Assembly (NCBI GenBank): GCA_030704845.1
Contig: JAUYKZ010000023.1
Span: 14,262 to 78,261, forward strand
DNA: 64,000 nucleotides
DNA from: an archaeon
Lineage (GTDB): Archaea; Nanobdellota; Nanobdellia; Woesearchaeales; GW2011-AR9
Direction of reading: 5' to 3'
Shown here: in pieces, positions 1-64,000 of the stretch
How positions within the stretch are numbered: position 1 is the stretch's first letter
How the letters are laid out: each line of letters opens with the position of its first letter
Notes under the pieces: model-generated
Database searches by the model: none
What the model was told of the DNA's origin: nothing
Seen by the model: only the letters and a program-made list of their open reading frames with translations
Program-made: the position numbers and the translations under genes

Positions 1-13
1 AAGAATTTGGAAG

Positions 14-946
14 TCATATTAATCCGTTCTCGTTTAATTCTTCAAGTGCTCCAATCATTGCTAATGGAAACATCACGGTAACATCTCCGATAACTGTAGC
101 AACATCAGATTCATCTTTAACTTTACCCCATGATTTAGCCTCTTCCGTAGTTGCTCCAGACATACTTCCCGAAGTTTTATGAGCTGTAGTGATGTAAACT
201 GCATAATTTGCTCCGCCGTTAAGTAAAGTACAAAGGATGGCATGATGTTTACTGATAGATCCACCTAAGGCGATTACTCCTTTTTTCTCATCTTGAGATG
301 TGGTGAATAAGATGTTCCCAAAATCTTTGACTACATCAATAATAAAATCTGAATGGGTTTGCTGGAATAAGTAAAGGTGAAATCCGAATGCTCCATCGGT
401 GATAGCCGGACAAAAAATTGGAACATTATTTTTAGCTGCTTGATAAAGTATGGAATTTTCATCATCTAGCAATAATCCAATTTCTCTAAGAAGTTCTGAT
501 ACAGCCCATCTTTTCTGTTTTTGGTATAATTTATCTAAAACAGGTCTCACCCAATCCTCAAAATTCATATAACTCTCGTTTTTAATAAGAATATTTCCAA
601 CTCGGTTGATGCCTTTTTCATGTAATTCTACATCGTCTGCAGAAAATGTTCCGAGGGAGAATTTTTCTCCGGTAGATTTCATGATATCTTCTTCAATTCC
701 ACCAACAGTTGTCACGATAACATCGGCCATTTTTAATTTAATTAACTGAGCGAAAAATCCTCTTAATCCAGAAGTAACCATATTAGATGTAAAAGTAAGA
801 TAAATCTTGGCAGAATTCTTTTTCATTTTTACGATGACTTCAGAAGCTTTTTGTAATTCTACGCTTTGGTAGCCAATATTACCATATGATTTAACTAAAT
901 CTTTAACCGTAATTCCTTTTGTCCATTGAAAATCTGTAACATTCAT
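14..946 (-). CDS. dys: deoxyhypusine synthase
   Basis: Whole-length resemblance to DHS. It has the GGSISKHH motif and a C-terminal SWGKV lysine motif that lines up with the catalytic-lysine region of eukaryotic/archaeal DHS. The stop codon is TGA. Confidence 0.8.
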   Translation of the reverse strand: MNVTDFQWTKGITVKDLVKSYGNIGYQSVELQKASEVIVKMKKNSAKIYLTFTSNMVTSGLRGFFAQLIKLKMADVIVTTVGGIEEDIMKSTGEKFSLGTFSADDVELHEKGINRVGNILIKNESYMNFEDWVRPVLDKLYQKQKRWAVSELLREIGLLLDDENSILYQAAKNNVPIFCPAITDGAFGFHLYLFQQTHSDFIIDVVKDFGNILFTTSQDEKKGVIALGGSISKHHAILCTLLNGGANYAVYITTAHKTSGSMSGATTEEAKSWGKVKDESDVATVIGDVTVMFPLAMIGALEELNENGLI

Positions 947-1074
947 GATATTTACCTTTAATTATTTTTTAACACTTCAAAACAACCTACTAATAACTAT
1001 TAAGAAAAAGAATTTGTCCTAACTTCCAGATTTTCTAACTGAATCCATTTTATCTGTAAATATGCGTTTTATTA

Positions 1075-1791
1075 TTAAATGTATCGTCTGATTTTTATAA
1101 ATGCTTTTGCTTCAAGCTGTCTGATTCTTTCCCTACTCACGTTGTATTGATTTCCAAGTTCTTCTAAGGTAACTCCTTCTTCACCATCTAAACCAAGGCG
1201 CCTTATAACGATATCTCTGCTACGTTCATTTAAATCAATTTCTGCCATAACCCTAATCAAGCGAATCTTATACCGCTCAGAATCATCCACGCCTTCTGTG
1301 AGAAGTGTGTAAGGGTCAGTATTATTGGATGATATTTTTTCATATCTTTCTGTTCTTCCACTCTCGCCAACTAGTTGATCTAAAGATAACTGAATTTGTT
1401 CAGCTAGGATTATTTCCAATACTTCATCTAAGGGAATATCTAATCTTTCAGATATTTCATTAGGTGTTGCGTCGGTTCCAACTCTTGAACGTCGACTATG
1501 AAATTTTCTTCTAGATCTTGTATCTCCGGAAAGCCCACCTATCTTTCTTAATCCATTATAAATTCCTTTTAAGATATATGGTTTTGCATAAGTGACAAAT
1601 TTTGCAATTGTAGGATCATATTTTTTTGCAGCTTCAACTAATTCAAGAATAGCTTCAGCTTTAACATCTTCGAATGCAGAATGATCTGGTAGAATAAATT
1701 TTTTGACGTACGATGTAGCAAAACCTAGGTGATCTGCAGGATTAGATGAGTAGTCTCTGTCTTCAGTAGATTTTTTAACACTTTTAGTCAT
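1075..1791 (-). CDS. sigma-70 family RNA polymerase sigma factor (bacterial type)
   Basis: Region 2 is present (EAILELVEAAKKYDPTIAKFVTYAKPYILKGIYNGL, which matches the EGNxGLMKAVEKFDPxxGxKFSTYATWWIRQ pattern). Region 4 HTH is present (VTLEELGNQYNVSRERIRQLEAKAFIKIRRY). At 238 aa it is the size of a group 3 or FliA-like sigma. Confidence 0.7.
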   Translation of the reverse strand: MTKSVKKSTEDRDYSSNPADHLGFATSYVKKFILPDHSAFEDVKAEAILELVEAAKKYDPTIAKFVTYAKPYILKGIYNGLRKIGGLSGDTRSRRKFHSRRSRVGTDATPNEISERLDIPLDEVLEIILAEQIQLSLDQLVGESGRTERYEKISSNNTDPYTLLTEGVDDSERYKIRLIRVMAEIDLNERSRDIVIRRLGLDGEEGVTLEELGNQYNVSRERIRQLEAKAFIKIRRYI

Positions 1792-1850
1792 TTTAACCGC
1801 AGGGCGGTGCCTACTTTTAAATGTTTTCTCTGTTTTTAGAAATATTCATT

Positions 1851-2228
1851 TTAATACTTACAACCGGAAAACTGGGATAGTTCTTCTATAGTTTGATATC
1901 CTTCATAAAAAGTTTCATCAATTTCCCAGGTAGGGAAATATTTTATATCTTTATCATCGCAAAGTTGTTCTTCTACTTCGGTTCCGTCGCAATCAACATA
2001 TTTATGTTTAAGATAATTCCAACCTTCTCCAAGAGTTTTTTTCTGTTCTTTACAAGGCATGCACCAACTCGCCCCATACATTACCGCTTTTTCAGCTAGA
2101 CATTGACCGAATTGAATTTCTCTTTCTGATTTTGAGAGTGGTTTTTCTTGAGTTGCCCCACATCCTAAGGTTAGAAGAAATGCTAAACCAACTCTTTTTA
2201 TTGTATCCATCAAATTATATATACTCAA
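1851..2228 (-). CDS. secreted thioredoxin-fold protein (CxxC, lipoprotein-like signal)
   Basis: N-terminal hydrophobic signal ending in LGCG. It has a WCMPC redox motif. The true start is possibly the internal Met at MDTIKR. Confidence 0.5.
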   Translation of the reverse strand: MSIYNLMDTIKRVGLAFLLTLGCGATQEKPLSKSEREIQFGQCLAEKAVMYGASWCMPCKEQKKTLGEGWNYLKHKYVDCDGTEVEEQLCDDKDIKYFPTWEIDETFYEGYQTIEELSQFSGCKY

Positions 2229-2316
2229 CGCTAAATGAAATTTGGAACTTAATTCATTTAGCGTTTGTATATACCAACGAAAAGTTCACAAAAATACTTT
2301 TCGTTCAGTATATATT
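2217..2316. repeat. Copy A of a perfect ~97-bp inverted repeat; partner at 28751-28847
   Basis: Read directly: atatactcaacgctaaatgaaatttggaacttaattcatttagcgtttgtatataccaacgaaaagttcacaaaaatacttttcgttcagtatatat. Its reverse complement appears at 28751-28847. Each copy contains two internal hairpins flanked by TATATA. Confidence 0.8.
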
Positions 2317-2422
2317 AAAGACTGCATTTAAGAGTTTTGTTAATAGGGTATATTCTAAAAGACCATTAGATGTTTCAGATGTTTCCAAAATCTTTATATC
2401 TATGCCATTTATTCTTTAAGAA

Positions 2423-3223
2423 ATGAATCTTGTCGATATACATTGCCACTTGAATCATGCAGCTTACAAAGATGATTTAGATGAAGTTCTTGAAAGAGCA
2501 AAAAAAGCAGGCATGAAAGCATTAGTTGTATCTGGAGTTAATCCAGTTTCTAACAAGGAAGTTTTGGCTTTGGCAAAAAAATATCCAATTATTAAAGCGT
2601 CTTTAGGAGTTTATCCTATTGACGCATTAGGTTTAGCTGAGGAAGAAATTGGTTTACCTCGCCAGACAGTTCCAATAAATTTAGATGAAGAATTTACATT
2701 CATTGAAGAAAATATTGATCAGGTTATTTCTATTGGTGAAATTGGGATGGATTTTCATTGGGCTACTAAGGAAGATACTTACGAAAAACAAGCAGAAAAT
2801 TTTAGGAAAATTATTCAATTTGCAATTAAAATTAAGAAACCAATCGTAATTCATTCGAGAAAAGCTGAAAGAGAATGTTTAGAAATTCTTGAACAAGAAG
2901 TTCACGGAGAAATTCCAATCGTGAATCATTGTTTTTCTGGAAAGAAAAATTTGATTAAAAGATCAGCTGAACTTGGTCATTATTTTTCAATTCCACCGAA
3001 TGTTCTTCGTTCGCAGAGTTTCCAGACGTTAGTTAAGATGGTTGATCTTAAACAACTTCTTACAGAAACGGATTCACCATATTTAAGTCCTTTCCCAGAT
3101 CAAAGAAATGAGCCAGTAAATGTAATTGAATCGATTAAAAAAATAGCAGAGATTAAAGAGATTTCTGTCGAAGAAGCTGCAGAAGCTGTCTGGGAAAATT
3201 ATGTAAAGGTTTTTGGCGAATAA
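2423..3223 (+). CDS. tatD: TatD family hydrolase/deoxyribonuclease
   Basis: MNLVDIHCHLNH start and metal-binding His/Asp pattern typical of TatD (ETDSPYL near the C-terminus). TAA stop. Confidence 0.8.
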   Translation: MNLVDIHCHLNHAAYKDDLDEVLERAKKAGMKALVVSGVNPVSNKEVLALAKKYPIIKASLGVYPIDALGLAEEEIGLPRQTVPINLDEEFTFIEENIDQVISIGEIGMDFHWATKEDTYEKQAENFRKIIQFAIKIKKPIVIHSRKAERECLEILEQEVHGEIPIVNHCFSGKKNLIKRSAELGHYFSIPPNVLRSQSFQTLVKMVDLKQLLTETDSPYLSPFPDQRNEPVNVIESIKKIAEIKEISVEEAAEAVWENYVKVFGE

Positions 3224-3257
3224 AATGTTTGATAATTAATTATAATTAATTTTAATT

Positions 3258-4526
3258 CTACCTGGGCAATCTTCCATTTTCAGTTAAATCATTCACTAGA
3301 AATCTTCCAATGACATAATCCGGAACATATAATAAATGGGCAATAACTTCTTTGAGCCCATAAGAATCTTTATAATTTACGATGGCTTGAATTTGTTCAT
3401 CATTGAACGAAAAATCAGCGAAAAATCTTTTTGCATATTCATATTCTTCTTTTTTTCTCTTTTCAAAATCATGCCACTTATGATGAAGACGTAAATTATA
3501 TTTTCTGACGATTCCGTCAAAAATATTCATCAGATGTTTCTCTTTAGGATTTCTATTAGTTACTTGCCAAACAGCTTCTTTTTCCATTGCATATTTCTTA
3601 AATGCTAATTGAATCATGGTTTTTGTATCTTCAATACCTTTAGATAAACATCGATCAGAAATAATCAAATGAGCCTCATAAGTTGCTTTAGCACATCTCT
3701 TAAACAGCAATTCGGTCGGATTTAATGATCGTGAATGAACCATGTGTTTCCCATATTTATGTAGAATATATTGTTTGGTATTATTAAGAATGAATAGACT
3801 TTTGAAACAAGAATAAATTCTTTTTTCATTGTCGTGTTTTTCTAAAGTTAAAATATTATGCATTCTATCAGCCAATTTTACTCTAATAGCTATCTCTTTG
3901 ATATCATCATCTGTAGACCTAAATATTTGACCAATGGAGCGGAGATAAAAATCTCTTTTATGTCTAGTCAGAAGTTTTGTTACAGAGATAATTATTTTAA
4001 CAGCTTCTTTAAGATTTGTTTCATTTCGGACAAAATCAAACAATTCTTCTTCTAACTCTTCAAATAACTCTTCTTCGTATCTATCTAAATTTTTAATTTT
4101 ATTTATTTTCTTACCTTTTTTATACAAATCAACTTTTTCTTCTACTAAATCATGGATTATGCCGATACATAAAGTAATTTCATCAGTTATCCCGGCTTGT
4201 TTTAAAGCAAGAACTGTATTTATTGGGTGAAGAAAAGAAGGTTCACCATTTTTACGTAACGGAAGTTGGGCGTATGTTTCTCTGGTTATTTGGTAAAGGT
4301 ATGAAAAAAGGGGAAAGAAAGGAGATTTTTTTTGAATTAGTTCTTCCGGCAGAAGAATTTTAGGATTAGCTTTCCATAGCTTTAAGTGATGATACTCTTT
4401 ATATTCAGCTGATAGTTTACGTGCAAAAGCCATTCTTTGCCTTGGATTAATCGAATGATTTAAAAGTTTCGCCAGATTTTTCTCAAAATGCGTTTTAAGG
4501 CAAAAAAGAAGTATGGGGAATATCAA
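3258..4526 (-). CDS. HD-domain protein resembling the SpoT/Mesh1 (p)ppGpp hydrolase domain, with insertion and C-terminal extension
   Basis: Contains LHPINTVLAL...IGIIHDLVEE and RVKLADRMHNILTL. This matches the RelA/SpoT HD hydrolase signature (HP...HD...KLADRLHNMRT). Confidence 0.55.
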   Translation of the reverse strand: MIFPILLFCLKTHFEKNLAKLLNHSINPRQRMAFARKLSAEYKEYHHLKLWKANPKILLPEELIQKKSPFFPLFSYLYQITRETYAQLPLRKNGEPSFLHPINTVLALKQAGITDEITLCIGIIHDLVEEKVDLYKKGKKINKIKNLDRYEEELFEELEEELFDFVRNETNLKEAVKIIISVTKLLTRHKRDFYLRSIGQIFRSTDDDIKEIAIRVKLADRMHNILTLEKHDNEKRIYSCFKSLFILNNTKQYILHKYGKHMVHSRSLNPTELLFKRCAKATYEAHLIISDRCLSKGIEDTKTMIQLAFKKYAMEKEAVWQVTNRNPKEKHLMNIFDGIVRKYNLRLHHKWHDFEKRKKEEYEYAKRFFADFSFNDEQIQAIVNYKDSYGLKEVIAHLLYVPDYVIGRFLVNDLTENGRLPR

Positions 4527-4868
4527 ACTAGAAGATGCCCATTTTGTGAACGTTTAGCGACCCATGAAAACTCTCAGGGGGTAGGTGTATGTCACCAACA
4601 TTCTGAACAAAAACTGGATGAAATTAAATGTACTTGTGGCAGTTGGTTGGAGACTAAATCCGGTAAATTTGGGCCTTATTTTAATTGTCTTCGTTGTGGG
4701 AATATTTCTTACCAGAAAGGAATGGAGATGAAATCTATAACTATGAAAGATGTTCCAAAGAAGGTTGTTATTGAAGTGAAGAAGCCTTCCTTAACTACAA
4801 GAACATTTACAACTAAATCAGAACCAAAGGAAATCACGATAAGTACTAATGACGTGGAATACTTTTGA
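4488..4868 (+). CDS. zinc-ribbon protein (C4, topoisomerase-type zinc finger-like)
   Basis: CPFCE...CHQH and CTCGS...CLRCG cysteine pairs. Confidence 0.35.
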   Translation: MRFKAKKKYGEYQTRRCPFCERLATHENSQGVGVCHQHSEQKLDEIKCTCGSWLETKSGKFGPYFNCLRCGNISYQKGMEMKSITMKDVPKKVVIEVKKPSLTTRTFTTKSEPKEITISTNDVEYF

Positions 4869-5012
4869 GTGTTTAAAGATTCATCAATACCCCATTACCA
4901 CAACATTTATATCTTTCTTCAATAAGTGATTATCATTATACTAAAAAATTTCGATAGGAATTTTTAAGGCGTACAATACCCCGACCATTTAGGTCGAAAT
5001 TTTTGGTATCAC

Positions 5013-5089
5013 AAAAATCTGCTGTAAGGGAAAGTGTTTGTTCATATTCCATCCTTTAGGGTGGAGTAGAACACTTTCAGCAGATTTTT
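5013..5089. repeat. long imperfect intergenic palindrome (nested stems; inner arms GAAAGTGTT / AACACTTTC)
   Basis: aaaaatctgctg...cagcagattttt outer arms with nested gaaagtgtt...aacactttc. Lies between the zinc-ribbon and NYN genes. Confidence 0.5.
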
Positions 5090-5112
5090 TATGATTCAAA
5101 GAGGTAATTATT

Positions 5113-5634
5113 ATGACTACATTAGTAAATCAATCAGTTGCAATTCTTTGTGATGGAAACAATATCGAAAGAAGTATCCATGAACAAGCCGGAAATAATC
5201 GAACCATGATTAATTTTGACAAACTTATCCCCCGCTTATTGAATAACCGCGGTTTAAATCGGCTAATTTATTTCAGGGAAGGATTACAAATCTCTGAAAA
5301 ATTAGCTGGAAGGTTATACGACAAATATTACGGTTCAGTTTTGCCATGTCATAAATCTGCAGACATTCCATTAACAATTAAAGCAACTCAATTATCATCA
5401 AAAGTTGATACGATTATTATTCTATCTGGAGATTCAGATTACGTTGAACTCGTTCGCCATTTAAGGGGTGAAGGTGTTCGGGTAGAAATTGCTGCAGTCG
5501 AAAAGACAACGGCTAAAATTCTTATCGACGAAGCAGATCATTTTCATCCAATTACTCGGGAAGATTGGTTTGTTTATGCACCTACCCGAAAATCGTTGTC
5601 GGATAAATCACCTACAAAACCTGATCGGAAATAG
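5113..5634 (+). CDS. NYN/LabA-like nuclease domain protein
   Basis: VAILCDGNNI ... ILSGDSDYVELVRHL pattern of NYN (LabA) domains. TAG stop. Confidence 0.55.
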   Translation: MTTLVNQSVAILCDGNNIERSIHEQAGNNRTMINFDKLIPRLLNNRGLNRLIYFREGLQISEKLAGRLYDKYYGSVLPCHKSADIPLTIKATQLSSKVDTIIILSGDSDYVELVRHLRGEGVRVEIAAVEKTTAKILIDEADHFHPITREDWFVYAPTRKSLSDKSPTKPDRK

Positions 5635-5675
5635 TTATTGATCCTTTGATCATTCGATGGTAATATAATTTAGAA

Positions 5676-6440
5676 TCATGAAGATGGTAACATAATCTCT
5701 TCTTCATCTTCCCATTTTTCTACATATTCTTCTTCAAATTGTTCGTGATTAAAATAATGTAAGAATTGCCACCAACGTTGGTGGAATTGAGTTTTATTAA
5801 ACCTCTCGCTGGTTTTTAGTCTATTGATTAGTTCCTTCGCTTTTTTATGTGGGTCTTTACTGTAATTCACAAATCTAAATGTTCTTTCAGCAAGAGAAAT
5901 CGCCATTACTTCTTGCATGGTTGAATCATAATCCATTATATTTTTATCTTCATGAACATATGGGAAGGTAATGTAATGTAATGCATGTCCAGTTTCATGT
6001 ATTACAACTCGATATAATTCTCTCCAAGGAGATTTGTCATTTATTTTAATGTATGACCCATTACCATATTCATGTTTACCAACTATAGTTAATCCTAATT
6101 TGGTATTAATATCTTTACTCTTTTCATCAAATAATTTACCATCTTGAAAATTGATGTTTTTTAGAGATTCTTCAATTGTTCTTTCTACTAATGTCTTATC
6201 TTTATGAACATATTCTTCAAAAAATGGCCTATACAGTTTACTCAGAAAAGATATAGTTGGTTCAATGGCAAGACAAATTTTATCTGATGGTCCAACATCA
6301 TATCTTGGTATATAAACTAAACCATGTCTTGTCTTGGGATCTCTATGAAGACTAAGGATAAGATCGGTAACTTCTGCATATTCTTCGGAATTTGGATCTT
6401 TTTCAAAACGAGAATATGTTACTTTTCCTACTTCTTCCAT
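5676..6440 (-). CDS. putative zinc metallopeptidase (HExxH)
   Basis: VVIHETGHALHY motif. No other family assignment is possible by eye. Confidence 0.4.
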   Translation of the reverse strand: MEEVGKVTYSRFEKDPNSEEYAEVTDLILSLHRDPKTRHGLVYIPRYDVGPSDKICLAIEPTISFLSKLYRPFFEEYVHKDKTLVERTIEESLKNINFQDGKLFDEKSKDINTKLGLTIVGKHEYGNGSYIKINDKSPWRELYRVVIHETGHALHYITFPYVHEDKNIMDYDSTMQEVMAISLAERTFRFVNYSKDPHKKAKELINRLKTSERFNKTQFHQRWWQFLHYFNHEQFEEEYVEKWEDEEEIMLPSS

Positions 6441-6505
6441 ATCTATGGGGTATAGTCGCTTCTTTTATATAGGTAGGGTATTAAAGGTATATTCATGGTA
6501 TATTC

Positions 6506-7018
6506 ATGGAAATATTAGAAGAAATGCTTAGAACTTTTCTTATAGGAAAAGGTGATTTAGCAGGATATTTGCCATTATCTTATATTGAAGAAGAAAACAA
6601 TTCACTGTTTAGAGAATTGGAAGAAAATCCGGGATTTAATAATTGGGCTTTGGAAGAAGTTAAAGCAGTATACAATTTAATAATTCCTTTTGTTAAAAAA
6701 GAAGAAGAAGTGTTTATAAAAATTCATTCTCTTGCTATGAAATCTGGAATTGAAATAGCTTTGACTGATGAAGCATACTGCGCTGCTGTACGTGAAACAT
6801 TTCTAACAAGAGAAGAATTCGTTAATCATAGAATTGGCATGCTTGATTTATCAAATAATCTTATAACTGAACTTTATGAGGCATGTAGAAATGCTGGTCC
6901 TTTCGGTGATGTTTTAGCGGAGATTTATCATTCAATTATTGAACAAAGCCCCGGTGTTAATATTGATGAACATCTTCCTAAAATAGACAGTATTGCAGAC
7001 AGAATCTATGGTAAGTAG
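6506..7018 (+). CDS. hypothetical protein
   Basis: Long ORF with coding-like composition. No recognisable motif. Confidence 0.3.
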   Translation: MEILEEMLRTFLIGKGDLAGYLPLSYIEEENNSLFRELEENPGFNNWALEEVKAVYNLIIPFVKKEEEVFIKIHSLAMKSGIEIALTDEAYCAAVRETFLTREEFVNHRIGMLDLSNNLITELYEACRNAGPFGDVLAEIYHSIIEQSPGVNIDEHLPKIDSIADRIYGK

Positions 7019-7089
7019 AATTAATAATTGTTCTGAGTAACTAGGTGTAACTAATCTTTATATAATCTGTTTTATATTTTAGATTTAAC

Positions 7090-8091
7090 ATGGTTAAAGC
7101 AGGAATTATCGGGAGAGGTTTAATCGGTTCTGAGTTATATAAACGATTGATTAAAAAAAAATGGGATGTTGTTGGGGTTGCTAACAGAAGTGGTTTTTCC
7201 AAGAATTCATCCGCAACTGGAGCTGTAATTCCTATAGCCGTAAGATATGATACCCCCTCCGAGGTAATGGATGCTTTCTTTAAAGAAGATGTTGATGTAA
7301 TGTTTTTAGCTATTCCAACTCTTGACGATGGCCAAATTGCACAGGAATACATTAAAGATAGTATCTCTGCGGGTATTCCGATTGTAACTTGTGAAAAGGG
7401 AGCATTGGGAAATTATTTTAATGAAGTGTTTAATCCAGAAATGCTAGGATATAGTGCTGCTGTCGGTGGTGGAACCAGACTTCTTAGATATGCCAGAACA
7501 CAATGTGGCGGGCAGGTTGAGGAGATCCATGCCGTTGTTAACGGAACATTAAATTATATTTTTGAAGGTCTAAGTAATGGTCGAAGTTTGGGGGAAGTTG
7601 TTGACGAGACAATCGGGTTAGGTTATGCTGAACCGGGTACAGAAAACCCGTTAGATGTATTAAATAAAGAAGCGGTTGGAGATGTACCGATGAAGGCGGC
7701 TATCTTGTACAATGTTTGTGGATTAACTGAAAATAAAATTAGGGCTAAAGACGTCGAAAGAAAAGAGTTATCTGATAAAGATTTATCTAGTTTAGTAAGG
7801 GAAGCAAAAAAACGTAGATATATAGTTTCTTTTACAAGAGATGGCCGAGTGGAGGATGTAATTGGTGGATTTAAATGTCAAATTGGTGAATGGAGAATAT
7901 CTGCCGGATTTAAAAATATAGACGAGAATCCTTTATATCATTCTTTAATGCCGGAAGGTGTTAACAATGCTTTGTTAATTTCTGAGGGTAGATATGGAAA
8001 AGATGGACATTACAAAGTTTCTGGTCCTGGAGCAGGAGCAGCTCCAACGGCATCAGCGATGATTAAAGATGCAGTTGATTTGTTGAAGTAG
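7090..8091 (+). CDS. homoserine dehydrogenase family protein
   Basis: N-terminal Rossmann GIIGRGLIGS. It has the VVNGTLNYIF and GLGYAEPGTENPLDV segments characteristic of homoserine dehydrogenase. Confidence 0.6.
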   Translation: MVKAGIIGRGLIGSELYKRLIKKKWDVVGVANRSGFSKNSSATGAVIPIAVRYDTPSEVMDAFFKEDVDVMFLAIPTLDDGQIAQEYIKDSISAGIPIVTCEKGALGNYFNEVFNPEMLGYSAAVGGGTRLLRYARTQCGGQVEEIHAVVNGTLNYIFEGLSNGRSLGEVVDETIGLGYAEPGTENPLDVLNKEAVGDVPMKAAILYNVCGLTENKIRAKDVERKELSDKDLSSLVREAKKRRYIVSFTRDGRVEDVIGGFKCQIGEWRISAGFKNIDENPLYHSLMPEGVNNALLISEGRYGKDGHYKVSGPGAGAAPTASAMIKDAVDLLK

Positions 8092-8095
8092 AATC

Positions 8096-8233
8096 TGCTC
8101 TTTCCACTGGTGTGTTCACCAGTGGTTTATATCAAGTTGAACATTGGTAGGAAAGAGCATGGTCACAAATTCGACCAGAGCGAAGCGAACATGCCACCGG
8201 TCTATTGACCGGTGGTGGTCGAATTTGTTTGAC
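8096..8233. repeat. two adjacent intergenic stem-loops (tgctctttcc...ggaaagagca with inner ccactggtg/caccagtgg; gtcacaaattcgacc...ggtcgaatttgtttgac with inner ccaccggtc/accggtgg)
   Basis: Read directly. Sits between the homoserine dehydrogenase and IMPase genes. The spurious minus-strand ORF 8116-8319 overlaps it. Confidence 0.5.
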
Positions 8234-8294
8234 AATTTTTTTGAACTGATTTTATTCAGAAAACCTTTTATACTCACTTCCTTCCAGAATTTAA

Positions 8295-9083
8295 ATGGTT
8301 GAAAGATTAGATGTGGCAAGAAACGCAGCTATTCTTGCGGGAGAATTAATTCTGAAGAGATATTCTGAGAATGATTTCACAGTTAAACTTAAATCTGGAA
8401 AAGAAGATTTTGTTACGGAAGTTGATTTTCTTTCAGAAAAAATGATTATTGAAGAAATTAAACGTTATTTTCCTGACGATGGAATCATTGCAGAAGAAAG
8501 TGCAAAATGCGAAATTTTGGATAAAGAGTTCGTTTGGTTGATTGATCCATTAGATGGTACTCGTGGTTTTATTCGAGGTAATGGTCATTTTGCGATACAT
8601 ATCGGACTTCTTCATAAAAATAAACCAATTATGGGGGTAGTTTATGCACTAATAAGTAAAAAGTTATATTATGCAGAAAAAGGTAAGGGAGCATTTTGTA
8701 ACGATGAATCAATTTTAGTTTCACAACATAGAGGAGATAAACTACGTTTAGTTTCTAGTGGCAGAATTGTTAAAAATAAAAAATTACAAGATATCTATAA
8801 TAAAATTCCTCATTCTGCAATTATTTTTCAGGGGGGTTCCGGATTAAAAATATGTGGTATTGCTGAAGGAAAATATGACGTAGTTATTACTGAAGCTAAT
8901 AGTTATAATGAATGGGATTTATGTGCCCCTTCAATAATCTTGGAAGAAGCTGGCGGAATCATGACCACGTTAGATGGAAAACAGATAAAATATAATCGTG
9001 GGTCGATGGATTATAATCAAATGATTATCATTTCTAACGGGGAAGTACATCAAGAAATTTTACGATTGTTAAGGGAATCTTAA
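8295..9083 (+). CDS. inositol monophosphatase family protein (IMPase/FBPase/CysQ-like)
   Basis: WLIDPLDGTRGFIRG metal-binding motif and a C-terminal WDxxA-like segment. Confidence 0.7.
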   Translation: MVERLDVARNAAILAGELILKRYSENDFTVKLKSGKEDFVTEVDFLSEKMIIEEIKRYFPDDGIIAEESAKCEILDKEFVWLIDPLDGTRGFIRGNGHFAIHIGLLHKNKPIMGVVYALISKKLYYAEKGKGAFCNDESILVSQHRGDKLRLVSSGRIVKNKKLQDIYNKIPHSAIIFQGGSGLKICGIAEGKYDVVITEANSYNEWDLCAPSIILEEAGGIMTTLDGKQIKYNRGSMDYNQMIIISNGEVHQEILRLLRES

Positions 9084-9122
9084 CCAAACCTTTTTAAAGA
9101 GAACGTCTTCTTAAGATGTCAT

Positions 9123-9200
9123 AGCGGGGTGGGGCAGTAAGGAGTGCCCGCCGGGCTCATAACCCGGAGGTCGGAGGTTCAAATCCTTCCCCCGCTACCA
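9123..9200 (+). tRNA. initiator tRNA-Met (CAU), archaeal type, CCA encoded
   Basis: agcggggtggggcagtaaggagtgcccgccgggctcataacccggaggtcggaggttcaaatccttcccccgctacca. A1:U72 pair, three G:C pairs closing the anticodon stem, anticodon CAT, T-loop ttcaaat. A possible TATA-like ttttaaag lies about 28 nt upstream. Confidence 0.8.
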
Positions 9201-9388
9201 TTTTCTAACTGTTTGGACAACTACCACAACGGGAACCACCTTGCCATCTTCCGCAACAGGATATTTTTCTTTTAGGTCTAGAATATGTGTTATTTGAAGA
9301 ATAATGGGTGGAGGGGGTACTATTCCCAGCGTAGTATGATGCCATAGAAGATTCATAAATCATAATTAAGTAGATGAAGGATTACTAT

Positions 9389-9934
9389 TTAAAGTTTCTT
9401 TAACAATTTTCCTAAAATTTTGAAATCTTGTTCCATTTCCTGCTTTATAGTAGGAAACCTCATCGCTGCAGAAGGGTGATAAGTTACAAAATATTTTTTA
9501 GAAATAGTTTTTCCATGTATCTCGGTTATTTTACCTTTACCTATCATGGAAAATAATGCGCTTTTTCCAAGAAGAATAATTAATTTAGGTTTGATTACTT
9601 CAATTTGCTTATCTAACCATAATTCTCGGCATGTTTTTAATTCTTTATTTGATGGGTTTCTATTTTTTGGCGGATGACATTTGACAGCTCCGGTGATGAA
9701 AGTATCTTTTCTAGAAATCCCAGCTAGGTTTATCATTTCATCCAGAACTGTTCCAGATTTTCCAAAAAAAGGAAGACCTTGCCGATCTTCTTCAACTCCC
9801 GGAGCTTCACCGATTAACATTATTTTAGAAGTATTCATTCCTTCACCGGGAACAGTTAAAGTTCTTCCTTTCCATAATGGGCAGGAAGTACATTTCCTGA
9901 TACCTTCCGCTAATGAGAAAATTGTTTGAGTCAT
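9389..9934 (-). CDS. udg: uracil-DNA glycosylase, family 4
   Basis: GEAPGVEEDRQGLPFFGKSG motif and an N-terminal CTSCPLW Fe-S cysteine cluster. Confidence 0.75.
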   Translation of the reverse strand: MTQTIFSLAEGIRKCTSCPLWKGRTLTVPGEGMNTSKIMLIGEAPGVEEDRQGLPFFGKSGTVLDEMINLAGISRKDTFITGAVKCHPPKNRNPSNKELKTCRELWLDKQIEVIKPKLIILLGKSALFSMIGKGKITEIHGKTISKKYFVTYHPSAAMRFPTIKQEMEQDFKILGKLLKKL

Positions 9935-9943
9935 GTTTAAGGA

Positions 9944-10372
9944 TTAAATATCAATCAGAACTTTTGCTCTCCATCCACCCCTAATTTTTTTAACTTCAAA
10001 CATATGCATGGTAATAGCTTTAACATCAACTTTCGGGCCATGTTTTTTATGATCAAGTATATCTCCTTTAGCTTTACATTCAAGTTCATATCCGTCCGTT
10101 ATTTCAGTAATCTTAATCTTGAACTTATTAAAAATCAGAAGATCGGCATCTTTATGAAAAACTAAATCATCAAGGAAATCAAATAGCAATTTATCGATGG
10201 TTTTATTTTTTCCAGTAATTGTAATCTCTTGGTTACCTTTTATCGAAGAGATATCAACTTGGGTTTCTTCAAGAGCTAGAGCACATTGTTCAAATAATCC
10301 TTCTAAAGTTGGTGCTTCCGCTTCAAAAAGGACGTCGGCGGTATGATCAATGAATGTGTAATGTGCTTTCAT
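9944..10372 (-). CDS. archease (tRNA-splicing ligase activator)
   Basis: MKAHYTFIDHTADVLFEAEAPTLEGLFEQCALAL matches the conserved archease N-terminus. About 140 aa. Confidence 0.7.
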   Translation of the reverse strand: MKAHYTFIDHTADVLFEAEAPTLEGLFEQCALALEETQVDISSIKGNQEITITGKNKTIDKLLFDFLDDLVFHKDADLLIFNKFKIKITEITDGYELECKAKGDILDHKKHGPKVDVKAITMHMFEVKKIRGGWRAKVLIDI

Positions 10373-10490
10373 GGTTGTTTAATTTGGTTTTTTTAATTTC
10401 TTAATTTGATTAGTTTGTATTTCAGTTAAGATTTAAAATATTTCTTTATTTATTACTATTTAAATTTTTATTTAACTCTTTCGTTTTTAT

Positions 10491-11558
10491 TTAAGCATGA
10501 TAATTCTTATCTTTTAATAATTCCTGTTGCCATGGACGCATAACATCTAATGATTCTTTAACAACACTTTGTAGAATCTGATCACTGCTAACGAGAAGGT
10601 GTCTTTTAATTCCTAATCCGTTGGCGATAGCATTTCTTTGTTCAGTTAATTTATCAATTCTTTCAGCTTGTTCCAAGGTTAACCGTTTTCTAGGTTTTTT
10701 TGGATATTCCTCTTCTAACTGCTTAGCTTTTTCAACAGCCATTTTCAATTCTGTATCATTTTGGCGAACAATAGGATGAACACCATGTAATGATTTCCAA
10801 GAGTAAGGGGAATTTTTTGCGAAAGAAATTAATTGCTCGTTACGCATAATCATGAATACGGGTTTATCTACTTGTTGAGCCATCCTTTTTCTGATATCAA
10901 ATAAGGTATGTAAAACTGATCTTTGTTGAGGGGTGAGACTTCTTGCACCAGCAAGATCTAAATAATTTTGTTCATTGTATGAAAATTCAACATTTTCGAT
11001 ATGCTGGCATTCTTCTTGTACCCAATGTAACCTTCCTTTTTCTTCCAGCTCTATCTCTAATTTATCTTTTAATTCTAACAAGTTAGCTGTATCACCAATA
11101 GCATATTCAAGCATTTCTTTAGATAACGGTCTTCTTGTCCAATCAACTCTCTGAAACTTTTTTTCGGTAGATATACTAAAATATTCTTCCAATAATGAAC
11201 CCAATCCTACTTTTTCTTTACCAAGGAATAATGCTGCTAATTGGGTATCATAAACATTCTTTGGTCGACAATTAAATTGAGAATTAATTATCCTAAAATC
11301 AAAACTCACATCATGGAATACTTTTTGGACAGACTGATTTTCAAACAATTCCAGTAGCGGTTTAATAGATGAAATAGCTATAACATCAACAACCCAATTC
11401 GTAGTATAAGTAGAAATTTGAATTAAAGAGATATACATGCCGTAATGATGGAGGTTATTCTCACATTCTATATCGATGGCTAGAATCTTCTCTTTGTTCC
11501 AGATTTCAATTGCTTCCTGGAGCTGTTTTTCTGTTGTAATATAGGTACATAAAACCAT
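10491..11558 (-). CDS. RNase D-like 3'-5' exonuclease (DEDDy) with HRDC-like C-terminus
   Basis: ILAIDIECENNLHHYGMYISLIQIS exo motif I, a later YAIGDTANLL motif, and a C-terminal helical HRDC-like region. Confidence 0.6.
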   Translation of the reverse strand: MVLCTYITTEKQLQEAIEIWNKEKILAIDIECENNLHHYGMYISLIQISTYTTNWVVDVIAISSIKPLLELFENQSVQKVFHDVSFDFRIINSQFNCRPKNVYDTQLAALFLGKEKVGLGSLLEEYFSISTEKKFQRVDWTRRPLSKEMLEYAIGDTANLLELKDKLEIELEEKGRLHWVQEECQHIENVEFSYNEQNYLDLAGARSLTPQQRSVLHTLFDIRKRMAQQVDKPVFMIMRNEQLISFAKNSPYSWKSLHGVHPIVRQNDTELKMAVEKAKQLEEEYPKKPRKRLTLEQAERIDKLTEQRNAIANGLGIKRHLLVSSDQILQSVVKESLDVMRPWQQELLKDKNYHA

Positions 11559-11642
11559 TATAGATAAAGAACAGGTATTCCTTTATAATATTTTATGCTC
11601 TAGAGCTGATTTTCAAAAATTTAAAGATTTAATGAAATCGGT

Positions 11643-12440
11643 CTAACTTTTTTTGATAACGTAAAATATCTCATTTGTAAACTCTATAATCTGATGAACA
11701 TACCCTTTTCTTTCACATAACCATTCGACCCAGTTCCTTCTTGGGGCAGTCATTTTTTTCCCGCTCATGGTTCTGGTAGCAAAACTCATTATCATATATT
11801 TAGCTGGAATTTTTTCTAGAAGATTCTCAGTAATTTTATGTCCTTTACCCCTATCAAGCACATCAGTCATTTTTAATAAGAAACAAACATCGACCTTAGG
11901 CAGAATATCATTAACAATATCTTTAACTTCAGCTCTACCTTTGAAAGAACTATTTTTCTTTTCAAGGATCTTAAAATATTTTTGAATAAATTCGATTTCT
12001 TCAGAACTAATATCATAAGCATGATATTCTAGTTCTTTAAGTTTCATGAATAGGTATGAAAACGGATTTAATCCACATCCCAGATCAAGAATGGTTTTCG
12101 GTTTACCAGTTATCGTAAAGATTTTCTGATATAAATCTTCATAAATTAATAATCGTTCTTTAGTTGATGAATGAGTGGTAAGAATTTCTTTTATTCTACC
12201 TTCACTTAGAAGCTGTTCCCGTTCTTTTTTGTTTTCATCACGGAACAATCCATAAACTCTTCTTAAGATAGTTCTAATGTCTTTGATAATAATTCTATAA
12301 TCTTTAGATTTGACATTTAATTTGGTAAGGTCAATTCTTGGATGCTGTTTAAGATATTTTTCTAACTCTGTTTTAACGAACTGATCGCTGATTGATGAGA
12401 GTTCTTTCTTTTTCTTAATTTCTTGGATGAATTCTTCCAT
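11643..12440 (-). CDS. class I SAM-dependent methyltransferase (tentatively 16S rRNA m7G1405 Rmt/ArmA-like family)
   Basis: ILDLGCGLNPFSY SAM-binding motif. The preceding HSSTKERL...LYQKIF segment recalls the FmrO/Rmt family. That assignment is a guess. Confidence 0.45.
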   Translation of the reverse strand: MEEFIQEIKKKKELSSISDQFVKTELEKYLKQHPRIDLTKLNVKSKDYRIIIKDIRTILRRVYGLFRDENKKEREQLLSEGRIKEILTTHSSTKERLLIYEDLYQKIFTITGKPKTILDLGCGLNPFSYLFMKLKELEYHAYDISSEEIEFIQKYFKILEKKNSSFKGRAEVKDIVNDILPKVDVCFLLKMTDVLDRGKGHKITENLLEKIPAKYMIMSFATRTMSGKKMTAPRRNWVEWLCERKGYVHQIIEFTNEIFYVIKKS

Positions 12441-12477
12441 ACATCTAAAGAAAGAAGAATCTGCTTAAAAATCTGTT

Positions 12478-12618
12478 GGGTCTCTTGGCTAATATGAAAC
12501 CCTCTTTATCTTTTGTATTAGCGCCCTGTCGGAGACGAGGCGGGTACTCGTAAGAGTACGATATCCGCCGTGCTCTAATACAAAGATTATTGAGGGTTTC
12601 ATATTAGCCGGGTCTCTT
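12478..12618. mobile_element. MITE-like element: 18-bp perfect terminal inverted repeats, 9-bp flanking direct repeats, GC-rich hairpin core
   Basis: The flanks both read gggtctctt (12478-12486 and 12610-12618). The TIRs are ggctaatatgaaaccctc (12487-12504) and gagggtttcatattagcc (12592-12609). The interior forms nested stems, including gtactc-gtaa-gagtac with a GNRA-type loop. Confidence 0.5.
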
Positions 12619-12996
12619 ATTCATTGATAAAGCAATTAAATAAATTAAGCAAAGCTTCTCTTCAACGAATCTCTAGCACATTGGAAAGCCGAGGTTAAAT
12701 ATCCGAAATCAGATGTTCGTTACACAAAAGCAGGATTTGAACCATTAACAGAGACCATAATCAGAAATGATAAAATCGGCATTATCATTTGGAGTGATAA
12801 ACCTCTTGGTATTATCATCCACCAAAAAGAAGCTGCTGAATCTTATGATCAATTTTTTAAAATAATGTGGAGTACTGCAATTCCTTAGATTATTCAAGTA
12901 ATATTGTTAAACTTTGTTTAGGATATATTAAACAATTCGTTTCTACTAAATTCAATTTCCGCTACTTTTTTAAACAATAACATAATCTAAGTATTT

Positions 12997-13635
12997 ATGG
13001 GTTGGTTTCATAAATTATCACATTTTCTTTGGAAGGATACTTCTATTTGGAGTTGGATTGCCAATATCTTAATTGCTTTCCTTGTAATTCGTTTTTTATT
13101 CTACCCAGTTCTAGGAGTTCTCCTTGGTACTAGTTTCCCTGTTGTAGCAGTAGTTAGTGAAAGTATGGAACACGGATTACATAACGATGTTCTTTGTGGA
13201 CAATCATTTGATACGTTTCATGAATCATTTGATAATTATTGGGGTATTTGCGGTTCATGGTATGAACAGATTGGAATAACAATGGAACAGTTTAAACAAT
13301 TTCCATTTAAGAATGGGTTCAATAAAGGCGATGTAATAGTTTTATGGAGAGCAAATAGAAATAATCTTGAGGTCGGCGATATTTTAGTTTTCCAAGCAAA
13401 TAAAAATCAACCGATTATCCACCGGATGGTTGCTGTTACTGAAAAAGATGGAAATCTCTTTTATCAGACGAAAGGCGATCATAACGCTAGAAGTATTGAA
13501 TCTGGGTTAGATGAGACGCATATTAGTGAAGATCGTGTTTATGGGCAAGCTTTATTTAGGATACCTTATCTTGGATGGGTTAAAATTTTAGTTGTAGAAC
13601 TTCTTAAACCGTTTGGGATAGTTATTGAGCGGTGA
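12997..13635 (+). CDS. signal peptidase I, archaeal/ER Sec11 type
   Basis: N-terminal TM segment, the SESMEH catalytic-serine box and a GDHN box. Confidence 0.65.
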   Translation: MGWFHKLSHFLWKDTSIWSWIANILIAFLVIRFLFYPVLGVLLGTSFPVVAVVSESMEHGLHNDVLCGQSFDTFHESFDNYWGICGSWYEQIGITMEQFKQFPFKNGFNKGDVIVLWRANRNNLEVGDILVFQANKNQPIIHRMVAVTEKDGNLFYQTKGDHNARSIESGLDETHISEDRVYGQALFRIPYLGWVKILVVELLKPFGIVIER

Positions 13636-13646
13636 TTTTGTTTCAT

Positions 13647-14000
13647 TTATTTCTGTTTCTCAAATGGTATTAATTTAGCTGAATATTTTTTTAAAAAGTA
13701 TTCTGCCCAAACTTCTCTATCAATGCCGATTTGATCTGCATGAATCCAATATCCATTTACATCTTCGGTAAACTGAGGATGTTGCGTGAGAGTGATAACC
13801 ACGGACCAGATTATTTTATCTTTATCATCTGGATTGAAAATACTTAATTGGTCTCCATCTACCAGAATATGTAGTCTTTCATACGACCATCTATCCTTAA
13901 AAAAAATATATTGAGAATCTTGAAAAGCCCAATATCCGCCTTCAGTACCGGTTTCAGAATGTAAATGCAATTTCCCTTCTAAAGAATTATCGTTGGTCAT
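13647..14000 (-). CDS. hypothetical protein
   Basis: ORF only. Confidence 0.3.
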   Translation of the reverse strand: MTNDNSLEGKLHLHSETGTEGGYWAFQDSQYIFFKDRWSYERLHILVDGDQLSIFNPDDKDKIIWSVVITLTQHPQFTEDVNGYWIHADQIGIDREVWAEYFLKKYSAKLIPFEKQK

Positions 14001-14031
14001 ACCTTATTTTAAATCTGTTAAAACATATACT

Positions 14032-14111
14032 AAAGTGCCAAAGCTTTCGAACTTATTTTTGGCACTTTATATATATAAAATGCGTTAATATATTAGAAAT
14101 CTAACGCATTT
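14032..14111. repeat. two intergenic hairpins (aaagtgcca...tggcacttt; aaaatgcgttaa...taacgcatttt)
   Basis: Read directly. The second shares its arms with the palindrome at 25380-25455. Confidence 0.5.
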
Positions 14112-14161
14112 TAGTATATAAATGTTGTGTTAACGAGATATACCCAAAAGCGTTATCGTCA

Positions 14162-14809
14162 TTACATGAAATGTTCTAATACCCTGGTTAATAATGATTT
14201 TGGTCTTTCACCATTTAATATTCTTACAGTTTCTATCGAAAAATTAGGAAGTTGTATGTATCCTTTATTTTTGTATTCATCAATTTGTTTTAAAGAAATT
14301 TCTATATCCTCGTGTGGAACTTTACTAAAATATATAGTTTCTACATCGAATCCTATCTGTTGTATCTGATAAGCATGCAAAGCCCCTACGATGGCATGAG
14401 TACTTTCATTATTCCTGGCTGCATTATACATAGAAAGACTTCTAAGAAAACTAAGAGCACAGAAATAATCTTTTATTTGTTTATAATGGACGCTTTCGGG
14501 GTTTAGATCTCCCATATTTAAACGATTACTGGCTAGATTCTGTAACTCGTAGATTTCATTATTTTCTATAGGGGCCATTTCTATACCTTTTTTATCTAAA
14601 TGTTTAGCTATCGACCAAAAGAAACGAAGGCAATGTGATTGTTCAAAATCCAATATATCTGGGGGAATTGTTAATAAACCCTCGATTGAAAATCTAGTTT
14701 CTAAAGATACTTTGGATTCGAGTGGTATCTTTTTTACGTAATCTATAACTTTCGGGTAATTCTTATCTCTATCGCTATGACATACTCCCACCACTGTTAA
14801 TTTTGTCAT
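14162..14809 (-). CDS. hypothetical protein
   Basis: ORF only. Confidence 0.3.
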   Translation of the reverse strand: MTKLTVVGVCHSDRDKNYPKVIDYVKKIPLESKVSLETRFSIEGLLTIPPDILDFEQSHCLRFFWSIAKHLDKKGIEMAPIENNEIYELQNLASNRLNMGDLNPESVHYKQIKDYFCALSFLRSLSMYNAARNNESTHAIVGALHAYQIQQIGFDVETIYFSKVPHEDIEISLKQIDEYKNKGYIQLPNFSIETVRILNGERPKSLLTRVLEHFM

Positions 14810-14994
14810 CTTAATTTTCTAAAGAAGTCTTTTTTATTAAAACTTTTTCTGTGATGAGCACTATAAATTCATTAGATTAACAGTTGGGATAGAATATTGC
14901 ATGCCTAGTTAATAAATTATGTAACAATAGACCCTATTTCAATTAACTTTATAAAGCCGATTAGAGTTCCCCTCTTAATCGGAGGTGAACTTTT

Positions 14995-15306
14995 ATGTTC
15001 TGTCCTGAATGTGGTTCTATTCTAAGGCCAAAAGAAAAAGCAGGTAAAAGGATTCTTTTTTGTAGCTGTGGTTATACTAAAAATTCCGAAGGAGAAGCTG
15101 TATCGATAACAGAAAAGAGTAATGAAGGAAAAAAGATTGAGATTATTGAAAAATTAAACGCAAATCCGAAAATTAAAATGAAGTGTGAGAAATGTGGTCA
15201 CGGAGTAGCAACGTATTGGACCCAGCAAACACGAGGAGCAGATGAACCAGAGACAAGATTCTTCCGTTGTGAAGATTGTGGTCATACTTGGAGGGAATAT
15301 GCGTGA
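14995..15306 (+). CDS. tfs: RNA polymerase subunit M / transcription factor S (RpoM/TFS)
   Basis: N-terminal CPECGS...CSCG zinc ribbon. C-terminal TFIIS-type ribbon CEKCGH...YWTQQTRGADEPETRFFRCEDCGHTW. A GGAGGTGA Shine-Dalgarno sits 7 nt upstream and a TATA-like ctttataaag further up. Confidence 0.8.
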   Translation: MFCPECGSILRPKEKAGKRILFCSCGYTKNSEGEAVSITEKSNEGKKIEIIEKLNANPKIKMKCEKCGHGVATYWTQQTRGADEPETRFFRCEDCGHTWREYA

Positions 15307-15803
15307 AATCTTCCCAAGAAGCACTTGCTTCAGTTCTTCAATCGTCTGAATATTCTTCGTGGAAGGAAGAACATCCTGGTTCTTACCTTTCACATTTTTT
15401 TTGTGCTCTTTCTTCTGCAATGGAACAGAAAAGTCCTTGGGAAATAGGTTTCTATGATCCTAATGATGGAAAAATAACTATTTTTATTGCTGAGAATGAA
15501 ATCCTGGTTAAACCAGAAGACCAAATTTTTCAAAAAGAAAAACAAGATGTTGAAGAATTACCATTTGATAAAGTGTCAATCTCATTAGATAAAGCAGAGG
15601 ATTTGTTTAAAGAAAATGCGGGTAATTTATTTCCCGAAGAAAGTTGGGGCGACGGATTTATTGTCCTTCAAACCTTACAAGGAAAAAATCTTTGGAATTT
15701 TACATTTATAACAAAATCACTTAAATTCATAAATGCAAAAATAGATGCTTCATCTGGAGAAATAGTTAGCCATGATTTGGTAGAAGTTGTTCAAAGGAAG
15801 TAA
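15276..15803 (+). CDS. hypothetical protein (true start probably the internal Met near 15420)
   Basis: The ORF overlaps the tfs 3' end. Coding-like. Confidence 0.3.
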   Translation: MWSYLEGICVKSSQEALASVLQSSEYSSWKEEHPGSYLSHFFCALSSAMEQKSPWEIGFYDPNDGKITIFIAENEILVKPEDQIFQKEKQDVEELPFDKVSISLDKAEDLFKENAGNLFPEESWGDGFIVLQTLQGKNLWNFTFITKSLKFINAKIDASSGEIVSHDLVEVVQRK

Positions 15804-16110
15804 ATCTGCGATTAATTCTTGATAGTTTTAATCTTAGGTTAATTAATTTGTGTGTAGTGTAAAATAACAACAACAATGGGTAGTAACCCGTTATGTTTTT
15901 TCAATAGTGGTATCGGGTTTGAGAATATAGTTTCAACTCTAGTAGTCTTTATTAAGGTGGTAGCTTCTCTATTAAAACGATAGATGTTAGGAAAAAGGGG
16001 TGGTCGATGTCACATGGCAGCAATATCTTATAAAGCAATGATGGGTAGTAAAAAACTTGATTCTTTTTTTAGTCGAGAACAGAAAGAAGAAGAGGAATGA
16101 ATTTCATTCC

Positions 16111-16860
16111 TTATTTTTTCTTCAAATTAATTCTATAAAATTCTCTTGCTTGTTCTTTAGATGATTCTAAACTTTTTCCTGCATTTAAATAGGTGACATT
16201 AACTCCCGCATTCTCAAATATTTTTCTGAATTCTTCACTTTCATAATGAGCTTTAATTCTTAATTGAAATTCTAAATTTTCAAATATACAATTGTCATCT
16301 TTTTCTCGTTCAGAAACTCTTCTTATAGCTTCTTCTGCATCTTTAATTGTTGGAACAATTAAAAAGTCCATTGGATGTTTCATGCAAAAAGTATTTCCTG
16401 GAATTGCTAAAATTTCTTCAACGCTAAATTCTTCTCCTCTATCTAAAGCACTTTGTCGTTGATAAACTATTGTTGTTGAAAGTGATCTGCTTTGAAAAAT
16501 GTTAATTCCATTTTCTAATGCCGGAAGAATTACTCCTTCATATAATATTCTTCTATCAAGGGCATATGCGTCTGCAACTGCTTGAGGGCTGTAATCTCTT
16601 CCATTTCTAGAAATTAATTCTTCTCTAATATATCTTCCAACCCCACTAAAAGTTGGCTCAGAAGTGATTACGATATCAAAATTACCAATAATCTCTTTAT
16701 GGTCTGGATGATGATTATTCTTCTCCCAGAATTCATGGACGTCAAATACTCTTTTTCCTTCCTTTTTTGCTTCTTGAATAAATTCGTTAAGAAAAACACC
16801 TTTGCCAACGCCATCTAATCCATCAATAACTACAAACTTGCCTCTTTCCATTCTATCCAC
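16111..16860 (-). CDS. tmk: thymidylate kinase-like dNMP kinase
   Basis: GKFVVIDGLDGVGKG P-loop in the dTMP kinase arrangement and a DRR segment. Sits next to folA and thyA. Confidence 0.5.
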   Translation of the reverse strand: MDRMERGKFVVIDGLDGVGKGVFLNEFIQEAKKEGKRVFDVHEFWEKNNHHPDHKEIIGNFDIVITSEPTFSGVGRYIREELISRNGRDYSPQAVADAYALDRRILYEGVILPALENGINIFQSRSLSTTIVYQRQSALDRGEEFSVEEILAIPGNTFCMKHPMDFLIVPTIKDAEEAIRRVSEREKDDNCIFENLEFQLRIKAHYESEEFRKIFENAGVNVTYLNAGKSLESSKEQAREFYRINLKKK

Positions 16861-16870
16861 CCTTTTTTTA

Positions 16871-17410
16871 TTATCTTCTAGTTTTAGTATAAGTCACAAA
16901 TGAATACTCTTTCTCGATAGGAATCCCATCTTTATTAAATTCTGTTTCTCCATAATCTACTGGTACCCCTTGCCATTCATGGTGATTAATCGGTGGGAAG
17001 AAAGCATCACCATCAGTTACAACTCTTTTAACATGAGTAATCTCTAATTTTGTTGCTAACGGCATTGTATCTCTATAAACAGTTTCTCCTCCAATGATGT
17101 ATACTAATGGCGGATTTTCTCCGATTAAAGGTGCTTTATCGGCTTCTGCAAGAGCTTCTTCAAGACTATGCGCGATGTAAATGCCATTATCTCTAAAATC
17201 TGGATTGCTTGTCATAACAATATTATGTCGGCCTTGTAATGGTCGAAATTTATTTGGAATTGATTCATAGGTATTTCGTCCCATGATTACTGGATGTCCT
17301 AAAGTTAATTCTTTAAATCGAGTTAAATCTTCAGGAATTCTCCACGGCATTTGACCATTTATTCCAATTACATTATTAATTGACACTGCTGCAATTAGTA
17401 CTAAGTCCAT
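16871..17410 (-). CDS. folA: dihydrofolate reductase
   Basis: MDLVLIAAVSINNVIGINGQMPWRIPEDLTRFKELTLGHPVIMGRNTYESIP aligns closely with the canonical DHFR N-terminus. Confidence 0.8.
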   Translation of the reverse strand: MDLVLIAAVSINNVIGINGQMPWRIPEDLTRFKELTLGHPVIMGRNTYESIPNKFRPLQGRHNIVMTSNPDFRDNGIYIAHSLEEALAEADKAPLIGENPPLVYIIGGETVYRDTMPLATKLEITHVKRVVTDGDAFFPPINHHEWQGVPVDYGETEFNKDGIPIEKEYSFVTYTKTRR

Positions 17411-17425
17411 TTTATTCCTCTAAAT

Positions 17426-18292
17426 CTATACCGCTATTTTAAAATCTATCTTTAGTTGTGGATTGTAACCAACAAGTTTTGAATCAGTAAATTCCCAATT
17501 AAATATTGAACTAAAACTTTCAGTATCTATCCTTGGTAGTTCCCCGGGTTTTCTACTTAATTGTTCCTTAGCACCTTCAAAATGATTTTCATAAATATGA
17601 ACATCAGCTAAGAATCCAGTTAAAATTCCTTCTTCTAATCCGGATTCCTTTGCTAAGAGATGAAGTAGTAATCCATAACTTGCAATATTGAATGGTAAGC
17701 CAAGCATTGTATCAACAGATCGTTGATTCCATAGAAGATTTACTTTACCTTCCGAGGTCGTAACTTGAAATCCATAATGACACGGGGGTAAGGCCATCTG
17801 AGATAATTGTGCTGGATTCCAGGAATTAACAATCATTCTCCTATCATTTGGATTATTTTTAAGTGTTTCAACTAAAGTTGCAAGTTGATCTATTCCTTGT
17901 CCAGAATAATCTGCATCTGGTCCTTTATATTCTGCACCAAAATGGCGCCATTGAAATCCATATATCGGTCCAAGATCATTCTCTTGCATCATTCTATTTT
18001 TTGATTCCTCGTCATGAGCATAAGGAACTTTTTTAGGATTACACCATTCATCCCAAATCTTATTTTTTCTCTCTTGTAACCATCTTTTATCGGTAAGACC
18101 TTTTATAAAAAATTCTAATTCGGATTTAACAAGTTGAAATGGAACTCTTTTTGTTGTAAGAATTGGAAAACCTTTCTTCATATCATGTTTAAAGATTCTA
18201 CCGGAAACTAAATAAGTGTCAATGCCCGTTCTATTTTCTTTTCTTTCACCAGTTTTTAGAATGTCTTTTACCAGATTTAAGTATTGTTCCAT
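17426..18292 (-). CDS. thyA: thymidylate synthase (ThyA type)
   Basis: MEQYLNLVKDIL start, an ALPPCHYGFQV active-site cysteine motif, and ThyA-like similarity throughout. The ORF in the track extends 16 codons further upstream. Confidence 0.8.
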   Translation of the reverse strand: MEQYLNLVKDILKTGERKENRTGIDTYLVSGRIFKHDMKKGFPILTTKRVPFQLVKSELEFFIKGLTDKRWLQERKNKIWDEWCNPKKVPYAHDEESKNRMMQENDLGPIYGFQWRHFGAEYKGPDADYSGQGIDQLATLVETLKNNPNDRRMIVNSWNPAQLSQMALPPCHYGFQVTTSEGKVNLLWNQRSVDTMLGLPFNIASYGLLLHLLAKESGLEEGILTGFLADVHIYENHFEGAKEQLSRKPGELPRIDTESFSSIFNWEFTDSKLVGYNPQLKIDFKIAV

Positions 18293-18377
18293 AAAATCCC
18301 CCCTTCTACAAAACGATAATATTCCATTCTTTAAATACATTTATCATCTCAATACTCACCTTTGAAAGACAATAATC

Positions 18378-18388
18378 CATTTAAATAA
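18378..18388 (+). promoter_or_regulatory. putative archaeal TATA box (catttaaataa) about 26 nt upstream of the ATG at 18409
   Basis: TATA-like element at the spacing expected for a leaderless archaeal transcript. The same spacing recurs at 31760 and 54611. Confidence 0.35.
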
Positions 18389-18408
18389 CTCCTCTCGGAA
18401 GTAGAAAC

Positions 18409-19434
18409 ATGATTATTGGTGTTATAGGTAAATATGCTTCGGGGAAGGATTGTGTAGCTAAAACTTTAGAGAATCAAGGATTTATTCATTATTCTTTATC
18501 AGATGAAATTAGAGCGGAAGCTAAGCAAAGGAAACTTAAAATTACAAGAGACGTTTTAATTAATCTTGGCAATGAACTAAGAGAAAAATTCGGTCCATCT
18601 ATTCTTTCTGAAAGAATTCGTTCAAGAATTCACGGGAACAGAAATTATGTTCTTTCTTCTATCAGAAATGTTGAAGAGGTAAATGCTTTACTAGATCTTC
18701 CAGAATTTGTTTTAATTAGAGTTGAAGCAGATGCAAAGAAAAGATTCGAATGGCTTAATAAAAGAGCTAGGGAAGAAGATCCTAAGACTTTCAAAGAATT
18801 CCAAGAGAAAGAGAAATTGGAATCTAGTTCTGATCCAAACAAACAACAGTTGCACAAAGTAATGAAACTTGCAAAAATAGTTATTAAAAATGAAGGAAGT
18901 TTGGAAGATTTAAATAATAAAACTTTACGTATGTTTAATAATCTTAAACGGAAATATCATAAACGGCCCAGTTGGGACGATTATTTCATGGGAATCGTTG
19001 AAGCAGTTTCTACTAGAGCAACATGTGACCGCGGGAGAACAGCGGTTGTTTTAGTTAAAGATAAAATAATAATTGCAACTGGTTATGTTGGTTCACCAAT
19101 GGGTATGCCACATTGTGATGATGTTGGTCATCAGATGAAGAAAATAATTCATGAAGATGAAAGAATTTCTCAACATTGTGTGAGAACAAATCATGGGGAA
19201 GTTAATGCTATTTCTCTTGCTGCAAGAAATGGTGTTTCAACGGAAGGAGCAACGTTATATTGTAAACTTGAACCTTGTTACACCTGCGCTAAGATGCTTA
19301 TTAATTCGGGGATTATAAGAGTTGTCTGTCAGAAATTATATCATGCAGGACAAGATTCGCGAGAATTGTTTAAGATGGCAAAAATCCCGGTGACCGTTCT
19401 TCAAGATACTGTTGAAGGATATTCTAATCAATGA
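18409..19434 (+). CDS. bifunctional P-loop nucleotide kinase-like domain fused to dCMP deaminase
   Basis: N-terminus has GVIGKYASGKD, a Walker A in a small NMP-kinase/dephospho-CoA-kinase-like fold. C-terminus has HGEVNAI and LEPCYTCAKMLINSGI, the zinc-binding motifs of deoxycytidylate deaminase. Confidence 0.6.
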   Translation: MIIGVIGKYASGKDCVAKTLENQGFIHYSLSDEIRAEAKQRKLKITRDVLINLGNELREKFGPSILSERIRSRIHGNRNYVLSSIRNVEEVNALLDLPEFVLIRVEADAKKRFEWLNKRAREEDPKTFKEFQEKEKLESSSDPNKQQLHKVMKLAKIVIKNEGSLEDLNNKTLRMFNNLKRKYHKRPSWDDYFMGIVEAVSTRATCDRGRTAVVLVKDKIIIATGYVGSPMGMPHCDDVGHQMKKIIHEDERISQHCVRTNHGEVNAISLAARNGVSTEGATLYCKLEPCYTCAKMLINSGIIRVVCQKLYHAGQDSRELFKMAKIPVTVLQDTVEGYSNQ

Positions 19435-19663
19435 TTTTTAATATTTTATCTCTACTTTTCATTCCACTTTTGATTTCAACAGATAAACCAAATTCTTTCT
19501 TAAGAAATTTAATTAATTCCTGATTTGCTTTATTCTTATCCGGGATAGATTTTAGATATATTCTTACTTTATCACCTTCAATAACAATTTCATTCCTTCC
19601 AGAGTTTGGAATGACTCTTACTGAGAGTAAATTATTCTTAAAAAGAGAGTCTAGGTTTATCAT
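19424..19663 (-). CDS. DUF167/YggU family protein
   Basis: LSVRVIPNSGRNEI...LKSIPDKNKANQELIKFL pattern of the YggU family. Confidence 0.45.
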   Translation of the reverse strand: MINLDSLFKNNLLSVRVIPNSGRNEIVIEGDKVRIYLKSIPDKNKANQELIKFLKKEFGLSVEIKSGMKSRDKILKIID

Positions 19664-19961
19664 TTTGTAATATGAAATGGTACATTATGCAAGGTTCCCT
19701 AGATTCATTTAATCCTTCATAACGATCTCGAAGTATATATCCGAAGGGATAGTGTACATTATTTAGAATGTATCTTCTTGCTTCATCACTTAACGGTCCT
19801 TCTGACTTTCTTTCACAGATTCTTAAGCGGTAATCTTGATGGTTAACTTCTTCAGTGATATCAAGAATGCTCTGTTTAAGAGTTATAGTCTTATTTCTTA
19901 GCTGGTAAGCACCACAACCAGCAATAATCGAAGCAAGAGCTAATACTGCCACTTTATTCAT
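19638..19961 (-). CDS. hypothetical lipoprotein
   Basis: N-terminal signal with AGCG lipobox-like cysteine. Confidence 0.3.
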   Translation of the reverse strand: MNKVAVLALASIIAGCGAYQLRNKTITLKQSILDITEEVNHQDYRLRICERKSEGPLSDEARRYILNNVHYPFGYILRDRYEGLNESREPCIMYHFILQNDKPRLSF

Positions 19962-20054
19962 AGCTGTTTTTGAGCACTTCTTCTATATAAATTTATATCC
20001 TTTTTTAGAAGAGGAATCTTTAAAAAGAATGAAGGCTGGTAAGTCTCGGGGGGT

Positions 20055-20699
20055 ATGGGAGAGATAAAAATAACTCTAGAGACCTTGTACGATATTCTTA
20101 GGAATGAGAAGAAGCGTGAAGATCTTCAGGAACTGGAAACGACATTCTTTATAGATGTAATCGCATACCTTAACGAAAAGAAAAGTCTCCTTACTAGTAA
20201 ACAAGGAAGCGATGATTTATTTGCGGCTGGTGAAAGAGATAAACTAGAGTATGAATTAAGAAGCATTCAAAAAATCTTGAAAGAGATTTATGAAAAAAGG
20301 GAAAAGAAAATTATCGAGATTGCTTTGAATAGAAGTAGGACGGGGTCAGATATAATTGATACTAGTTCAATGTTGCTTGAAGAGAAAACGTTTTATGACC
20401 GGGTATTAAAAATTCTTGATCTTCATCGTCAAGGCGTGTTATTACAATTATTCAGAGGAAAATTTCCGGATATCACTGAAGAAGAACATCGAAGAGTTAG
20501 TCCTCTGTCAGAGATTGAATCTGTTTCTTCGCCATTAACATCGGACGGTTTAGCTCGGATTAGATTTCTTCGTGCTGTACCAAGTTTTGTTTGGAAGGAT
20601 ATGAAGGTTTACGGACCTTTTGAAATCGGCGAGATTACCGAGATTTTTCCAGAAGTAGCCGATTTGTTGGTAAGGAAGGGAAGAGCTCAGAAGTTGTGA
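20055..20699 (+). CDS. hypothetical protein (weak resemblance to a GINS subunit helical domain)
   Basis: LQELETTFFIDVIAYLNEK is loosely like the LQPLPxDFY...Y helix of GINS. Speculative. Confidence 0.25.
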   Translation: MGEIKITLETLYDILRNEKKREDLQELETTFFIDVIAYLNEKKSLLTSKQGSDDLFAAGERDKLEYELRSIQKILKEIYEKREKKIIEIALNRSRTGSDIIDTSSMLLEEKTFYDRVLKILDLHRQGVLLQLFRGKFPDITEEEHRRVSPLSEIESVSSPLTSDGLARIRFLRAVPSFVWKDMKVYGPFEIGEITEIFPEVADLLVRKGRAQKL

Positions 20700-20735
20700 G
20701 GAAACTACGTTAATTATTTAAAAAACGGGTCTTTT

Positions 20736-21401
20736 TTGAGTTCTATGAAAAAAATCATTACTGCAGACAATACAGAAACTTTCCTAAATGAAGAAGTTGG
20801 AGAGACATACCATTCTCATACCGGCGCAGTTGATGAAGCTCTGAAAAAGTATGCTATCCCTTGCAAGATTGCTGAGAAAGCTAAAACCGGGAAATTAAGA
20901 ATTCTGGACGCATTCTTTGGGATGGGATATAATTCTGCGATGGCTATCGATATCGCTTTAAAAGAAAATCCTGATTGCGTGATTGAAGTTTTTGGGTTAG
21001 AATTTGATCCAGAAATTATTAAGAAAATTCAGGAAGTAAACCCGCCAATTGATTTTTTTAAACATTACAAAAAACTTTCACCTACATCTCTAGAATTTAA
21101 GGAAGGTAATGTTACGGTTAAAATCTTACTTGGTGATGCTCGTGAAACGGTAAAAACTTTAACTGACGATTCTTTTGATGCCGTATTCTTTGATCCATTT
21201 TCTCCAAAGACAGCTCCGGAAATGTGGACGAAAGAATTATTTGAAGATGTTTATCGAATAATGAAAACCTCAGCTAATTTTGCTACTTATTCTTGTGCTA
21301 GAATGGCTAGAGATAATATTAGTGCAGCAGGTTTAATGTATGACGATGGCCCAATAGTTGGCAGAAGAGGACCTGGAACGATAGCTATGAAATGGATTTA
21401 G
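20736..21401 (+). CDS. MnmC-like SAM-dependent methyltransferase domain protein (DUF752)
   Basis: ILDAFFGMGYN ... FDAVFFDPFSPKTAPEMWTKELFEDVYRIMK matches the MnmC methyltransferase-domain signature (DxFSPxxNPELWT). TAG stop. Confidence 0.5.
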   Translation: MSSMKKIITADNTETFLNEEVGETYHSHTGAVDEALKKYAIPCKIAEKAKTGKLRILDAFFGMGYNSAMAIDIALKENPDCVIEVFGLEFDPEIIKKIQEVNPPIDFFKHYKKLSPTSLEFKEGNVTVKILLGDARETVKTLTDDSFDAVFFDPFSPKTAPEMWTKELFEDVYRIMKTSANFATYSCARMARDNISAAGLMYDDGPIVGRRGPGTIAMKWI

Positions 21402-21491
21402 AGAATAATAAAGTTTATTAATTGATTATTTTCTAATAGAATAAGATATTTCTTTATTGATGGATAGAAATGTCTTAAAAATGTTTTAAAA

Positions 21492-22025
21492 ATGGAGAGG
21501 TCAATTACAATGAAAAAACTACAAACATTAGCAATGATTTTAGGAATGGGTTTATCAGGATGTCAAGAAAAGGTTGATGTATCAAGTAAACCTACAGTGG
21601 AAGAATCAGATAAATCAGCTTACTCTTTATCTGAAAAAGTTGGATTTCAATATGACGTTGAAGGCGATGGAGGGGATTATTCCTTTAAGATCACTGGTTC
21701 TGGTTCCGAAATTACCTCCAGCCTTTTAATTAGCACTGGTAGAAGTGATGGATTGAGGTTATATGTATTATCTATAGATAGCAATAATGATGGTAAATTA
21801 GATTATGTTTATTATTCCGATCAGGTATTAGGATTAGATGTTTTCATACATGGACGTCTGGAAAATAATTCCAGAATCGTTAATGGCAATATGAATCCCA
21901 AGGAAGTAGAAACAATTTACCGAAGAGCATCTAAAAGGTATCTTGATTTCAAAAAGAATCATGGTATTGAAGAAAAAATATCTGCTTATAATCCTTCAGA
22001 ATTGATGAGAGTAAAAGAGTTTTAA
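21492..22025 (+). CDS. hypothetical lipoprotein
   Basis: Signal peptide with LSGC lipobox. Confidence 0.35.
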   Translation: MERSITMKKLQTLAMILGMGLSGCQEKVDVSSKPTVEESDKSAYSLSEKVGFQYDVEGDGGDYSFKITGSGSEITSSLLISTGRSDGLRLYVLSIDSNNDGKLDYVYYSDQVLGLDVFIHGRLENNSRIVNGNMNPKEVETIYRRASKRYLDFKKNHGIEEKISAYNPSELMRVKEF

Positions 22026-22036
22026 TTTTTTTACTT

Positions 22037-22630
22037 TTATTTTTTTTTGTTTCTTCCTCTCATCCTAACTTCTTCCAATCTATCTAGAATTTCTTTTCCG
22101 TTAGGATTATTTTCAGAATATCCTTGCAGAACATTTTCAAATAAGCCGGGAAGTTCGTAATGAGTACTTTCCAATGTTCTTTCAAGTAAAAACAAATCAA
22201 CAGCTTTATCTTCAGTTTTTTCTGAGAAAAATGATAAACCAAAATCAATAAAATGAAGAGCTCTATTTTCCTTATGAACAATCATGTTTGAAGTTGTTAA
22301 ATCGCCATGGATAATTCCGTTGGTATGTAACTCAGCTACTCTTAGACCAATCTCGCGAGAAAATGTATGGTCCATTACATCTTTCAGTTTTTCACCAGGT
22401 ATGAAATCCATCACGATGGACATTCTTTCATCGGAAAAATTCTTTAAATGTGGGGCTGGAAAATTAGTTTCTGCAAGTCTTCCAAGAACCTTAGCTTCTC
22501 TTCTGGTTCTAAATTTACGAAGAGATTCATCTAAATGGGGATAACGATATTTTTTACTGAACCTTTCTTTTATAACATCATTATGATCTTTGTATAGTAC
22601 AGCTTCCGCACCTTGAGCAATTTTAAGCAT
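22037..22630 (-). CDS. bud32: Bud32/PRPK kinase (KEOPS complex)
   Basis: Minimal RIO-like kinase of about 200 aa with an IIHGDLTTSNMIV catalytic loop. Confidence 0.7.
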   Translation of the reverse strand: MLKIAQGAEAVLYKDHNDVIKERFSKKYRYPHLDESLRKFRTRREAKVLGRLAETNFPAPHLKNFSDERMSIVMDFIPGEKLKDVMDHTFSREIGLRVAELHTNGIIHGDLTTSNMIVHKENRALHFIDFGLSFFSEKTEDKAVDLFLLERTLESTHYELPGLFENVLQGYSENNPNGKEILDRLEEVRMRGRNKKK

Positions 22631-22784
22631 AGAAGGAAAGAATAGACTTATTCTTTATAAATTATACTCAAAAACAAAAAAACTCTTAATTTATGTATGA
22701 AAATAAGTGGGTAGAAGTTTTCCTAGTTTTTGGTATCCCAAAGTGCGGTCATAAAAAAGAACTTTCCACACTTTGTTGATATTG

Positions 22785-23174
22785 TTAATCCGTTAGTGCA
22801 AAATAAAGAATTGTTCTGGTATCATCAGGTACAAACCCAACGAATGAATAAAGAAATTTACGGTCATTTTCAGATGGTTCCTTACCGGGAAAACAGGTTT
22901 CTTCTAAAAGTTTAACTCCGCCGCCAATTATGCCAATCACAATATCGCCCTTTTCATTTTCAGGGAATACTTTTCCACGAATAAGGTCGGTAGCATCGGT
23001 CTTTTCTACACTTATGGGGAGATATCTTTCCATAAAATATTCTAATGGGATTGCTGTAGCACATCCATACTCTCGATGAACATCTGCAGTAAAACTGGAA
23101 ACTCTTTCAATCACATCAGAGGAATATCCAGAAAAACCAACAATCCCTGATGCTAAAATGATTTGAGTTAACAT
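22785..23174 (-). CDS. hypothetical protein (possible KEOPS partner such as Cgi121, by adjacency only)
   Basis: ORF. No motif recognised. Confidence 0.25.
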   Translation of the reverse strand: MLTQIILASGIVGFSGYSSDVIERVSSFTADVHREYGCATAIPLEYFMERYLPISVEKTDATDLIRGKVFPENEKGDIVIGIIGGGVKLLEETCFPGKEPSENDRKFLYSFVGFVPDDTRTILYFALTD

Positions 23175-23220
23175 ATTTACTTAGTTTAGTCTCCTTTTTA
23201 AAAAGGTTATGATAAATATG

Positions 23221-23547
23221 TTATAATTTGCTTAAAACAGTATCTATCTTCTGTTTTAACATTGGTTTTGGAGAAAATCCTACAATTCTATCTGTTTCCT
23301 CGCCTTTATTGAAAATTATAAGGCAAGGTATTCCAGTAACCATCATGTTACCTGCAACTTGCGGATATTCTTCAGTTGAAATCTTTGCGAATTTTAATTT
23401 TCCTTCGTATTCTTTACTTACCTCTTCAAAGATTGGAGTAAGCATTTTACATGGACCACACCATGATGCCCAGAAATCTACGATAACTGGCAAATTTGAT
23501 TCAAGAACCTCTTTTTGAAAACTTTCCTCAGTTAATTCCATGACCAT
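23221..23547 (-). CDS. trxA: thioredoxin
   Basis: [17 protein letters not shown] active-site motif. 108 aa. Confidence 0.8.
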
Positions 23548-23667
23548 TTTAATTACCTCAATAGCTTGGAAACTTGCTTCCTTTTAATTGTTTTTCTATT
23601 GGGAATATCTTGTTGAGGGACCATCATCGCCGTAATCTTTATAAACAAATCTTTCCTAGTAAATGAC

Positions 23668-24801
23668 GTGATGGATGTGAAAATAAAGTATCTTGTACTT
23701 TTGGTCTTATTTTTATCACTTTTATCAACCTCTGCTTTGGCAGTTGAAAATGATTGTTTATACTACTTTTATGGAAAAAATTGTGTGGAATGTAATGATG
23801 CGGAAAAATATATCGATTCTTTAATAGTTAAATATCCTTCTTTAAATTTACAGAAATATGAAGTGTATCATAGCCCAAGTAATGAAAAATTACTTGATGA
23901 TTATTTCGAACATTTTTCTGTTGAGAAAAACTCTCGGGGAGTTCCCGTAGTTTTCATGCATGGAAGTTATCTAATTGGTAATGATTCAATCAGACAATAT
24001 TTGGATGGTTCCATCAGAGAAAACAATAATGTAGCTTGTCCTTCTTTAACAGACTCATTTGCTATTGGTTTAGTTGGATCAAAACAACCTTATCATGTTC
24101 TTGACACAATCTCATTTACTTTAATTGCCGGGTCTGCAATTCAAGATAGTACTTCAATGGCAATTCTTGCTGTTCTACTTATTTTCCTTCTTTTACTAAG
24201 CGTAGTTAAAGATAAACAGAAAAGTATTCAGTTGGGAGTTTTATTTGTAATGATGATTGTTGGATTAAATTTATTATTTGGGTTAGGTTTATTTAGAGAA
24301 TTTGCTTCTTCATCAATCTCAAGATATTTTGCTAAATTAATTGGTTTAATTGCCGTTTCTTTAGGTGCGGGCGGAATTTACGCTTTCTTCCAGCATAAAC
24401 CATCATTCATTAGCGAAGAATCTCGAGAACGGTTATTGAATAAATTAAGATTTTTTAGAACTCCCGGCGGAGTTGTTATCCTCGGATTTGTTACAGGTTT
24501 ATTTTCGTTAGGTTTGAGAAGTGAAGGTTTCATGACTTTGCAAAGTATTTCTATTAACAATGCAGCTGCATTAGCAGCTTTGCCCATGTTAATATTTTAT
24601 GCGATAATCTTTTCTGTTCCTTTTATTTTATTAATAGTTGCGATGTATAACATAAAAAAACATCTTGAACATAGAGCTAAGATTAAAGGAAAAGATTATG
24701 TAGATAAAGTTTTAATTTGGAACGAGCATCATCATCAAGTTCTTAATTTTGTTGTTAACGCAATCGTATTTGTGGTTGGTGTTGGATTATTAGTTGTTTA
24801 A
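23668..24801 (+). CDS. polytopic membrane protein with N-terminal thioredoxin-like CxxC domain (possible thiol-disulfide oxidoreductase)
   Basis: Signal peptide, then YFYGKNCVEC, followed by multiple hydrophobic helices. Confidence 0.35.
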   Translation: MMDVKIKYLVLLVLFLSLLSTSALAVENDCLYYFYGKNCVECNDAEKYIDSLIVKYPSLNLQKYEVYHSPSNEKLLDDYFEHFSVEKNSRGVPVVFMHGSYLIGNDSIRQYLDGSIRENNNVACPSLTDSFAIGLVGSKQPYHVLDTISFTLIAGSAIQDSTSMAILAVLLIFLLLLSVVKDKQKSIQLGVLFVMMIVGLNLLFGLGLFREFASSSISRYFAKLIGLIAVSLGAGGIYAFFQHKPSFISEESRERLLNKLRFFRTPGGVVILGFVTGLFSLGLRSEGFMTLQSISINNAAALAALPMLIFYAIIFSVPFILLIVAMYNIKKHLEHRAKIKGKDYVDKVLIWNEHHHQVLNFVVNAIVFVVGVGLLVV

Positions 24802-24802
24802 A

Positions 24803-25285
24803 TCAATTTAAATAATGGTCTTGTGAGTGTAAATCGGGTTTATTTTTTTCAGATATTGTTATGTTTACTTTTACTTTTGTTCCAGGTATTCTAGATCTTC
24901 TTAATGATAATACTTTTGTTTTAAACCTATATATTCCATCAACTTTCTCACCTTGATTTAATTCTAGAAATCCGCCATCAGAACATGCTGGTCGATTATC
25001 ATTACCAACTGAACAAAGGGAGTAAGATACAGATAAATCATCTGTTAGGTAAGAATCAGGGATTGTAAGATTAATTTTTCCTGCCACTTTGTAAACATCT
25101 CCATTTAAACGGCACATTTCTACATCTGAAGAGATATTTTCTAACCCTTCTTTATCTCCTTTAGTGGTTGTAATATCTTCGATACATTCGGTAGTTACAG
25201 CTACGGCTGGTTTAACGTCATCTGCGTTTGCATGGCAGGTATAAGTAGCTAGTAGGATTCCAATGGCAAGTTTTTTTGATATCAT
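24803..25285 (-). CDS. hypothetical secreted protein
   Basis: Signal peptide. Cys-containing. Confidence 0.3.
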   Translation of the reverse strand: MISKKLAIGILLATYTCHANADDVKPAVAVTTECIEDITTTKGDKEGLENISSDVEMCRLNGDVYKVAGKINLTIPDSYLTDDLSVSYSLCSVGNDNRPACSDGGFLELNQGEKVDGIYRFKTKVLSLRRSRIPGTKVKVNITISEKNKPDLHSQDHYLN

Positions 25286-25379
25286 TTTTCTTTCAATTCT
25301 CCATTATGCAAAAATTGCCAGAAAACCATTGACTTTAGTCAATGATGGTTGGCACATTTTTCTAGCTATTTTGCATCCT

Positions 25380-25455
25380 AAAAATGCGTAATTTAAATAC
25401 CGTCTTTTTCAAACCTTACCTTCAAGGCAAGGTAAGACGGTTTAACGCATTTTTA
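25380..25455. repeat. intergenic nested palindrome with arms taaaaatgcgtaa / ttaacgcattttta
   Basis: Read directly. Inner stems are taccgtctt/aagacggt and ccttacc/ggtaagg. Confidence 0.5.
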
Positions 25456-25492
25456 TGATTTTTTTAAATTCTTCTGTGATTTTTGTTCAATT

Positions 25493-26911
25493 CTAATCTT
25501 TATCGCAGATGCCTTCATACTCATTAAACATCCTGGTTACATCTTCTCTAGTAAATTTTCTGGGGTCAGGATTTATTTGATATCTAAAACTATTAACTAT
25601 GTTATCTACACAATTTCTATCAAAATATCCCAGATTTAAAGATCTCATCATAATTTCAAATTGTTTTTGCATACCTTCTTTAGATTGGTATTGATCAATG
25701 GTTTCTAAATATTTTTCCATTTCAGAAAAGGTTGTAATTCCACGTACTGCAAAATTTTTTACAATCTGATAGGGGTTTGGATAATTACTAATCCTATCAA
25801 TAAATGCTATTGGAAGTTCAATCCCAATGTTTAAAAGATCATTCATTCCTTTTAAATTTGATTTCCCAGATTTCTCTAAAAACTCTTTAAGGCATTCTTT
25901 CTCATTATTACATTGAGCAACATAGGTGCAATCACTTGATTCTAAGTGTCTTGATATTGAATATAATTTTAACGATTCTGGATTGATATTTCCATCTTCT
26001 TTCTTTTCAAAATCAAAATCTAACAATTTTCTATCACAAGAATAAACTTTTCTCCCGGGAAGGGAATAAGCAGCAACATTTGCTAAGTTTAATTCTCTGT
26101 CTCGACCTTCTCCGGCATTACAACTTGCAAATAAAACTATGGCGTCTTTATCAAATAATTTCTCGTAAGGTGAAAGAATTCTTATTAATTGATCCCAATG
26201 GATTATGATTTCATCTTCTCTTGTTTTTCCTTCAAAAGTTATTTCTTGTATATCTGTTATCAAAGAATATCTGCTACCGTGAGCTCCAAAAACAAGTCCA
26301 GCAACTTTTCCTTTCATTTTTCCTTTAACTATTGCTTCTCCATTTCTAAACAGTTCATTTATCGAAAATTCTATCATGGCTTTTCTTAATTCTTCTTTAC
26401 CACTAACCTCGTAAAGTACAACTCTATATCTATCTAAAAGGTCTTTAATTTTATCGGTTTTTTCTTCTAAAGGATGAATCCTAAATGGTAGACTGTGGTC
26501 ATATTTGCCCATGATAAACAATATCGTTGGTTTCTCAAGATCTTCTAATGGTCGTTTATTTAATGCTTCTAACACCTTCATAGAATATCTTTGGGGGTTA
26601 ATTATGAAATGGTTTGAATATAGGTTGCTTGTTAGTTTATCATATGCTCTAAACTCTTCCAAGTCCATGTTTTCGATAATTTCTTCTAGTTCTTCTCTTA
26701 CTTCTGAACTATATTCTTTGTCATAATTAGCTTGTTCTTCGATTTTTGTTTGGTAAAAGTTTAATAAATCATTTTTTGACAATTCAAGAACTCGAGTTTC
26801 ATATCTTTCTGCACTATTAAGATGTTGCACTGGAGCAGCGCATCCACTAAGAACTGTTGCGGCAGAAAGTACTAGGTTGCAGAGAGTTTGTTTAAGATTC
26901 ATTTTAATCAT
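25493..26911 (-). CDS. hypothetical lipoprotein (472 aa)
   Basis: Signal with LSGC lipobox. No domain recognised. Confidence 0.35.
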   Translation of the reverse strand: MIKMNLKQTLCNLVLSAATVLSGCAAPVQHLNSAERYETRVLELSKNDLLNFYQTKIEEQANYDKEYSSEVREELEEIIENMDLEEFRAYDKLTSNLYSNHFIINPQRYSMKVLEALNKRPLEDLEKPTILFIMGKYDHSLPFRIHPLEEKTDKIKDLLDRYRVVLYEVSGKEELRKAMIEFSINELFRNGEAIVKGKMKGKVAGLVFGAHGSRYSLITDIQEITFEGKTREDEIIIHWDQLIRILSPYEKLFDKDAIVLFASCNAGEGRDRELNLANVAAYSLPGRKVYSCDRKLLDFDFEKKEDGNINPESLKLYSISRHLESSDCTYVAQCNNEKECLKEFLEKSGKSNLKGMNDLLNIGIELPIAFIDRISNYPNPYQIVKNFAVRGITTFSEMEKYLETIDQYQSKEGMQKQFEIMMRSLNLGYFDRNCVDNIVNSFRYQINPDPRKFTREDVTRMFNEYEGICDKD

Positions 26912-27992
26912 CTACCTCATATTCTCGGCCATTTATTTCTTCAATTAATCTTACCGCTCTTTCAACATTGTTTTTCCGATCTGCATCTTTATATCCCCTA
27001 AATGAATCAACAAAGTTCTTTAGAGAGACTTCAGCTTGAAGATCAAAGTATAAACTTCTCTTATTGTTCTTTTCAATAAAATCAAAAAATTCTTGAGCCA
27101 TCTCTGGGTTCTCTACTCCAGTTCTAGCTAAATATCTAATGGTGTGTATTCCCTCATTATCAAATTCACGGATAATTTCGTAGGTCTCAGAATCATTCTT
27201 GGAAGAACTTAATCCTTCCATAATCATTTCAAAATTCTCTTTCAGATCTGAGTGAGAATCAGTTTCCATTAAATCTTTTAGTTCATCAAGAGCATCTCTT
27301 GCTAAAGCTACCTCTTTTTTAAGATCATCGTCGGTCTTAAGATATTCATGAATTGTTTTAGAGATTTCATAGGCAAAGAATTTGCTGGTTTTTTCTATAC
27401 ATTCCTCAGCTCTTCTCCAGTTTCCTGAATTAAGACCAATTGCTTCCATGTAATTTGGATCAGAGGATTTTTTTCTTGATTCCCCTACTACTTTTAGAAA
27501 ATCATATAATTTCTGTTTTCTGCGTGGATTACAAATGGATTCGTGAATAAAGCTGTTATTATATCCACTAGATTCAAAGAATTTATCAATTCCATCTTGC
27601 GTGGCTATTGGCGTTTCTTCATTATCGATATCAATTATGATTGGTAGTTGTTCTTTTCCAAACAAACCATATCTGTTCAAACAAACAATTTTAAAATCAG
27701 GCAATTCATCCAGACAAGCTTCTACTTCATCCTCAAGATCTTCGAAGGTTTTTGGTTTTTCTTCTTCCAGCTCTGGAATAATTCCTAATGGGTATAACTT
27801 TCTGGCTTTCTCCATGTTCCTTCGCAGATTCTCATTAATAAAAGGTTTTTTTGGGGTGGTACTACTTTCATAAACAATTTCTGGAGCAGGTTCATAGTTA
27901 TTAGCTGGTCTTGTTGGTGGTCTGTAAAGTCCTAAGGCTAAGAAAGCTGCTGCGCCTAGTCCAAGGATTCCAGTAGCTGTACGTTTATTCAT
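26904..27992 (-). CDS. hypothetical membrane-anchored/secreted protein
   Basis: N-terminal hydrophobic segment. Overlaps the downstream lipoprotein gene by 8 nt, suggesting an operon. Confidence 0.35.
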   Translation of the reverse strand: MNKRTATGILGLGAAAFLALGLYRPPTRPANNYEPAPEIVYESSTTPKKPFINENLRRNMEKARKLYPLGIIPELEEEKPKTFEDLEDEVEACLDELPDFKIVCLNRYGLFGKEQLPIIIDIDNEETPIATQDGIDKFFESSGYNNSFIHESICNPRRKQKLYDFLKVVGESRKKSSDPNYMEAIGLNSGNWRRAEECIEKTSKFFAYEISKTIHEYLKTDDDLKKEVALARDALDELKDLMETDSHSDLKENFEMIMEGLSSSKNDSETYEIIREFDNEGIHTIRYLARTGVENPEMAQEFFDFIEKNNKRSLYFDLQAEVSLKNFVDSFRGYKDADRKNNVERAVRLIEEINGREYEVDD

Positions 27993-28310
27993 CTTTAATC
28001 TCCAATTTTAGAATAGACTTCTTATCTACAAGCAGAATTCCTTTTCCCATAGCTGTAGCAACTTCTAAACACCTAACTTTGGTATTCTCATCCCAGTCTA
28101 GATTGCGAACTATATCGATAGGTAAAGAAAGCTTGTACTGGTGCTTGTTTTTAGTAATTTTACGTTCCATGAGTAATTATTGAGTAATCAAAGTGCCTAT
28201 TTTATAAGTGTTTCCATGTAGATTTACTAAAATCCAAAATATCAAAAAATCAAGATGATTAACGAAAGTCTTATATATCTTGATATATATTCGATATCAA
28301 TTGATACAAA

Positions 28311-28622
28311 ATGTCTACTCAAATATTACAATTCAAAGATACTGAAGTTCTAAAAAAGGATGATGACCAGATTAAAAGATATCCCAACTTAAATACTGTT
28401 TTAATGGTAGAAGATTTTCTTAAAGAGCATAGAGATATGCCTATGAAAATCTCTGAAATCAGAAAAAATCTTCCTAAACAAGTTATGAATCAAACACTGC
28501 AAGTAATTCTAGAGTATCTCTGGAGAAGCGGAAAAATTATATATGGTCCGAAGGGTGTCCAGTGGATTTATTCAGAACCTCAACATCTAAAGAAGATGTT
28601 TGATGATACTTTGGAGATTTAG
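28311..28622 (+). CDS. hypothetical protein (possible winged-helix fold)
   Basis: ORF only. Confidence 0.25.
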   Translation: MSTQILQFKDTEVLKKDDDQIKRYPNLNTVLMVEDFLKEHRDMPMKISEIRKNLPKQVMNQTLQVILEYLWRSGKIIYGPKGVQWIYSEPQHLKKMFDDTLEI

Positions 28623-28750
28623 TAAAATGTTTGTTGGCAAGGAAGTAAGGGTTCTTTTGAAAGGTCAAGCTAAAGAAAGTTTTCTTGAATTAAAAAAAAG
28701 AGATGATAAAGAATCCCAAACTCTTCTAAACTCTATTAATAGAATTAGAG

Positions 28751-28847
28751 ATATACTGAACGAAAAGTATTTTTGTGAACTTTTCGTTGGTATATACAAA
28801 CGCTAAATGAATTAAGTTCCAAATTTCATTTAGCGTTGAGTATATAT
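28751..28847. repeat. Copy B (reverse complement) of the 97-bp repeat at 2217-2316
   Basis: atatactgaacgaaaagtatttttgtgaacttttcgttggtatatacaaacgctaaatgaattaagttccaaatttcatttagcgttgagtatatat. This is an exact reverse complement of copy A as far as I can read. Confidence 0.8.
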
Positions 28848-29015
28848 TAAAAGATAACCCTCAGTTTGGTGATCCGATTACTAAAAAATTAATCCCATTA
28901 AAGCTTAAACAGCAGGGGATACAAAATCTTTATCGTGTTGAATTATCTAACTATTGGAGATTACTTTACACTCTTGAGGGAACCAAGGTTGAGATATTTG
29001 CTTTTGTCTTGAGTA

Positions 29016-29723
29016 TTGTTGATCACAAAGAATATGATAAATTATTTGGTTACAAGAAATATTAAAATGCCAACATCTCCAGAAATTAAGACAGTATTCA
29101 CTCTTTTAGAGAAAACACATCCCAAAACAATGCTAGAGCAAATGGCCGGAAGTAGTCCATTTCAAATGTTAGTGGCCACTTTACTTAGTGCCAGAACTAA
29201 AGATCTAACTGTAATTCCTATCGTTAAAGATCTATTTAAAAAGTATCCTACGCCTAAGAATTTTCTTAAAATTTCAGTAACTGAACTTGAAAAAAAATTC
29301 TATAAAATTGGTTTTTTCAGAGTTAAAGCAAAGAACGTAAAAAAGCTAGCTGAAACTTTAGTTGAAAAATACGATAGCAAAGTCCCAGATACTCTGGAGG
29401 AATTAATTTCATTACCAGGGATAGGAAGAAAAACCGCGAATTGTATGTTGAATTATGCTTTTAATAAACCGGCAATTGCGGTAGATATTCACGTTCATAG
29501 AATTTCTAACAGACTCGGTTGGATTAATACTAAAACCCCGGAGAAGTCTGAAGAAGCATTAGAGGAGGTTATTCCAAAAGATGAATGGATTAACGTAAAT
29601 AAACTTCTTGTAGGTCATGGACAAACTATATGTACGCCGATTAATCCGAAGTGTAATGTTTGTCAGGTTAAGAAATATTGTAAATATGGAAAAAATAAAT
29701 TTGAAGAATCTAAAACTATTTAG
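29016..29723 (+). CDS. nth: endonuclease III (HhH-GPD DNA glycosylase, Fe-S)
   Basis: LPGIGRKTANCML helix-hairpin-helix and a C-terminal CTPINPKCNVCQVKKYC Fe-S cluster loop. The start may be the Met at about 29067. Confidence 0.75.
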   Translation: MLITKNMINYLVTRNIKMPTSPEIKTVFTLLEKTHPKTMLEQMAGSSPFQMLVATLLSARTKDLTVIPIVKDLFKKYPTPKNFLKISVTELEKKFYKIGFFRVKAKNVKKLAETLVEKYDSKVPDTLEELISLPGIGRKTANCMLNYAFNKPAIAVDIHVHRISNRLGWINTKTPEKSEEALEEVIPKDEWINVNKLLVGHGQTICTPINPKCNVCQVKKYCKYGKNKFEESKTI

Positions 29724-30330
29724 GGTTGTTGATATATATCTCGCTGGCTCCACCGCGGATATCCTTCAAGCTGATTCTCATTCGTTCGATTCTGTTTTCA
29801 ATAGTTTCTAATGACGATTTAAGGTGACATTTTCTTGCAATATCTCGATGATATAATGCTTTATAATTACTCATCTCTTTTGAACATTTGAACCAATATT
29901 TTGTCGCTTCACCGAGAGAATTTTGTAATTCTCTTATTCTCCGATCATGGATTGTTCCTTTCCTAGAAACAATTTCTAATAATTTACTTGCGTACGGTTC
30001 TTCACCAAAATGAGGAACAGTAATTGTAGCTAAAGTATCTAATAAAACGAGAAGTCTTTCAACTTCTGCTTCACGTTGTCTTGTATCTGGACGGCTTATT
30101 GCATATCCTACTTTATTATTAAGAAACTGCCTAAGTTCTGAGGCATCTTTGGGACTGTTTATAGCAATTCCTGGAATCGTGTAATCTAATATGGCTCTTT
30201 CACAGACACCATACCAATCTTCGGGGATGTAATATTTTCTCTCTTTTTCAAAATGTCTTGCTTCAACGAAAATTTCGTCTTCTATAATTTCTTCTACAGA
30301 ATTTCCAGGTATAACCATTGGCGGCATCAT
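29716..30330 (-). CDS. hypothetical protein
   Basis: ORF only. Confidence 0.3.
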   Translation of the reverse strand: MMPPMVIPGNSVEEIIEDEIFVEARHFEKERKYYIPEDWYGVCERAILDYTIPGIAINSPKDASELRQFLNNKVGYAISRPDTRQREAEVERLLVLLDTLATITVPHFGEEPYASKLLEIVSRKGTIHDRRIRELQNSLGEATKYWFKCSKEMSNYKALYHRDIARKCHLKSSLETIENRIERMRISLKDIRGGASEIYINNPK

Positions 30331-30358
30331 TATTCAGGCTATAAATTAAGATCTATTT

Positions 30359-30601
30359 TTAAGATTTCTGGATAATTTGTACAATTCTTACTATTGCTGC
30401 AATTGTCCAAATACCATTAAGAATGAAAAACGGCCAGGATACGAGAATATACGCATAATATGACAGAAGAAATGCACCGACAACATTTATTAAATTATAA
30501 CTTAGTGTATCCTTATCAATCTTTGTAAATTCACTAATTATGAAGCCAACCAAAATAAAAACAATACCGCTAATACCAATTAATAAAGTATAATCTATCA
30601 T
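30359..30601 (-). CDS. small membrane protein
   Basis: Two hydrophobic helices. Confidence 0.3.
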   Translation of the reverse strand: MIDYTLLIGISGIVFILVGFIISEFTKIDKDTLSYNLINVVGAFLLSYYAYILVSWPFFILNGIWTIAAIVRIVQIIQKS

Positions 30602-31188
30602 CTTTTCACCTTTTTTTGAGTTTTAACTAATTTAATAAATTCTTGTCCTAGTGCATGAACCAATCTTCTTTGTTTTTCGGAAGTTTCAAGAAGAGTAGTT
30701 AGATGTTTCTTATGGGAGAGTTCCATAAACTGCAATGAATTTTCTAAGGATAATTCTTTTTCAAGAAGACCATTTACTACTTCATATTTTTTGAATAACA
30801 TCCTCATGCCAGTTTGAGATATTTTTACTTCATTGATAATATTTTTCATACTTAATACATCGTCATTGAGTAAACGATTAGTTATTTGTTTTGATTTGCT
30901 AGCGTCATCTCTGAAAATAGTTAATTTTAAATCTACTAAATATCTTGAATAATAATGAAGTTTCTCGTTAATAATCTGAGACGCATGGATTGAAGGAATA
31001 ATATCTTGAAGATCTTTCAGATGATTATTTATTTCAGTTTTAGTTTTATCTGATAAATTCTGTAAAAAAGGAAGATGTTTGTTTGTATTAGCTCGAATTG
31101 GTTTAATCCAACTATTTTGGAATTCTTTAAGATTTTCTTGAACATTTTGAAGAGATCTAATCTCTTGCTTTGCATCTCTTAAATTCAT
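30598..31188 (-). CDS. hypothetical protein (helical)
   Basis: ORF. Overlaps the downstream gene by 4 nt. Confidence 0.3.
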   Translation of the reverse strand: MNLRDAKQEIRSLQNVQENLKEFQNSWIKPIRANTNKHLPFLQNLSDKTKTEINNHLKDLQDIIPSIHASQIINEKLHYYSRYLVDLKLTIFRDDASKSKQITNRLLNDDVLSMKNIINEVKISQTGMRMLFKKYEVVNGLLEKELSLENSLQFMELSHKKHLTTLLETSEKQRRLVHALGQEFIKLVKTQKKVKR

Positions 31189-31301
31189 GACTGGAACAAC
31201 GGGAAATTCGTTTATAAAGGTTTGTGTTGTTTATAATTAAGCAAACTTTATATATCATCACTTCTCCCAGCTTATAAAACGAACTAAAAGGTGGTTAACT
31301 C

Positions 31302-31709
31302 ATGGCAATCGTTAAAATAAATTTACATAGAGTCTTAGCTGAAAGAAATCTTGATGCTAAAGGTGGACAAGTAAACGTAAATAATAATGTTTCTATTAAA
31401 GATATTGAAGATATTGACTTCTCAGTACCCGGAAAAAAAGGCCTAAAATTCAATTTTGCATTCCATTGCAATTATAAACCTGATCTTGGAAAAATAGAAG
31501 TTGAAGGGCAAGTTCTTTATGTTGGGGAAGAAAGTAAAATTGATGAAGTTAAGAAAGGATGGGATACAAATAAACAAATTCCTCGTGATGTAACTGAAGA
31601 AATAATCAATGCAGCTCTTCATAAAGGAAACGTACAGGCAATTAAAGTTAGTGAAGAAGTAAATTTGCCTAGCCCATTACCGTTGCCTAAAGTTAGACAA
31701 GGTGAATAA
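31302..31709 (+). CDS. hypothetical protein
   Basis: ORF only. Confidence 0.3.
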   Translation: MAIVKINLHRVLAERNLDAKGGQVNVNNNVSIKDIEDIDFSVPGKKGLKFNFAFHCNYKPDLGKIEVEGQVLYVGEESKIDEVKKGWDTNKQIPRDVTEEIINAALHKGNVQAIKVSEEVNLPSPLPLPKVRQGE

Positions 31710-31759
31710 ATTTTTCCTTTTTTTAAAACCTTTTTTTTAATGTTTCTTATACCATAATC

Positions 31760-31769
31760 TTTATATAAA
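31760..31769 (+). promoter_or_regulatory. putative TATA box (tttatataaa) about 26 nt upstream of the CDC48 ATG
   Basis: Read directly. An A-rich BRE-like tract lies upstream. Confidence 0.35.
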
Positions 31770-31789
31770 TGCTCATCTAAAAAATCCTT

Positions 31790-34717
31790 ATGATTCCGGC
31801 CGAAATAAGACTAAAAGTCATGGAAGCTGTACAAGACGATGTTAACAAAGGAATCGTTAAAATGGATTCTAATTATATGCGCCAGATTGAAGTTAATCCG
31901 GGCGATATTGTAGAAGTTGAAGGAGAACGTAAAACGGCTGCAATCGTTGACAGGGCTTATCCGGGAGATATTGGTCTTAACATTCTAAGGATGGATGGAA
32001 ATATCCGTAAAAACGCTAGAACCTCTATTGGAGAGCTAGTTAAAGTAAGGAAAGCTAAAGTTAAACCGGCACAAAAAGTTTCTATTGCTCCAATGAATAA
32101 AGGGGTTGTCATAAAAGCGTCTCCTCACATCTTTAAACATGGTCTACTTGGGAAAGCTGTAGTGAAAGGAGATATTGTATCCTTAGGTGGTGTAAGAAAA
32201 AGAGATTCATTCCAACACGGGGATATGAATAATATTCTTTCAATCATGGAAAACCAATTTGCTAGTTTCGGATTTGGCGATTTAAAATTTATTGTAACTG
32301 ATTCTAATCCTAAAAAGGAAATTGTAATTATTACTCAAGATACAGAAGTAGAATTTAATCCGCATCCAGTTGAGGTAAATGAAGATGAAGGATTAAAATT
32401 AGGTATTAATTATGAAGATATCGGTGGTTTAAGCGATGAAATAAAAAAAGTAAGAGAGATGGTTGAATTACCATTAAATCATCCCGAAGTCTTTGAACGT
32501 CTTGGAATCGAACCGCCAAAAGGAGTTCTTCTTCATGGCCCACCCGGTACTGGTAAAACCTTACTTGCAAAAGCGGTAGCATCAGAAACAAATTCTCATT
32601 TCATACTTATCAATGGTCCAGAAATTATGAGTAAGTTCTATGGAGAAAGTGAGCAAAATTTAAGGAAGAAATTTGAAGAGGCCGAACAAAATGCTCCTTC
32701 AATAATTTTCTTTGATGAAATTGATGCGATAGCTACAAAACGTGAAGAAACTAAAGGTGATGTTGAAAAAAGAGTTGTAGCTCAGCTTCTCGGATTAATG
32801 GATGGTCTAAAAAATAGAGGGAAGGTTATCGTAATTGCTGCAACAAATATTCCTAATCAACTTGATCCGGCTCTTCGTCGTCCGGGAAGATTTGATCGAG
32901 AGATAGAGATTGGTGTTCCTGATAAAAATGGAAGATTAGAAATTTTAAAGATTCACACGAGGAATATGCCGTTGTTGGGTTCTCTTTATGGAGATATATT
33001 AATCAAAGAGATTCCTAATAGTCTGAAGAGAAAAAAGATTAATTTAGATAATCAACTTAATGATAATCAGATAAAAGTAACAGCAGCCATGGAGAAAATT
33101 GAAAAAATTAAAATTAAAAAAAGAAGTAAAGAAGAAGAACTTAAAAATTCAGAAAATGAGCTTAAAAATTTAAAATGTGAATTTGAAGATTTAAATAACA
33201 AAAAAGATAAAGCTGATGAGAATCTAATGTATAAAATTCTAGAGAAAATAAACGGACTAAATAGAAATATCCAAGAAAAAATAACAAAAATAAGCCAAGT
33301 AATTGAAGAAATAGAAATAATACATCTAGAATTAACTAAATATTCAGAAGAGATTGTTAATTTAAATTTATTAATTGAAGAATTTGAAAAAGAAAAAGAG
33401 AATATTAAATATATTCAGAAGGAATTAGGTAGTTCTATTGTAACATTACATAATCTTGCGGAAGAATTAAAAATTATTGATGATGCTAAACATCAACATT
33501 CTATCAAGGATCCCGCATATCACATTTTTGATAACAGGGCGAGTTCTTATTATACACAATTAGATAAACTTGATTTAGTTAAAGATATAATTGAGAAAGC
33601 AAGAAGAGCAGGTATACCCAGAGATCAGTTTGAAATAGCCAAAATTACTCATGGGTTTGTCGGTGCAGACTTAAGTGCTTTAGCTAAAGAAGCAGCGATG
33701 ATTGTCTTACGAAGAATTCTTCCAGAGTTAAAAGTTGAAGGTATCGGCGAAGATGTTCCAATTCCGAAAGAAATTCTTGAAAAGATTATAATTACTCAAA
33801 AAGATTTCCTTGAATCATTAAAAATGGTTCGTCCAAGTGCAATGAGGGAAGTTTTTGTTGAAACTCCTGATGTTTCGTGGAATGATATCGGCGGTCTTGA
33901 TGATGTTAAAGAAAAATTAAAAGAAGCAGTTGAATGGCCGTTAAAAAAACCAGAAGTCTTTAAACGGATGGGTATCCGTCCTCCGCGTGGAATTTTGTTA
34001 TATGGTCCACCTGGAACGGGTAAAACATTACTCGCGAAAGCTGTCGCCAAGGAAAGCGAAGCAAATTTCATTCTAATCAATGGTCCAAGTTTACTAAGTA
34101 AATGGGTTGGCGAATCTGAGAAAGCTGTCAGAAAAATTTTTCAGAAAGCTCGACAAACAGCTCCGACCATTCTATTCTTTGACGAAATTGATGCGTTGGT
34201 TCCTAGAAGGGGCCCAAGTAGTGATTCTAGAGCGAATGAGAAGGTTGTTAATCAAATGTTAACTGAGATGGACGGTCTAGAAACATTGAATGATGTTGTT
34301 GTAATTGCTGCAACAAATAGACCGGATATCGTTGATCCAGCTTTGTTACGACAAGGAAGATTTGATCGAATAATTTATACTCATGCTCCTAATGAAGAAA
34401 CAAGGAAACAAATTTTTGAGATATACGTTGGAAAAATGCCAATTAGCGAAGATGTTGATGTGGCTGTACTTGCAGCAAGAACTGAAGGATATGTTGGAGC
34501 TGATATCGAAGGTGTTTGCAGAGAAGCAGCAATGATTGCTTTACGTAGAAGTATGTCTGCAAAAAAAGTCTCCATGGACGATTTTGAAGAAGCATTAGAT
34601 GTTGTTCACGCGTCTGTTGATGATGAAACTATTAAGACGTATGAAGATATGGATAAGTATTTCTCAACTGCAAGATCTAGAGAAATTAAAGAAGAAAAAG
34701 CAAGTTATGTTGGGTAG
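31790..34717 (+). CDS. cdc48: CDC48/VCP-like AAA+ ATPase with a coiled-coil insertion of about 220 aa in D1
   Basis: N-domain, then two Walker A boxes ([15 protein letters not shown] twice) with DEID Walker B motifs and arginine fingers. Between [12 protein letters not shown] and [10 protein letters not shown] (about 32975-33643) lies a K/E/N/I-rich coiled-coil segment that typical CDC48 proteins lack. TAG stop. Confidence 0.8.
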
Positions 34718-34755
34718 AAGATTAAATATATTGACCTTTTTTAAATCGTTATAAT

Positions 34756-35283
34756 TTAACCCATATGTTCAATAGATTTATTGTTAAATTTGATCTTTTT
34801 ACCATAAAGAGCTATTCCATGGTTAAAATATTTCTTACCTTGAATATCAACATCATGCCAACGTTCAGCTAATTCTTTATATGTTAAATAAGCCAATTTA
34901 AATGATGAGGGGTCATCAAAATAGATTTTATTTTTATCATATCCGACTGCTACGGCGTAATGCCCATCTGCCCAATCATTTTTCCAATCAACTCGGTTTT
35001 TATTCGTCCAAGCTTGTAGTAATAAGATAATTGGGATTTTTTTATCGAGATATTTTTTAATTTCTAGAATATCCATACTTCTCGAGACCGATTTTAAACC
35101 ATATTTCTTAGCTGTTTTAAGAATTCCAGGAATTGGCGTTCCTTTTTTTGTAGTCCCAACGCTTTTCATAAGAATGTCTTCCCTAACTTCAATTCCATAA
35201 TAAACAAGGACTGATTCGAGAGCGATTGCACCACAATCAAAATTAAAGGTTTGCCGTAATCCTGGCAATTCAAGTAGCTTCAT
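34756..35283 (-). CDS. C39-like papain-fold cysteine peptidase domain protein
   Basis: QTFNFDCGAIALESVLVYYG catalytic-Cys motif and a downstream GHYAVAVGYD His motif. Confidence 0.45.
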   Translation of the reverse strand: MKLLELPGLRQTFNFDCGAIALESVLVYYGIEVREDILMKSVGTTKKGTPIPGILKTAKKYGLKSVSRSMDILEIKKYLDKKIPIILLLQAWTNKNRVDWKNDWADGHYAVAVGYDKNKIYFDDPSSFKLAYLTYKELAERWHDVDIQGKKYFNHGIALYGKKIKFNNKSIEHMG

Positions 35284-35327
35284 ATAGTAAGGGAAATAAA
35301 AAACGGATATAAATCTTTCGAAGAGGC

Positions 35328-36569
35328 TTATACAAAAATATGTTTCAAATGATGTTTTCGTTTAATTTTTATCTCGGGAGTATACTTTTCTAGAACCAAT
35401 TGTTTACTTCTGATACCTTTCTTCTTGAAAATGAATTCTTGTACGCGCATATTATCGAATAAATAGTACTTATAATGGGTATTACTTAAATCTTCAACGA
35501 AATGTATGCCTCCTTTTACTTTATCAAAGAGAATTGTAAAAATGGCAGCAAATATCCCGATGGCCACTTGAGTATAAGTTGCATTTGTTCCAATGATCCC
35601 AATATTAGGAATAGTATTGAAATAGTAAATTCTTCTATTTGAATATTCTAAATAAACTCCGATACTATCTGATCCTTCCAGAATTTCTTGTCTATTATCA
35701 CTGAGAACTAAATCTTTTAGACCTATTTTCTGTTTGTTTTCATATAAATTAATCAAACGATTCATGGTTTTAATATTTACTGCATAGATAAACTGTGAAG
35801 GGATGTTATATTTTTGGGCGAGAGTTACATTCTCTTCATGAAGAACAGTAAATCCTTCAGGGTATTTCTCTAATTTAAGGAACGGTTTAAGAAACGATTC
35901 CATGTTGACTCTATTCTCTAAAGCATTTGGATATAATGGTTTAACTTGATCTCGTCCAAGCATTTTACCGGATGGATCACGAACACATTCAACGAGATAT
36001 TCTTGCCTTGACCAAGTCATCATAGGTTTCCAACCACTACAAATCACTGATGTATCATATTCAAAATGAACAATCTCTTTTGGCACGCCAAACTTTTCAA
36101 TTCCATGTTGAACCCACATATTGACAACCCCCGGATTCATTCCAGTACAAAGAATGTGTGGAGCTTTATTTAATTTATTTTTACGTTTAAGAACATTAAA
36201 TATCAACTCGGTAACGTTCATCTTGGTATCGTTCATTGCCGTATTAATGTAAGAAACTCTTGCTTTGTTTGTAGCTTCAATGATTGGTATTGTATTCATA
36301 TCGGTAATATCTAAAACTATGCTGATTTTGTATTTTTTAAGAAGATTAAGATATTCTTTTTCTTTCTCTGGCAGTTTGATCTCTTTTTTAACGAAAGTAT
36401 ATCTTAATTCTTTATGGTTAATGTATTGATCCGATAGAACTTGTTTATTTTTATCAACTAGAATTAATTTATTGAATAAATCTCTGTGATGAACTAATGA
36501 ATGTAAAAATGCATTAGCAACTCCCCCAGATGCACCAATAACTAATAAATTTGGTTTTGTCATACTCAA
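35328..36569 (-). CDS. saccharopine dehydrogenase-fold NAD(P) enzyme, homospermidine synthase-like
   Basis: LLVIGASGGVANAF Rossmann start. ILCTGMNPGVVNMWV resembles the CGANPGxVS motif of bacterial homospermidine synthase and carboxynorspermidine dehydrogenase. Confidence 0.4.
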   Translation of the reverse strand: MSMTKPNLLVIGASGGVANAFLHSLVHHRDLFNKLILVDKNKQVLSDQYINHKELRYTFVKKEIKLPEKEKEYLNLLKKYKISIVLDITDMNTIPIIEATNKARVSYINTAMNDTKMNVTELIFNVLKRKNKLNKAPHILCTGMNPGVVNMWVQHGIEKFGVPKEIVHFEYDTSVICSGWKPMMTWSRQEYLVECVRDPSGKMLGRDQVKPLYPNALENRVNMESFLKPFLKLEKYPEGFTVLHEENVTLAQKYNIPSQFIYAVNIKTMNRLINLYENKQKIGLKDLVLSDNRQEILEGSDSIGVYLEYSNRRIYYFNTIPNIGIIGTNATYTQVAIGIFAAIFTILFDKVKGGIHFVEDLSNTHYKYYLFDNMRVQEFIFKKKGIRSKQLVLEKYTPEIKIKRKHHLKHIFV

Positions 36570-36621
36570 CTCTTTTTTTAATTATTGATAAAGAATAAAT
36601 TCAATTATTTAAAGGTTATTA

Positions 36622-39258
36622 TTAAACGGTATCCGGAATTTCTTTCTTCAACCATCTTTCTATCAGTAAATAAACAATATATAATATCGCACAAGCAAGA
36701 AGCATTATTCCCCAATCAATTAAAGCAAGAGCTTCTGTTTTGAATATTTTACTTAATGGAGTATAAATAACACTTAATTGTAATAATAAAGATCCAACTA
36801 CAGCCGCTATCAACCATTTATTACTAAAAATACTTAAGCCATAATCTTTTCTAATTGTGTGAATTCTAACCATTTCAAATAAAACCAAAGTAGTGAAAGC
36901 AATCGTTTGAGCTTTAGCTGGAGTAGACCCTTGGTATAACCAGAAGAGAATGATAACTCCTACACCCATCAGTAAACCGTATGCAATGATGTCCCAACGA
37001 AGTTCTCTTGATAAGATGCTTTCTCTCGGTGGACGAGGTTTTCTCATCATGATTCCTTTTGAATGCGGATCTAGACCAAGAGCCGTAGCAGGAAGACCAT
37101 CGGTAACTAAATTAACCCACAGAATCTGAATTGCTGTTAGAGGTAAAGGTAATCCGATTAAAGATGCAAATAAAATCACAGCAATTTCTCCAAGATTACT
37201 TGAAAGAAGATAATTTACAAATTTACGAATGTTATCAAAGATTCCTCTTCCTTCTTCGATTGCATTAACGATTGAAGTGAAATTATCATCAGTAAGAATC
37301 ATGTCTGAAGCTTCCTTGGCAACATCTGTTCCAGTTATACCCATAGAAACACCAATATCAGCTTTCTTTAACGCAGGTGCATCATTAACGCCGTCACCGG
37401 TCATGGCAACTATATGTCCATTTTTCTGTAATGCATCAACGATATCTAATTTATGTTCGGGATTTACTCTGGCAAAAATATTGATATCTTTGATATCTTT
37501 CTCTAAATTTAATTTTTCAATGTCGACTCCCGAAACAGCTCTTCCGAAAATTCCCAATTCTTTAGCGATAGCTTGAGCGGTGATAAGATGATCACCAGTA
37601 ATCATGATTACTCTGATTCCTGCATCTTGACATCTTTTTATTGAATCTTTAACTTCTTCCCGAGGCGGATCAATCATCGCTTGTAATCCTACAAAAATCA
37701 TTCCTTTTTCTGCATCTTCCGTTTTTTTGAATCCTTCGTTATATGCAAACCCTAACACTCTAAGAGCTTTTTTTGCAAACATTTCATTCTGGGCAAGAAT
37801 TTCTTTTTTCTTACCTCGATCTAAACGCACAACTTTTCCACTAATCAATATTTGATCACAAAGATCAATTACAATATCTGGTGCTCCTTTAGTGTAAGAT
37901 AATTTTTTCTTTCCTTGATGAATTGTAGTCATCATTTTTCTTTCAGAAGTGAAAGCTATTTCATCAATTCTTTTTTCTTGACCTAAAAGATCTTTTTGGA
38001 TAAATCCAGCTTTCTCTGCCGAAACTATCAGAGCTGCTTCGGTAGGATCTCCAATAACTTCTCTTTCACCTTTTCCAGCCGATTGAAATTTAGCGTCATT
38101 ACATAATGAACCTATTTTTAACAGTAAATGTAACGGATTAGGATTAGCGAGTTTATTGTTAACCAGAAATTTACCTTCTGGTGAATATCCCGATCCGGTT
38201 ACTTTATAGATATTATTATCTGCCCAAATCTCTTGAACAGTCATTTGATCGTGAGTTAAAGTGCCGGTTTTATCAGTACAAATTACATTCACGCTACCTA
38301 ATGTTTCAACTGAAGGAAGTTTTCTAACTAGAGAATTCTTTTTTGCCATTCTCTGGACACCGATAGATAAAGCAATAGTTATTACAGCCGGTAATCCTTC
38401 TGGAATAGCGGCTACAGCTAAAGCAATTGCAGTAAGTAATGTTTCAGAGAAACTATCTCCGGCAAGAAGTCTTACAATAAATACCACAACAGCAACAGCA
38501 ACTACGGCAATTGTAAGATATTTACCTAAATCACGTAACTTTTGTTGTAACGGTGTTAATTGCTGCTGACTTTGGGTTATTAATGTAGCAATTTTTCCAA
38601 TTTCACTTTGCATACCTGTTCCGGTAACAACGGCTGTTGCTCTACCTTGGGTAACTATCGTTGATGAAAAGACCATACTTTTACGGTCTCCTAACGCTGT
38701 TTTTTTTGCAGACAATTCTAAGTTTTTACGTACCGGTTGAGATTCGCCAGTTAAGGAACCTTCTTGAGTTTGCAAATTATGGATTTCAATAAGTCTTGCA
38801 TCAGCTGGAACTCTATCTCCGGTTTCTAAGAAAACGATGTCTCCCGGAACAAGGTATCTACTTTCAATTTTAATTTCTCTTCCATCTCTCAGAACTTTTG
38901 CTTTCTGGGAAGTCATTCTTTGAAGGGCTTCAATGGCTTTCTCGGCTCGATATTCTTGTGAGAATCCCAGAATTGCATTGACAATGATTATAACGCCAAT
39001 AACTGATGCATCGATATATTCACTTAAAGCAATTGATATACCTAAGGCTACTATTAAAATCCAAACTAATGGACTTGAGAATTGACTAAATAGAATTTTT
39101 AACGGACCGATACCTTCTTCACGTTTAATCTCATTTAAGCCATATTTATGAAGTCTTTCTTCAGCTTCATGGCCGGATAAACCTTTTGTTGAAGTCTTTA
39201 ATTGTTTTAGAATATCATCTGCAGAAAGCGTATATAATAGTGAATCCTCTTTTGTCAT
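36622..39258 (-). CDS. P-type cation-transporting ATPase (type II, Ca2+-ATPase-like)
   Basis: CTDKTGTLT phosphorylation motif, TGDHLITA, GDGVNDAPALKKADIGV hinge, and about 10 TM helices. Confidence 0.85.
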   Translation of the reverse strand: MTKEDSLLYTLSADDILKQLKTSTKGLSGHEAEERLHKYGLNEIKREEGIGPLKILFSQFSSPLVWILIVALGISIALSEYIDASVIGVIIIVNAILGFSQEYRAEKAIEALQRMTSQKAKVLRDGREIKIESRYLVPGDIVFLETGDRVPADARLIEIHNLQTQEGSLTGESQPVRKNLELSAKKTALGDRKSMVFSSTIVTQGRATAVVTGTGMQSEIGKIATLITQSQQQLTPLQQKLRDLGKYLTIAVVAVAVVVFIVRLLAGDSFSETLLTAIALAVAAIPEGLPAVITIALSIGVQRMAKKNSLVRKLPSVETLGSVNVICTDKTGTLTHDQMTVQEIWADNNIYKVTGSGYSPEGKFLVNNKLANPNPLHLLLKIGSLCNDAKFQSAGKGEREVIGDPTEAALIVSAEKAGFIQKDLLGQEKRIDEIAFTSERKMMTTIHQGKKKLSYTKGAPDIVIDLCDQILISGKVVRLDRGKKKEILAQNEMFAKKALRVLGFAYNEGFKKTEDAEKGMIFVGLQAMIDPPREEVKDSIKRCQDAGIRVIMITGDHLITAQAIAKELGIFGRAVSGVDIEKLNLEKDIKDINIFARVNPEHKLDIVDALQKNGHIVAMTGDGVNDAPALKKADIGVSMGITGTDVAKEASDMILTDDNFTSIVNAIEEGRGIFDNIRKFVNYLLSSNLGEIAVILFASLIGLPLPLTAIQILWVNLVTDGLPATALGLDPHSKGIMMRKPRPPRESILSRELRWDIIAYGLLMGVGVIILFWLYQGSTPAKAQTIAFTTLVLFEMVRIHTIRKDYGLSIFSNKWLIAAVVGSLLLQLSVIYTPLSKIFKTEALALIDWGIMLLACAILYIVYLLIERWLKKEIPDTV

Positions 39259-39344
39259 GTACTTCTCTCTATTTGGGAAGGGGCGGGATTATAAAAAGGT
39301 TTGGTTGGATAAGGTTTTTATAGAATACCCTATTTCTAAATAAT

Positions 39345-39608
39345 ATGGACTTATACCAAAAAGTGGAAGAGTATTTTGTAAGTAGAGCTGAAGAAGCTCC
39401 TGACCAAGGAAGTCCAGAATATTTTAGAGCAGCGTTCAATGTTGCTTTAGAAGCTGGAATATCTATTGATGAATTGGCTATTAAAGTTGATGTAGCAAGA
39501 CCTACAATAGAAAGATGGCGCGATGGTAAAACATATCCTCAAGGGTTATTTCGACCTTCGATTCTAGAACAATTAGCTATTCATCCAAGATTATCTAGAA
39601 TGGAATGA
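39345..39608 (+). CDS. small helix-turn-helix protein
   Basis: RPTIERWRDGKTYP HTH-like segment. Confidence 0.25.
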   Translation: MDLYQKVEEYFVSRAEEAPDQGSPEYFRAAFNVALEAGISIDELAIKVDVARPTIERWRDGKTYPQGLFRPSILEQLAIHPRLSRME

Positions 39609-40546
39609 GCATCGGCGGTTCTTAGATATTCACTAATTTCTTTATTTTCTTTATTTAACAAGAATTTCATCATAAGAGATTTTTTTTCTTGATTACTTAC
39701 TCTAGCTATTCTATCAACTAGAATTAAACCGTAAGGGTATCCCAAGAATAAAGCATCATTACTATTGTTTATCAGTGAGGGAAGAATTTCTTCGTTACCT
39801 TCAAACCTAAATACATGTTTGGCTTGCGAATGTAATTTAACGAAAGACGTTTTATCATTTATCTTATACTTCCAGCAATTTTCTGGACCTAATTTGTTTA
39901 ACAGAACTACTGGAGAATTTCCAGAAGTTGTGAACAGTGAGGATGATTTAGCTAAAGCCCCGGCTAAATTTGTTAATTGTGCTAGATATTTTTCTTCATT
40001 CTTGTATGTTGATTCAAGAATTCCATCTAGAAGAACAGTGGAATATTTAGATGCCAATTTTATTTCAGCAAACCTTCTGGCCATTGAAGCTATCTTAGTT
40101 ATTGAAGCTCTTTCATTGCCGGTTTTAATAGAATTATCATTGGATGAAATGTAAAGATCTTCCTCATCGACCAATTTTTCAGTTAAAGGAAATATTTTTG
40201 AAGAGTAATATAAATCATCATTTTTCCATTCGGCTTTCGTGAATAGATAGAACTCATGTTTTTCGATACTTTTTTCAGGGAATGTAACTGCGGCAATTCT
40301 GATAAAAGATAGACAAAAGTTTCCTGAGGAAAGAATTTCTGCGTTTCCACCATCAATGAAAGTTATTTTCTGGTTACTGGGTAGAATTTGTAGAAAGTTA
40401 TTCTCTTTGATGGGGTATGTTGAATTGTTAAGGATAAGTGCATCTTCTTTAGTAAAATTAGAGAGAACTTTCTTTATTTCTGAAGAAATTTCTTGAATCA
40501 TTACTTTGGGAGGTAATGATTTTATTAATAATGATTTAGGTTGCAT
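39581..40546 (-). CDS. hypothetical protein (possible RNase-H-like/NurA-like fold)
   Basis: ITFIDGGNAEIL and VLLDGIL segments are reminiscent of NurA. Speculative. Confidence 0.25.
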   Translation of the reverse strand: MQPKSLLIKSLPPKVMIQEISSEIKKVLSNFTKEDALILNNSTYPIKENNFLQILPSNQKITFIDGGNAEILSSGNFCLSFIRIAAVTFPEKSIEKHEFYLFTKAEWKNDDLYYSSKIFPLTEKLVDEEDLYISSNDNSIKTGNERASITKIASMARRFAEIKLASKYSTVLLDGILESTYKNEEKYLAQLTNLAGALAKSSSLFTTSGNSPVVLLNKLGPENCWKYKINDKTSFVKLHSQAKHVFRFEGNEEILPSLINNSNDALFLGYPYGLILVDRIARVSNQEKKSLMMKFLLNKENKEISEYLRTADAHSILDNLG

Positions 40547-40549
40547 AGT

Positions 40550-41212
40550 TTAATCATTATTTACTGGAATCGGGATTGGTTGTGGTGTTGGTTGCGGTAG
40601 AAGTGACAACACTTTTTCTTTAATTCTTTGGTAGATTGGTTTTCTGTCTTTAATTGGTGGTTTGCCAATTGTGCTTTCTAGATAATTTCTTGCAGTATCA
40701 AAAATATAATACAAATATACGAAAGTTCCTGCAAGTTTTCCTGCAGTTTGTACTTCTTCTGGATAAGTAATTCCATCTGGAGTAATTATTGGGATCTCTT
40801 GTCCTGAGATAAGGCAGTAAGATTCATAAGCTAGCCCTGAAATTCCAATTGATAGAAACAAAACTCTTGACGCTTTGGAATCTTTTTGAGAAACCGCACA
40901 ACCATTTTCCATCAGTTTCAGTTCCAGGTTTCTTTTATCTTCAATCTTTTTAAGATAAGGTTTATATGTTGCAATTGCAATAGCTGCAATAAGTGCACCA
41001 GCACCCATCGTTGTTCCATTGTCGGTATAATATCCTAGAATCATATCATATATACCAACTCCAAGGAAAGAAATGCTAGAAGTTTTAGAACATAATGTTG
41101 CAAGATCCCATTTATCATATCCCTGTTTATATGCCTTATCAACTACTTTCTGGGTTCCATCAAGAACTATTTCATCTAGATTTCTTAGAGCTTGAACTGG
41201 ATTTAGTTTCAT
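40550..41212 (-). CDS. hypothetical membrane protein with Pro-rich tail
   Basis: Hydrophobic segments. C-terminal PQPTPQPIPIP. Confidence 0.3.
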   Translation of the reverse strand: MKLNPVQALRNLDEIVLDGTQKVVDKAYKQGYDKWDLATLCSKTSSISFLGVGIYDMILGYYTDNGTTMGAGALIAAIAIATYKPYLKKIEDKRNLELKLMENGCAVSQKDSKASRVLFLSIGISGLAYESYCLISGQEIPIITPDGITYPEEVQTAGKLAGTFVYLYYIFDTARNYLESTIGKPPIKDRKPIYQRIKEKVLSLLPQPTPQPIPIPVNND

Positions 41213-41266
41213 AACTTAAAATTAAGATAATCACTTTATAAAAGTTTCTTAGATGTTTTAGAAAAA

Positions 41267-41337
41267 GCCCTCGGCGAGAATTGAACTCGCGACCTTGTCC
41301 TTACCAAGGACACGCTCTACCACTGAGCCACGAGGGC
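41267..41337 (-). tRNA. tRNA-Thr (GGU)
   Basis: Minus strand reads gccctcgtggctcagtggtagagcgtgtccttggtaaggacaaggtcgcgagttcaattctcgccgagggc. Cloverleaf with anticodon loop ttGGTaa. No encoded CCA. Confidence 0.8.
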
Positions 41338-41390
41338 ATGCATTGGCAGAGAAAGGTTTCTTATTTAAAGATTACTGTTTTTATATCATA

Positions 41391-41462
41391 AAAATTCTGG
41401 AAAGTGTCACACCCACCATAAATAGTGTGGTTTGATTTGACACTTTCTAAACCCAGAATTTT
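41391..41462. repeat. intergenic nested palindrome (aaaattctgg/ccagaatttt outer; gaaagtgtca/tgacactttc inner)
   Basis: Read directly. Lies between the two tRNA genes. Confidence 0.5.
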
Positions 41463-41534
41463 TAGGATGCCAAAAATGTCTTCCTAAATGGTTGTATTTT
41501 AAACACAGCGACATTTTTGTGCATAAAAAAGAGT

Positions 41535-41668
41535 GTCGGGGAAGGGATTCGAACCCTCGAACCCACTAAGAGACAGGATATCTTCCAAGGAAGCCAATTA
41601 TCAATAATTGGTGCCTCATCCATGTGGACTTAAGTCCTGCGCATTTGACCGGACTTTGCTACCCCGAC
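41535..41668 (-). tRNA. tRNA-Leu (UAA) with intron of about 49 nt at position 37/38
   Basis: Minus strand reads gtcggggtagcaaag...gcaggacttaag[intron tccacatggatgaggcaccaattattgataattggcttccttggaagat]atcctg-long variable arm-gagggttcgaatcccttccccgac. The acceptor and T arm are canonical. After intron removal the anticodon stem is cagga/tcctg with loop cTTAAga. The intron carries its own ccaattat/ataattgg hairpin. Confidence 0.55.
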
Positions 41669-41712
41669 AACAAGTATATGCTCAGATTAATAACTCATTT
41701 ATAAATTCTTTC

Positions 41713-42693
41713 CTATAGCTTAAGCAAATTTGAGAAATAGTGACAATCTTGGTAAGTAAGTCTACCTAAATTATGATTAAAACTAATCAATCTTCTCATC
41801 CTGGAGATCATTGAACCATAATCATCAATCTTCTTATTTTTTTGTAATAAATCGTCTAACATTCCATTTAATTCTGCCTTTCTATCTGATAATTGTAAAG
41901 CGGTTTCTATATTGTTGCTATGGAAGGCTTTTATTGTATCTAAGTAATAGGATTGTAATTTATGAATAGTTTCTTTAGTTTCCTTTTTGGTATTTTCATC
42001 ACATTTTAACATGGTTGCAATTTGGCATATCCGTTTAATCTCTTCCGATAATCCTTCTAGATAAAATCCTGCCAAAAGATAGTTATGAAGTTCAATTGAG
42101 TTCATTTGTAAATTTTTAAGGGAACTTAAAGGGTTATCTAAATTAAAAAGGACTCCGCGGTATAATAAAAGATATAATCGATCAACATAATGATCTCTTT
42201 CAATAATATTATCGTGGATTTCAGGGGTAAAACTTTCCTGAACTTCCTTAAACATGGCTCTAAGAACAACATCCATCTTTTGTAAGGTTTCCTTTACAGA
42301 AACCTTATCCATGCTTAGAAAATCTTTTGCAATTAAAGAATCTGGAGTTTGATCCATTACTTCGAGGGCTATTAGATTATTAAATACGGTTTGTAGATTT
42401 TTAATATTAGTTCTTACTTCTTCTCCTTTCAAAGTGATTTTTCTACAATTAAGAACATAAGCAGAATTAACTTCCCGTTGAACTCTCTTTAATGGTTTCT
42501 TATCAACCATGATAACTGTTTCTTTTTCAACTTTATCTGCTTGGTTACCTTTTCTACTTAAAATGAGGTTAGGGCCACTTTCTTCTATGTGGACTAAATC
42601 ACCCTTTTCTAACTTATTTTGTTTAATCCACGGTTTAGGTAGAGAAACAACATAACTATTTTTCCCGAAAGCAATTAGTTTTCTATATTCCAT
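41713..42693 (-). CDS. PhoU-domain regulator with N-terminal AbrB/SpoVT-type DNA-binding domain
   Basis: N-terminal YVVSLPKPWIKQNKLEKGDLV swapped-hairpin motif, followed by two PhoU-like helical repeats. Confidence 0.5.
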   Translation of the reverse strand: MEYRKLIAFGKNSYVVSLPKPWIKQNKLEKGDLVHIEESGPNLILSRKGNQADKVEKETVIMVDKKPLKRVQREVNSAYVLNCRKITLKGEEVRTNIKNLQTVFNNLIALEVMDQTPDSLIAKDFLSMDKVSVKETLQKMDVVLRAMFKEVQESFTPEIHDNIIERDHYVDRLYLLLYRGVLFNLDNPLSSLKNLQMNSIELHNYLLAGFYLEGLSEEIKRICQIATMLKCDENTKKETKETIHKLQSYYLDTIKAFHSNNIETALQLSDRKAELNGMLDDLLQKNKKIDDYGSMISRMRRLISFNHNLGRLTYQDCHYFSNLLKL

Positions 42694-42818
42694 CTGAATT
42701 CATTTTCCACAACATATGCACGGTTGCAGATACATATGTTTAATAGAGTGGGTGATATATAAATCTTATGTTGATAATGTGAAAAGTATTAAATACCATT
42801 AAAAATACATTCCGAGAT

Positions 42819-43637
42819 ATGGGTATACAAAAGGGGTTTCAACATGCCTGGAAAGCTGTACGTAAACATAAAATTCTATTCATATCTCTCTTTATTCTTC
42901 AAATCATTTATTTCATCGTAGCAGCAAGTGTTCTTTTACATTATCAGGTAAAAATTCTAGAAAATGTTGAAGGAGTTACAACGCCGTTAGGTCAAGCAAA
43001 TTACGATGAAAATGCCTTACAAGAAGGAAATCCTTTCCTTGCAGATAGTGGACAGGTTTATTCACAATATCTTTCACTTAAAACAAATATTACTTGGCTT
43101 GGTTGGTCTGAATTTTTATTATTTATCATCTTTAATGGATTATTATGGATTGGCAGCCATCACCTACTAAAGAAACAAACAATTAAAGATTCAATTAATC
43201 AGTGTGGAAGGTTTGCTTTAAGTTCCGGATTATTTGTTGTTTTCTTTGCCTTGATTTCAACTTTCTTAATTAAAACATTTTATTGGGTTGAGGTTTCTCA
43301 AGGGTCTTTCAGTCAAAGTGGAGATGCTTTAGGAATTCTGTTTTTTGTATTATATTTCTTTTTATCTTGTTCCTTTGCAGTTCTTCCTGGAAGTTGGAAA
43401 GGTTTCTCAAAAAGATTTTTTAATGCTTCATTTGGAAATTTTTTTAGAAATGTAGGTGTATTTGTTTTGTTTACAGCAATTTACATTTCTCTTCTGATTG
43501 CAATATTCTACCTTACGGAAGATTCAGCCATGTTTAGTTATGCCTTGCTGATTGTCCTATTAATTATGCTCCTAATGACTTTCTTACGTTTAGTATGGAT
43601 ATCTATTGTTCAACACTATGAAAAAGATCATAATTGA
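42819..43637 (+). CDS. polytopic membrane protein, unknown function
   Basis: Multiple TM helices. Confidence 0.35.
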   Translation: MGIQKGFQHAWKAVRKHKILFISLFILQIIYFIVAASVLLHYQVKILENVEGVTTPLGQANYDENALQEGNPFLADSGQVYSQYLSLKTNITWLGWSEFLLFIIFNGLLWIGSHHLLKKQTIKDSINQCGRFALSSGLFVVFFALISTFLIKTFYWVEVSQGSFSQSGDALGILFFVLYFFLSCSFAVLPGSWKGFSKRFFNASFGNFFRNVGVFVLFTAIYISLLIAIFYLTEDSAMFSYALLIVLLIMLLMTFLRLVWISIVQHYEKDHN

Positions 43638-43989
43638 TACTAATGCTTTGATGGCAATAAGCGAACTTTCGTTAGACATATTTACGGCTATCAATGATTT
43701 TTGTGACTTTACATATTCTCTTCATATTTTGGAAGGAACAATAAAAGAACTTGAAAAGATAAAAGAAGAACAACGTGGGAAATTTAAAATGGCGGCTTCA
43801 TTAGCTTTACAATTACTGAAGGCTAAGAATGTTAAAGTTATTCCAAGCATGGGGCACGTTGATGACATTCTCGTAGAATATTCTAAGAAAAGTTATTTAG
43901 TTCTAACTCAGGATGTTGGATTGAAGAAGAGGTTACATAAGCCTTACTTAACGATTAGACAAAAAAAGAAAGTTGTGATGGTAGATTAA
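43606..43989 (+). CDS. PIN-domain protein (Fcf1/NOB1-like small nuclease)
   Basis: KIIIDTNALM N-terminal acidic motif and a downstream VLTQD. Confidence 0.45.
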   Translation: MFNTMKKIIIDTNALMAISELSLDIFTAINDFCDFTYSLHILEGTIKELEKIKEEQRGKFKMAASLALQLLKAKNVKVIPSMGHVDDILVEYSKKSYLVLTQDVGLKKRLHKPYLTIRQKKKVVMVD

Positions 43990-43991
43990 TC

Positions 43992-44552
43992 TTAATCTTT
44001 AGAATTATAATACTTATATATCGGTTGTTGTTCTTTCACATTAACTTCTTTATTGGCATCTCTAGCTAGCACATACAACAAATCACTTAACCGATTGATA
44101 TATTTTAACAATTCTGGATTAAATGAAATCACGGAAGAAACTTTAACTAAAGATCTCTCTGCTCTACGTGTGATAACTCTGCATAGATGTAAGAAAGCAC
44201 TTTGTTTTGTTCCGCCAGGAATAACAAATTTTGTTGGCATCCCAAGTTTTTCATGTAACACATCAATTGTTTGTTCTAATTCTTCAACATGTTCCTTTGA
44301 TATTCTTGGAACAGTTTCATCTTCCAATAAACTTCCGCCAAGATCGGCACCAACTTGGAACAAATCATTCTGAATTTTTGTTAATGTTTCCCTTAATTTT
44401 TCTTCTTCAATGTAGCATAAAGTTAAACCAATGACAGAATTTAATTCATCTAAGGCCCCGAATGCTTCAATTCTTGGATCATCTTTAGGGATTAGTCCGC
44501 AACCAAAAAACATCGTAAGTCCACCATCCCCAGTTTTGGTATATATGCTCAT
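43992..44552 (-). CDS. ATP:cob(I)alamin adenosyltransferase, PduO type
   Basis: MSIYTKTGDGGLTMFFG...KDDPRIEAFGALDELNSVIGL matches the PduO/MMAB N-terminal consensus. Confidence 0.7.
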   Translation of the reverse strand: MSIYTKTGDGGLTMFFGCGLIPKDDPRIEAFGALDELNSVIGLTLCYIEEEKLRETLTKIQNDLFQVGADLGGSLLEDETVPRISKEHVEELEQTIDVLHEKLGMPTKFVIPGGTKQSAFLHLCRVITRRAERSLVKVSSVISFNPELLKYINRLSDLLYVLARDANKEVNVKEQQPIYKYYNSKD

Positions 44553-44553
44553 C

Positions 44554-46617
44554 CTACATCCCGTCGCCGATTGTAATCACTTGGTCTTCATAACTTCCAT
44601 CCCGGTAAATGGTTAACCCTTTACATTTCATCTTCCAGGCTAGCATGTAAGCATCTTCGACATCTTTAATTGCAGCCGTTCTAGGAAAATTAACCGTCTT
44701 TGAAATTGAATTGTCAACATGTTTCTGTAATGTTGCTTGCATTTTGATGTGCCATTCAGGTTTTATATCTTGAGCTGTGACAAAAACATCTCTTACATCT
44801 TTAGGAACTTCTTTGATATGTTGTACTCCACCCATTAAAGACAATTTTCTCATTAGTTCTGGGGAATAAAATCCTCTATCTTTTGCAACTTTTTCAAAGA
44901 CTGAATTGACTGTAATTAATTCATTACTGCTTAGCACAGTTCTTTGAAATGCTAAAGCAAATGCAGGTTCACAACCAGAAGTTGTATTTGCAAGAATACT
45001 TCTGGTACCTGTTGGCGATAAAGATATGCAACTCATATTTCTCATTTTTCTTCCTGCTTTTTCGTGATCTGAACCTTCCCAAGCTGGGCAAACACCTCTT
45101 TCTTCAGCAAGTTGAGAAGATTTCTCATAAACAGCATCTTTAAAGAACGACATCAATTTTTCAGCGATTGCTAATCCTTCTTCTGAATCATATTTAATAC
45201 CTAGCATGAATAACATGTCGGCAAATCCCATGATTCCAAGTCCAAACTTACGCGTTTTTTTGGTTTGTTCTTCAATTTTAGCTTTCGGATAACTATTCAT
45301 GTCAATCACATTGTCAAGAAAATGAACTGATATCTGGATAACTTCTCTTAATTTTTCCCAATCTAAATCTTTCCCAATAACAAATTTTGCAACGTCAATA
45401 CTACCCAAAGCACATCCTTCATTAGGTAATAATGGTGCTTCGCCACATTGATTTGTTGTTTCAATTTCTCCGAGATGTCTAGCAGGATGTTTTCGGTTAA
45501 TTTCATCGATAAAAATTAATCCTGGATCACCAGTTTTCCAAGCATTTTGAGTAATAACCGCGAAAACGTCTTTCGCTCTTAACTTCCCAACATATTTACT
45601 AGTGCGTGGATTTTTTAAGAAATATTCTCGATCTTCTTCAACTGATTTCATAAATCGGTCAGTTACAGCAACTGAAATGTTAAAATTCTTTAATGACCTT
45701 TTATCTCTTTTTGAATCAATGAATCTTAATATGTCTGGATGGTCAACTCTTAGCACAGCCATGTTTGCTCCAGGTCTTACTCCTCCTTGTTTGATAACGT
45801 CAAGAGCCGCATCATAAACTTTCAAAAATGCTAACGGACCGGAGGCAACCCCTAGATGGTGTTGTACCGGATCACCTTTAGATCTTAATCTAGAAAAAGC
45901 AAATCCAGTTCCGCTTCCTCGTTGATGAATGATTGCCGCATCACGAAGAGTTCCAAAAATTGAACGCATGTTATCTTCAATTGGAAGAACGAAACATGCA
46001 CTTAACTGCTGACTGTTTGTTCCAGCATTCATTAATGTTGGCGAGTTAGGTAAAAAATAAAGTTTGGAAAGAATCATATAAAATTGTTGTGATATTTCTG
46101 CAATCTGTTCTGAATTTTTCCGGTAATACTTATCCGCTTTTGCAATATTATTAGCAACTCTTTGGAGCATGCCTTCTGGATTTTCTTTAAGATTTCCAAG
46201 TTGATCTTTCATTAAATATCTTCTATCTAATATTTTTAATGCTTCATTGGTAAATGAATGATCTTCTTCACCGACATGTTGTTCGCCTAGAATTAATGCT
46301 CTTCTTGCTCTGGTTTCACTTCTGGTATGCCGATGTAGAATGTATGCTTTTGCAGTCTTAGCATGTCCCCTATCAATTAATGTTTTTTCAACTAGGTCTT
46401 GTACGTTCTCAACAGTCGGTTTAGAAAGTTGAAATTTTTCACCAATAATCCTTTCGATATCCCTCGCTAAAGCAAGGGCCAATACTTTATCATCACCACC
46501 TACTGCTTGAGCTGCTTTGAAGATTGCATCAGCAATTTTGTTTACGTTAAACGAGACAATTCTTCCATCACGTTTAGTTATTTCTTTTATTTGGAAACTT
46601 TTGTTATCTTCTGTCAT
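44554..46617 (-). CDS. ribonucleotide reductase catalytic subunit (class II-like) with N-terminal ATP-cone
   Basis: ATP-cone (IKEITKRDGRIVSFNVNKIADAI). It has LPNSPTLMNAGT, SACFVLPIEDN radical-Cys and NQCGEAPL motifs. No beta subunit gene is nearby, and an adenosyltransferase sits adjacent. Confidence 0.75.
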   Translation of the reverse strand: MTEDNKSFQIKEITKRDGRIVSFNVNKIADAIFKAAQAVGGDDKVLALALARDIERIIGEKFQLSKPTVENVQDLVEKTLIDRGHAKTAKAYILHRHTRSETRARRALILGEQHVGEEDHSFTNEALKILDRRYLMKDQLGNLKENPEGMLQRVANNIAKADKYYRKNSEQIAEISQQFYMILSKLYFLPNSPTLMNAGTNSQQLSACFVLPIEDNMRSIFGTLRDAAIIHQRGSGTGFAFSRLRSKGDPVQHHLGVASGPLAFLKVYDAALDVIKQGGVRPGANMAVLRVDHPDILRFIDSKRDKRSLKNFNISVAVTDRFMKSVEEDREYFLKNPRTSKYVGKLRAKDVFAVITQNAWKTGDPGLIFIDEINRKHPARHLGEIETTNQCGEAPLLPNEGCALGSIDVAKFVIGKDLDWEKLREVIQISVHFLDNVIDMNSYPKAKIEEQTKKTRKFGLGIMGFADMLFMLGIKYDSEEGLAIAEKLMSFFKDAVYEKSSQLAEERGVCPAWEGSDHEKAGRKMRNMSCISLSPTGTRSILANTTSGCEPAFALAFQRTVLSSNELITVNSVFEKVAKDRGFYSPELMRKLSLMGGVQHIKEVPKDVRDVFVTAQDIKPEWHIKMQATLQKHVDNSISKTVNFPRTAAIKDVEDAYMLAWKMKCKGLTIYRDGSYEDQVITIGDGM

Positions 46618-46622
46618 CAGAT

Positions 46623-49600
46623 TTAACTACACCCAGTTGTTTCTCCGCAAACTTCACATAACATGCATGTGCCATTTTGTCTTAATTGAGTTGCTCCGCA
46701 ACCACTACATTTCATGGTTGTATTTTTTGTTGAAACTATTCTGCTTGAGATTTCTTTTTTTACAGGTTCATTCGTTGATTTGATCTTAATACCCATGTCT
46801 TCAAAGTCACAAAGGAACTCTTGAAGTTCTGAGATTACAGGATGTCCCGGTACATTTAAACTTTCCCTTGCAATCTTAACTGGATCGGCTCCTTCTCTTA
46901 GACTGAAATTAACTCCATTAACAATGGTTTGCATCATTACTTGTTGTATTGGTGAGACCCAATCCATTGAGATTTCAATTCCCCCAATTATATTATTTTT
47001 AACTTCAGCAGTAAATATACATTTTTTACCAGCAAGTTTTACAACTTTTTTGTAATATGTTATTGGCGAAACTTCCAAAGGAGTTACAGTTTCTTCCGTT
47101 GATTTAGAGGTAAGTATATTCTTAAGCTGAGAGTTTTCTCCTAAAATCGAATTTAATGGTTGGCTTAATTTGCTTCCATCTCGGTAAAGAGCAACAGCTT
47201 TAATCATCAATTTCCAGGAATCATAGTATGCTTTTTTTATCTGTTCAACGGTCCATTCTTGAGGCATGTTAATTGTCTTAGAGATTGCACCAGAAACAAA
47301 TGGTTGAGTTGCCGCAAGCATATTTAGATGTCCATAAGGGTGGATATATCTTTTTCCGCCTTTACCACATTTATTAGCACAATCAAAGACTGGTAGATGT
47401 TCTTCTTTAAGATGCGGAGCACCTTCTAACATCATTGTTCCACAGATGTGTTTATTTGCTGCATCAATTTCTGTTTCTGTAAATCCAAGGGCAGTAAGGA
47501 AATTTCCTTGTTTTCCATTCATGATTCTATTATAGAAATCTTCTCCTAATGTCCATTGATTAAAGACATAACTAATATCCATGGAGTTTCCTAATTCTTT
47601 CTCTACTTTCATGATTTGCTGTTCACTAAATCCCTTAGCAGTTAAAGAATCAAGGTTAATGTAAGGGCTTCCATCAAGACTACCATTGCCAAGACAATAT
47701 TGAATAATATCTCTTGTTTGTCCTTCAGTATATCCTAATTTACGTAACGATTTTGGAACTGATTGATTAACAATCTTGAAATATCCACCACCAGCTAGTT
47801 TCTTGAATTTAACTAATGCATAATCCGGTTCAACACCGGTAGTATCACAATCCATAACTAAACCAATTGTTCCAGTTGGGGCGAGAACGGTTGTTTGTGC
47901 ATTTCTATATCCGTGATTTTCTCCTAACCGTAGAGCCTTATCCCAAGCGTTATGAGCGGCTTCTAGCAGTTCTTTAGGACAGAGAATTTGATCAAGCGCT
48001 AGTGGTTTGATTGTTAGATCTTCATAATCTTCTTCGGAGGCATTATAAGAAGCTCTTCGATGATTTCTGATTACCTTTAACATGTGTTCTTTGTTATCTT
48101 CATATCTCTCAAATGGTGCAAGGGCCGATGCTAACTCTGCTGAAGTAGCATAAGCATCACCAGTCATGATTGCTGTTAAGGCACCAGAAATTGTTCTTCC
48201 TTTATCACTATCATATGGAATTCCTTGTAACATTAACAATGAACCAACGTTAGCAAATCCTAACCCTAAAGTTCTGTATTCAAAACTTCTCATTGCAATT
48301 TGTTCAGATGGGAAATGGGCCATTAATACAGATAACTCTAATGCGATAGTCCATAATCTGATTGCATGTCGATATCCTTTAATATCAAAAATTCCAGTTT
48401 TATCTTCATAGAACTTTACTAAATTAATTGATGCAAGATTACAAGCAGTATCATCTAAAAAATTATATTCTGCGCAAGGATTACTTCCGTTAATTCTTCC
48501 TCCTTCAGGGCAAGTATGCCATTCATTGATGGTTGAATCATATTGTATTCCTGGATCGGCACTAGCCCATGCACAATAACCAATTTGATCCCACAATTCA
48601 TGTGCGGGGATAGTTTTCATTACACTCCCGTCAGTTCTTGCTTTTAATTCCCATGCTTCTCCATTTTCTAATGCTTCAAAGAATGAATTTGGAATTCTTA
48701 CAGAATTATTACTGTTCTGTCCAGATACTGTAACGTAAGCTTCAGATTCATAATGGGTATCGAATTCTTGAAGTGGTAAAGAATATCCTTGTTTTGCTAA
48801 TTCTAAAGCTCTAATAACATAATTTACCGGAATTTCGTCGTGTGAAGCAGCTTTGATTGCATTCTGTACTCCTAAATCATTTAATGGGTTTTCTTTACCT
48901 TGAGAAAGTTCGATAAGTTTGCCTAATCGTTTTTTTAGAATTTTACTTCCTGCAACCAAATCTGCAACTTTTTCTTCTTCTTTAACTTTCCACCAGATTA
49001 AACTTTCAATTTCGGGATGATCTAAATCTAATGAAATCATTTTGGCAGCTCTTCTAGTAGTTCCGCCAGACTTTATACTTCCGGCAGCGACATCAAATAT
49101 TTTAAGGAAACTCATTAACCCGCTACTTGTTCCTCCACCCGAAAGACGTTCACCTTTTCCACGTAATGCTGAGAAGTTACTTCCGGTCCCGCTACCATAT
49201 TTGAATATTCTTGCTTCTCTGATAAGTAAACTTAGAATTCCGCCATCACGAACTAAATCGTCATTTAATGCTTGAATAAAACAATTGTGTACAACAACCC
49301 CATTCCCCAAAAATTTTCCACTTTCTGTTTGAATGTCATATACATTCTTAATACCAATGCTTTCTATTGACATGATTTGTTCTTCTCTGATAAGTGGAAG
49401 ACATTTTGAACGTTGGACTAGTTTGTTGAGTAGTAGCAATTTATCATGTTTCTCCTCACTAATGAAACCAATTTGTTCGGAATATTGTTCACGAGCACTT
49501 CCATAAGCAATAATCACTTGATTTGTTCCTGCACGATTTTCTCGGCTATCAATATTCTTAGATATTCTTGCATAAATCCCAACAGAATTAAGCAATTGTA

Positions 49601-50987
49601 GCACGCCAAATGATAAATCATCTGAACTGGTCGTTAAGCAGATATCTCCCGAGTGTCTACTTTCATCTACTCTTATTCTAACACACCCATCGGCTTGGAA
49701 AAGGGTTTTAAGGAACTCTCGTTTTTCTTGAGGCGAGGAGTATACTATTTTCTTTGGAACTCGAGCTGTTCTACTTCTACTTTCTAGCAGTTCATATTCC
49801 TCAACAAAAGGATGTATCTTTTTCCCAGCTAGATGAACTCTTTTTCCATTTATATTATCACTTTTGGTATCAAATGTTGTAATCCAATAACTCACATCAT
49901 TACCAAAAACTTCCTTAATATCTTCTATTACTGATTCATGTTCGGAATCATTAATGGTTATTATCTCCATTCTCATTACGTTAGAATAAATTCCAACTGA
50001 GCCATCTCCGACAACCCATCCAGCTAATCTTGCTTTAGCTAAATCTCTACTGAAAACATTTTTTTCTTTAACATCAAGCATTAATGGTTGCTGAAGCCTA
50101 TGTCTTACTTTAACATCCTTAAGTTCCTTCCAAGTGTATTCACCATGCCATTTCTCTGCTGAGAGTACTACATGATCATTAGTTAAATCAATATAATTGC
50201 CATTTTTAAGAAGGACTCTAAATACTTCTTTTCTACCATTATCCTTAGTCGCTAGAATTTTTACAAAATCTTCTCCATCAAATACTTTAATTCCAGCTAA
50301 ATTATTTTCAACAATATCTCCAATATACATTGTGCCTTTTTCAGTATACAATTGTGTGTAATATTCTGCACACGCATGCGGTTGTGATCTAGAATATGCA
50401 TCTTTTGAGAATTCTAATCTCTTTGTGATTGGATCAACATAACTATGTCCTTGAGCAGGTCCAGTAATTCCATATGCCCAATGAAGACCAGTTGTAAACC
50501 ATTGCGGGCTGTTAGGAGCAGCAGATTGATTAATTATCATGTAAATCATTTCATCATAGAATGTTTGTGCATCATCTTCTGTTGCAAAATAATTAAATTT
50601 CTTCCCCCAATTCATCCAACATCCAGCAATTCTGTGAGCAACTTGTTTAATGCTGGTTTCACTGCCAGAAATAACTTTTCCATTTTCATCAAGAAGTAAT
50701 TCTCCATTCTCGTCACGTAAAGGCACTCCCGCTTTCCGGAAATATTTCTGAGCGAGAATATCGGTAGCTACTTGTGACCAGAAATCAGGGACTTCTACGT
50801 CATTCATTTCAAAAACAGTACTTCCATCTGGATTTTTAATAATAGAGGTTCTTCGTTCATAATTGAACATTTCTGCTGGTGGTGTATCTTCTTTAGTATA
50901 ATATCTTGGAATCTTTAATCCTTCTTGTTCAAGCATAATTTCCTCTTCTTCTTCACCCAGATTTGTTTTATTTTTCATTATAGCCAC
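46623..50987 (-). CDS. ribonucleotide reductase (class II-like, about 1085 aa extein) containing one LAGLIDADG intein; C-terminal zinc ribbon
   Basis: Extein motifs are CFIQALNDD radical-Cys, NPCAEYNFL...CNLASINL, and a terminal CSGCG...[13 protein letters not shown]. The intein spans residues 206-568 (about 363 aa). It begins CAEYY, ends VVHN followed by C, and has [11 protein letters not shown] and LFQADGCV endonuclease blocks. Confidence 0.8.
49284..50372 (-). other. intein with LAGLIDADG homing endonuclease inside the RNR gene
   Basis: The Cys1 ... His-Asn/Cys+1 splice junctions sit exactly at the RNR active-site cysteine codon (host context SQPHA|CFIQ). Coordinates were derived by residue counting. 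Confidence 0.7.
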
Positions 50988-51266
50988 CTCTTATGATTAG
51001 TTTGATTTTTTCTTGGAGTTGTTTAAGTCTATCAATTTGTTTATGTATACTTGCTTGTCATAAAATTGATATTCATTAGTTCATCATGTGAACAGAATGG
51101 ATAGTACATTAAAATCCCCCTTTTAACGTTAATATGACGAAAAATCCTGTTTAAATAGTTTTTAGTAATCTAATATGTGGTTTAAAGAAGTAGTTTCTGA
51201 TATCTTAGAGATGATAAGAAGTTATTAGAATTAGAGACATCTTTTTAGATGTTAAGATTTAATCAG

Positions 51267-51413
51267 AACTATTCGGCGCTGTCCAGAAAGTCATAAAAAT
51301 GTATACTGGGGCACGGCGCTCATTACGAGCTTCACTTCGTTTGCTCGTGCGCCTCGACTACGTCAGGGCGCCAGTATACAAAAAAGAGACTTTCTGGACA
51401 GCGCCAACTATTC
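51267..51413. mobile_element. second MITE-like element: 18-bp perfect TIRs, 8-bp flanking direct repeats, GC-rich core
   Basis: The flanks both read aactattc (51267-51274 and 51406-51413). The TIRs are ggcgctgtccagaaagtc (51275-51292) and gactttctggacagcgcc (51388-51405). The interior is GC-rich with nested stems. Confidence 0.5.
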
Positions 51414-51449
51414 GTTAACCTTTTAAATCATTTAATCTTTCTTACCATA

Positions 51450-51965
51450 ATGGTTACTTCAATCATCATTAAAAGCCTTTATTTTTTCTTACCGGTATAT
51501 TTTGCTAATATGGCTCCGGTATTATTCAAATGGTTACCTTTTAAGAAACCAATAAGTAAAAAAATGTTTGGTAAAAACAAAACGTGGAGAGGATTGATTG
51601 TGGCTATATTAGTTGGTGGAATTGTTTTCTGGGCACAGAAACTTCTTTTTAATGCTGGTTTTGTTTCCCTAGCTTTCATTGATTATCATGATTTCCCCAT
51701 ATACTATGGTTTTCTGTTAGGAATTGGAGCAATTTTAGGTGATCTTGTCAAGAGTTACTATAAACGTAAAGTAGGAATAAAACCGGGCGATTCTTGGTTA
51801 TTTTTTGATCAAGAAGATTTCGTGATTGGAGCATTTTTATTCTCATTATTTTATTATGTTCCGCCTATAGAAATTGTTTTTACATTATTCCTGGTAAGTC
51901 CATTTTTACATATGGCAGCAAATTATACCGGTCATCTTCTTGGAATTCGTGAAAAACCGTTATAA
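51450..51965 (+). CDS. carS: CDP-archaeol synthase (CarS, DUF46 family)
   Basis: About 170 aa and multi-TM. The GDLVKSYYKRKVGIKPGDSWLFFDQED region resembles the CarS cytoplasmic loop motif. Confidence 0.55.
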   Translation: MVTSIIIKSLYFFLPVYFANMAPVLFKWLPFKKPISKKMFGKNKTWRGLIVAILVGGIVFWAQKLLFNAGFVSLAFIDYHDFPIYYGFLLGIGAILGDLVKSYYKRKVGIKPGDSWLFFDQEDFVIGAFLFSLFYYVPPIEIVFTLFLVSPFLHMAANYTGHLLGIREKPL

Positions 51966-51998
51966 AAGTTTATAATAAATAGTTCATTCTAGGTTAAT

Positions 51999-52364
51999 AT
52001 GACTAAAAGTTTGACTGATATTATTAAAGATGCACCAGCAATTGCGGTGCCATTTGTAGCTCTTGGTGCAGGAGCATTATTTTATGCTTTTGATAATATT
52101 CTGGGAAATGATTCAACAGGGCTAGATTATTGCGTTGCGGCATCTTCGGGATTAATTGGAGCATTTCTCCCACGTAAATCACAGAAAATTGCTTCTTTAG
52201 TTACTATTGCAACAACACTTTCTCCAGAATTAATAGGTTTCTATACTAGCCAAGAACCAACGGGAGGAGAAGCTATAATTGCTGCTAAAGGTTTTCTTTT
52301 TGGGATGAGTTATGCTCTTACTAAAGTTTATCTTGGCATTATGGCCGTTTCTTCAAGGAAGTAG
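51999..52364 (+). CDS. small membrane protein
   Basis: Hydrophobic, Gly/Ala-rich helices. Confidence 0.3.
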   Translation: MTKSLTDIIKDAPAIAVPFVALGAGALFYAFDNILGNDSTGLDYCVAASSGLIGAFLPRKSQKIASLVTIATTLSPELIGFYTSQEPTGGEAIIAAKGFLFGMSYALTKVYLGIMAVSSRK

Positions 52365-52905
52365 ATCGTTTCTTTTTTCTAAACCATTTATATTGTTTAT
52401 AGAGTCCATATAAATTCATTACACCTGCGAAAGAAGCAGCTATCAAAGGAAGTTTAATTACAAGAATAATTAACACCCACGTTCTCGTGAAATAAGCTGG
52501 TGCTTCGAATTTGGTATAAAAATAAATCCCCTGAGATAATATAAAGAATAATACCGCAAGACTTGCAATGGAACTTTCTGAATAAGATGCTATTTTCAAC
52601 AACATCCCTAAATTAACCAATCTATCAACTAATAAATCAAATGATTTGCCTTCCGCTGTTGCGCCTTTAATTCTTGCTACGACTCCGTCTAAAGCATCAA
52701 GGAATAGATGAATTAAGACGAAAAGAAAGAATAACAGATGATTTTGAAATAGAAAATAAACCGCGAGTATACCAGCAAAAAGAGATGCGAAAGTCACCAT
52801 ATTTGCGGTAACACCTTTCTTAACAAGGTAGTGAGCTACTTTTTTCATCGGCTTCTCTTTTTTACGACGGAACCATGCCATAACTCTAGAGTTTAAATTA
52901 GCCAT
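52339..52905 (-). CDS. CDP-alcohol phosphatidyltransferase (archaetidylserine/inositol-phosphate synthase-like)
   Basis: DALDGVVARIKGATAEGKSFDLLVDR matches the D-G-x2-A-R-x8-G-x3-D-x3-D signature. Multi-TM. Confidence 0.7.
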   Translation of the reverse strand: MANLNSRVMAWFRRKKEKPMKKVAHYLVKKGVTANMVTFASLFAGILAVYFLFQNHLLFFLFVLIHLFLDALDGVVARIKGATAEGKSFDLLVDRLVNLGMLLKIASYSESSIASLAVLFFILSQGIYFYTKFEAPAYFTRTWVLIILVIKLPLIAASFAGVMNLYGLYKQYKWFRKKKRSTSLKKRP

Positions 52906-52944
52906 GGTAATATATATAAAGTATCACTATAAAAACGTTTCCAT

Positions 52945-53217
52945 ATGATGTTATATGATGCAGAAGTTCAGAAAGTATTGGATAAAATAAAAGAATCTAA
53001 TGCAAAAACCGTTTGCATTCAGCTACCGGATGGTATGAAACCTTATGCAAAAGAAATTGAAGAAAAGATTAGGGAAGAAACTGGAGCAAGAGTTTTAATC
53101 TGGCTTGGAAGTAATTTTGGTGCTTGTGATATTCCTTTAGGTTTAAATAAAATGGGAGTCGATCTTCTCGTCTCTTGGGGACATAACATTTTCCATAAAA
53201 AAATGGAGGGATGGTAG
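52945..53217 (+). CDS. dph2: Dph2 N-terminal segment (2-(3-amino-3-carboxypropyl)histidine synthase), ends at in-frame TAG
   Basis: VCIQLPDGM...VLIWLGSNFGACD...SWGHNIF aligns with the archaeal Dph2 N-terminus. Confidence 0.6.
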   Translation: MMLYDAEVQKVLDKIKESNAKTVCIQLPDGMKPYAKEIEEKIREETGARVLIWLGSNFGACDIPLGLNKMGVDLLVSWGHNIFHKKMEGW

Positions 53218-53220
53218 AAG

Positions 53221-53970
53221 ATGGAAACATTATTCTTAGAAGCGACTTATTCAGGAACCGTAGAATTATGTCCAGAGACTATTTCTTACCTAACGAAGAA
53301 AGGGTATACCAAGATTGGATTATATGCTTCCGTGCAGTTTGTTGGAAAACTGGAGACGGTAGAATCACAACTTAATGAACTAGGGGTCACTTCGGTTACA
53401 TCACGACCAGATAGAACTCACGTTAAAGGACAATTGTTAGGTTGCGACAATTATCATAATTCTTTAAATTTAGATAAAGATATTCAAGTTTACCTATATG
53501 TCGGCGATGGACGTTTTCATCCTCTAGCTTTAGTTTATGCTCAGAAGGATTCTAATGAGATGAAAGAAATTATTTGTAATGATCCCATTAATAAGAGGAT
53601 GGTTTTAATGGGAATAGAAGACATTTGTACTATTCTTAAAAAATATCGTGGGTCGTTGGTTAAATTCTTCACAGCTAAGATGGTGGGTGTTCTTATTACG
53701 ATTAAACCTGGGCAAGAACAATTTAAACCGGCTCTATTATTAGAGAAGAAATACCTCGATAAAAGGTTCTATTACTTTATTGACAATGTTATATCTTTTG
53801 ACCAGCTCGAAAATTTCAATTTTATCGACGTATGGGTCAATACTGCTTGTCCGAGGGTAGGATTTGACGACCAAGAGAAGTTTGTTAGAGGAGTAATTAA
53901 TCTAAATGATGCTCTCTCGGTCGAGGAGATCCTTGGAAAAGAGAGTGTATTTAATAAAAAAATCCAATAA
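53221..53970 (+). CDS. dph2: Dph2 remaining segment, same frame, ATG one codon after the TAG
   Basis: QLLGCDNYHN, VGDGRFHPLAL and VNTACPRVGFDD align with the Dph2 domain 2/3 cysteine motifs. Confidence 0.6.
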   Translation: METLFLEATYSGTVELCPETISYLTKKGYTKIGLYASVQFVGKLETVESQLNELGVTSVTSRPDRTHVKGQLLGCDNYHNSLNLDKDIQVYLYVGDGRFHPLALVYAQKDSNEMKEIICNDPINKRMVLMGIEDICTILKKYRGSLVKFFTAKMVGVLITIKPGQEQFKPALLLEKKYLDKRFYYFIDNVISFDQLENFNFIDVWVNTACPRVGFDDQEKFVRGVINLNDALSVEEILGKESVFNKKIQ

Positions 53971-54186
53971 TCTCTACTGAGGACAATTCTATATGGATTT
54001 TTAGTGTTCCCTATAATGGATTAAGATTCTAAACTCTGCACTCATATGAAACAATCATTGCTAAAAAGTTCTCGTCAGAGAGTCGTATTCTATCGACGAT
54101 AGGAGAAAGCTTTATATACAATGGTTGTTTAATTCACGTCGAAAGCTAGTCTTTCAAAATAAAAAAACAGAGAGGTGGGATGAAAT

Positions 54187-54570
54187 ATGGCTGAACTTGT
54201 AGCAAAAGTTGGACTTAAAAAAGAGCCTGGATTTCTCTATTTCCTAGACAAAGGCGGAAACGTTGCTCGAGCTCGTATGAGTCGAGTTAAAATGCGAGGA
54301 AAATCCAAGATCGAAGTAGTAGCAAAAGTAGGAGTTAAAAAAGTATCCGGATACCTTTACTTTATTGATAAGAAAGGTAATGTTTCAAGAGCAAAAATGG
54401 CTCGTGGAAGAAAATCTGGAAGCGGTAAGAAAAAAGTTGCTAAAAAGAAAGTAGCAAAACGTAAAGCTGCTCCAAAAAGAAAAGCTGCTAAAAAGAAATC
54501 GGTTAAGAGAAAAGCTGCTCCAAAAAGAAAAGTTGCTAAGAAAAAAGTAGCTAAGAAAAGAAAAAGATAA
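54187..54570 (+). CDS. lysine-rich small protein with a duplicated module of about 31 aa and a histone-H1-like KRKAAPKRK tail
   Basis: ELVAKVGLKKEPGFLYFLDKGGNVARARMSR is repeated as EVVAKVGVKKVSGYLYFIDKKGNVSRAKMAR. Tandem DNA repeats of agaaaagctgctccaaaaagaaaag encode the tail. Confidence 0.5.
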   Translation: MAELVAKVGLKKEPGFLYFLDKGGNVARARMSRVKMRGKSKIEVVAKVGVKKVSGYLYFIDKKGNVSRAKMARGRKSGSGKKKVAKKKVAKRKAAPKRKAAKKKSVKRKAAPKRKVAKKKVAKKRKR

Positions 54571-54610
54571 TTTTTTTTTCTTATTTTTTTTTAATTTTTT
54601 TAATAGTGAA

Positions 54611-54620
54611 TTTTATAAAA
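54611..54620 (+). promoter_or_regulatory. putative TATA box (ttttataaaa) about 26 nt upstream of the dus ATG
   Basis: Read directly. Confidence 0.35.
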
Positions 54621-54640
54621 AGATACATTAATTCTAGGTT

Positions 54641-55573
54641 ATGTTACCAAAATTTAGCAGTAAAGCTTTCCTTGCCCCTATGGCAGGTGTATCTGACCCA
54701 GCTTTGCGTCTAATCTGTAAAGAGCTTGGAGCAGGGTTAGTTGTCACAGAATTTACAAGTATTCATGCTATTACTGCTAAAAGGGATGATATCACTAAAT
54801 TTATTGAATTCTCTCCAAAAGAAAAGCCAATTTCGGTACAATTGTTTGGTTCAGATTTAGAAAAATTGAAACAAGCAGTTAAGATCGTTGAGCCACATTT
54901 TGATATTATTGATTATAACCTGGGTTGTCCAGCCCCCCATCTTACTCAACAGATGGCTTGTTCTGCTCTATTACAAGAACCAGAGTTAACAAGGAAAATC
55001 TTCAGAACAATGGTTAAAGCGACAAAAAAACCAATAACGATTAAGATAAGGTCGGGAGTTTCTTTGCCTGATAAGTGGAAAGAAATAGCTTTAATCGCAG
55101 AAGAGGAAGGTATAGCTATGATCACTTTCCATCCAAGAACTGTTAAACAAGGGTACTCTGGACAGGCCGATTGGTCTTTGATAACAGAATTGAAAGAATT
55201 GGTAAGTATTCCTGTCGTTGGTAATGGAGACGTGCAGACGCCCGAAGATGCTAAAAGAATGTTTGAAGAAACAGGATGCGATTATGTTATGATTGGAAGA
55301 GCTGCAGGTAAAAATCCGTTTATTTTTACTCAAATAAATGATTTTTTATCCACTGGATCTTATAAAGAAGTTGATCTAAAAGAAAGGATTATGGTATTCT
55401 TTAGATATCTTGAATATTCAAAAATGTATCCCACAATTAAATTTGTAAATATCCGCATGCAAGCTATGAATTTCACTAAAGGAGTCAAAGGTGGAAAAGG
55501 ATTACGGGAAAAGTTAATGAAGGCAAAGGATATTGAAGAGTTAAAAAGCATTTTGGAAGGTGCAATATTATAA
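54641..55573 (+). CDS. dus: tRNA-dihydrouridine synthase
   Basis: FLAPMAGVSDPALRLICKELGAGLVVTEF N-terminus of Dus TIM-barrel enzymes. A catalytic Cys lies in NLGCPAP. Confidence 0.75.
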   Translation: MLPKFSSKAFLAPMAGVSDPALRLICKELGAGLVVTEFTSIHAITAKRDDITKFIEFSPKEKPISVQLFGSDLEKLKQAVKIVEPHFDIIDYNLGCPAPHLTQQMACSALLQEPELTRKIFRTMVKATKKPITIKIRSGVSLPDKWKEIALIAEEEGIAMITFHPRTVKQGYSGQADWSLITELKELVSIPVVGNGDVQTPEDAKRMFEETGCDYVMIGRAAGKNPFIFTQINDFLSTGSYKEVDLKERIMVFFRYLEYSKMYPTIKFVNIRMQAMNFTKGVKGGKGLREKLMKAKDIEELKSILEGAIL

Positions 55574-56298
55574 TGAAAAAAGGACATCAACAGTACATTT
55601 TGGAAAAGGAATCGGTTAAACATCGAGTTCAAAAACTGTTAAGTAACCATGGTTATTGTTCACGAAGGAAAGCTGAAGATTTGATTAAAGATGGTCGAGT
55701 TACGGTAAATGGAAAGAAAATAACCATCGGCGATCAGGCAACCGAGAAAGATACGATAGCTGTTGATGGAAAAGTTGTTGGTAGGGAAAGGAAGGTATAT
55801 TTAATCTTTAACAAGCCAGTTGGATGTGTAACTGCGTTACGTGATCCTCAATATAAAACTGTAATGAGTTATATCTCCGTGAAGGAAAGAGTTTTTCCGG
55901 TCGGTAGATTAGATTATAACACTTCAGGATTATTATTATTGACAAATGATGGAGATTTTGCTAACAAAATTATGCATCCAAGTCATGAAATTAAAAAGAA
56001 ATATTTGGTAACCCTAGATGGTCCAATCGATAAAAAAGCTATCGATAATCTTCAGCACGGAGTACAGTTAGATGACGGTAAAACAAGACCTGTTAAAACT
56101 CATGTAGTTGAACCACATGTAATTGAGATAAGTATCCATGAAGGTAAAAATAGGATTGTTCGAAGAATGTTTACTGCTCTTGGTTACCGAGTAAAAGCTC
56201 TTAGTCGGGTAGCTGTGGGTAAATTATCTTTAGGAGATTTAAAAGTAGGTACGTATCGTAACCTTACCAAGAAGGATATTGATCGGATATTTATTTGA
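55573..56298 (+). CDS. pseudouridine synthase, RsuA/RluB family (S4 domain plus catalytic domain)
   Basis: N-terminal S4-like RVQKLLSNHGYCSRRKAEDLIKDGRVTVNG and the catalytic VGRLDYNTSGLLLLTNDGD aspartate motif. Confidence 0.7.
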   Translation: MKKGHQQYILEKESVKHRVQKLLSNHGYCSRRKAEDLIKDGRVTVNGKKITIGDQATEKDTIAVDGKVVGRERKVYLIFNKPVGCVTALRDPQYKTVMSYISVKERVFPVGRLDYNTSGLLLLTNDGDFANKIMHPSHEIKKKYLVTLDGPIDKKAIDNLQHGVQLDDGKTRPVKTHVVEPHVIEISIHEGKNRIVRRMFTALGYRVKALSRVAVGKLSLGDLKVGTYRNLTKKDIDRIFI

Positions 56299-56340
56299 GA
56301 TTTGGTAAAGTTTAAATAACCAATAACTTATTTTCAAAAT

Positions 56341-57042
56341 ATGAAAAAAATAATCATTCCTTGCGTGTTTTTACTCTTAGTTTTTATTGTGTCTTCTTGC
56401 TCAACTCAATTTGTTTGTTCAGATGGAAGTGTTACAGACTCTCCAGATAACTGTCAAGGAGCCGATGTACAGGATAATAGTGATGTTGTTCAAGCAGATG
56501 AAGTTGTAGGATTTCCTGGCGGATTAATGGAACTAATCCAGAAAGGTCAGAATGTTCAAAGTTTTACTTATGATTATAAAGAAATTAGTAAACCAAAAGA
56601 ACCAACTTATCCGTATAAAATTTATGGTTCTACTGTTAAAAGATATCTTCCAGTTAAAACTGGAATTCTTAACCAGAATGAACTGGATGTAATTATTTCT
56701 GACAGATTATCGAAAACATCTCTGGGATACTGTGAAAGTTTGAAATATTGTATTAAACAAGGCGAGATTGGTTCAGTTGATTTTAGTGAATACTATGTAG
56801 ATACCCCATTTGATTGGTTAGATAGAATTCAACGTGCAGAGATAGAAACTAAGAATGAAGAATTATTTGGACGTGGAGTTTGGAAAGTTATCGCAAATAA
56901 CGGCGAATTTACGATTTGGATTGAGAATTATTATGGTGTTCCATTGAAAGTATCTACAGTTTCTGAAACTTACGAATTTAGAAATCCCAAATTTAACACC
57001 ATTAAGAGTAATGATGTTGAGTTTGAGGAAATTTCTTCTTAA
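56341..57042 (+). CDS. hypothetical lipoprotein
   Basis: Signal peptide with SSCS lipobox. Confidence 0.35.
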   Translation: MKKIIIPCVFLLLVFIVSSCSTQFVCSDGSVTDSPDNCQGADVQDNSDVVQADEVVGFPGGLMELIQKGQNVQSFTYDYKEISKPKEPTYPYKIYGSTVKRYLPVKTGILNQNELDVIISDRLSKTSLGYCESLKYCIKQGEIGSVDFSEYYVDTPFDWLDRIQRAEIETKNEELFGRGVWKVIANNGEFTIWIENYYGVPLKVSTVSETYEFRNPKFNTIKSNDVEFEEISS

Positions 57043-57338
57043 TAATTTCTTTTATTCAATTGAATAAGTGGTTTCAGGCGATATCAACACTTCTTTGTTT
57101 TCATACCCGAGAAGATTATTTAATTGTTCCAGTGTTCCTTCATATCCAACAAGAACCATTTTTTTAGATTGGTCGGTTATTCTTACATCTGGAAGATTGA
57201 CCAATTTTTCAAGAAGAGTTTCTAGAGATAAATCTTTAGATTTAATTCTTAGAATGTAATTTTCCATAATCTGGTTTAGCTGTGATTTTATTTAAAGGTT
57301 CTTAAAATTTATAAACTACGCTAGATTCTCACCTTAAA

Positions 57339-57980
57339 ATGGATGATTATATTGAAATTTTTATCGATTCTCAGGATTTAATAACAAGTAGTCCTAACAT
57401 TCCATTTCAAAATAAATTGGATGAATTGATCCAGCGTATCGAGAAAGAAAATGCTTGTTCTATTCCAGCCTTAGGGTTAGAAGAAAACCTTCAAGGTTCG
57501 GTAACACTGGGAGTTAATGCTTGGATGCACCAATCTGTATTTGATGGAATGAGAACAGAATTGGAAGATACTTACGGTAATGTTCAAGTTAAAATAGCTA
57601 ACGTTCTTTTTGAGGTTAGATCTCGTGATTATGGTTTAACTAGAGATTTGGTTGGAAAGTTAAGAAAACGTAATATTGTAGTTGAAGGTTACTGGCTTAT
57701 TGATCTTAATAAAGCTAGATTTATTGACTGTTTATCAGATAGAACTTATAAAGATATTAAACAGATGGCTAATGAAAAAGAAAGATTCTGGTATCTTAGT
57801 TGTAGAGCTGAAAAGAGTTCATATTTTGAAGATTTGTTTGAAACTGAACTTGTTCCTTACAAGAATGGCGATGTGTTTTCTCCGCATGTGAATTTTGGTA
57901 TGATTAAAGGTTTTGTAATACCCGATGATCTTAAGAGGTATATTTCTGAAATTAATCTTTATAATGCCCATGGAATTTGA
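57339..57980 (+). CDS. hypothetical protein
   Basis: ORF only. Confidence 0.3.
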   Translation: MDDYIEIFIDSQDLITSSPNIPFQNKLDELIQRIEKENACSIPALGLEENLQGSVTLGVNAWMHQSVFDGMRTELEDTYGNVQVKIANVLFEVRSRDYGLTRDLVGKLRKRNIVVEGYWLIDLNKARFIDCLSDRTYKDIKQMANEKERFWYLSCRAEKSSYFEDLFETELVPYKNGDVFSPHVNFGMIKGFVIPDDLKRYISEINLYNAHGI

Positions 57981-58162
57981 GTTAAGAAAAAATTGAATGT
58001 CTTATTCTCCTAAAACTTCTAATACTTTTTTCTCTAGTCGTGTAAGTTTGACTTTTTCTAAATGGATGTTGGTACTATGATGTTCTGTTTCATTCGCCAG
58101 GTGTATTTTAAGTGGGCTAATATTGATAAACAAATAACTATTAAATTTAATCCCACGTTATA

Positions 58163-58203
58163 GGGGTGTCTACAAAAGCGAAAGATTTAAATATGTAGAC
58201 ACC
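58163..58203. repeat. hairpin ggggtgtctac-N21-gtagacacc, 12 nt upstream of the fic ATG
   Basis: Read directly. It has the same 9-bp stem as the hairpin starting at the fic stop codon (59107-59138). Confidence 0.5.
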
Positions 58204-58214
58204 TTTAAAATATT

Positions 58215-59108
58215 ATGTTTATAGAAATTAGAAAAAGAGGAAAGAGTAAAAAGTATTATCTTGTTCATTCATATAGAGAAAGTGGTAAAATCAAGAGAAT
58301 TTCTCGTTATCTTGGTTCTAATCTTAACGAGAATAAACTACTAGAATTAGAGAAAAGGGCAGAACAGCATATCTTGGAAGGAATAAAAGAAAGAAGTATT
58401 CTTGAGTTTGAGTTAACTAAAAAAGAGATTGAAGAGTATAAAAAGTATGAGACAGATATTGAAATAAAACATTTACAAACATTAAATTGGAAACGATTTA
58501 CTGAAACTTTTACTTATAACACAAATGCTATAGAGGGTTCAACTGTTGCCCTCTCTGAAGTTAAGGAATTGTTGAGTGGAGAAGAAGAACCTCAAGGTGC
58601 GGACGATATTGAAACTCTTAATGTAGCAAAAGCCGTTGAATATATTCAAAAATCTAAAGAAAAGATAACTTTGAATTTTATTAAGCATCTCCATTTAATT
58701 TGTTTTAAAGGAACTAAGGGGTTTGCGGGTAAGTTGAGAGAAGTAAATGTTGTAATTAGGGATAGTCAAGGAAATGTTGTTCATGAAGGAGCACCAATAA
58801 ATAAAGTAAGGAGTTTGGTTGAAGAGCTTTGTAATTGGTATATTAAACATAAAAATAAATATCCTCCGTTACTTCTTGCTGCCGTCATGCATAATCAGTT
58901 TGAGAAGATACATCCATTTCAAGATGGTAATGGAAGAGTCGGAAGATTATTATTAAATTATGTTTTGTTACAGCACAAATATCCTCCAATTAACGTTCGT
59001 TTACGAGATCGAATTAGGTATTACAAGTGTTTACAAGAATATGATCAAAAGAATGATATCAAGTCTACTTTGAAATTTTTGATTAGTGAATATAAAAAAC
59101 AGTTTTAG
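58215..59108 (+). CDS. fic: Fic/Doc family protein (putative AMPylase)
   Basis: HPFQDGNGRVGRLLLNYVL matches HPFx[DE]GNGRxxR. TAG stop. Confidence 0.75.
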   Translation: MFIEIRKRGKSKKYYLVHSYRESGKIKRISRYLGSNLNENKLLELEKRAEQHILEGIKERSILEFELTKKEIEEYKKYETDIEIKHLQTLNWKRFTETFTYNTNAIEGSTVALSEVKELLSGEEEPQGADDIETLNVAKAVEYIQKSKEKITLNFIKHLHLICFKGTKGFAGKLREVNVVIRDSQGNVVHEGAPINKVRSLVEELCNWYIKHKNKYPPLLLAAVMHNQFEKIHPFQDGNGRVGRLLLNYVLLQHKYPPINVRLRDRIRYYKCLQEYDQKNDIKSTLKFLISEYKKQF

Positions 59109-59138
59109 GTGTCTACGTTTGGATTATGTAGTCACCCT
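59107..59138. repeat. hairpin aggtgtctac-N12-gtagtcaccc followed by a T-run, starting at the fic stop codon
   Basis: Read directly. One mismatch relative to the upstream stem. Followed by cttttttagggg. Confidence 0.5.
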
Positions 59139-59278
59139 TTTTTAGGGGTGGGATTTCATAATAAGAAGGGTATGCCCCCGCCGTACAAAGGCGTCTTATT
59201 CTAAATCTCGATTAGAATGTGATGGTTGTAATTACAATTAAATTGTTGATGTATTTATATATTTCTATTCTGTCGAGG

Positions 59279-59569
59279 CTATTTCTTCATTTGTGTCTCA
59301 TCTGGTACAAATGTCGGGTTGTTAAATGGGTTTAGTATTTGTATTAATGTACCAAAATAACCTTTCTTTTTATCTAAATCTCCTCTGAATAATATAATCA
59401 AAGCGATAGCATTTGGAACAAGAAATTCGGAAAAATCCATGATATTATCAGCTAGAGAAATATCTGGATAAATTAGGGAAATAATGAATGAAGAAATAAA
59501 TGACCCTGTTGCAACTCTAAAAAAAATAATTCCCCACCTGAACCCCTTAAAGATCTGTTCTTCATTCAT
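59279..59569 (-). CDS. small membrane protein
   Basis: Hydrophobic ORF. Confidence 0.25.
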   Translation of the reverse strand: MNEEQIFKGFRWGIIFFRVATGSFISSFIISLIYPDISLADNIMDFSEFLVPNAIALIILFRGDLDKKKGYFGTLIQILNPFNNPTFVPDETQMKK

Positions 59570-60355
59570 TTATTCTTTGGAATTCTGCTTATATTAAAAA
59601 TTGTGTTTACACTTTCCAAAAACCGTTTTACAAACCACTTAAACAACCCCCTCTACTAACCCTGCATGGTAAAATACAAATTTACAACCCATGCGCGAGA
59701 ACTTCGTTATTGTGAAATCTGCGATTAACAACTTAGCTTCCATGAAACTATTCTATGTAAAATTTGCCTAAAAGAAGCTGTCTCAATAATGAAACGAGGT
59801 GATAATCGTGGATAAGATCATGGTGATCTCTCTCTTTATTGGAGCTTTAAGCATTCTTGGGAGTTATATTTTCCTGATTATATCTTTCTTAAGGAAGAAT
59901 TATTTTTCTAGTTCTAAATTTGGAGGATATAGGGTCTGAGACTGCAAAGAATAAAGGAATCGAGGTTCAAAAGCCGTTCCTACTTAATGTTTCAAACATT
60001 GAAGCTTTGAGCATACACACGGAGGTACACGACAATGGAAACGACAAATGAATTTAAGGAAAACATACACAGAAGCAGAGCTTCTGGTACATCCGAAAAT
60101 GAGTTTCGGAATGAACCAATAGTAGAAACACAGATTAGTAAGAGTAAGGATGGGAAGTACGTCTTGCATAAGACAATAATCACAGATATTAAACCGGTGG
60201 GGTATTATCAGAAGGTTATTGGGGGGGAGTAATTCCTCCTTTTAACCAACGAAAAGTTTATAAATAATGTCAACATTTAATGTTTACGATAAAACAGAGG
60301 CAGGTGAATAAGATGGCGAAAAGAGAGAAGAATAATGGTCTGAGGATAGATATAA

Positions 60356-60754
60356 ATGTTAAAAAAAAAGAATATAAAGTATTTGAAACTATTAACTTCA
60401 GAAGATATATTGGATATAACTATTCTGATAGAAACCAATGAAATCAAGAGATTTGCTATCAACTACAGAGCAAATATTCATGATGGATGGCGTGAGATTT
60501 ATCGGGTAGATAACTATCACGGCTATCTACATGAGATGAAATTTTGGCGAAATCAAGAACAAATAATTATCAAAGATAAAAATGGTTGGTCTTCAAAAGA
60601 TATTTTCAATTATTATATCGATGAGGTTACGGAAAACTTTCAAAGATATAGGATATATTTTGATAGAGCATTAAGACAAAATAGAACAGAAAGAAAAAAA
60701 AATGATAAAAATGAAACACGAATTAGAGAAGAAGGAACTAAAAAGAAAGGCTGA
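60356..60754 (+). CDS. hypothetical protein (first gene of a small overlapping operon; possibly starts at 60313 via an A9 tract)
   Basis: An upstream 43-codon ORF beginning at 60313 is in another frame. It overlaps this ORF at a run of nine A residues (60358-60366). Confidence 0.3.
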   Translation: MLKKKNIKYLKLLTSEDILDITILIETNEIKRFAINYRANIHDGWREIYRVDNYHGYLHEMKFWRNQEQIIIKDKNGWSSKDIFNYYIDEVTENFQRYRIYFDRALRQNRTERKKNDKNETRIREEGTKKKG

Positions 60755-61148
60755 ATCAATTAAAGGATTAGTTGATGATATACTTAGTGAAAAAATTGAT
60801 GTGCCAGATAACGCGTTAATTATAGATTTTGATGCAACTCAAAATATCTTTACTAAAAAAAGGATAGAGTTATTAGATACTATTAATTCTTACCAGCCGG
60901 CTTCTGTTCAAGAATTATCAGATCTTGTTAAGAGGAAAAAACAAGCGGTTGATAGAGATTTGAAGATGTTAGAAGAGTTTGATGTGATCACACTTGAAAA
61001 ACGAGGTAAGTTTACTGTACCAACTGTAAAAAGAGAGATTATAATACTCAGCATCAAGAAACCAAAACCACAAACAGAAATCATAATCAGTGCTGAGGTC
61101 TATGTTGATAGTATTAATATTAACAAAATAATGGAGATACCACAATGA
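60702..61148 (+). CDS. winged helix-turn-helix protein (MarR/ArsR-like)
   Basis: SVQELSDLVKRKKQAVDRDLKMLEEFDVITLEKRGK wHTH-like segment. Overlaps its neighbours. Confidence 0.35.
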   Translation: MIKMKHELEKKELKRKAESIKGLVDDILSEKIDVPDNALIIDFDATQNIFTKKRIELLDTINSYQPASVQELSDLVKRKKQAVDRDLKMLEEFDVITLEKRGKFTVPTVKREIIILSIKKPKPQTEIIISAEVYVDSININKIMEIPQ

Positions 61149-61402
61149 CTATTAAAAGAAAAGTAAAACGTGTTGTCGATGGAGATACTTTTGAAGTATT
61201 TAAAGCCGTTAGAGACAGCCATTTTATTCGGTTAGCTGGTGTTAACGCCCCTGAGAAATATCAGAAAGGGGGAATAGAGGCAACAAATAAACTAAGGCGT
61301 TTAATTGAGGGTAAGACTGTTACTTTAGTCCCCACAGGGAGGAGTTATGGTAGGTTGGTAAGTGATGTAAAAAGCAGTGGGAAAAAAGTAAATAAACTAT
61401 AG
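61145..61402 (+). CDS. truncated staphylococcal-nuclease-like (SNase/OB-fold) protein
   Basis: VVDGDTFEV...IRLAGVNAPEK corresponds to the DGDT...RLxGxDxPE core of thermonuclease. At 85 aa it lacks the C-terminal catalytic Arg/Tyr region. ATGA start/stop overlap with the upstream gene. Confidence 0.4.
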   Translation: MTIKRKVKRVVDGDTFEVFKAVRDSHFIRLAGVNAPEKYQKGGIEATNKLRRLIEGKTVTLVPTGRSYGRLVSDVKSSGKKVNKL

Positions 61403-61546
61403 GGTTTATGGGGGATGTACCAGAAGATGAGGGCGGCTGAGGAGAAGACGAGCAAGTGATAATGCAAGTTATGTTACTGGACAGACTTTATTTTTTGTAT
61501 ACTTGAGAGAATGTGGGTTGTGCGTCGAGATTTATAAAGCGCGTTG

Positions 61547-62425
61547 TTAGTACCGTCCCTTATCTTTGATGATGCCAGGGAGGTATGGTAGTTTCCGGTT
61601 AGAGTAAGTCATGTACGGTGATCTATATCCATCATCCCATGTATCTACCTTCGACTCATTATCTTTTGGCATACCAACAGCTACTCCGCGAGATGCTCTG
61701 CCGTTTATACCATAGTAACCATCAAAACTGAACCTGCTAATGGAGCCACGAGCAACAGGCCAGATCTTTTTATTTGGTGGCGGCAATAAAATCAGTGCTC
61801 TTTCATTACCTTCACGGATTTCTGGTGGCAGCTGTGCAAATGGTCTCGTGTACAAAAATTCAACAAGATCATCATTAAATCTATTCAATTCAACATATTC
61901 ATTAAGCGGAATTCCTGAAATTGAAAAATCTCGTCTATCGCTGAAGTTAAAAATTTTTTTATATCTATCCTTAGAATCATTCCACACTAAACCTTCCGGA
62001 TCAATATAAACAGTAAGTATGTCATCACTTCGTTTAACTGCTATGCTCATCCATTCACCATAATAATCTTCTTTTTCCATATCTTCGGCAACTATTTCCT
62101 GTTCTGCTGTTAATTTTTTTTCTAGATTTGCAATTAAAAAACCAAAGACTTCAGAAGGACGAGGATGACGCTCATAACCTTTATCGGTAAGACGAGCTAG
62201 GCTGGCATTGTAGGTAAAGACTTCTTTGAAATCTACATTACGACTATTACGAACTGCTTTCGGTTCAAAAGTTACACCATTGTAGAATGATTCAGTTTCA
62301 GCTGGTCCAGGTGATACCGAATGTAAAGGATCTTCACCCGTAACTATTGTATCTTCGAGAGATACATCTTTAGAAACTCGAAATTCTTTTCCATCCAATT
62401 CATCCAATAAATGTTTCAGTGCCAT
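61547..62425 (-). CDS. hypothetical protein
   Basis: ORF. Composition is somewhat more GC-rich than the backbone. Confidence 0.3.
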   Translation of the reverse strand: MALKHLLDELDGKEFRVSKDVSLEDTIVTGEDPLHSVSPGPAETESFYNGVTFEPKAVRNSRNVDFKEVFTYNASLARLTDKGYERHPRPSEVFGFLIANLEKKLTAEQEIVAEDMEKEDYYGEWMSIAVKRSDDILTVYIDPEGLVWNDSKDRYKKIFNFSDRRDFSISGIPLNEYVELNRFNDDLVEFLYTRPFAQLPPEIREGNERALILLPPPNKKIWPVARGSISRFSFDGYYGINGRASRGVAVGMPKDNESKVDTWDDGYRSPYMTYSNRKLPYLPGIIKDKGRY

Positions 62426-62547
62426 AACTTCTCTAAAAGAATATCTTGTTTTTAAACATATTGAAAGAATGTTCAGTTGTAAGCTAGTTTCAAAATATAG
62501 TATCCACTACATAAAACATTTTAAACAAGTACTTACGAATACCCATA

Positions 62548-63135
62548 ATGAAACTCACAACCCCCTTATTATATACTGCATTGACTTTATCTCCAGCGTG
62601 TACTGAGACAACATCGTACCAGAAAACTACAGTAGATGCTACTGCTGTAACAAAACCAGAAGTTCCTAAAGAGCGAACTATAGACGATCTCGTGAATATG
62701 AGAAAACAAGAAGCGAGAGATAAGAAAATTGGTGAGAAAGCCACAGTTATTTTACATCTACTGGGAGAAATTCGAGTTCCCCCTGAGTTTTATGCATTTG
62801 AAGCTGGCTCGTTAAGAATGGAGTGTGAGAGTAGTGCTTTTTATGCTGGTGGGTTGCGTGACCACGGTCATGAAATAAAATATAACGGAGAATTAGTTTT
62901 CTCTGATAAAGTCCTGATGAGCTATGATGGGGTTCTTCCTCAAGAGACTTCCGTTCAGATATATAATCCAAAACCTGGTGACTGGGAAAAAAGATTAGAA
63001 GAAATATATCAGAGTATTGAAGTAACTCCAGAGAAAATCGAAGAATCACTACAAAAAGGAAAGAGAAAACTAGAAAATGATAAACAAAGAGAGTTGATTA
63101 AGCTGTATGGATTAGAAGAATATTTTTCTGATTAG
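62548..63135 (+). CDS. hypothetical secreted protein
   Basis: Signal-like N-terminus. Confidence 0.3.
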   Translation: MKLTTPLLYTALTLSPACTETTSYQKTTVDATAVTKPEVPKERTIDDLVNMRKQEARDKKIGEKATVILHLLGEIRVPPEFYAFEAGSLRMECESSAFYAGGLRDHGHEIKYNGELVFSDKVLMSYDGVLPQETSVQIYNPKPGDWEKRLEEIYQSIEVTPEKIEESLQKGKRKLENDKQRELIKLYGLEEYFSD

Positions 63136-63298
63136 ATTACGGTGATCGATGATTGGTTTTAGTCAGTGTTGGTAGAGTGACAAAGAAATAGTGATTATGT
63201 ACAGTTTGTATCATATAATTCTAACTACAACTTAACCAGTTCACGGCCGATGATCTTCTTCGAGTACTTCGCAACCACGTTGAGCATGGTGCTGTACT

Positions 63299-63943
63299 TC
63301 ATGACGAAGAGTGGCGTGTCCTGCTCGTAACGACCGGGATGTTGAGAAAGCCACTCACGCAGGTACTTCGCGGCTCGGTAGCACGAGGTTCGAGGTACAT
63401 ACCCTGGCCATTACTGAACTCTCCGTACCACCCCGTGTCGTCGTCGAAGAGGTCGGAGAGCATCGAGCTGCCGCAGAGGTAGCGCCTCACCAGCACTTGG
63501 TTCAGGACGTTGGGTGCATCGCCACACACGCAATTGACCCCGCAGTGGCAGTCGGCAGGGCAGGACGCGCATGTTTCTCCGCCTCCGCACGCGCCATCGC
63601 CACAGCGGGGTCGCGGGATGCACGAATTGCCGACGCAGTCTTCGTTGGCGGCACACGTGTTAGGACAGCTTCCTCCGCAGCCGTCTGTCCCGCACTCCTT
63701 GTTAGCGCAGCTCCGGACGCAGCCTACACAGGTTCCGTTCAGGCAGCCATTGACACAGTCCTCGACAACGCGGACGTTCTGGCCACAGACATCGAATTCC
63801 CAGAGGTCACCCACGCCGCAGCGTCGACCCGCAATGTTCGGTGCGCAGTAGCCCGGTTGCCCTGGAGATCCGGTACAGGTGTGATCCTGATGACATTGGT
63901 AGTCCCATTCGCAGGGCGGAGTGCAGCGGCCACCCTGGCACAC
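63299..63943 (-). CDS. cysteine-rich repeat protein (CGDG/CxxC repeats), probably N-terminally incomplete at the window edge; GC-rich gene
   Basis: Repeated C-x-x-C-G-D-G-like units (RCGDGACGGGETCASC, CGTDGCGGSC). GC-rich codon usage unlike the rest of the window. The minus-strand frame is chosen over overlapping plus-strand ORFs because of the regular Cys spacing. Confidence 0.35.
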   Translation of the reverse strand: MCQGGRCTPPCEWDYQCHQDHTCTGSPGQPGYCAPNIAGRRCGVGDLWEFDVCGQNVRVVEDCVNGCLNGTCVGCVRSCANKECGTDGCGGSCPNTCAANEDCVGNSCIPRPRCGDGACGGGETCASCPADCHCGVNCVCGDAPNVLNQVLVRRYLCGSSMLSDLFDDDTGWYGEFSNGQGMYLEPRATEPRSTCVSGFLNIPVVTSRTRHSSS

Positions 63944-64000
63944 CCAACCTGGCCGGCATTCGTTATCGACGTTGCAGAGGGAGCACCAGTCGCCGAGTGG

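Follow-up and report, generated by a model that had tools for sequence, protein, structure and literature searches.

Sigma factors on one side and TBP and TFB on the other are textbook markers of bacterial and of archaeal/eukaryotic transcription, respectively. In established models archaeal TFB, like TFIIB, has the role in promoter recognition and open-complex formation that sigma has in bacteria. Bacterial ECF sigmas (group 4) consist of sigma2 and sigma4 only and usually have a co-encoded anti-sigma. Sigma-70 genes have been reported in DPANN archaea, mainly in Woesearchaeota (fam00359), where mis-binning was excluded and no anti-sigma was found (Castelle et al., 2021; PMC8204110).

The gene considered here lies in a window of 64 000 nucleotides, by which we mean the whole stretch of DNA that was analysed. 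As in fam00359, to which we liken it by host phylum and annotation, a sigma-70 protein is encoded on an otherwise archaeal Woesearchaeota contig without an anti-sigma partner; unlike the published description (PMC8204110), it has a fixed site beside the deoxyhypusine synthase (DHS) operon and evolves fast. Since Woesearchaeota sigma genes are already in the literature (Castelle et al., 2021; PMC8204110), the novelty implied in a preliminary description of this locus was overstated, and the value of our analysis is a sharper, testable description and not a new phenomenon. The case is tractable, with a small well-delimited family, an archaeal promoter, a fixed partner in the DHS/polyamine operon and conserved residues that can be mutated. 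We know of no bacterial core RNA polymerase in these archaea, and a sigma gene under selection in one of them makes one ask what a sigma domain might do when its polymerase is missing.

The two genes at the centre of the locus are as follows.

1075..1791, minus strand: sigma-70 family gene, 238 amino acids, sigma2-sigma3-sigma4 without region 1.2
14..946, minus strand: DHS gene (Pfam DS, 348 bits)

The sigma ORF starts with ATG and ends with TAA, and a spacer of 128 bp (947–1074) separates it from the DHS start at 946, as had been described. Its only Pfam matches are Sigma70_r2 (PF04542; 33.7 bits, cutoff 24, residues 21–83), Sigma70_r3 (31.1 bits, cutoff 25.3, residues 103–151) and Sigma70_r4 (PF04545; 54.8 bits, cutoff 24.1), in agreement with the region 2 and region 4 signatures first noted by eye. 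The word 'complete' in the preliminary description holds for regions 2, 3 and 4 but not for region 1.2 (PF00140), which Pfam does not find in the protein and which nearly all of the best bacterial matches carry; some 20 residues precede region 2.1. The protein is complete in the sense of sigma2-sigma3-sigma4, a group-3-like architecture. The superfamily model TIGR02937 (62.5 bits, cutoff 42.9) is the sole NCBIfam model that it passes. It falls far below every cutoff of the RpoD, RpoS, RpoH and FliA equivalog or subfamily models (RpoD_Cterm, 72.4 against 354; RpoS, 72.1 against 378.7; rpoH_proteo, 65.4 against 323.1; FliA_WhiG, 59.1 against 189.6), and TIGR02997 gives 77.9 bits against 384.5. 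The sequence is identical to an NCBI entry annotated 'MAG: sigma-70 family RNA polymerase sigma factor [archaeon]'. In an AF2 model (pLDDT 73.7 overall, 80–92 per domain) sigma2, sigma3 and sigma4 are helical and the 3.2 linker is disordered. Every one of the top 50 Foldseek matches of this model in the PDB (E = 3e-8 to 1e-6) is a sigma chain, with bacterial SigA, RpoD and RpoS chains the best. A real, intact sigma-70 family gene, predicted fold included, is thereby confirmed. Its parts are listed below.

1714..1764, minus strand: family-specific N-terminal motif E-x-x-x-Y-S-S-N-P-x-x-H-x-G-F-A-T (residues 10–26), directly before region 2.1
1540..1740, minus strand: sigma2 domain (residues 18–84; Pfam r2 21–83, helices 18–83), the most constrained
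1399..1521, minus strand: sigma3 domain (residues 91–131; Pfam r3 103–151), the least constrained
1288..1389, minus strand: region 3.2-like linker (residues 135–168), predicted disordered, pLDDT < 50
1081..1284, minus strand: sigma4 domain (residues 170–237), with the HTH recognition helix S-R-E-R-I-R-Q-L-E-A-K-A

The best sequence and structure matches are group 1/2 sigmas (RpoD/SigA, RpoS and cyanobacterial or actinobacterial SigA-like proteins), with which the protein shares the region 4.2 helix RERIRQ(L/I)EAKA and the equivalents of sigma70 D403, E407, F427, T429, Y430 and A431 (E. coli numbering). Unlike these sigmas, to which it is at most 34% identical, it lacks regions 1.1 and 1.2, is altered at the tryptophan dyad and at the Q437/T440 positions, and belongs to a host with no known bacterial core enzyme. 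It is similar to group 3 sigmas (FliA/WhiG, RpoH and SigB/F-type) in having sigma2-sigma3-sigma4 without region 1 in about 240 amino acids; it differs in failing the FliA/WhiG and RpoH cutoffs and in the absence of a flagellar, heat-shock or anti-sigma context. Group 4 is distinguished by the region 3 present here, and the adjacent thioredoxin (Trx)-like lipoprotein has no cytoplasmic anti-sigma domain. With TFB/TFIIB there is no homology, but any initiation role of the protein would overlap with theirs.

In sigma2, residues D42, E46, Y58 and D59 align with sigma70 D403, E407, F419 and E420, the first two of which are presumably core-binding positions, and F65, T67, Y68 and A69 align with F427, T429, Y430 and A431. 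The W433/W434 positions are P71/Y72 in this protein, S/Y or S/F in the other close members and C/W in the distant member P0124; FliA is likewise not known to have a WW dyad. The −10-reading Q437/T440 positions are K75/Y78. In sigma4, alignments show R220–Q225 to be invariant in the close clade and the same as the RERIRQ of group 1 sigmas, with R220, E221, R222, R224 and Q225, likewise invariant there, equivalent to the −35-contacting R584, E585, R586, R588 and Q589; the helix of P0124 reads G-E-R-V-R-Q. The N-terminal motif is invariant across five close homologues, its core Y-x-x-N-P-x-x-H-x-G-x-A is retained in P0124 and in a second distant member, P0270, and it was not found in the bacterial sigmas of our alignment. 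The linker motif DPYTLLTEG(I/V)DD is conserved in the close clade, where D159, P160, L164, T165, E166, G167 and D169 are invariant; the linker segment is deleted in P0124. The Pfam r3 signal is lost in both distant members. Altogether 44 positions, including the HTH recognition helix, are invariant down to 33% identity.

The surroundings are archaeal, with markers spread along the window.

9123–9200: tRNA-Met; A1:U72 and a GGG/CCC anticodon stem can be read off its letters
14995–15303: TFS, an archaeal marker
22037–22630: Bud32/RIO-type kinase
41534–41668: tRNA match of 135 nt
51450–51965: CDP-archaeol synthase, an archaeal marker

These bear out the archaeal context claimed previously, including the intron-bearing tRNA, which we accept because the match spans 135 nt; the exception is Sec11, for which there was no match among the ORFs scanned in the window. 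Dph2, Gins51, Archease, CDC48 and NurA are also present. The nearest relatives of the DHS are all from Woesearchaeota/Nanoarchaeota MAGs. The sigma–DHS junction occurs in an independent Logan assembly of SRR13727534, and the order TatD/Trx-like/sigma/DHS recurs in ENA, JGI and Logan contigs of other samples in which the sigma proteins are 54–70% identical. In all, the junction was found in six diverged lineages from several samples and different assemblers. P0124 (38% identical) and P0270 (33% identical) lie directly upstream of a leader ORF and DHS, or of a leader ORF adjoining TatD. The codon-usage and GC3 check that had been proposed shows that the gene matches its neighbours: GC, GC3 and synonymous codon fit are all within 1 SD of the mean of 48 window genes. 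An archaeal promoter precedes it.

1815..1829, minus strand: archaeal-type promoter of the sigma gene, with BRE-like AGAAAAC (1823–1829) and TATA TTTAAAA (1815–1821)

Its centre, counted on the sequence, is 27 nt upstream of the ATG, which implies a leaderless mRNA. The block GAAAAC(C/A)TTTAAAA(G/A)T(A/G)GGCA is kept in four lineages while the spacer around it has diverged, and the lineage L088 has TTTTTTAAAAAA at −32..−21 of its sigma gene. BRE/TATA elements at the sigma gene and its neighbours are what TFB and TBP would read. Junction, composition and conserved promoter strongly support a resident gene of bacterial ancestry in a Woesearchaeota chromosome, which was also the preferred reading of the preliminary description. 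The TAA stop, once put forward as an argument for residency, carries little weight, as TAA is used by only 24 of the 48 genes tabulated.

The family is small: seven 90% clusters among 5.8 billion proteins, with the ORF intact and full-length in all seven known representatives, and a drop from 440 to 131 bits between family members and the next full-length match. Identity to any bacterial sigma is at most 34%; the donor phylum could not be identified, the best matches (Actinobacteria, Cyanobacteria and Firmicutes) all being only 28–34% identical. When the family alignment was used to scan GTDB species genomes, nothing matched, and two HMMs found no sigma within 6 kb of DHS in 80 related Woesearchaeota/Nanoarchaeota genomes. 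A general Woesearchaeota feature at the DHS locus is thereby rejected (0/80). The gene is confined to a narrow, isolated Woesearchaeota (DPANN) clade. In every sigma-bearing lineage it is immediately 5′ of a leader ORF/DHS/arginine decarboxylase/agmatinase operon, ordered DHS/(233 aa)/arginine decarboxylase/(133 aa)/agmatinase, with DHS as the first enzyme gene, and continuing in L001. The DHS operon is conserved in 80 Woesearchaeota/Nanoarchaeota loci; because 80 related Woesearchaeota keep it, along with the leader, with no sigma nearby, it does not need sigma.

The protein evolves about ten times faster than those of its housekeeping neighbours, under purifying selection that is relaxed but real. 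Overall omega is 0.15–0.37, against 0.03 for DHS and 0.04–0.06 for TatD; it is 0.11–0.34 for sigma2 and 0.2–0.7 for sigma3, and below 1 for all domains and pairs. The gene shares its rapid divergence with the one upstream.

1851..2210, minus strand: gene of a secreted Trx-like lipoprotein, upstream of sigma, with lipobox LTLGC and a CMPC active site (read from the sequence)
1075..2210, unstranded: divergent two-gene block (sigma and Trx-like) inside a conserved backbone

The Trx-like gene has a Pfam Thioredoxin match of 21.2 bits, weak and under the 23.5-bit cutoff, and a thioredoxin-domain match to phrog_22. It co-diverges with sigma, being 59–85% identical among lineages, and is unlinked to sigma in L088 and L091. 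We rejected the lipoprotein as an anti-sigma partner because it lies outside the cytoplasm, no anti-sigma domain is found in it and the loci L088 and L091 lack it. Nucleotide identity between the window and L002 is 75.3% for the block and 94.8% for its flanks (Fisher p = 3e-63); dS values of 1.29 and 0.95 inside the block compare with 0.30 and 0.25 in the flanks. Identity changes abruptly, on one side at the sigma stop codon and on the other upstream of the Trx gene. A 97 bp repeated MITE-like element adjoins the block in the window.

On balance we think it probable that this resident gene of bacterial ancestry encodes a sequence-specific DNA-binding transcription regulator rather than a canonical initiation factor. 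We favour this assignment because sigma2 is under the strongest selection and the sigma4 helix RERIRQ is invariant; most likely it has been repurposed to bind DNA as a regulator, possibly one confined to the DHS operon. The gene is of bacterial descent and was gained so long ago that its composition is now fully host-like. A canonical archaeal BRE/TATA promoter drives it, with a leaderless mRNA expected, and the ORF has stayed intact under the relaxed selection described above. In at least one lineage pair, recombination has exchanged the 1.1 kb block of sigma and lipoprotein gene or kept it apart. The protein would bind DNA and possibly regulate its own neighbourhood, the hypusine/polyamine operon. 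The proposed link to this operon comes from proximity, and a single insertion whose site was then inherited could also account for it. We found no sigma-specific conserved DNA motif near the DHS operon, and the first 20 kb show no excess of sigma-70-type −35/−10 motifs (78 against 88 ± 11 expected). Sigma2 serves in core binding and DNA melting; its strong conservation is unexpected for a plain HTH regulator and hints at a protein partner.

Alternatively, the protein might act as a promoter-specificity factor for the archaeal RNA polymerase that supplements or replaces TFB at some promoters; sigma2 would dock on the coiled-coil of the Rpo1 clamp, which is homologous to the β′ clamp helices, and sigma4 would read a −35-like element. 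The conservation of sigma2 with acidic residues at D403 and E407, the invariant family-specific N-terminal motif, which suggests a new protein contact, and the conserved acidic motif in the linker of the close clade speak for this idea. We consider it unlikely: it has no precedent, the W433/W434 melting dyad has become P/S and Y/F and Q437/T440 are altered, sigma3 and the linker show little conservation, with deletion in P0124, and a core transcription factor would be expected to have a lower omega. There is no enrichment of bacterial-type promoter motifs, and the sigma gene itself and its neighbours have BRE/TATA promoters. The particular arrangement of a domesticated sigma on this Pol II-like enzyme, with sigma2 and the YSSNP..H.G.A motif on the clamp and sigma4 on DNA, is in our judgement quite improbable. 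If true, it would give this Woesearchaeota clade a second, sigma-style promoter choice, possibly controlling the hypusine/polyamine operon.

We also find it unlikely that the gene has lost its function, or is decaying, and persists by chance as the relic of an old transfer. An omega roughly 5–10 times that of the neighbours, the degeneration of sigma3 and the loss from, or absence in, most related lineages would all suit a relic, but the ORF is full-length in 7/7 cluster representatives, no domain in any pair has an omega as high as 1, the promoter is conserved, and the 44 invariant positions include the recognition helix.

Action on a bacterial RNA polymerase, either that of a bacterial host or partner to which the protein would be delivered or a bacterial-type core encoded elsewhere in the genome, seems very improbable to us. 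Known or suspected hosts of DPANN archaea are mostly archaea. There is neither a signal peptide nor a secretion-associated neighbour visible in the sequence, the gene context is housekeeping, and bacterial RNA polymerase genes are absent from the 64 kb window. Against this stand −35-reading residues identical to those of primary sigmas, fast and patchy evolution typical of interaction genes, and the view that DPANN archaea are episymbionts (PMC8204110). The 'sign of an intimate bacterial association' once suggested for this gene finds no support in our analysis.

We regard with similar scepticism the idea that a mobile element, virus or defence island carries sigma as its cargo and was inserted by chance between TatD and DHS. 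The gene content of the TatD–DHS interval does differ among relatives, the MITE-like element adjoins the block, the block has a recombination signature, and there are weak MzaA sigma matches (NCBIfam and PADLOC). However, the block contains no integrase, transposase or phage genes, and the place beside DHS is stable across 33–38% sigma divergence. The MzaA match (NCBIfam, 71.9 bits against a cutoff of 800; PADLOC, 37 bits, residues 187–237) is limited to the generic C-terminal sigma3–4 region, and PADLOC found nothing for the neighbours; membership of an MZA defence system was rejected. A viral or phage origin was likewise rejected, since IMG/VR has no match to the family, the closest phage sigma reaches 31% identity and PHROG 351 stands for the sigma family in general.

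That a bacterial fragment was fused to an archaeal contig in assembly or binning, as the preliminary description had allowed, can practically be dismissed: the GC content of the deposited contig does jump abruptly from 33% to 62–64% at about 63 240, where the independent assembly ends, so that the contig is not above suspicion elsewhere, but this is 61 kb from the sigma gene, whose composition is that of its neighbours, whose promoter is archaeal and whose junction with DHS, reproduced by different assemblers and in ENA, JGI and Logan samples across six diverged lineages, effectively refutes a mis-join. A search for homologues of the GC-rich ORF at the window end found none.

The spacer between sigma and DHS contains further features.

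1072..1079, minus strand: TATA-like TTTAATAA of the leader-ORF/DHS operon, overlapping the sigma stop codon (1075–1077)
1019..1048, minus strand: conserved leader ORF MDSVRKSGS*, nine codons, ahead of DHS
1002–1012, minus strand: oligo-T tract TTCTTTTTCTT, after the leader ORF and ahead of DHS

The element TTTAATAA is at −31..−24 relative to the leader-ORF ATG, and relatives without sigma have TTTAAAAA or TTTATAAA at an equal distance. A 32 bp conserved block past the sigma stop was considered as a sigma target site and rejected; it is the coding leader ORF and is present in loci without sigma. The strict motif M-x-x-V-R-K-x-G-S-stop is carried by 30 of the 86 distinct loci, both where sigma is present and where it is absent. 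Within 700 bp upstream of DHS the leader motif is found in 27 of 83 loci, and three more have a variant ending in G-A-stop. Synonymous sites vary freely, with five Arg codons, four Val codons, both Ser codon families and all three stops in use. The peptide looks like a candidate arrest or attenuation peptide before archaeal hypusine/polyamine genes and, although found in passing, may be a more novel lead than the sigma gene.

The ORF at 1075-1791 (-) encodes a protein of 238 amino acids in which the preliminary description recognized sigma-70 regions 2 and 4. Pfam bears this out, with Sigma70_r2 at 33.7 bits, r3 at 31.1 and r4 at 54.8, each above its gathering score. The only NCBIfam model over its cutoff is that of the superfamily, TIGR02937; the protein falls far under the cutoffs of the RpoD, RpoS, RpoH and FliA models. 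Since region 1.2 gave no match in the protein, the architecture is sigma2-sigma3-sigma4 and group-3-like. Of the proteins with solved structures, those closest in sequence are group-1 SigA chains (E = 6e-15, residues 22-235). The best 50 matches in a Foldseek search of the PDB with the AF2 model (pLDDT 73.7) were sigma chains, 50 of 50. The model comprises the following segments.

Residues 18-83, sigma2, helical
Residues 91-131, sigma3, helical
Residues 135-168, 3.2-like linker, predicted to be disordered
Residues 170-237, sigma4, helical

Alignment positions were read with the numbering and residue roles of E. coli sigma70. The equivalents of Asp403, Glu407, Phe419 (as Tyr), Glu420 (as Asp), Lys426, Phe427, Thr429, Tyr430 and Ala431 are kept in region 2, whereas others are altered (Q406A, N409I, W433P/S, W434Y/F, R436L, Q437K/R and T440Y). 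Region 4.2 reads S-R-E-R-I-R-Q-L-E-A-K-A, which is essentially the -35-reading helix of primary sigmas. By this pattern, the protein retains a DNA-reading surface in sigma4 and part of the sigma2 core, and the hallmark melting and -10-reading residues are gone.

A chimera of assembly or binning at this locus is ruled out by independent assemblies, composition and the archaeal promoter. An identical protein is present in NCBI, labelled '[archaeon]', on a 114,882-bp contig. The possible mis-join between the sigma gene and the deoxyhypusine synthase (DHS) gene did not materialize: the junction recurs in an independent Logan assembly of SRR13727534, which runs on into arginine decarboxylase and agmatinase, and in contigs from other samples. 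For the close homologues P0002, P0003 and P0005 (54-70% identical), the order TatD(-)/thioredoxin-like (Trx-like) lipoprotein/sigma/DHS is common to ENA, JGI and Logan contigs. The proposed check on codon usage and GC3 placed the sigma gene (GC 0.350, GC3 0.202) and its synonymous-codon fit less than 1 SD from the mean of 48 window genes.

The gene neighbourhood is archaeal and includes two of the named markers at these positions.

14-946, DHS, 348 bits
14995-15303, TFS

The 80 closest DHS genes in GTDB species genomes, 69-85% identical, all belong to Woesearchaeota/Nanoarchaeota (DPANN) MAGs. The window also holds Gins51, Dph2 and, among its archaeal-context markers, archease, CDC48 and NurA. 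The markers listed earlier were recovered in the form of TFS, a tRNA-Met with initiator features read off the sequence, a 135-nt tRNA match that implies an intron, a Bud32/RIO-type kinase and CDP-archaeol synthase; the exception is Sec11, which was not found among the window ORFs scanned.

The block GAAAAC(C/A)TTTAAAA(G/A)T(A/G)GGCA precedes the sigma gene in four of four lineages. Its TATA, counted on the sequence, is centred 27 nt 5' of the sigma ATG, and this spacing fits an archaeal BRE/TATA promoter, which is predicted to give a leaderless mRNA. The locus of a distant homologue, L088, carries TTTTTTAAAAAA at -32..-21.

Among four close lineages DHS is 94-98% and TatD 89-98% identical, compared with only 53-77% for sigma and 59-85% for the Trx-like protein. 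The omega values of sigma (0.15-0.37) exceed those of DHS (0.03) and TatD (0.04-0.06). Constraint is strongest in the sigma2 domain (0.11-0.34) and weakest in sigma3 (0.2-0.7); sigma4 gives 0.25-0.39. Every domain comparison stays below 1. A relic was among the readings weighed. Between the window and a relative (L002), both flanks are 94-96% identical in nucleotides and the sigma-DHS spacer 92%, with a sharply bordered fall to 73-79% exactly across the sigma and Trx-like genes (1851-2210, - strand, for the latter). The 1.1-kb block at 1075-2210 is 75.3% identical and the flanks 94.8% (p = 3e-63), and dS is about fourfold greater within than outside. The raised dS and sharp borders point to recombination, as allelic replacement, or to a barrier to gene flow, and not to relaxed constraint alone.

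The family is very small. A word-indexed search of 5.8 billion proteins returned only five clusters at least 54% identical, after which the next matches are bacterial sigmas of at most 34% identity. When 1.84 billion representatives were searched exhaustively with a profile, the family itself scored 440 bits and the best full-length outsider 131 bits. At 111 bits lies P0124 (252 aa, 38% identical), whose N terminus carries Y-[SD]-[SP]-N-P-x-x-H-x-G-x-A, a motif specific to the family, and which shares 'SFSG' after region 2; with its relative P0270 it forms a second small branch. The P0124 gene is directly upstream of DHS in three loci (L088, L089 and L090), and the P0270 gene is flanked by TatD and the DHS leader (L091). 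A scan of JGI metagenomes added no member and none was found in IMG/VR; none of 80 GTDB Woesearchaeota DHS loci has a sigma-70 homologue within 6 kb. In a neighbour-joining tree of DHS both sigma-bearing groups fall in one subclade, which also includes sigma-less genomes. The gene thus has a rare and patchy distribution, but its position is fixed wherever it is present. The TatD-DHS interval differs in content among relatives and is thus a variable-content spot in Woesearchaeota: over L008-L051 the two genes are adjacent and divergent in L025, L032-L034 and L036, and other relatives have 1-4 kb of unrelated, mostly unannotated genes. Mobile or defence cargo was also weighed.

These comparisons establish, at the level of sequence, a resident, intact and selected sigma homologue that adjoins a hypusine/polyamine operon and has a conserved archaeal-type promoter. 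We infer that the protein would act as a DNA-binding regulator, possibly of the adjoining operon. The sigma stop codon overlaps the TATA-like box of the operon (TTTAATAA, 1072-1079), and since there is no oligo-T tract between the sigma gene and the leader ORF, read-through co-transcription is plausible. Several points speak against a simple local regulator: relatives carry the same operon without the sigma gene, no sigma-specific DNA motif was found near the operon, the first 20 kb show no enrichment of sigma-70-type promoter motifs, and sigma2 is so strongly constrained as to suggest a protein partner. A specificity factor for archaeal RNAP and action on a bacterial RNAP were the remaining readings considered.

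Between sigma and DHS a block of 32 bp is conserved; it is a nine-codon ORF, MDSVRKSGS*, at 1019-1048 (-). The strict motif M-[DSNE]-[ST]-V-R-K-x-G-S-stop occurs, with or without sigma, 30-130 bp upstream of DHS in 30 of the 86 distinct loci; a search limited to 700 bp upstream places it in 27 of 83, and a G-A-stop variant is in three more. It is present in the window, L008, L009, L011-L015, L017-L019, L021, L023-L026, L028, L030, L033-L036, L045, L051, L061, L064, L066, L079, L088 and L091. Synonymous sites vary freely: Arg is written with five codons, Val with four and Ser with codons of both families, and each of the three stop codons is used. The peptide itself, and not the RNA, is thus what is conserved and selected. 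The leader ATG has a TATA box some 27-30 nt upstream (TATA-like at 1072-1079 in the window); after the ORF comes an oligo-T tract (1002-1012), and DHS is preceded by an SD-like AGGT. Leader-peptide attenuators have this layout, and the ORF is a candidate for an arrest or attenuator peptide of the hypusine/polyamine operon. It recalls MAGDIS and SpeFL, which are polyamine-sensing peptides. We did not find it in the literature searched.

Two conserved genes of the operon lie just past the window start, between DHS, arginine decarboxylase and agmatinase (233 aa at 2230-2931 and 133 aa at 3965-4366 of L001, the Logan contig). Neither protein has a Pfam match, and both may be enzymes missing from the polyamine pathway.

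Sigma-70 genes in DPANN, 'particularly prevalent in Woesearchaeota', were reported by Castelle et al. (2021; PMC8204110), and are thus a known phenomenon; mis-binning was excluded, no anti-sigma was found and the mechanism was left unclear. To this we add a distinct, very small lineage with an archaeal promoter, fast evolution, a recombination block and invariable linkage to the DHS operon.

A 97-bp element with two hairpins, which looks like a MITE-type repeat, occurs at 2217-2313 and 28751-28847 (100% identical); in L002, L006 and L007 the homologous TatD-Trx spacer lacks it, and L001, an independent assembly contig, breaks within it. At about 63,240 the GC content rises abruptly, from about 33% to 62-64%, and the stretch to 64,000 contains a cysteine-rich ORF (63299-63943, -) with no homologues detected. 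Over 54530-63272 the independent Logan contig L094 is an exact match, and it stops 32 bp beyond the switch. Either foreign DNA or a mis-join of the deposited contig could explain this end, which has no bearing on the sigma gene 61 kb away. Two adjoining ribonucleotide reductase genes are followed by a cobalamin adenosyltransferase gene.

44554-46617 (-), second ribonucleotide reductase large-subunit gene with an ATP-cone, directly adjoining the class II gene
46623-50987 (-), class II (B12-dependent) ribonucleotide reductase with an intein carrying a LAGLIDADG homing endonuclease domain

Follow-up and report, generated by a model that had tools for sequence, protein, structure and literature searches.

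A perfect inverted repeat pair in a woesearchaeal genome probably consists of two recent insertions of a small MITE at TA

In a 64-kb stretch of DNA from a woesearchaeal genome (the window), two perfectly complementary sequences bracket about 26 kb of housekeeping genes. We conclude, with a probability of about 0.9, that each arm is a copy of an 89-nt non-coding MITE inserted at TA. The idea of an invertible 26-kb housekeeping block thereby gives way to that of a MITE family with recent activity. Its hosts, DPANN archaea, have tiny genomes, and their mobile DNA is little characterised.

Results

Structure of the inverted repeat and of the element

The repeat search of the window gave two 97-nt arms with 100% complementarity and a spacing of 26,437 nt, and a script check showed exact string identity between copy A and reverse-complemented copy B. 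These two results confirm the perfect 97-nt pair of the preliminary description, except that copy A ends at 2313 and not at 2316, as bases 2314 and 2216 mismatch their partners. By our own estimate for 64 kb of 34% GC, the chance expectation for such a repeat is about 1e-45. Each copy also has the two hairpins and TATATA motifs ascribed to it. An AT-rich intergenic setting had been described for both copies; it holds for copy A only, copy B being situated within a coding sequence. The folding energy of the element was -22.9 kcal/mol as DNA (z = -8.3) and -30.3 kcal/mol as RNA (z = -7.8). The parts of the two copies are as follows.

2217..2313, + strand: copy A, exact reverse complement of copy B (repeat search, string comparison)
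2222..2310, + strand: putative MITE proper of copy A, 89 nt (element ends; exact filled/empty pair at another locus)
2222..2269, + strand: sub-unit U1, 48-nt palindromic hairpin, TACTCAACG-stem-loop-stem-CGTTTGTA (folds, sequence)
2270..2271, no strand: TA joint between U1 and U2 (sequence)
2272..2310, + strand: sub-unit U2, 39-nt palindromic hairpin, TACCAACG-stem-loop-stem-CGTTCAGTA (folds)
28751..28847, - strand: copy B, exact reverse complement of 2217-2313
28754..28842, - strand: putative MITE proper of copy B, 89 nt

A 95-nt core (2219-2313, ATATACTC...CAGTATAT) is common to nearly all members of the family described below. The 89-nt element has termini of the TACTSAACG type; copy A starts with TACTCAACG and finishes with CGTTCAGTA. 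TA stands on both sides of copy A (2220-2221 and 2311-2312) and of copy B (28752-28753 and 28843-28844). The terminal inverted repeat is 9 nt long with one mismatch (TACTCAACG / TACTGAACG, 8/9 identical), or 12 nt long (ATATACTSAACG) if the flanking ATA is included. Without a mismatch, the terminal motif occurs in the window only at the four element ends. The element has no ORF of its own and is far shorter than the size limit of MITEs (about 300-500 bp). Its layout is TA-U1-TA-U2-TA, the pattern expected if one unit entered the TA flank of the other. Related contigs carry other small modules with TATACTGAA-type ends that are linked to the element via TA joints, and a variant on L031 has two additional hairpins between U1 and U2 with no obvious extra TA.

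Dispersed family

The scan of a genome collection gave 7 further copies, and the metagenome scan gave 25 contigs with the element. The copies, located in the Woesearchaeota MAG PCYG01 and in JGI metagenome contigs, are 98-100% identical over the 95-nt core (blastn) and are often single on their contig. From 23 flank pairs we obtained about 20 distinct insertion sites with flanks unrelated between copies, and at each of them TA lies directly outside TACTC...CAGTA. Multiple near-identical copies in about 20 unrelated flank contexts are characteristic of a MITE. The preliminary description had named a search for further copies beforehand, many of them meaning a simple dispersed repeat, and this is what the search returned. 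Its alternative, that the repeat is one member of a dispersed element family, and its suggestion of a recent duplication are both borne out by the near-identical copies at the other sites.

One copy lies on a contig from a bacterial 'Tagabacteria' MAG that encodes a Hef-like helicase-nuclease with an intein. We do not claim cross-domain spread, since this gene indicates that the contig is probably mis-binned archaeal DNA. Viral contigs scanned with both element ends gave no match, and thus no link to a known virus. In independent assemblies of the window strain (contigs of run SRR13727534), both copies are interrupted by contig breaks, a behaviour typical of repeats that exceed the assembly k-mer in length.

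Filled and empty alleles

Insertion was demonstrated at four loci, namely copy A, copy B, L010 and L021. For L021, an exact empty allele (L046) was located via the protein database. The filled and empty alleles are 100% identical over 3,322 + 211 nt, and their sole difference is 91 nt (89 + TA); the sequence at the empty site is AAAA-TA-TATTAAT. The NUDIX protein predicted by reconstruction of L021 is identical to P0369, an intact protein of 174 aa, and NUDIX fragments of 114 aa and 54 aa are stored in the database as separate proteins. Removal of 91 nt restored three reading frames: that of copy B, described below, and the YdjM and NUDIX frames at L010 and L021, each with a single Pfam match across the junction. 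For 19 insertion sites, the collected related loci were searched for an exact empty counterpart, and none was present. The exact filled/empty pair with its 100% identical flanks indicates that the family was active recently. Together with the empty orthologues of copy A, it displays the target-site duplication and presence/absence polymorphism of a MITE.

Copy A lies between two divergent genes.

1851..2210, - strand: thioredoxin-like (Trx-like) lipoprotein gene, start codon 2208-2210
2423..3223, + strand: TatD-family hydrolase gene, divergent from the thioredoxin-like gene, which served to find orthologous contigs without copy A

The end of copy A lies 11 nt from the start codon of the thioredoxin-like gene, which the insertion has thus parted from the DNA formerly upstream of it. 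Copy A is missing from three sets of syntenic relatives. In comparison with L042-L045, whose flanking DNA is about 95% identical, the BLAST breakpoints are 2222 and 2311 with a 3-nt overlap, which gives 91 nt. The more distant syntenic contigs L040 and L041 are also without copy A. The order DS - sigma - Trx-like | TatD - 391-aa gene at the junction is the same in relatives without the element. We considered a recombination breakpoint at copy A, as identity to L042 is 77-84% on the left and 95% on the right; it was rejected, since identity returns to 94% in DS, still further to the left. In all comparisons, the two genes in between, sigma-like and Trx-like, simply evolve fast.

Copy B splits the second gene of a pair.

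28311..28622, + strand: intact upstream partner gene, 103 aa, winged-helix-like
28627..28753, + strand: N-terminal part of the split 115-aa gene (RelE/ParE fold)
28845..29065, + strand: C-terminal part of the same gene, stop codon 29063-29065

The reading frame of the N-terminal part continues into the MITE and stops at 28806, and the C-terminal part is displaced by one frame by the 91-nt insertion. With the 91 nt removed, a 115-aa protein is obtained that is 90% identical to P0001 at 100% coverage. Its alignment to 11 homologues needs no gaps, and the joining of the two parts re-creates the conserved I-L-K motif. The 103-aa and 115-aa genes are kept as a unit in relatives, in differing neighbourhoods. 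A PDB sequence search with the 115-aa family gave nothing significant; the RelE/ParE-fold assignment required a fold search. We also considered that the element is removed from the toxin-like gene as a bulge-helix-bulge mRNA intron. The archaeal splicing endonuclease needs 3-nt bulges, and in our own reading of the fold the ends form a continuous helix with one mismatch; this possibility was therefore rejected.

Target site and enzyme

TA borders the element on either side at all of the roughly 20 sites, and the 91 nt gained agree with 89 + 2. Because the target is a TA run, the length of the duplication is formally ambiguous, and the L021/L046 pair is compatible with any length from 2 nt (TA) through 4 nt (ATAT) to 5 nt (ATATA). 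A 2-nt TA duplication is preferred on the strength of two sites with C-TA or T-TA on one side. DDE cut-and-paste enzymes of the IS630/Tc1-mariner type characteristically target and duplicate TA.

We searched all loci for a parent element with the end motifs, allowing up to 2 mismatches, and with inverted pairs of ends that are similar over an extended length and lie 0.5-3 kb from each other. The window and about 300 kb of related loci contained no autonomous parent or transposase with matching ends, and the search yielded only two weak chance pairs, both on L012. An ORF bounded by matching ends 0.5-3 kb apart, by which mobilisation of the IS630 kind would be recognised, was not found in the window or related loci, and no transposase-like ORF was seen by eye in the window.

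We propose that the element with the ends TACTCAACG / TACTGAACG, built of two TA-joined palindromic hairpin sub-units of 48 and 39 nt, would insert at TA, usually in the context A-TA-T, leaving TA on both sides and adding 91 nt each time. As the element encodes nothing, a transposase from elsewhere must move it. Most likely this transposase would be of the IS630/Tc1-mariner kind, a DDE enzyme with a cut-and-paste mechanism; we infer this solely from the TA at the target and the inversion of the ends. The two window copies would be independent recent insertions, copy A having landed in the divergent promoter region between the thioredoxin-like gene and tatD, and copy B inside the RelE/ParE-fold toxin-like gene, which it would have inactivated. 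Their inverted relative orientation would then be incidental.

Discussion

The preliminary description had proposed that the arms recombine, homologously or site-specifically, and flip the 26.4-kb segment with thyA-folA-tmk and its neighbours, as a phase variation or strand switch. In principle, perfectly identical and inverted 97-nt arms permit homologous recombination. However, the halves of the toxin-like gene are collinear and in register across copy B, and the gene order at junction A is that of relatives without the element. Both junctions are thus ancestral, and the 26-kb segment is in its ancestral orientation. The proposed GC-skew check showed no step at 2.2 or 28.8 kb; the skew tracks the local gene strand, and the cumulative skew climbs about as fast between the copies as outside them. 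There is no recombinase or invertase gene near either arm, and identical copies also occur at about 20 unrelated sites, often one per contig. Inversion as a switch is therefore very improbable, although a minority of cells may carry the segment inverted, and gene conversion between the arms, which had also been suggested, gives way to recent transposition as the explanation of their identity. Even less probably, the unit would not be mobile at all, but a small structured RNA gene, or a promoter or terminator cassette with a regulatory role, that was duplicated and whose copies selection has held identical. The fold is indeed very stable, the TATATA motifs resemble archaeal TATA boxes in our own reading, and copy A lies in a divergent promoter region. 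Nevertheless, Rfam at the gathering threshold recognised only tRNAs in the whole window, and at E <= 10 it gave only noise for the element (best E-value 0.2, plant miRNA models). Moreover, copies interrupt three different protein-coding genes, their flanks are unrelated, and presence/absence alleles exist with 100% identical flanks.

A different mobile element, REP/BIME-like or an IS200/IS605-derived palindromic element (PATE), would be moved by a Y1/HUH single-strand transposase that recognises the hairpins, places the element beside a short constant motif and leaves no true target duplication. Each sub-unit is in fact a strong hairpin with conserved stem-foot bases AACG...CGTT, and units of several sequence types are strung together in mosaics like those of bacterial BIMEs. 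This origin also draws support from the report that no IS family is more abundant or more widespread in archaea than IS200/IS605 (PMC13343696). In addition, with a TA run as the target, a duplicated TA and an insertion beside TA of an element ending in TA are formally inseparable by sequence. IS200/IS605 ends are asymmetric and without inverted terminal repeats. The conserved ends here, in contrast, are symmetrical (A-TA-TACTSAACG on both sides, read inward) and TA-flanked, and the window showed no gene for a Y1 transposase or a RAYT-like protein. We regard such an origin as improbable, and the TA-inserted MITE remains our preferred reading.

A broader and rather doubtful reading is that groundwater Woesearchaeota harbour an active modular 'hairpin-cassette' transposon system. 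Its palindromic TATACTSAA-ended units would form TA-joint mosaics and spread at 100% identity between diverged populations, and the TATATA ends might be portable archaeal TATA boxes that rewire neighbouring genes. If this were true, inverted pairs such as copies A and B would be latent substrates for segment inversion.

At least three genes, RelE/ParE-fold toxin-like, NUDIX hydrolase and YdjM-type, are knocked out by copies of the element, and one copy lies 11 nt upstream of a start codon. The element is thus a real source of strain-level variation. It also breaks short-read assemblies and splits gene calls, and knowledge of its sequence helps the curation of Woesearchaeota MAGs. The 100% identical copies could mark related populations or help to locate the transposase.

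Comparison with known systems

Correia elements (NEMIS) of Neisseria are non-coding and hairpin-forming, have terminal inverted repeats, insert at TA with its duplication and occur in many near-identical copies; we know of no cognate transposase for them. The present element would belong to the same TA-duplicating, hairpin-forming class of about 100-150 bp, often found beside or inside genes. Correia elements, however, occur in bacteria, their terminal repeats measure 26 bp and they have no sequence in common with it, whereas our element has 89 nt with ends of about 9 nt, consists of two independent palindromic sub-units and resides in a DPANN archaeal host. MITEs of the IS630/Tc1-mariner type (MITEEc1, RUP, Nezha, plant Stowaway) are likewise small and non-autonomous, with short terminal inverted repeats and a TA target, whose duplication our element would share. 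They have a known parent IS with matching ends, and none was found for our element in the loci searched.

Sulfolobus SM1-SM4 and the haloarchaeal MITEs derive from other IS families and have other duplication lengths. Like these, and like the MITEs of an archaeal census (PMC11602168), our element is non-autonomous with inverted ends. That automated census counts 105 MITEs per Mb in a 'Woesearchaea' genome, one of the highest densities in archaea, and of all ISfinder matches of prokaryotic MITEs, those to MITEEc1_IS630 are the most frequent (PMC11602168). Archaea do have members of the IS630 family (PMC13343696). The element is of an ordinary kind and apparently represents a new family in a little-studied archaeal group, although the catalogue of PMC11602168 may list its sequence. 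Bacterial REP/BIME sequences also consist of short palindromic units in variable mosaics and are mostly intergenic (PMC2817692). REPs are 20-40 nt long, do not duplicate TA, go together with a Y1 transposase (RAYT) and very rarely lie inside genes, whereas the element described here is symmetrical and TA-flanked, with three of its insertions inside genes.

Structure and distribution of the repeat

An inverted-repeat search of the window gave two arms of 97 nt, copy A (2217-2313) and copy B (28751-28847), which are 100% complementary and lie 26,437 nt apart. A script confirmed their exact identity, as the preliminary description had claimed. Copy A does not reach 2316, where that description had placed its end: the pairing stops at 2313, and the flanking base on each side is mismatched. 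By our own estimate, about 1e-45 such repeats would be expected in 64 kb, so this pair cannot be due to chance. The surrounding stretch of this DPANN genome is AT-rich (34% GC), and its close protein relatives carry the labels Woesearchaeota or Nanoarchaeota.

Each arm is a copy of a miniature inverted-repeat transposable element (MITE). The sequence common to all copies is ATATACTCAACG...CGTTCAGTATAT (window 2219-2313), and the ends TACTCAACG and TACTGAACG form the terminal inverted repeat. Within the window, this terminal motif is free of mismatches only at the four element ends. Every copy has TA immediately next to TACTC...CAGTA on either side, and the outermost base differs at two sites (C-TA and T-TA). 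The two hairpins with TATATA that had been read in each copy are there: both are strong, and each copy has three TATATA-like motifs. The MITE folds with -22.9 kcal/mol as DNA (z = -8.3) and with -30.3 kcal/mol as RNA (z = -7.8). The hairpins correspond to two palindromic units, U1 and U2, which are alike at their ends and have one TA in common. In related contigs, other units of 40-55 nt with TATACTGAA-type ends are coupled to the MITE and to each other by one to three TAs, in varying order and combination; a search found none of these other small units in the window.

Layout of the MITE and of the repeat modules around it
MITE: TA, U1 (48 nt, TACTCAACG..CGTTTGTA), TA, U2 (39 nt, TACCAACG..CGTTCAGTA), TA
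Ua (49 nt), Ub (40 nt), Uc (40 nt) and Ud (55 nt): modules around the MITE in the related contigs L011, L017, L026, L018 and L012; several bear TATACTGAA-type ends, and their order of concatenation differs among Crystal Geyser contigs

Using 20 nt of the left end, we scanned one genome per prokaryotic species and found seven further copies. Six are on separate contigs of the Woesearchaeota MAG PCYG01 (CG10_big_fil_rev_8_21_14_0_10_32_24), and the seventh belongs to a contig from a 'Tagabacteria' bin. On this 'Candidatus Tagabacteria' contig, L003 (PFNV01000024.1), the MITE is accompanied by a gene for a Hef-like helicase/nuclease that contains an intein; the contig, assigned to a bacterial candidate phylum, is probably archaeal and mis-binned. 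When metagenomes were scanned with 21 nt of the right end, 25 contigs with the MITE were recovered. Almost all copies are 98-100% identical when the 95-nt core is compared by blastn with all fetched sequences; two are more diverged, one at 92% (L016) and one in which two additional hairpins separate the halves (L031). After merging repeated finds of the same locus in different samples, we counted about 20 distinct and mutually unrelated flank contexts. Thus, the repeat belongs to a dispersed element family, which had been proposed only as a fallback. Several copies adjoin scaffold gaps. For the window's own strain, the Logan assembly is interrupted at both copy A and copy B, about 30 nt into each, a pattern typical of repeats that exceed the assembly k-mer in length. 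Three contigs (L006, L011, L033) carry an identical MITE, and their remaining sequence in common with the window is only about 80-83% identical, a figure from a gene fragment and a Fic-domain gene that is a poor gauge of genome divergence. This may be a trace of spread between populations that have diverged.

The window also holds a second, unrelated MITE-like element (12487-12609). It is 123 nt long, and its terminal inverted repeats (GGCTAATATGAAACCC...) are imperfect and measure 38 nt. On either side lies GGGTCTCTT, a perfect direct repeat of 9 bp (12478-12486 and 12610-12618), so that element and flanks span 12478-12618; related copies of the element occur in L008/L023 and L012. Beside it, at about 12650-12870 (+), lies a C-terminal gene fragment without a start codon, probably a truncated pseudogene. 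It shares 83% identity with a section of a longer ORF in L006/L011, and the changes fall mainly at third codon positions.

Filled and empty insertion sites

Removal of 91 nt restores an interrupted gene at several loci. At copy B, it yields a 115-aa protein that matches, over its full length, a family of 113-115-aa proteins very widespread in DPANN (top match 90% identity, 100% coverage). The alignment with 11 homologues is gapless, and the conserved I-L-K motif is restored exactly at the junction. The same removal restores a YdjM frame in L010/L029 and a NUDIX frame in L021, each with a single Pfam match across the junction. In several assemblies, the NUDIX gene has been deposited as separate proteins of 114 and 54 aa. 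In the same protein cluster is the intact protein P0369 (174 aa), which is identical to the predicted reconstruction. Its contig, L046, is empty and is 100% identical to the filled L021 over 3,322 + 211 nt, the insertion being the sole difference (AAAA-TA-TATTAAT versus AAAA-TA-[89 nt]-TA-TATTAAT). Thus, the MITE was mobile recently enough that a single population is polymorphic for it.

NUDIX insertion site
L021, 6156-6250: filled allele
L046, 3318-3322: empty allele

Copy A is absent from a relative about 95% identical downstream (L042-L045), a set that includes contig Ga0210057_1071858; the metagenome of this contig is rich in the MITE. BLAST breakpoints at 2222 and 2311, with a 3-nt overlap, again give 91 nt. 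Copy A is also absent from two more distant syntenic contigs.

Effects on neighbouring genes

An AT-rich intergenic setting had been described for both copies. This is true of copy A, which lies between divergent genes, but copy B lies inside a reading frame.

Neighbours of copy A
1851-2210 (-): Trx-like (thioredoxin-like) lipoprotein gene
2423-3223: tatD, divergent from the Trx-like gene, on the other side of copy A

The frame upstream of copy B begins at 28627 (MFVGKEV...); downstream it is shifted by one (...KDNPQFGDP...NLYRVELSNYWRLLYTLEG...) and ends at 29065. The gene struck is half of a conserved two-gene module, in which a 103-aa winged-helix-like protein accompanies the 115-aa one; the module sits in differing neighbourhoods among relatives. 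Scores of the 115-aa family against ParE_like and RelE/StbE profiles are under threshold. Its AlphaFold model (pLDDT 84.6) has a beta-alpha-alpha-beta-beta-beta layout, and its top PDB matches are all YoeB, ParE and RelE toxins (target-normalised TM-scores 0.7-0.77). Since only about 42 native N-terminal residues remain, followed by a short MITE-encoded tail, this predicted toxin-like gene is, to judge by its reading frame, inactivated by copy B, and its 103-aa partner is intact.

Copy A lies upstream of the Trx-like gene, with its end 11 nt from the start codon, and has displaced the earlier upstream sequence of this gene by 91 nt. In our reading, the displaced sequence holds a TTAAAT box positioned as a leaderless-type promoter in relatives, and expression of the gene is probably altered. 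The tatD box (TTTATAT, 23-29 nt upstream of ATG) is undisturbed.

Next to the Trx-like gene is a bacterial-type sigma-70 family gene (1075-1791, -; Pfam regions 2, 3 and 4). It is not contamination, since it occupies the same place, between the deoxyhypusine synthase (DS) gene and the Trx-like gene and tatD, in several related Woesearchaeota contigs. When window 1075-2210 was compared with L040, L041 and L042, the sigma-like and Trx-like genes had 74-79% nucleotide identity to L042, and the flanking DS gene and tatD had 94-96%. The pair resembles a two-gene island that is evolving fast or has been exchanged.

Other observations in the window
31790-34717 (+): CDC48-type AAA ATPase; in its translation, a long lysine/glutamate-rich coiled-coil-like insert lies between the two ATPase domains
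41534-41668 (-): 135-nt tRNA match in Rfam (45.7 bits) without an ARAGORN call, probably an intron-containing archaeal tRNA
46623-50987 (-): ribonucleotide reductase gene; its translation appears to hold an intein-like insert
61000-64000: GC rises from about 33% to 45% toward the right end, possibly a sign of foreign DNA or of an assembly join
63299-63943 (-): cysteine-rich ORF inside this right end

Inversion or transposition

It had been suggested that the inverted pair could flip the intervening 26 kb. The data do not support such a switch. The halves of the toxin-like gene are collinear across copy B, and the order at copy A (DS, sigma-like, Trx-like / tatD, a 391-aa gene) is that of relatives without the MITE; judged from this gene order, both junctions are in the ancestral state. 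GC skew has no step at 2.2 or 28.8 kb and follows local gene orientation, and cumulative skew climbs at a similar rate within and beyond the bracket. Among the window genes, no recombinase gene is close to either copy. Homologous recombination between the 97-nt repeats, giving a minority inverted form, is possible in principle. Perfect arm identity had been attributed to recent duplication or gene conversion. A recent transposition burst accounts for it, since most copies everywhere are identical, and conversion between the arms is not needed.

Class, mechanism and relation to known elements

The element has every defining feature of a MITE: it is non-coding, with terminal inverted repeats, TA insertion, many near-identical copies and presence/absence alleles. 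The target is TA, in most cases within A-TA-T; the sequence grows by 91 nt per insertion, with a TA left on either side. The target duplication is probably 2 nt (TA). The L021/L046 pair formally permits up to 5 nt because its target is a TA run; C-TA and T-TA, found at two sites, speak for 2 nt.

IS630/Tc1-mariner elements, of the DDE group, characteristically target and duplicate TA. The mobilising enzyme would be of this kind. IS630 is present in archaea (PMC13343696). No transposase or autonomous parent element was found in the window or the retrieved related loci. The TA-U1-TA-U2-TA layout and the TA-linked mosaics are consistent with units inserting repeatedly into each other's flanking TA, after which the composite would be mobilised by its outer ends. 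Hairpins and mosaics would also fit a REP/BIME-like or IS200/IS605-derived origin, which we regard as a minority alternative, as the MITE ends are symmetrical and TA-flanked.

MITEs are already known in archaea, and an automated census lists a 'Woesearchaea' genome among the most MITE-dense (PMC11602168). Apparently, the element is a new MITE family of a known kind, with no new mechanism. It is of modest interest for its modular build, its recent activity and the tiny DPANN genomes that host it. By behaviour, it comes closest to bacterial MITEs that duplicate TA: Correia/NEMIS, and the IS630-derived MITEEc1, RUP and Nezha.

Follow-up and report, generated by a model that had tools for sequence, protein, structure and literature searches.

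A miniature inverted-repeat element in a woesearchaeal genome, the family sharing its termini and a probable IS5-family partner

Between the divergent genes for an FmrO-type rRNA methyltransferase and a signal peptidase, the 64-kb stretch of archaeal DNA analysed here (the window) holds a short non-coding block with perfect inverted ends, and the question raised by this locus is whether such a block is mobile DNA, in which case one may ask what moved it and what it carries, or a structured RNA that belongs where it stands. A first-pass annotation had called it a miniature inverted-repeat transposable element (MITE). We find it very probable that positions 12487-12609 are a MITE moved by a DDE transposase supplied in trans, that of an IS5-family IS of ~1020 bp that is widespread in Woesearchaeota/Nanoarchaeota-type archaea. 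The original call is borne out by other copies with 9-bp target-site duplications (TSDs) of their own, by an IS5-family partner and by relatives that are without the insertion.

Anatomy of the element and history of its locus

The MITE measures 123 bp and contains no ORF of 40 or more amino acids. Perfect terminal inverted repeats (TIRs), a 9-bp TSD and a non-coding core, as claimed at first pass, were all read in the sequence, and their positions are collected in Table 1. The 9-mer GGGTCTCTT occurs twice across the 64-kb window, both times flanking the MITE (0.40 occurrences expected; 8 of 100 shuffles reach two), and base composition gives a probability of about 1e-5 for identity at nine of nine positions in two fixed flanks. 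The 18-mer of the TIR has no further match in the 64-kb window with up to three mismatches (0.09 expected; none of 100 shuffles reaches two). Inward of the TIRs there is imperfect pairing, giving arms of 38 nt that are 84% complementary.

Table 1. Positions of the MITE, its neighbours and the second MITE (M2) in the window
Feature	Position	Strand	Basis or remark
FmrO-type rRNA methyltransferase gene (left neighbour)	11643-12440	-	
Left TSD copy, GGGTCTCTT	12478-12486		sequence reading and occurrence count
Extra block of ~475 bp (MITE, one TSD copy and 343-bp segment)	12482-12956		alignment with L262/L264 and L265/L266; boundary ambiguous by 1 nt
Left TIR, GGCTAATATGAAACCCTC	12487-12504	+	sequence reading and mismatch scan; first 17 nt are the termini of the ~1020-bp IS5-family element
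Non-coding core, 87 nt, branched hairpin, 45% G+C	12505-12591		folds, Rfam and IS comparison
Right TIR, exact reverse complement of left TIR	12592-12609	-	sequence reading and mismatch scan
Right TSD copy, GGGTCTCTT	12610-12618		sequence reading and occurrence count
Start-less ORF, 79 codons and stop	12649-12888	+	inside the 343-bp segment (12619-12956, with CTCTT at 12482-12486), outside the MITE
Signal peptidase gene (right neighbour)	12997-13635		divergent from the FmrO gene
M2: TIRs GGCGCTGTCCAGAAAGTC at 51275-51292 and 51388-51405, duplication AACTATTC on each side, core 51293-51387	51267-51413		repeat and core alignment

The core has more G+C than the flanks (~30%), and the region folds strongly. 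Compared with shuffles, the 181-nt MITE region has a z-score of -9.4 on the plus strand and -7.8 on the minus strand, and the core alone gives -4.7 and -6.1. The first-pass annotation had described a GNRA-capped stem of about 87 bp, a figure that is in fact the length of the core in nucleotides. As for the cap, the plus strand allows a GUAA loop at 12550-12553 with CUC/GAG closing, but the minimum-energy fold of the MITE region prefers the adjacent AGAG loop.

So stable a fold, in a core that stands out by its G+C content from AT-rich surroundings, would also suit a structured ncRNA gene or a cis-regulatory hairpin fixed at the locus, the identity of the flanking 9-mers then being coincidental, and some compensatory changes among three homologous cores (described below) point the same way. 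We consider this scarcely credible. Rfam gave no match at gathering level at the MITE site, and at a permissive threshold the best model there was MIR2630, a plant miRNA hairpin model, with 27 bits against a gathering level of 144; the history of the locus and the other members of the family, to which we now turn, also speak against it.

The intergenic spacer comprises 556 nt in the window compared with 60-80 nt in the corresponding loci L262-L266, L268 and L269. In L262-L264 the FmrO protein is 84% identical and in L265/L266 79%, the signal peptidase is 86% identical and the spacer of ~80 nt reads ..GCTTAAAAATCTGTTGGGTTTCCGCTACTTTTTTAAAC.. / ..CTGTTGGGTTTCCGCTAC... The outgroups L268/L269 have FmrO proteins of 59-61% identity, a signal peptidase of 63% (compared for L269) and spacers of ~60 nt. 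Empty sites in related genomes had been suggested as a check on the MITE call, and the orthologous spacers of four relatives and two outgroups are indeed without the MITE, the adjacent 343-bp segment being likewise absent. An RNA gene fixed at this position is hard to reconcile with that absence. The extra block begins with CTCTT; the MITE follows, then the second TSD copy, and the remaining 338 nucleotides include a start-less ORF. A site empty of the MITE only (GGGTCTCTTATTCATTG) was not found, the relatives lacking the MITE and the adjacent 343-bp segment together; a MITE-free junction would read ..CTGTTGGGTCTCTTATTCATTG...

The composition of the duplicated 9-mer gives an order of events. 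In GGGTCTCTT the letters GGGT belong to the ancestral spacer and CTCTT to the edge of the 343-bp segment, and since the TSD thus straddles the left edge of that segment, the segment entered the short spacer between the FmrO and signal peptidase genes first and the MITE then inserted across its left junction. The TATA-like promoter blocks of both divergent genes are conserved and remain on their own sides, which suggests that the MITE has little effect on its neighbours and that its insertion was probably neutral. TIRs and TSD are perfect, and relatives at ~80-85% protein identity do not have the block; both point to a fairly recent insertion.

It had also been proposed that the MITE disrupted the ORF downstream. 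This ORF is real, but its end had been misplaced at 12897; the frame runs from 12649 to 12885 with the stop codon at 12886-12888, and no in-frame ATG, GTG or TTG is found until near its end. Its homologues, of 57-127 amino acids and at most 90% identical, are found in Woesearchaeota in many unrelated contexts, and intact ones have ~99 amino acids and begin with MLGDAWWVSY. Homology of the fragment to these intact proteins begins at ~12638-12647, which is 20-30 nt past the TSD, and the fragment recurs in L135/L136 with its 5' boundary unchanged, beside unrelated neighbour genes and, as far as the region was examined, free of a MITE. The proposed disruption is contradicted by both observations, and it follows from the common boundary in L135/L136 that the MITE did not truncate the ORF.

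A placement of the MITE within codons of the ORF was also considered, as the sequence with the MITE removed, TGG GTC TCT TAT (WVSY), resembled the beginning MLGDAWWVSY. It was rejected, 175 and 549 of 1000 shuffles being as good upstream of ~12647. Synteny was followed through the homologue loci L132-L141, whose contexts are unrelated to the window and among which no empty site was found. In two of these loci (L132, 2-810; L134, 3576-4300) the ~99-aa homologue directly follows or overlaps an ORF of 141-188 aa on the same strand, an arrangement that could represent a split gene or a two-gene unit, and a 240-aa TrmB-family gene lies near the homologue in L137-L139.

Elements with the same termini and the IS5-family partner

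The first-pass annotation had named further copies and an autonomous partner as what a search for the TIR should reveal, and both were found. Scanning one genome per species for both termini at a distance of 80-110 nt gave ten further elements in MAGs that bear the labels Woesearchaeota, Nanoarchaeota, 'archaeon' and 'Methanosarcinales'. Six of the ten lie on six contigs of one MAG (CAYMIF01), which holds six paired copies and two contig-end termini, and the genome of the window shows one copy in the 64 kb seen. All ten carry on both sides a 9-mer of their own that differs from element to element, as exemplified by TGAAAATCC, AAGTAAACA, CATTGTTTT, GGAATGCTG and TTCTACCAG.

Scanning of metagenomes for a single terminus yielded at least 120 loci. 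When all loci and the window are taken together, at least 43 elements are paired, 30 of them being 122-285 bp and 13 being 997-1023 bp long. The 29 short elements other than the window copy, found in DPANN-type MAGs and in metagenomes, mostly have a site-specific 9-bp TSD; among the 43 paired elements the two TSD copies agree at nine of nine positions in 19 and at eight of nine in five, and all the 9-mers differ. Most unpaired termini (62 of 91) lie no more than 300 nt from the end of a contig, which is expected because repeats break assemblies, and Logan contig L001, an independent assembly of the window locus, stops 30 nt inside the MITE.

The terminus of the family reads GGCTAATATGAAA(C/T)CCT over 17-18 nt. 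Conservation across elements falls off at TIR position 18-19, and that of positions 1-17 is partly ascertained, these having been fixed in the scan pattern. Viral contigs were scanned with this terminus (TIR1) and with that of the second MITE described below (TIR2), and gave single unpaired matches only and no elements.

The family is held together by its ends, the cores being very diverse in sequence. Without the TIRs, 14 of 26 distinct cores have a fold z-score below -3 and several are near 0, so that a structured core is a common but not a defining property; a universally structured core was rejected, the other 12 folding not significantly better than shuffles. These data bear directly on the RNA gene weighed above, for which neither termini that bound dozens of elements with unrelated cores and 9-bp duplications of their own nor so many unremarkable folds would be expected. 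A single-copy element conserved in position in all relatives, named at first pass as the finding that would instead suggest an ncRNA, is excluded by these copies together with the relatives without the block.

Two minor observations on the family may be added. The TSDs of 24 members have a G+C content of 37% and show a weak tendency to G/C outside and A/T at the centre, in what is a small sample. In MAG CAYMIF01 the 7-kb contig L009 ends on both sides (1-67 and 7010-7071) in TIR variants with three mismatches, GGCTATTATGAGATCCT and GGCTATAATGAAATCCT, which suggests that further, diverged copies exist in that MAG.

The 13 long elements, of ~1020 bp, are bounded by the same 17-nt ends as the MITE and are the source of the proposed transposase. 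Every one of them has a single intact ORF of 294-324 codons (~305 aa) whose stop codon lies within the right TIR, which in the full-length IS reads AGG GTT TCA TAT TAG and encodes the C-terminus RVSY* of the transposase; the alternation of C and T at TIR position 14 is mirrored in the protein by RVSY and RISY as C-termini. Pfam assigns DDE_Tnp_1 (54 and 37 bits, cut-off 23) and DUF772 to the protein, and under the NCBIfam model NF033579, 'IS5 family transposase' (cut-off 140 bits), L055 reaches 155.9 bits and L045, just short of the cut-off, 139.3 bits. The DDE triad and the Y-2-R-3-E-6-K signature are present, and an alignment of 16 sequences, two of them distant annotated archaeal IS5 transposases, shows no variation at D118, D194 (in DRGYD), Y245, R248, E252 and K259. 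The full-length IS in L055 has a perfect 9-bp TSD, GATTAATAG. In most full-length copies on short metagenome contigs the flanking 9-mers do not match, which may be due to chimeric assembly across repeats. The transposase family comprises at least 604 clusters at 90% identity, mostly on contigs of ~1 kb, and some clusters bear the NCBI name 'IS5 family transposase [Candidatus Woesearchaeota archaeon]'.

The 5' leaders of two of these ISs (L055, 3891-4000; L047, 1998-2107) share a conserved TATA-like ATATAAATAG followed by a hairpin, with z-scores of -2.3 and -4.0, whose 3' arm lies over a Shine-Dalgarno-like GAGGUG just before the ATG. Comparable leader hairpins in IS10 and IS50 block translation of read-through transcripts, and by analogy the layout could serve the same purpose here.

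DDE transposases of the IS5/IS903 type bind the ends of their element and make a staggered cut in the target, which is duplicated upon repair. By analogy, the transposase of the partner IS would recognise the 17-18-nt termini common to MITE and IS, cut the target with a 9-nt stagger and join the ends, and repair of the gaps would leave the 9-bp duplication GGGTCTCTT. Mobilisation in trans, by a transposase that is known from other genomes and metagenomes, is what the comparison of sequences suggests. The 87-nt core would travel as a passenger unrelated to the interior of the IS, its strong fold being typical of many, not all, copies in the family.

Origin of the core and a second MITE

Internal deletion of an IS is a common origin of MITEs, and with termini identical to those of the ~1020-bp IS the window MITE might be a simple derivative of this kind, formed when the transposase gene was lost and the two ends came together. 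We think this very unlikely, as similarity between the MITE and all 13 full-length ISs is confined to the terminal 17-20 nt, none of them having anything like the 87-nt core, and as that core is instead homologous to the cores of the element M2 at 51275-51405, with other TIRs, and of L042. A MITE with a foreign core, rather than a plain deletion derivative, is therefore indicated by the comparison.

M2 (Table 1) has perfect 18-nt TIRs that agree with the TIR of the first MITE at seven of 18 positions, and its TSD is 8 bp as opposed to 9 bp. As the TIRs are unrelated and the TSD lengths differ, two different transposases presumably moved the two elements. The 95-nt core of M2 nevertheless aligns end to end with two others, that of the element at L042 81-246 and, in reverse orientation, that of the first MITE. 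In all three the junctions of TIR and core fall at equal positions, blocks including GCACGGC and CAGGGCGC are conserved, and two stems show compensatory changes. Rfam found nothing at M2. A covariance model (R1) of the shared core recovered no extra copy in the window, searched with filters off, or in ~740 kb of related loci (L002-L141), and in a scan of viral contigs with the core motif the 120 loci listed were all due to chance, none being recovered by an nhmmer profile of the core.

End-to-end alignment with equal junctions, between elements whose TIRs and TSDs differ to this extent, and compensatory changes in two stems could be taken to mean that selection maintains the core as an exchangeable structured module, to which TIRs are attached as interchangeable adaptors and which, as a hairpin in DNA or RNA, assists transposition or serves the host. 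We consider such a module unlikely. The case for it is built on three instances, two of them from one genome, and the covariance search of the window and ~740 kb of related loci added none; the arms of a MITE are palindromic as DNA anyway, and template switching in gap repair could make a chimeric MITE without selection. In its broader form, in which the G+C-rich core is an exchangeable module that is either a hairpin passed between MITE families or one kept by selection because it acts in transposition or as a small RNA, the idea is likewise improbable. Template switching while gaps are repaired is one way in which the hairpin core could pass between families, and for three instances a chimera of this origin explains the shared core as well as selection does. 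The sharing of a core by M1, the first MITE, and M2 is the only unusual point of this case, and if upheld for two TIR types it would bear on the birth of MITE families.

Elements of the two TIR types have been found close together in another locus. In L074, at ~880-1060, the end of a TIR1 MITE is 9 nt away from a TIR2-type element that has a different, AT-rich core and a degenerate 8-bp duplication in which six of eight positions match.

Relation to known elements

MITEs in archaea are already known, and the transposase is annotated as IS5 family in public records. A 2024 census of archaeal MITEs ranks a Woesearchaea genome, at 105 MITEs per Mb, among the densest (PMC11602168), which contradicts the first-pass remark that such elements are rarely described in DPANN. 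The MITEs of that census are of the same element kind, from the same host group and mostly intergenic, as is the one described here, but the main text of the census ties no families to transposases (PMC11602168). In the papers searched, the TIR string gave no match, and no description of this IS/MITE family was found.

Short, non-coding elements with TIRs and TSDs, a strong fold and a need for a cognate IS are also represented by SM1-SM4 of Sulfolobus and the Correia elements of Neisseria, for the latter of which effects at the RNA level have been shown. The window MITE shares their layout and strong folding, but SM1-SM4 and the Correia elements belong with other IS families and have other TSD lengths.

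The partner IS resembles the IS903/IS903B type of IS5 elements in its length of ~1 kb, its single DDE ORF with D/D/E and Y-2-R-3-E-6-K, its TIRs starting with GGC and its 9-bp TSD, and it differs from them in having DPANN archaea as hosts. Direct target repeats of 9 bp have been documented for IS903B of the IS5 family (PMC9769513). In a tblastn search of 72,556 plasmids the matches listed from named groups were archaeal or from Roseomonas, all below 60% identity, and enterobacterial IS903 was absent among the matches listed. The nearest annotated plasmid relatives among these matches were ISHla2 and ISHma13 of haloarchaea and an IS5 element on a plasmid of Methanomethylovorans hollandica, with ~30% identity to the partner transposase over 85-92% of its length and alignment of the catalytic residues. 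These elements are distant, however, and have no TIR-encoded ..RVSY* C-terminus; a repeat search at ISHla2 and the M. hollandica element gave no convincing TIR or TSD.

For DPANN the case fully documents an IS-and-MITE pair, from the ends and the length of the duplication to the transposase and a relative free of the insertion, and leaves the current understanding of transposons unchanged. Very small DPANN genomes still host mobile DNA, and here it has moved since a divergence of ~80-85% protein identity. The 17-nt terminus can serve as a marker in repeat annotation and accounts for many contig breaks in Woesearchaeota.

The window also holds a feature unconnected with the MITEs at 41534-41668 on the minus strand, where Rfam recognised a tRNA over 135 nt with 45.7 bits and ARAGORN reported none. 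This is probably an intron-containing archaeal tRNA, and a tRNA-Thr at 41266-41337 adjoins it.

Follow-up and report, generated by a model that had tools for sequence, protein, structure and literature searches.

Gene content of the locus

Within the window, the 64-kb stretch of archaeal DNA analyzed here, three minus-strand genes lie opposite a divergently transcribed gene encoding a two-domain fusion protein. The minus-strand genes are thyA (17426–18292; 288 amino acids from Met17; PF00303, E = 1e-93), folA, encoding a 179-amino-acid dihydrofolate reductase (DHFR; 16871–17410; PF00186, E = 1.3e-47), and, as the last gene of the putative operon, a divergent thymidylate-kinase-like gene (16111–16860; 249 amino acids from a GTG start; PF02223, E = 7e-14). 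Given intergenic gaps of 10–15 bp, the thyA-folA-tmk arrangement is compatible with an operon. The plus-strand fusion gene encodes an N-terminal P-loop NMP-kinase-like domain (residues 1–182; 18409–18954) followed by a C-terminal Zn-dependent dCMP-deaminase domain (residues 185–341; 18961–19434). It converges with a minus-strand YggU/DUF167 gene (19424–19663; PF02594, E = 5e-18), the two overlapping by 11 bp at their 3′ ends. These strong family matches confirm the identities that a sequence-only reading had given to the four ORFs of the thymidylate block. Two ribonucleotide reductase (RNR) genes are also encoded within the window. An rRNA gene considered at the high-GC end of the window was rejected; the region had no Rfam match and is a Cys-rich ORF.

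Taken alone, the thyA-folA-tmk genes are ordinary. ThyA passes curated cutoffs over its full length (PF00303, 313.8 bits; TIGR03284, 283.6 versus 108.35 bits). DHFR is a full-length DHFR_1 protein (PF00186, 161.9 bits; cutoff 25) that scores under every NCBIfam equivalog and exception cutoff, and no subtype was therefore assigned; an identical protein (P0391) is annotated as DHFR on a 114,882-bp NCBI "MAG: archaeon" contig. The kinase exceeds the PF02223 cutoff (52.4 versus 27 bits) but not that of TIGR00041 (70.7 versus 83.25 bits), its P-loop reads GLDGVGKG, with GKG in place of GK[S/T], and among solved Tmk proteins the best match reaches only E = 4e-6. We thus refer to tmk as a divergent, putative Tmk-like gene. 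The gene caller applied to an identical contig (L082) starts this protein at Met4, giving 246 amino acids.

The longest thyA ORF extends to 18340, although Met17 (18292) is most likely the start: residue 18 of that ORF is the first covered by the Pfam match, an identical NCBI protein (P0272) is annotated in the 288-amino-acid form, and an SD-like GGGGGG run precedes the minus-strand ATG at 18292. With this start, the divergent spacer (18293–18408) spans 116 bp rather than 68 bp. We read this spacer as a putative divergent promoter region, which probably lets both transcription units be co-regulated. It contains two TATA-like TTTAAATA boxes (18331–18338 and 18380–18387), the second of which lies ~25 nt ahead of the fusion ATG and suggests a leaderless or short-leader fusion transcript. 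A search for an antitoxin RNA or other structured RNA near the fusion gene returned nothing from Rfam at E ≤ 1 over positions 15700–20100, a result to be read with the caveats that AvcI may be missing from Rfam and that an RNA could be encoded elsewhere.

Domain architecture of the fusion protein

The 341-amino-acid fusion is encoded by a single uninterrupted ORF, and the same order of N-terminal kinase and C-terminal deaminase occurs in 186 members of a set comprising 270 retrieved homologs and two reference sequences, which upholds its interpretation as one gene. A domain search recovered both anticipated halves: P-loop kinase families (AAA_17, AAA_18, and DNMK) match residues 1–135, and dCMP_cyt_deam_1 matches residues 188–307 (E = 3.6e-20). 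In the protein, modeled with AlphaFold 2 at pLDDT 89.9, the N-terminal half has a canonical Walker A motif (G7-KYAS-G12-K13-D14) and the five-stranded parallel-sheet NMP-kinase fold; the earlier reading of this half thus withstands the test set for it, which asked whether a P-loop kinase fold is present. The C-terminal domain adopts a CMP/dCMP deaminase fold with an HxE (H262-x-E264) and PCxxC (P289-C290-x-x-C293) Zn site, together with a second Cys/His cluster (C206, H235, C236, and C257). The orientation of the two domains relative to each other is uncertain (pTM 0.59).

Motif conservation was tabulated by hmmalign-based column extraction. Positions conserved across ~180 fusions comprise the HxE and PCxxC motifs, the GK[D/T] of Walker A, and six arginines. 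These arginines (R35, R47, R58, R86, R112, and R119) are each retained by 88–98% of the fusions and by all 15 stand-alone kinases; from the fold, they would correspond to NMP-site and LID positions. In dCMP deaminases, the canonical motif of the allosteric dCTP/dTTP site is G(Y/W)N(A/G) (PMC12088426). The window protein carries G225-Y-V-G228 at this position, and the missing Asn suggests that substrate preference and regulation of the deaminase may differ from that of classical dCMP deaminases. Among 185 fusions, 123 carry GYVG and 43 carry GYNG. GYVG is also found in 45 of the 69 deaminase relatives that stand alone, so the Asn has been lost irrespective of fusion.

Classical dCMP deaminases (DCTD/ComEB, EC 3.5.4.12; Streptococcus mutans 2hvv/2hvw, T4 1vq2) share HxE, PCxxC, and the second Cys/His cluster with the window protein, and the adjacency of the window gene to a thymidylate synthase gene fits a dUMP supplier of this kind. 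These enzymes are, however, homohexamers of a single-domain ~20-kDa protomer and lack the fused 180-amino-acid kinase domain. Identity with the competence protein ComEB was rejected, as the TIGR02571 equivalog score is half of the cutoff (105.9 versus 219 bits) and the context is archaeal. For the kinase half, UPF0200/AdkA-like archaeal kinases (SSO1041, PDB 3lw7/3h0k) likewise have a Walker A ending in GKD, yet 3lw7 is just 20% identical to this domain. The UPF0200-like model NF006226 (PRK08356), named "hypothetical protein," matches at E = 1e-22 while scoring 80.9 bits against a cutoff of 189. The T4-type dNMP kinase (PDB 1dek, Pfam DNMK, phrog_139) gives a profile match at E = 1e-16.

A compact relative of AvcD/DcdV

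The window protein belongs to a large, uncharacterized family of ~340-amino-acid proteins from Woesearchaeota, Micrarchaeota, and several bacterial phyla. Databases hold more than 1,600 homologs of the fusion, and members of the compact family are labeled "AAA family ATPase" or "dCMP deaminase." Stand-alone kinase homologs of ~180 amino acids also exist and are 45–53% identical. We found no paper on a kinase–deaminase fusion in DPANN or Woesearchaeota. The fusion is real and conserved, yet the suggestion that its architecture might be undescribed does not survive comparison with the AvcD/DcdV anti-phage dCTP deaminases published in 2021–22 (Tal et al., 10.1101/2021.04.26.441389; Severin/Hsueh et al., 10.1101/2021.03.31.437871; PMC10511110), which combine a kinase with a dCMP deaminase. 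In AvcD/DcdV, deamination of dCTP needs the kinase domain, a requirement that is all both groups showed for this domain, and, according to the DcdV preprint, archaea too have PLK+DCD homologs. The characterized full-length homologs of the fusion are defense toxins that act on dCTP. Our literature search returned no structural work on AvcD beyond the 2021–23 papers.

The likeness extends over the whole protein. In both, a P-loop-kinase-like domain at the N terminus is followed by a Zn deaminase with HxE/PCxxC at the C terminus, aligned over ~320 columns (hhalign, 99.4%), and a bona fide defense protein matches both domains collinearly by BLASTP (E = 2e-19). They also have R58, E90, R112, and Q146 of the kinase half and the catalytic residues of the deaminase in common. 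The PADLOC dCTPase model covers residues 1–306 (E = 9.3e-38), and NCBIfam NF041025, "anti-phage dCTP deaminase," matches at E = 2.3e-28. The latter score (99.2 bits) nevertheless falls well below the 400-bit equivalog cutoff, in line with other compact-family members (110–152 bits) and in contrast with a positive control from Vibrio nigripulchritudo (WP_022611795; 503.9 bits).

The differences are structural as well as contextual. AvcD/DcdV proteins comprise 505–576 amino acids, and the published size criterion for the anti-phage family is >350 amino acids (Tal et al.). Alignment with six annotated defense proteins revealed four segments that the window protein lacks: an N-terminal extension, a kinase insert, a deaminase insert of 45–50 amino acids, and a C-terminal extension of 75–120 amino acids. 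Whereas the P-loop of AvcD/DcdV reads GAVGSGIKS or lacks the Lys, that of the window protein is a canonical GxxxxGK[D/T], and the second Cys/His cluster kept in the window protein is missing from all six defense proteins. Defense homologs are located on small plasmids or beside IS elements and in defense islands, while the compact family occurs in core-genome synteny and thymidylate operons. AvcD/DcdV is preceded by a 5′ antitoxin RNA (AvcI/DifV), for which the window spacer, at ≤116 bp and shared with the thyA promoter, is too small. On these comparisons, we regard the window protein as a full-length homolog of AvcD/DcdV that would be a non-defense relative outside that family.

Genomic neighborhoods and origin of the thymidylate genes

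The fusion, or an unfused kinase–deaminase pair, recurs near genes for thymidylate synthase (ThyA or the non-homologous ThyX), Tmk, dUTPase/DCD, and ribonucleotide reductase. Of 20 Woesearchaeota-clade loci, 10 have a thymidylate synthase gene no more than 6 kb away, as do seven of the nine split-gene loci. The layout of the window, with tmk-folA-thyA facing the fusion, is repeated in L082, and two further loci (L083 and L001) place thyA beside the fusion with two tmk copies and DHFR nearby. L169 has the same divergent layout with tmk-thyX-DCD, and L170 encodes thyX-tmk-fusion-nrdR-RNR on one strand. Unfused versions from Patescibacteria and metagenomes include kinase>deaminase>thyA (L057), deaminase>kinase>tmk (L069), deaminase>thyA>kinase (L072), and tmk>dut/DCD>deaminase>kinase>thyA (L168). 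No defense genes surround the fusion in nine annotated neighborhoods, all of which are housekeeping. In the Micrarchaeota/bacterial clade (~40% identity), the thymidylate linkage was not seen; the role there may differ, or the gene may simply be unlinked. Because a gene for a DCD-family protein adjoins the fusion gene in some relatives, the fusion may not be the sole route to dUMP.

The fusion gene also neighbors yggU and TFS in 16 of 20 Woesearchaeota-clade loci (yggU within 6 kb), an adjacency that marks its core-genome position. One relative (L085) retains the downstream order of the window (yggU, GINS51, methyltransferase, Bud32, thioredoxin) with no thyA upstream.

ThyA and ThyX are unrelated thymidylate synthases, and DHFR is needed by ThyA but not by ThyX. 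The window follows this expected, known pattern in pairing ThyA with DHFR, whereas DHFR is missing from the vicinity in relatives whose corresponding slot is taken by ThyX. Between the window and its nearest relatives, the fusion proteins are 66–67% identical, compared with 40% for the adjacent ThyA, 37–41% for DHFR, and about 25% for Tmk, and the adjacent ThyAs fall into different clades. From this disparity and the occupation of the slot by ThyX elsewhere, as judged from identity matrices and the few taxon labels present in match lists, the best reading is that gene displacement exchanged thyA-folA-tmk within the pool of DPANN/Patescibacteria genes. The earlier proposal of a horizontal origin for thyA and folA therefore stands as regards displacement of the cluster, although the apparent donor is DPANN/Patescibacteria-like and not a phage.

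Proposed function and alternatives

These observations are best explained by a housekeeping locus for thymidylate synthesis in an archaeon of Woesearchaeota (DPANN) type, in which the fusion probably serves to supply dUMP. The fusion would deaminate deoxycytidine nucleotides to deoxyuridine nucleotides and thereby provide dUMP, ThyA would methylate dUMP to dTMP, DHFR would recycle the dihydrofolate produced by ThyA, and the Tmk-like kinase would yield dTDP. The genes thus make up a functionally coherent set for the path from dC nucleotides through dUMP and dTMP to dTDP, as the sequence-only reading had envisaged. The kinase domain, for its part, most likely binds nucleotides and works as an active phosphotransferase on the same deoxypyrimidine pool. 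Our preferred, tentative guess is a reversible dCMP ↔ dCDP phosphotransfer, which might couple dCDP/dCTP made by the RNRs of the window to a monophosphate-specific deaminase.

A contrasting view of the same domain is that it is non-catalytic, acting either as a dCTP/dTTP/ATP sensor in place of a lost allosteric site or as a phosphate-tail clamp that admits dCTP/dCDP. The prevalence of GYVG among the fusions is in keeping with this, and AvcD/DcdV illustrates that a kinase-like domain can serve a deaminase without classical kinase chemistry, since dCTP deamination requires the domain despite its non-canonical P-loop. We nonetheless consider this view unlikely: GYVG is common in stand-alone deaminases too, GYNG persists in a minority of fusions, the Walker A Lys and the NMP-site/LID-like arginines are those of active NMP kinases, and the kinase also occurs as a separate gene in operons. 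Less probable still is an antiviral role, in which the fusion would be an archaeal dCTP deaminase of the AvcD/DcdV type, working as a toxin that drains the dC nucleotide pool upon infection and adjoining thymidylate genes by chance. The profile matches, the collinearity of both domains, and the archaeal homologs in the DcdV preprint would fit such a role, but a true member scores about fivefold higher against NF041025, the window protein is shorter than the family limit, and it lacks the four defense-protein segments while keeping the canonical P-loop and second Cys/His cluster. Conserved core synteny without nearby defense genes, recurrent thyA/thyX/tmk operons, and a two-promoter spacer too small for an AvcI-like RNA, with an empty Rfam search, argue in the same direction.

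We give the least credence, to the point of near-dismissal, to the idea that tmk-folA-thyA and the fusion form a recently acquired, T4-like nucleotide cassette of phage or viral derivation. Its attractions are that all four proteins match PHROG profiles, that ThyA, DHFR, dCMP deaminase, and dNMP kinase are common in phages, and that thyA-folA-tmk has clearly moved from lineage to lineage. Yet the window ThyA is 67–84% identical to DPANN/Patescibacteria proteins and 45% identical to the best isolate-phage ThyA, the GC content of 0.33 across the block equals that of its flanks, and the fusion gene lies in conserved archaeal synteny with no integrase or other viral genes within 10 kb. A tblastn search of the full fusion against 50,697 phage records retrieved deaminase-half matches only, none covering ≥80%, and the kinase half alone had no BLAST match in isolate phages. 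Among 473 relatives from a profile-guided IMG/VR scan, the best 80 cover the deaminase half only, and plasmids yielded no full-length match. The phage-style, T4-type origin suggested earlier is accordingly not supported by the phage records and IMG/VR contigs searched.

Returning to the housekeeping role in dUMP supply, one can extend it in a more speculative direction. Conceivably, the kinase–deaminase pair, fused or adjacent, is an unrecognized and widespread thymidylate step of the ultra-small DPANN and Patescibacteria, with a dedicated P-loop kinase interconverting dCDP/dCTP and dCMP and passing its product to a dCMP deaminase without classical allostery; the same pair might also be the source of AvcD/DcdV through insertions, P-loop degeneration, and capture of an RNA antitoxin.

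The locus illustrates how ThyA+DHFR and ThyX modules are swapped at a fixed genomic position and, for DPANN and Patescibacteria, identifies a conserved component of dTTP synthesis that has yet to be named. The compact family also offers a tangible candidate for the housekeeping protein ancestral to a defense system. Being non-toxic by context, with a canonical P-loop and with both fused and separate-gene forms in thymidylate operons, it provides a simpler system for studying the role of the AvcD/DcdV kinase domain.

Gene content and host setting

All four genes of the module were confirmed at the coordinates assigned to them by the sequence-only reading. Three lie on the minus strand with gaps of only 10-15 bp: a thymidylate-kinase-like gene (tmk; 16111-16860; PF02223, E = 7e-14), folA encoding DHFR (16871-17410; PF00186, E = 1.3e-47), and thyA (longest ORF, 17426-18340; PF00303, E = 1e-93). 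Divergent from these on the plus strand is a 341-amino-acid fusion ORF (18409-19434). The start of thyA is almost certainly Met17 (position 18292), yielding 288 amino acids, because an identical protein is annotated so by NCBI, the Pfam domain sets in at residue 18, and that ATG is preceded by a G-rich run resembling a Shine-Dalgarno sequence. The Tmk-like protein is divergent: its TIGR00041 score does not reach the cutoff, the P-loop has the sequence GKG, and the closest solved Tmk matches at only E = 4e-6.

Profile matches identified archaeal neighbors of the module (TFS, GINS51, and a Bud32/RIO-type kinase), and the nearest homologs of the fusion come overwhelmingly from Woesearchaeota/Nanoarchaeota MAGs. 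A 114,882-bp contig labeled "MAG: archaeon" at NCBI encodes proteins identical to the window ThyA and DHFR. A tRNA gene (41534-41668, minus strand) adds to this archaeal picture: its variable arm is long, and 52 nt are inserted in the region of its anticodon loop. Rfam detected it (45.7 bits) and ARAGORN missed it; such intron-bearing tRNAs are typical of archaea. A Fic/DOC-family protein is encoded at 58215-59108 on the plus strand (PF02661, E = 7e-20). At ~63235-64000, GC content rises abruptly from about 0.33 to 0.56-0.63, and a minus-strand ORF running past the window end encodes a very cysteine-rich protein. Pfam, PHROG, and Rfam searches of this segment returned no match; either a recent gain of foreign DNA or a chimeric join made during assembly could account for it.

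Architecture of the kinase-deaminase fusion

Domain searches matched P-loop kinase families to residues 1-135 of the fusion and a dCMP/cytidine deaminase domain to residues 188-307 (E = 3.6e-20), as had been proposed, and Foldseek was consistent with the predicted folds, so the N-terminal half does have a kinase-like fold. The concern that a missed stop might separate two genes is likewise answered: the ORF is uninterrupted, and the same kinase-then-deaminase order is present in 186 of the sequences compared, which comprised 270 retrieved homologs and two references (median length of the 186, 342 amino acids). Conservation across about 180 fusions extends to a GxxxxGK[D/T] Walker A motif, arginines at six positions (R35, R47, R58, R86, R112, and R119), E90, the HxE and PCxxC deaminase motifs, and a second Cys/His cluster. 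The allosteric motif that is canonical in classical dCMP deaminases, G(Y/W)N(A/G) (PMC12088426), is GYVG instead in two-thirds of the fusion family, the window protein included. Since many stand-alone deaminase relatives also carry GYVG, loss of the canonical motif is not tied to fusion.

Relation to anti-phage deaminases

The sequence-only reading held that the fusion architecture might be undescribed. This is wrong, as a 576-amino-acid defense protein that pairs a kinase domain at the N terminus with a Zn deaminase at the C terminus, both being required, has already been published (Tal et al., 10.1101/2021.04.26.441389). The fusion is matched by the NCBIfam "anti-phage dCTP deaminase" model NF041025 (E = 2.3e-28) and the PADLOC dCTPase model (E = 9.3e-38). 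BLASTP against a bona fide Vibrio nigripulchritudo defense protein, which itself scores 504 bits on NF041025, gave E = 2e-19, and hhalign against the defense family gave a probability of 99.4% over 321 columns. In these alignments, the homology is collinear over both domains.

The window fusion is nonetheless not a member of the defense family. It scores 99 bits on NF041025 versus a 400-bit cutoff and, at 341 amino acids, is shorter than the >350 that defines the family. Aligned with six NCBI-annotated defense proteins, it lacks their N-terminal extension, a kinase insert of about 20 amino acids, a 45-50-amino-acid deaminase insert, and a 75-120-amino-acid C-terminal extension. Its P-loop is a canonical GK[D/T], whereas the defense proteins have GAVGSGIKS or no lysine, and it keeps the second Cys/His cluster that they have lost. 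At 116 bp or less, the spacer upstream of the fusion gene, which carries two TATA-like boxes and had no match in an Rfam search, leaves no room for an antitoxin RNA of the AvcI type. Location differs as well: defense homologs reside on small plasmids or by IS elements, whereas the window fusion sits in conserved core synteny.

Thymidylate linkage across relatives

Among 20 Woesearchaeota-clade loci, yggU is found no more than 6 kb from the fusion gene in 16, and TFS likewise in 16. One relative (L085; 56% identical) preserves the window's downstream order of yggU, GINS51, methyltransferase, Bud32-type kinase, and thioredoxin with no thyA upstream, indicating that the fusion gene is stable and its upstream content variable. 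The 107-amino-acid ORF that lies between yggU and GINS51 in the window (19638-19961, minus strand) is missing from the equivalent place in L085; it begins with a signal-peptide/lipobox-like sequence (MNKVAVLALASIIAGCG) and had no match in a Pfam search.

Thymidylate-pathway genes repeatedly occupy this variable upstream slot, and ThyA or ThyX is encoded within 6 kb of the fusion in half of the 20 loci. The window's thyA (clade A)-folA-tmk arrangement is replaced in L083 and L001 by a clade B thyA, two tmk genes, and DHFR; in L169 by tmk-thyX-DCD in the same divergent layout; in L170 by thyX-tmk-fusion-nrdR-RNR on one strand; and in L086 by a DCD-family gene and a second kinase. ThyA is found together with DHFR, whereas relatives with ThyX have no DHFR, the expected complementary pattern. 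The closest relative, L083, has an RHH-PIN toxin-antitoxin pair (8292-8929) between its thyA and tmk genes, further evidence of a recombinationally active slot.

In thymidylate operons from Patescibacteria and unbinned metagenome contigs, two neighboring, unfused genes encode the same kinase and deaminase; the orders are kinase-deaminase-thyA (L057), deaminase-kinase-tmk (L069), deaminase-thyA-kinase (L072), and tmk-dUTPase/DCD-deaminase-kinase-thyA (L168). A more distant Micrarchaeota/bacterial clade (about 40% identity) showed neither thymidylate linkage nor defense context at the loci examined.

In two Saccharibacteria/Patescibacteria loci (L064:4489-5991 and L074:843-2384), a 500-amino-acid protein with partial thymidylate-synthase-like and pterin-binding DUF4346 domains is encoded between tmk and the deaminase-kinase pair; it may be an unusual thymidylate synthase or a dCMP-hydroxymethylase-like enzyme. 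The ThyX homologs (PF02511) adjoining the fusion at L169:3970-5676, where the Pfam match is weak, and L170:2417-3946 span 509-568 amino acids, roughly twice the usual ThyX length, and may be duplicated or fused forms. Large DCD_N/DCD/DCD_C proteins also adjoin the fusion (L086:10176-12074, 632 amino acids; L169:5682-6833, 383 amino acids), such that dC nucleotides may be turned into dU nucleotides by two routes in some Woesearchaeota genomes.

Origin of the thymidylate genes

The window fusion is 66-67% identical to those of L083 and L001, whereas the neighboring ThyA, DHFR, and Tmk are only 40%, 37-41%, and 24-27% identical, respectively. The ThyA proteins form two clades about 40% identical to one another, and in the window's clade, sequences from Woesearchaeota and Patescibacteria intermix at identities of 66-73%. 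These patterns support the proposal of horizontal exchange and point to xenologous displacement of thyA-folA-tmk at this position, probably out of the gene pool that DPANN archaea and Patescibacteria share. GC content is even over the thymidylate block and its flanks (0.31-0.36), so the displacement is not recent. The phage flavor first attributed to the module was not borne out; the closest isolate-phage ThyA is only 45% identical, and the displaced cluster is not phage-like.

Proposed pathway and role of the kinase domain

What the analysis shows directly are gene identities, folds, catalytic motifs, and patterns of operon linkage and synteny, and the earlier view of a functionally coherent module holds. 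Three observations argue strongly that thymidylate synthase receives dUMP from the deaminase, with the kinase working in that pathway too: linkage to two non-homologous thymidylate synthases, occurrence of kinase and deaminase both fused and as adjacent genes, and co-occurrence of a separate Tmk, which means that the kinase is not simply a Tmk. In the window, the deaminase domain would convert dC to dU nucleotides for ThyA, DHFR would recycle dihydrofolate, and the Tmk-like kinase would phosphorylate dTMP, with the divergent spacer probably co-regulating both transcription units.

Two adjoining ribonucleotide reductase genes in the window imply that deoxynucleotides are made endogenously. One encodes a 687-amino-acid protein with ATP-cone, RNR N-terminal, and barrel domains (44554-46617, minus strand), and the other a 1454-amino-acid class II enzyme with a B12-type N-terminal domain and an internal LAGLIDADG intein (46623-50987, minus strand). 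An intein-containing RNR also lies directly downstream of the L170 fusion gene, and L085 encodes near its fusion gene a 1259-amino-acid MutS with an intein (523-4302; Intein_splicing and LAGLIDADG_3). In this lineage, inteins seem to occur commonly in genes for replication and nucleotide metabolism.

For the kinase domain, we favor an active phosphotransferase whose substrates are deoxypyrimidine nucleotides. In its most economical form, this would be a reversible dCMP-dCDP transfer, a tentative guess; such a step would join RNR products to a monophosphate deaminase. The main alternative is a domain without catalytic activity that senses nucleotides or clamps the phosphate tail, a role that may hold in the defense protein AvcD.

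Kinase-deaminase proteins have otherwise been recognized solely as antiviral toxins; the window fusion represents a compact variant of them, with a canonical P-loop and a housekeeping setting, from a large family without any characterized member.
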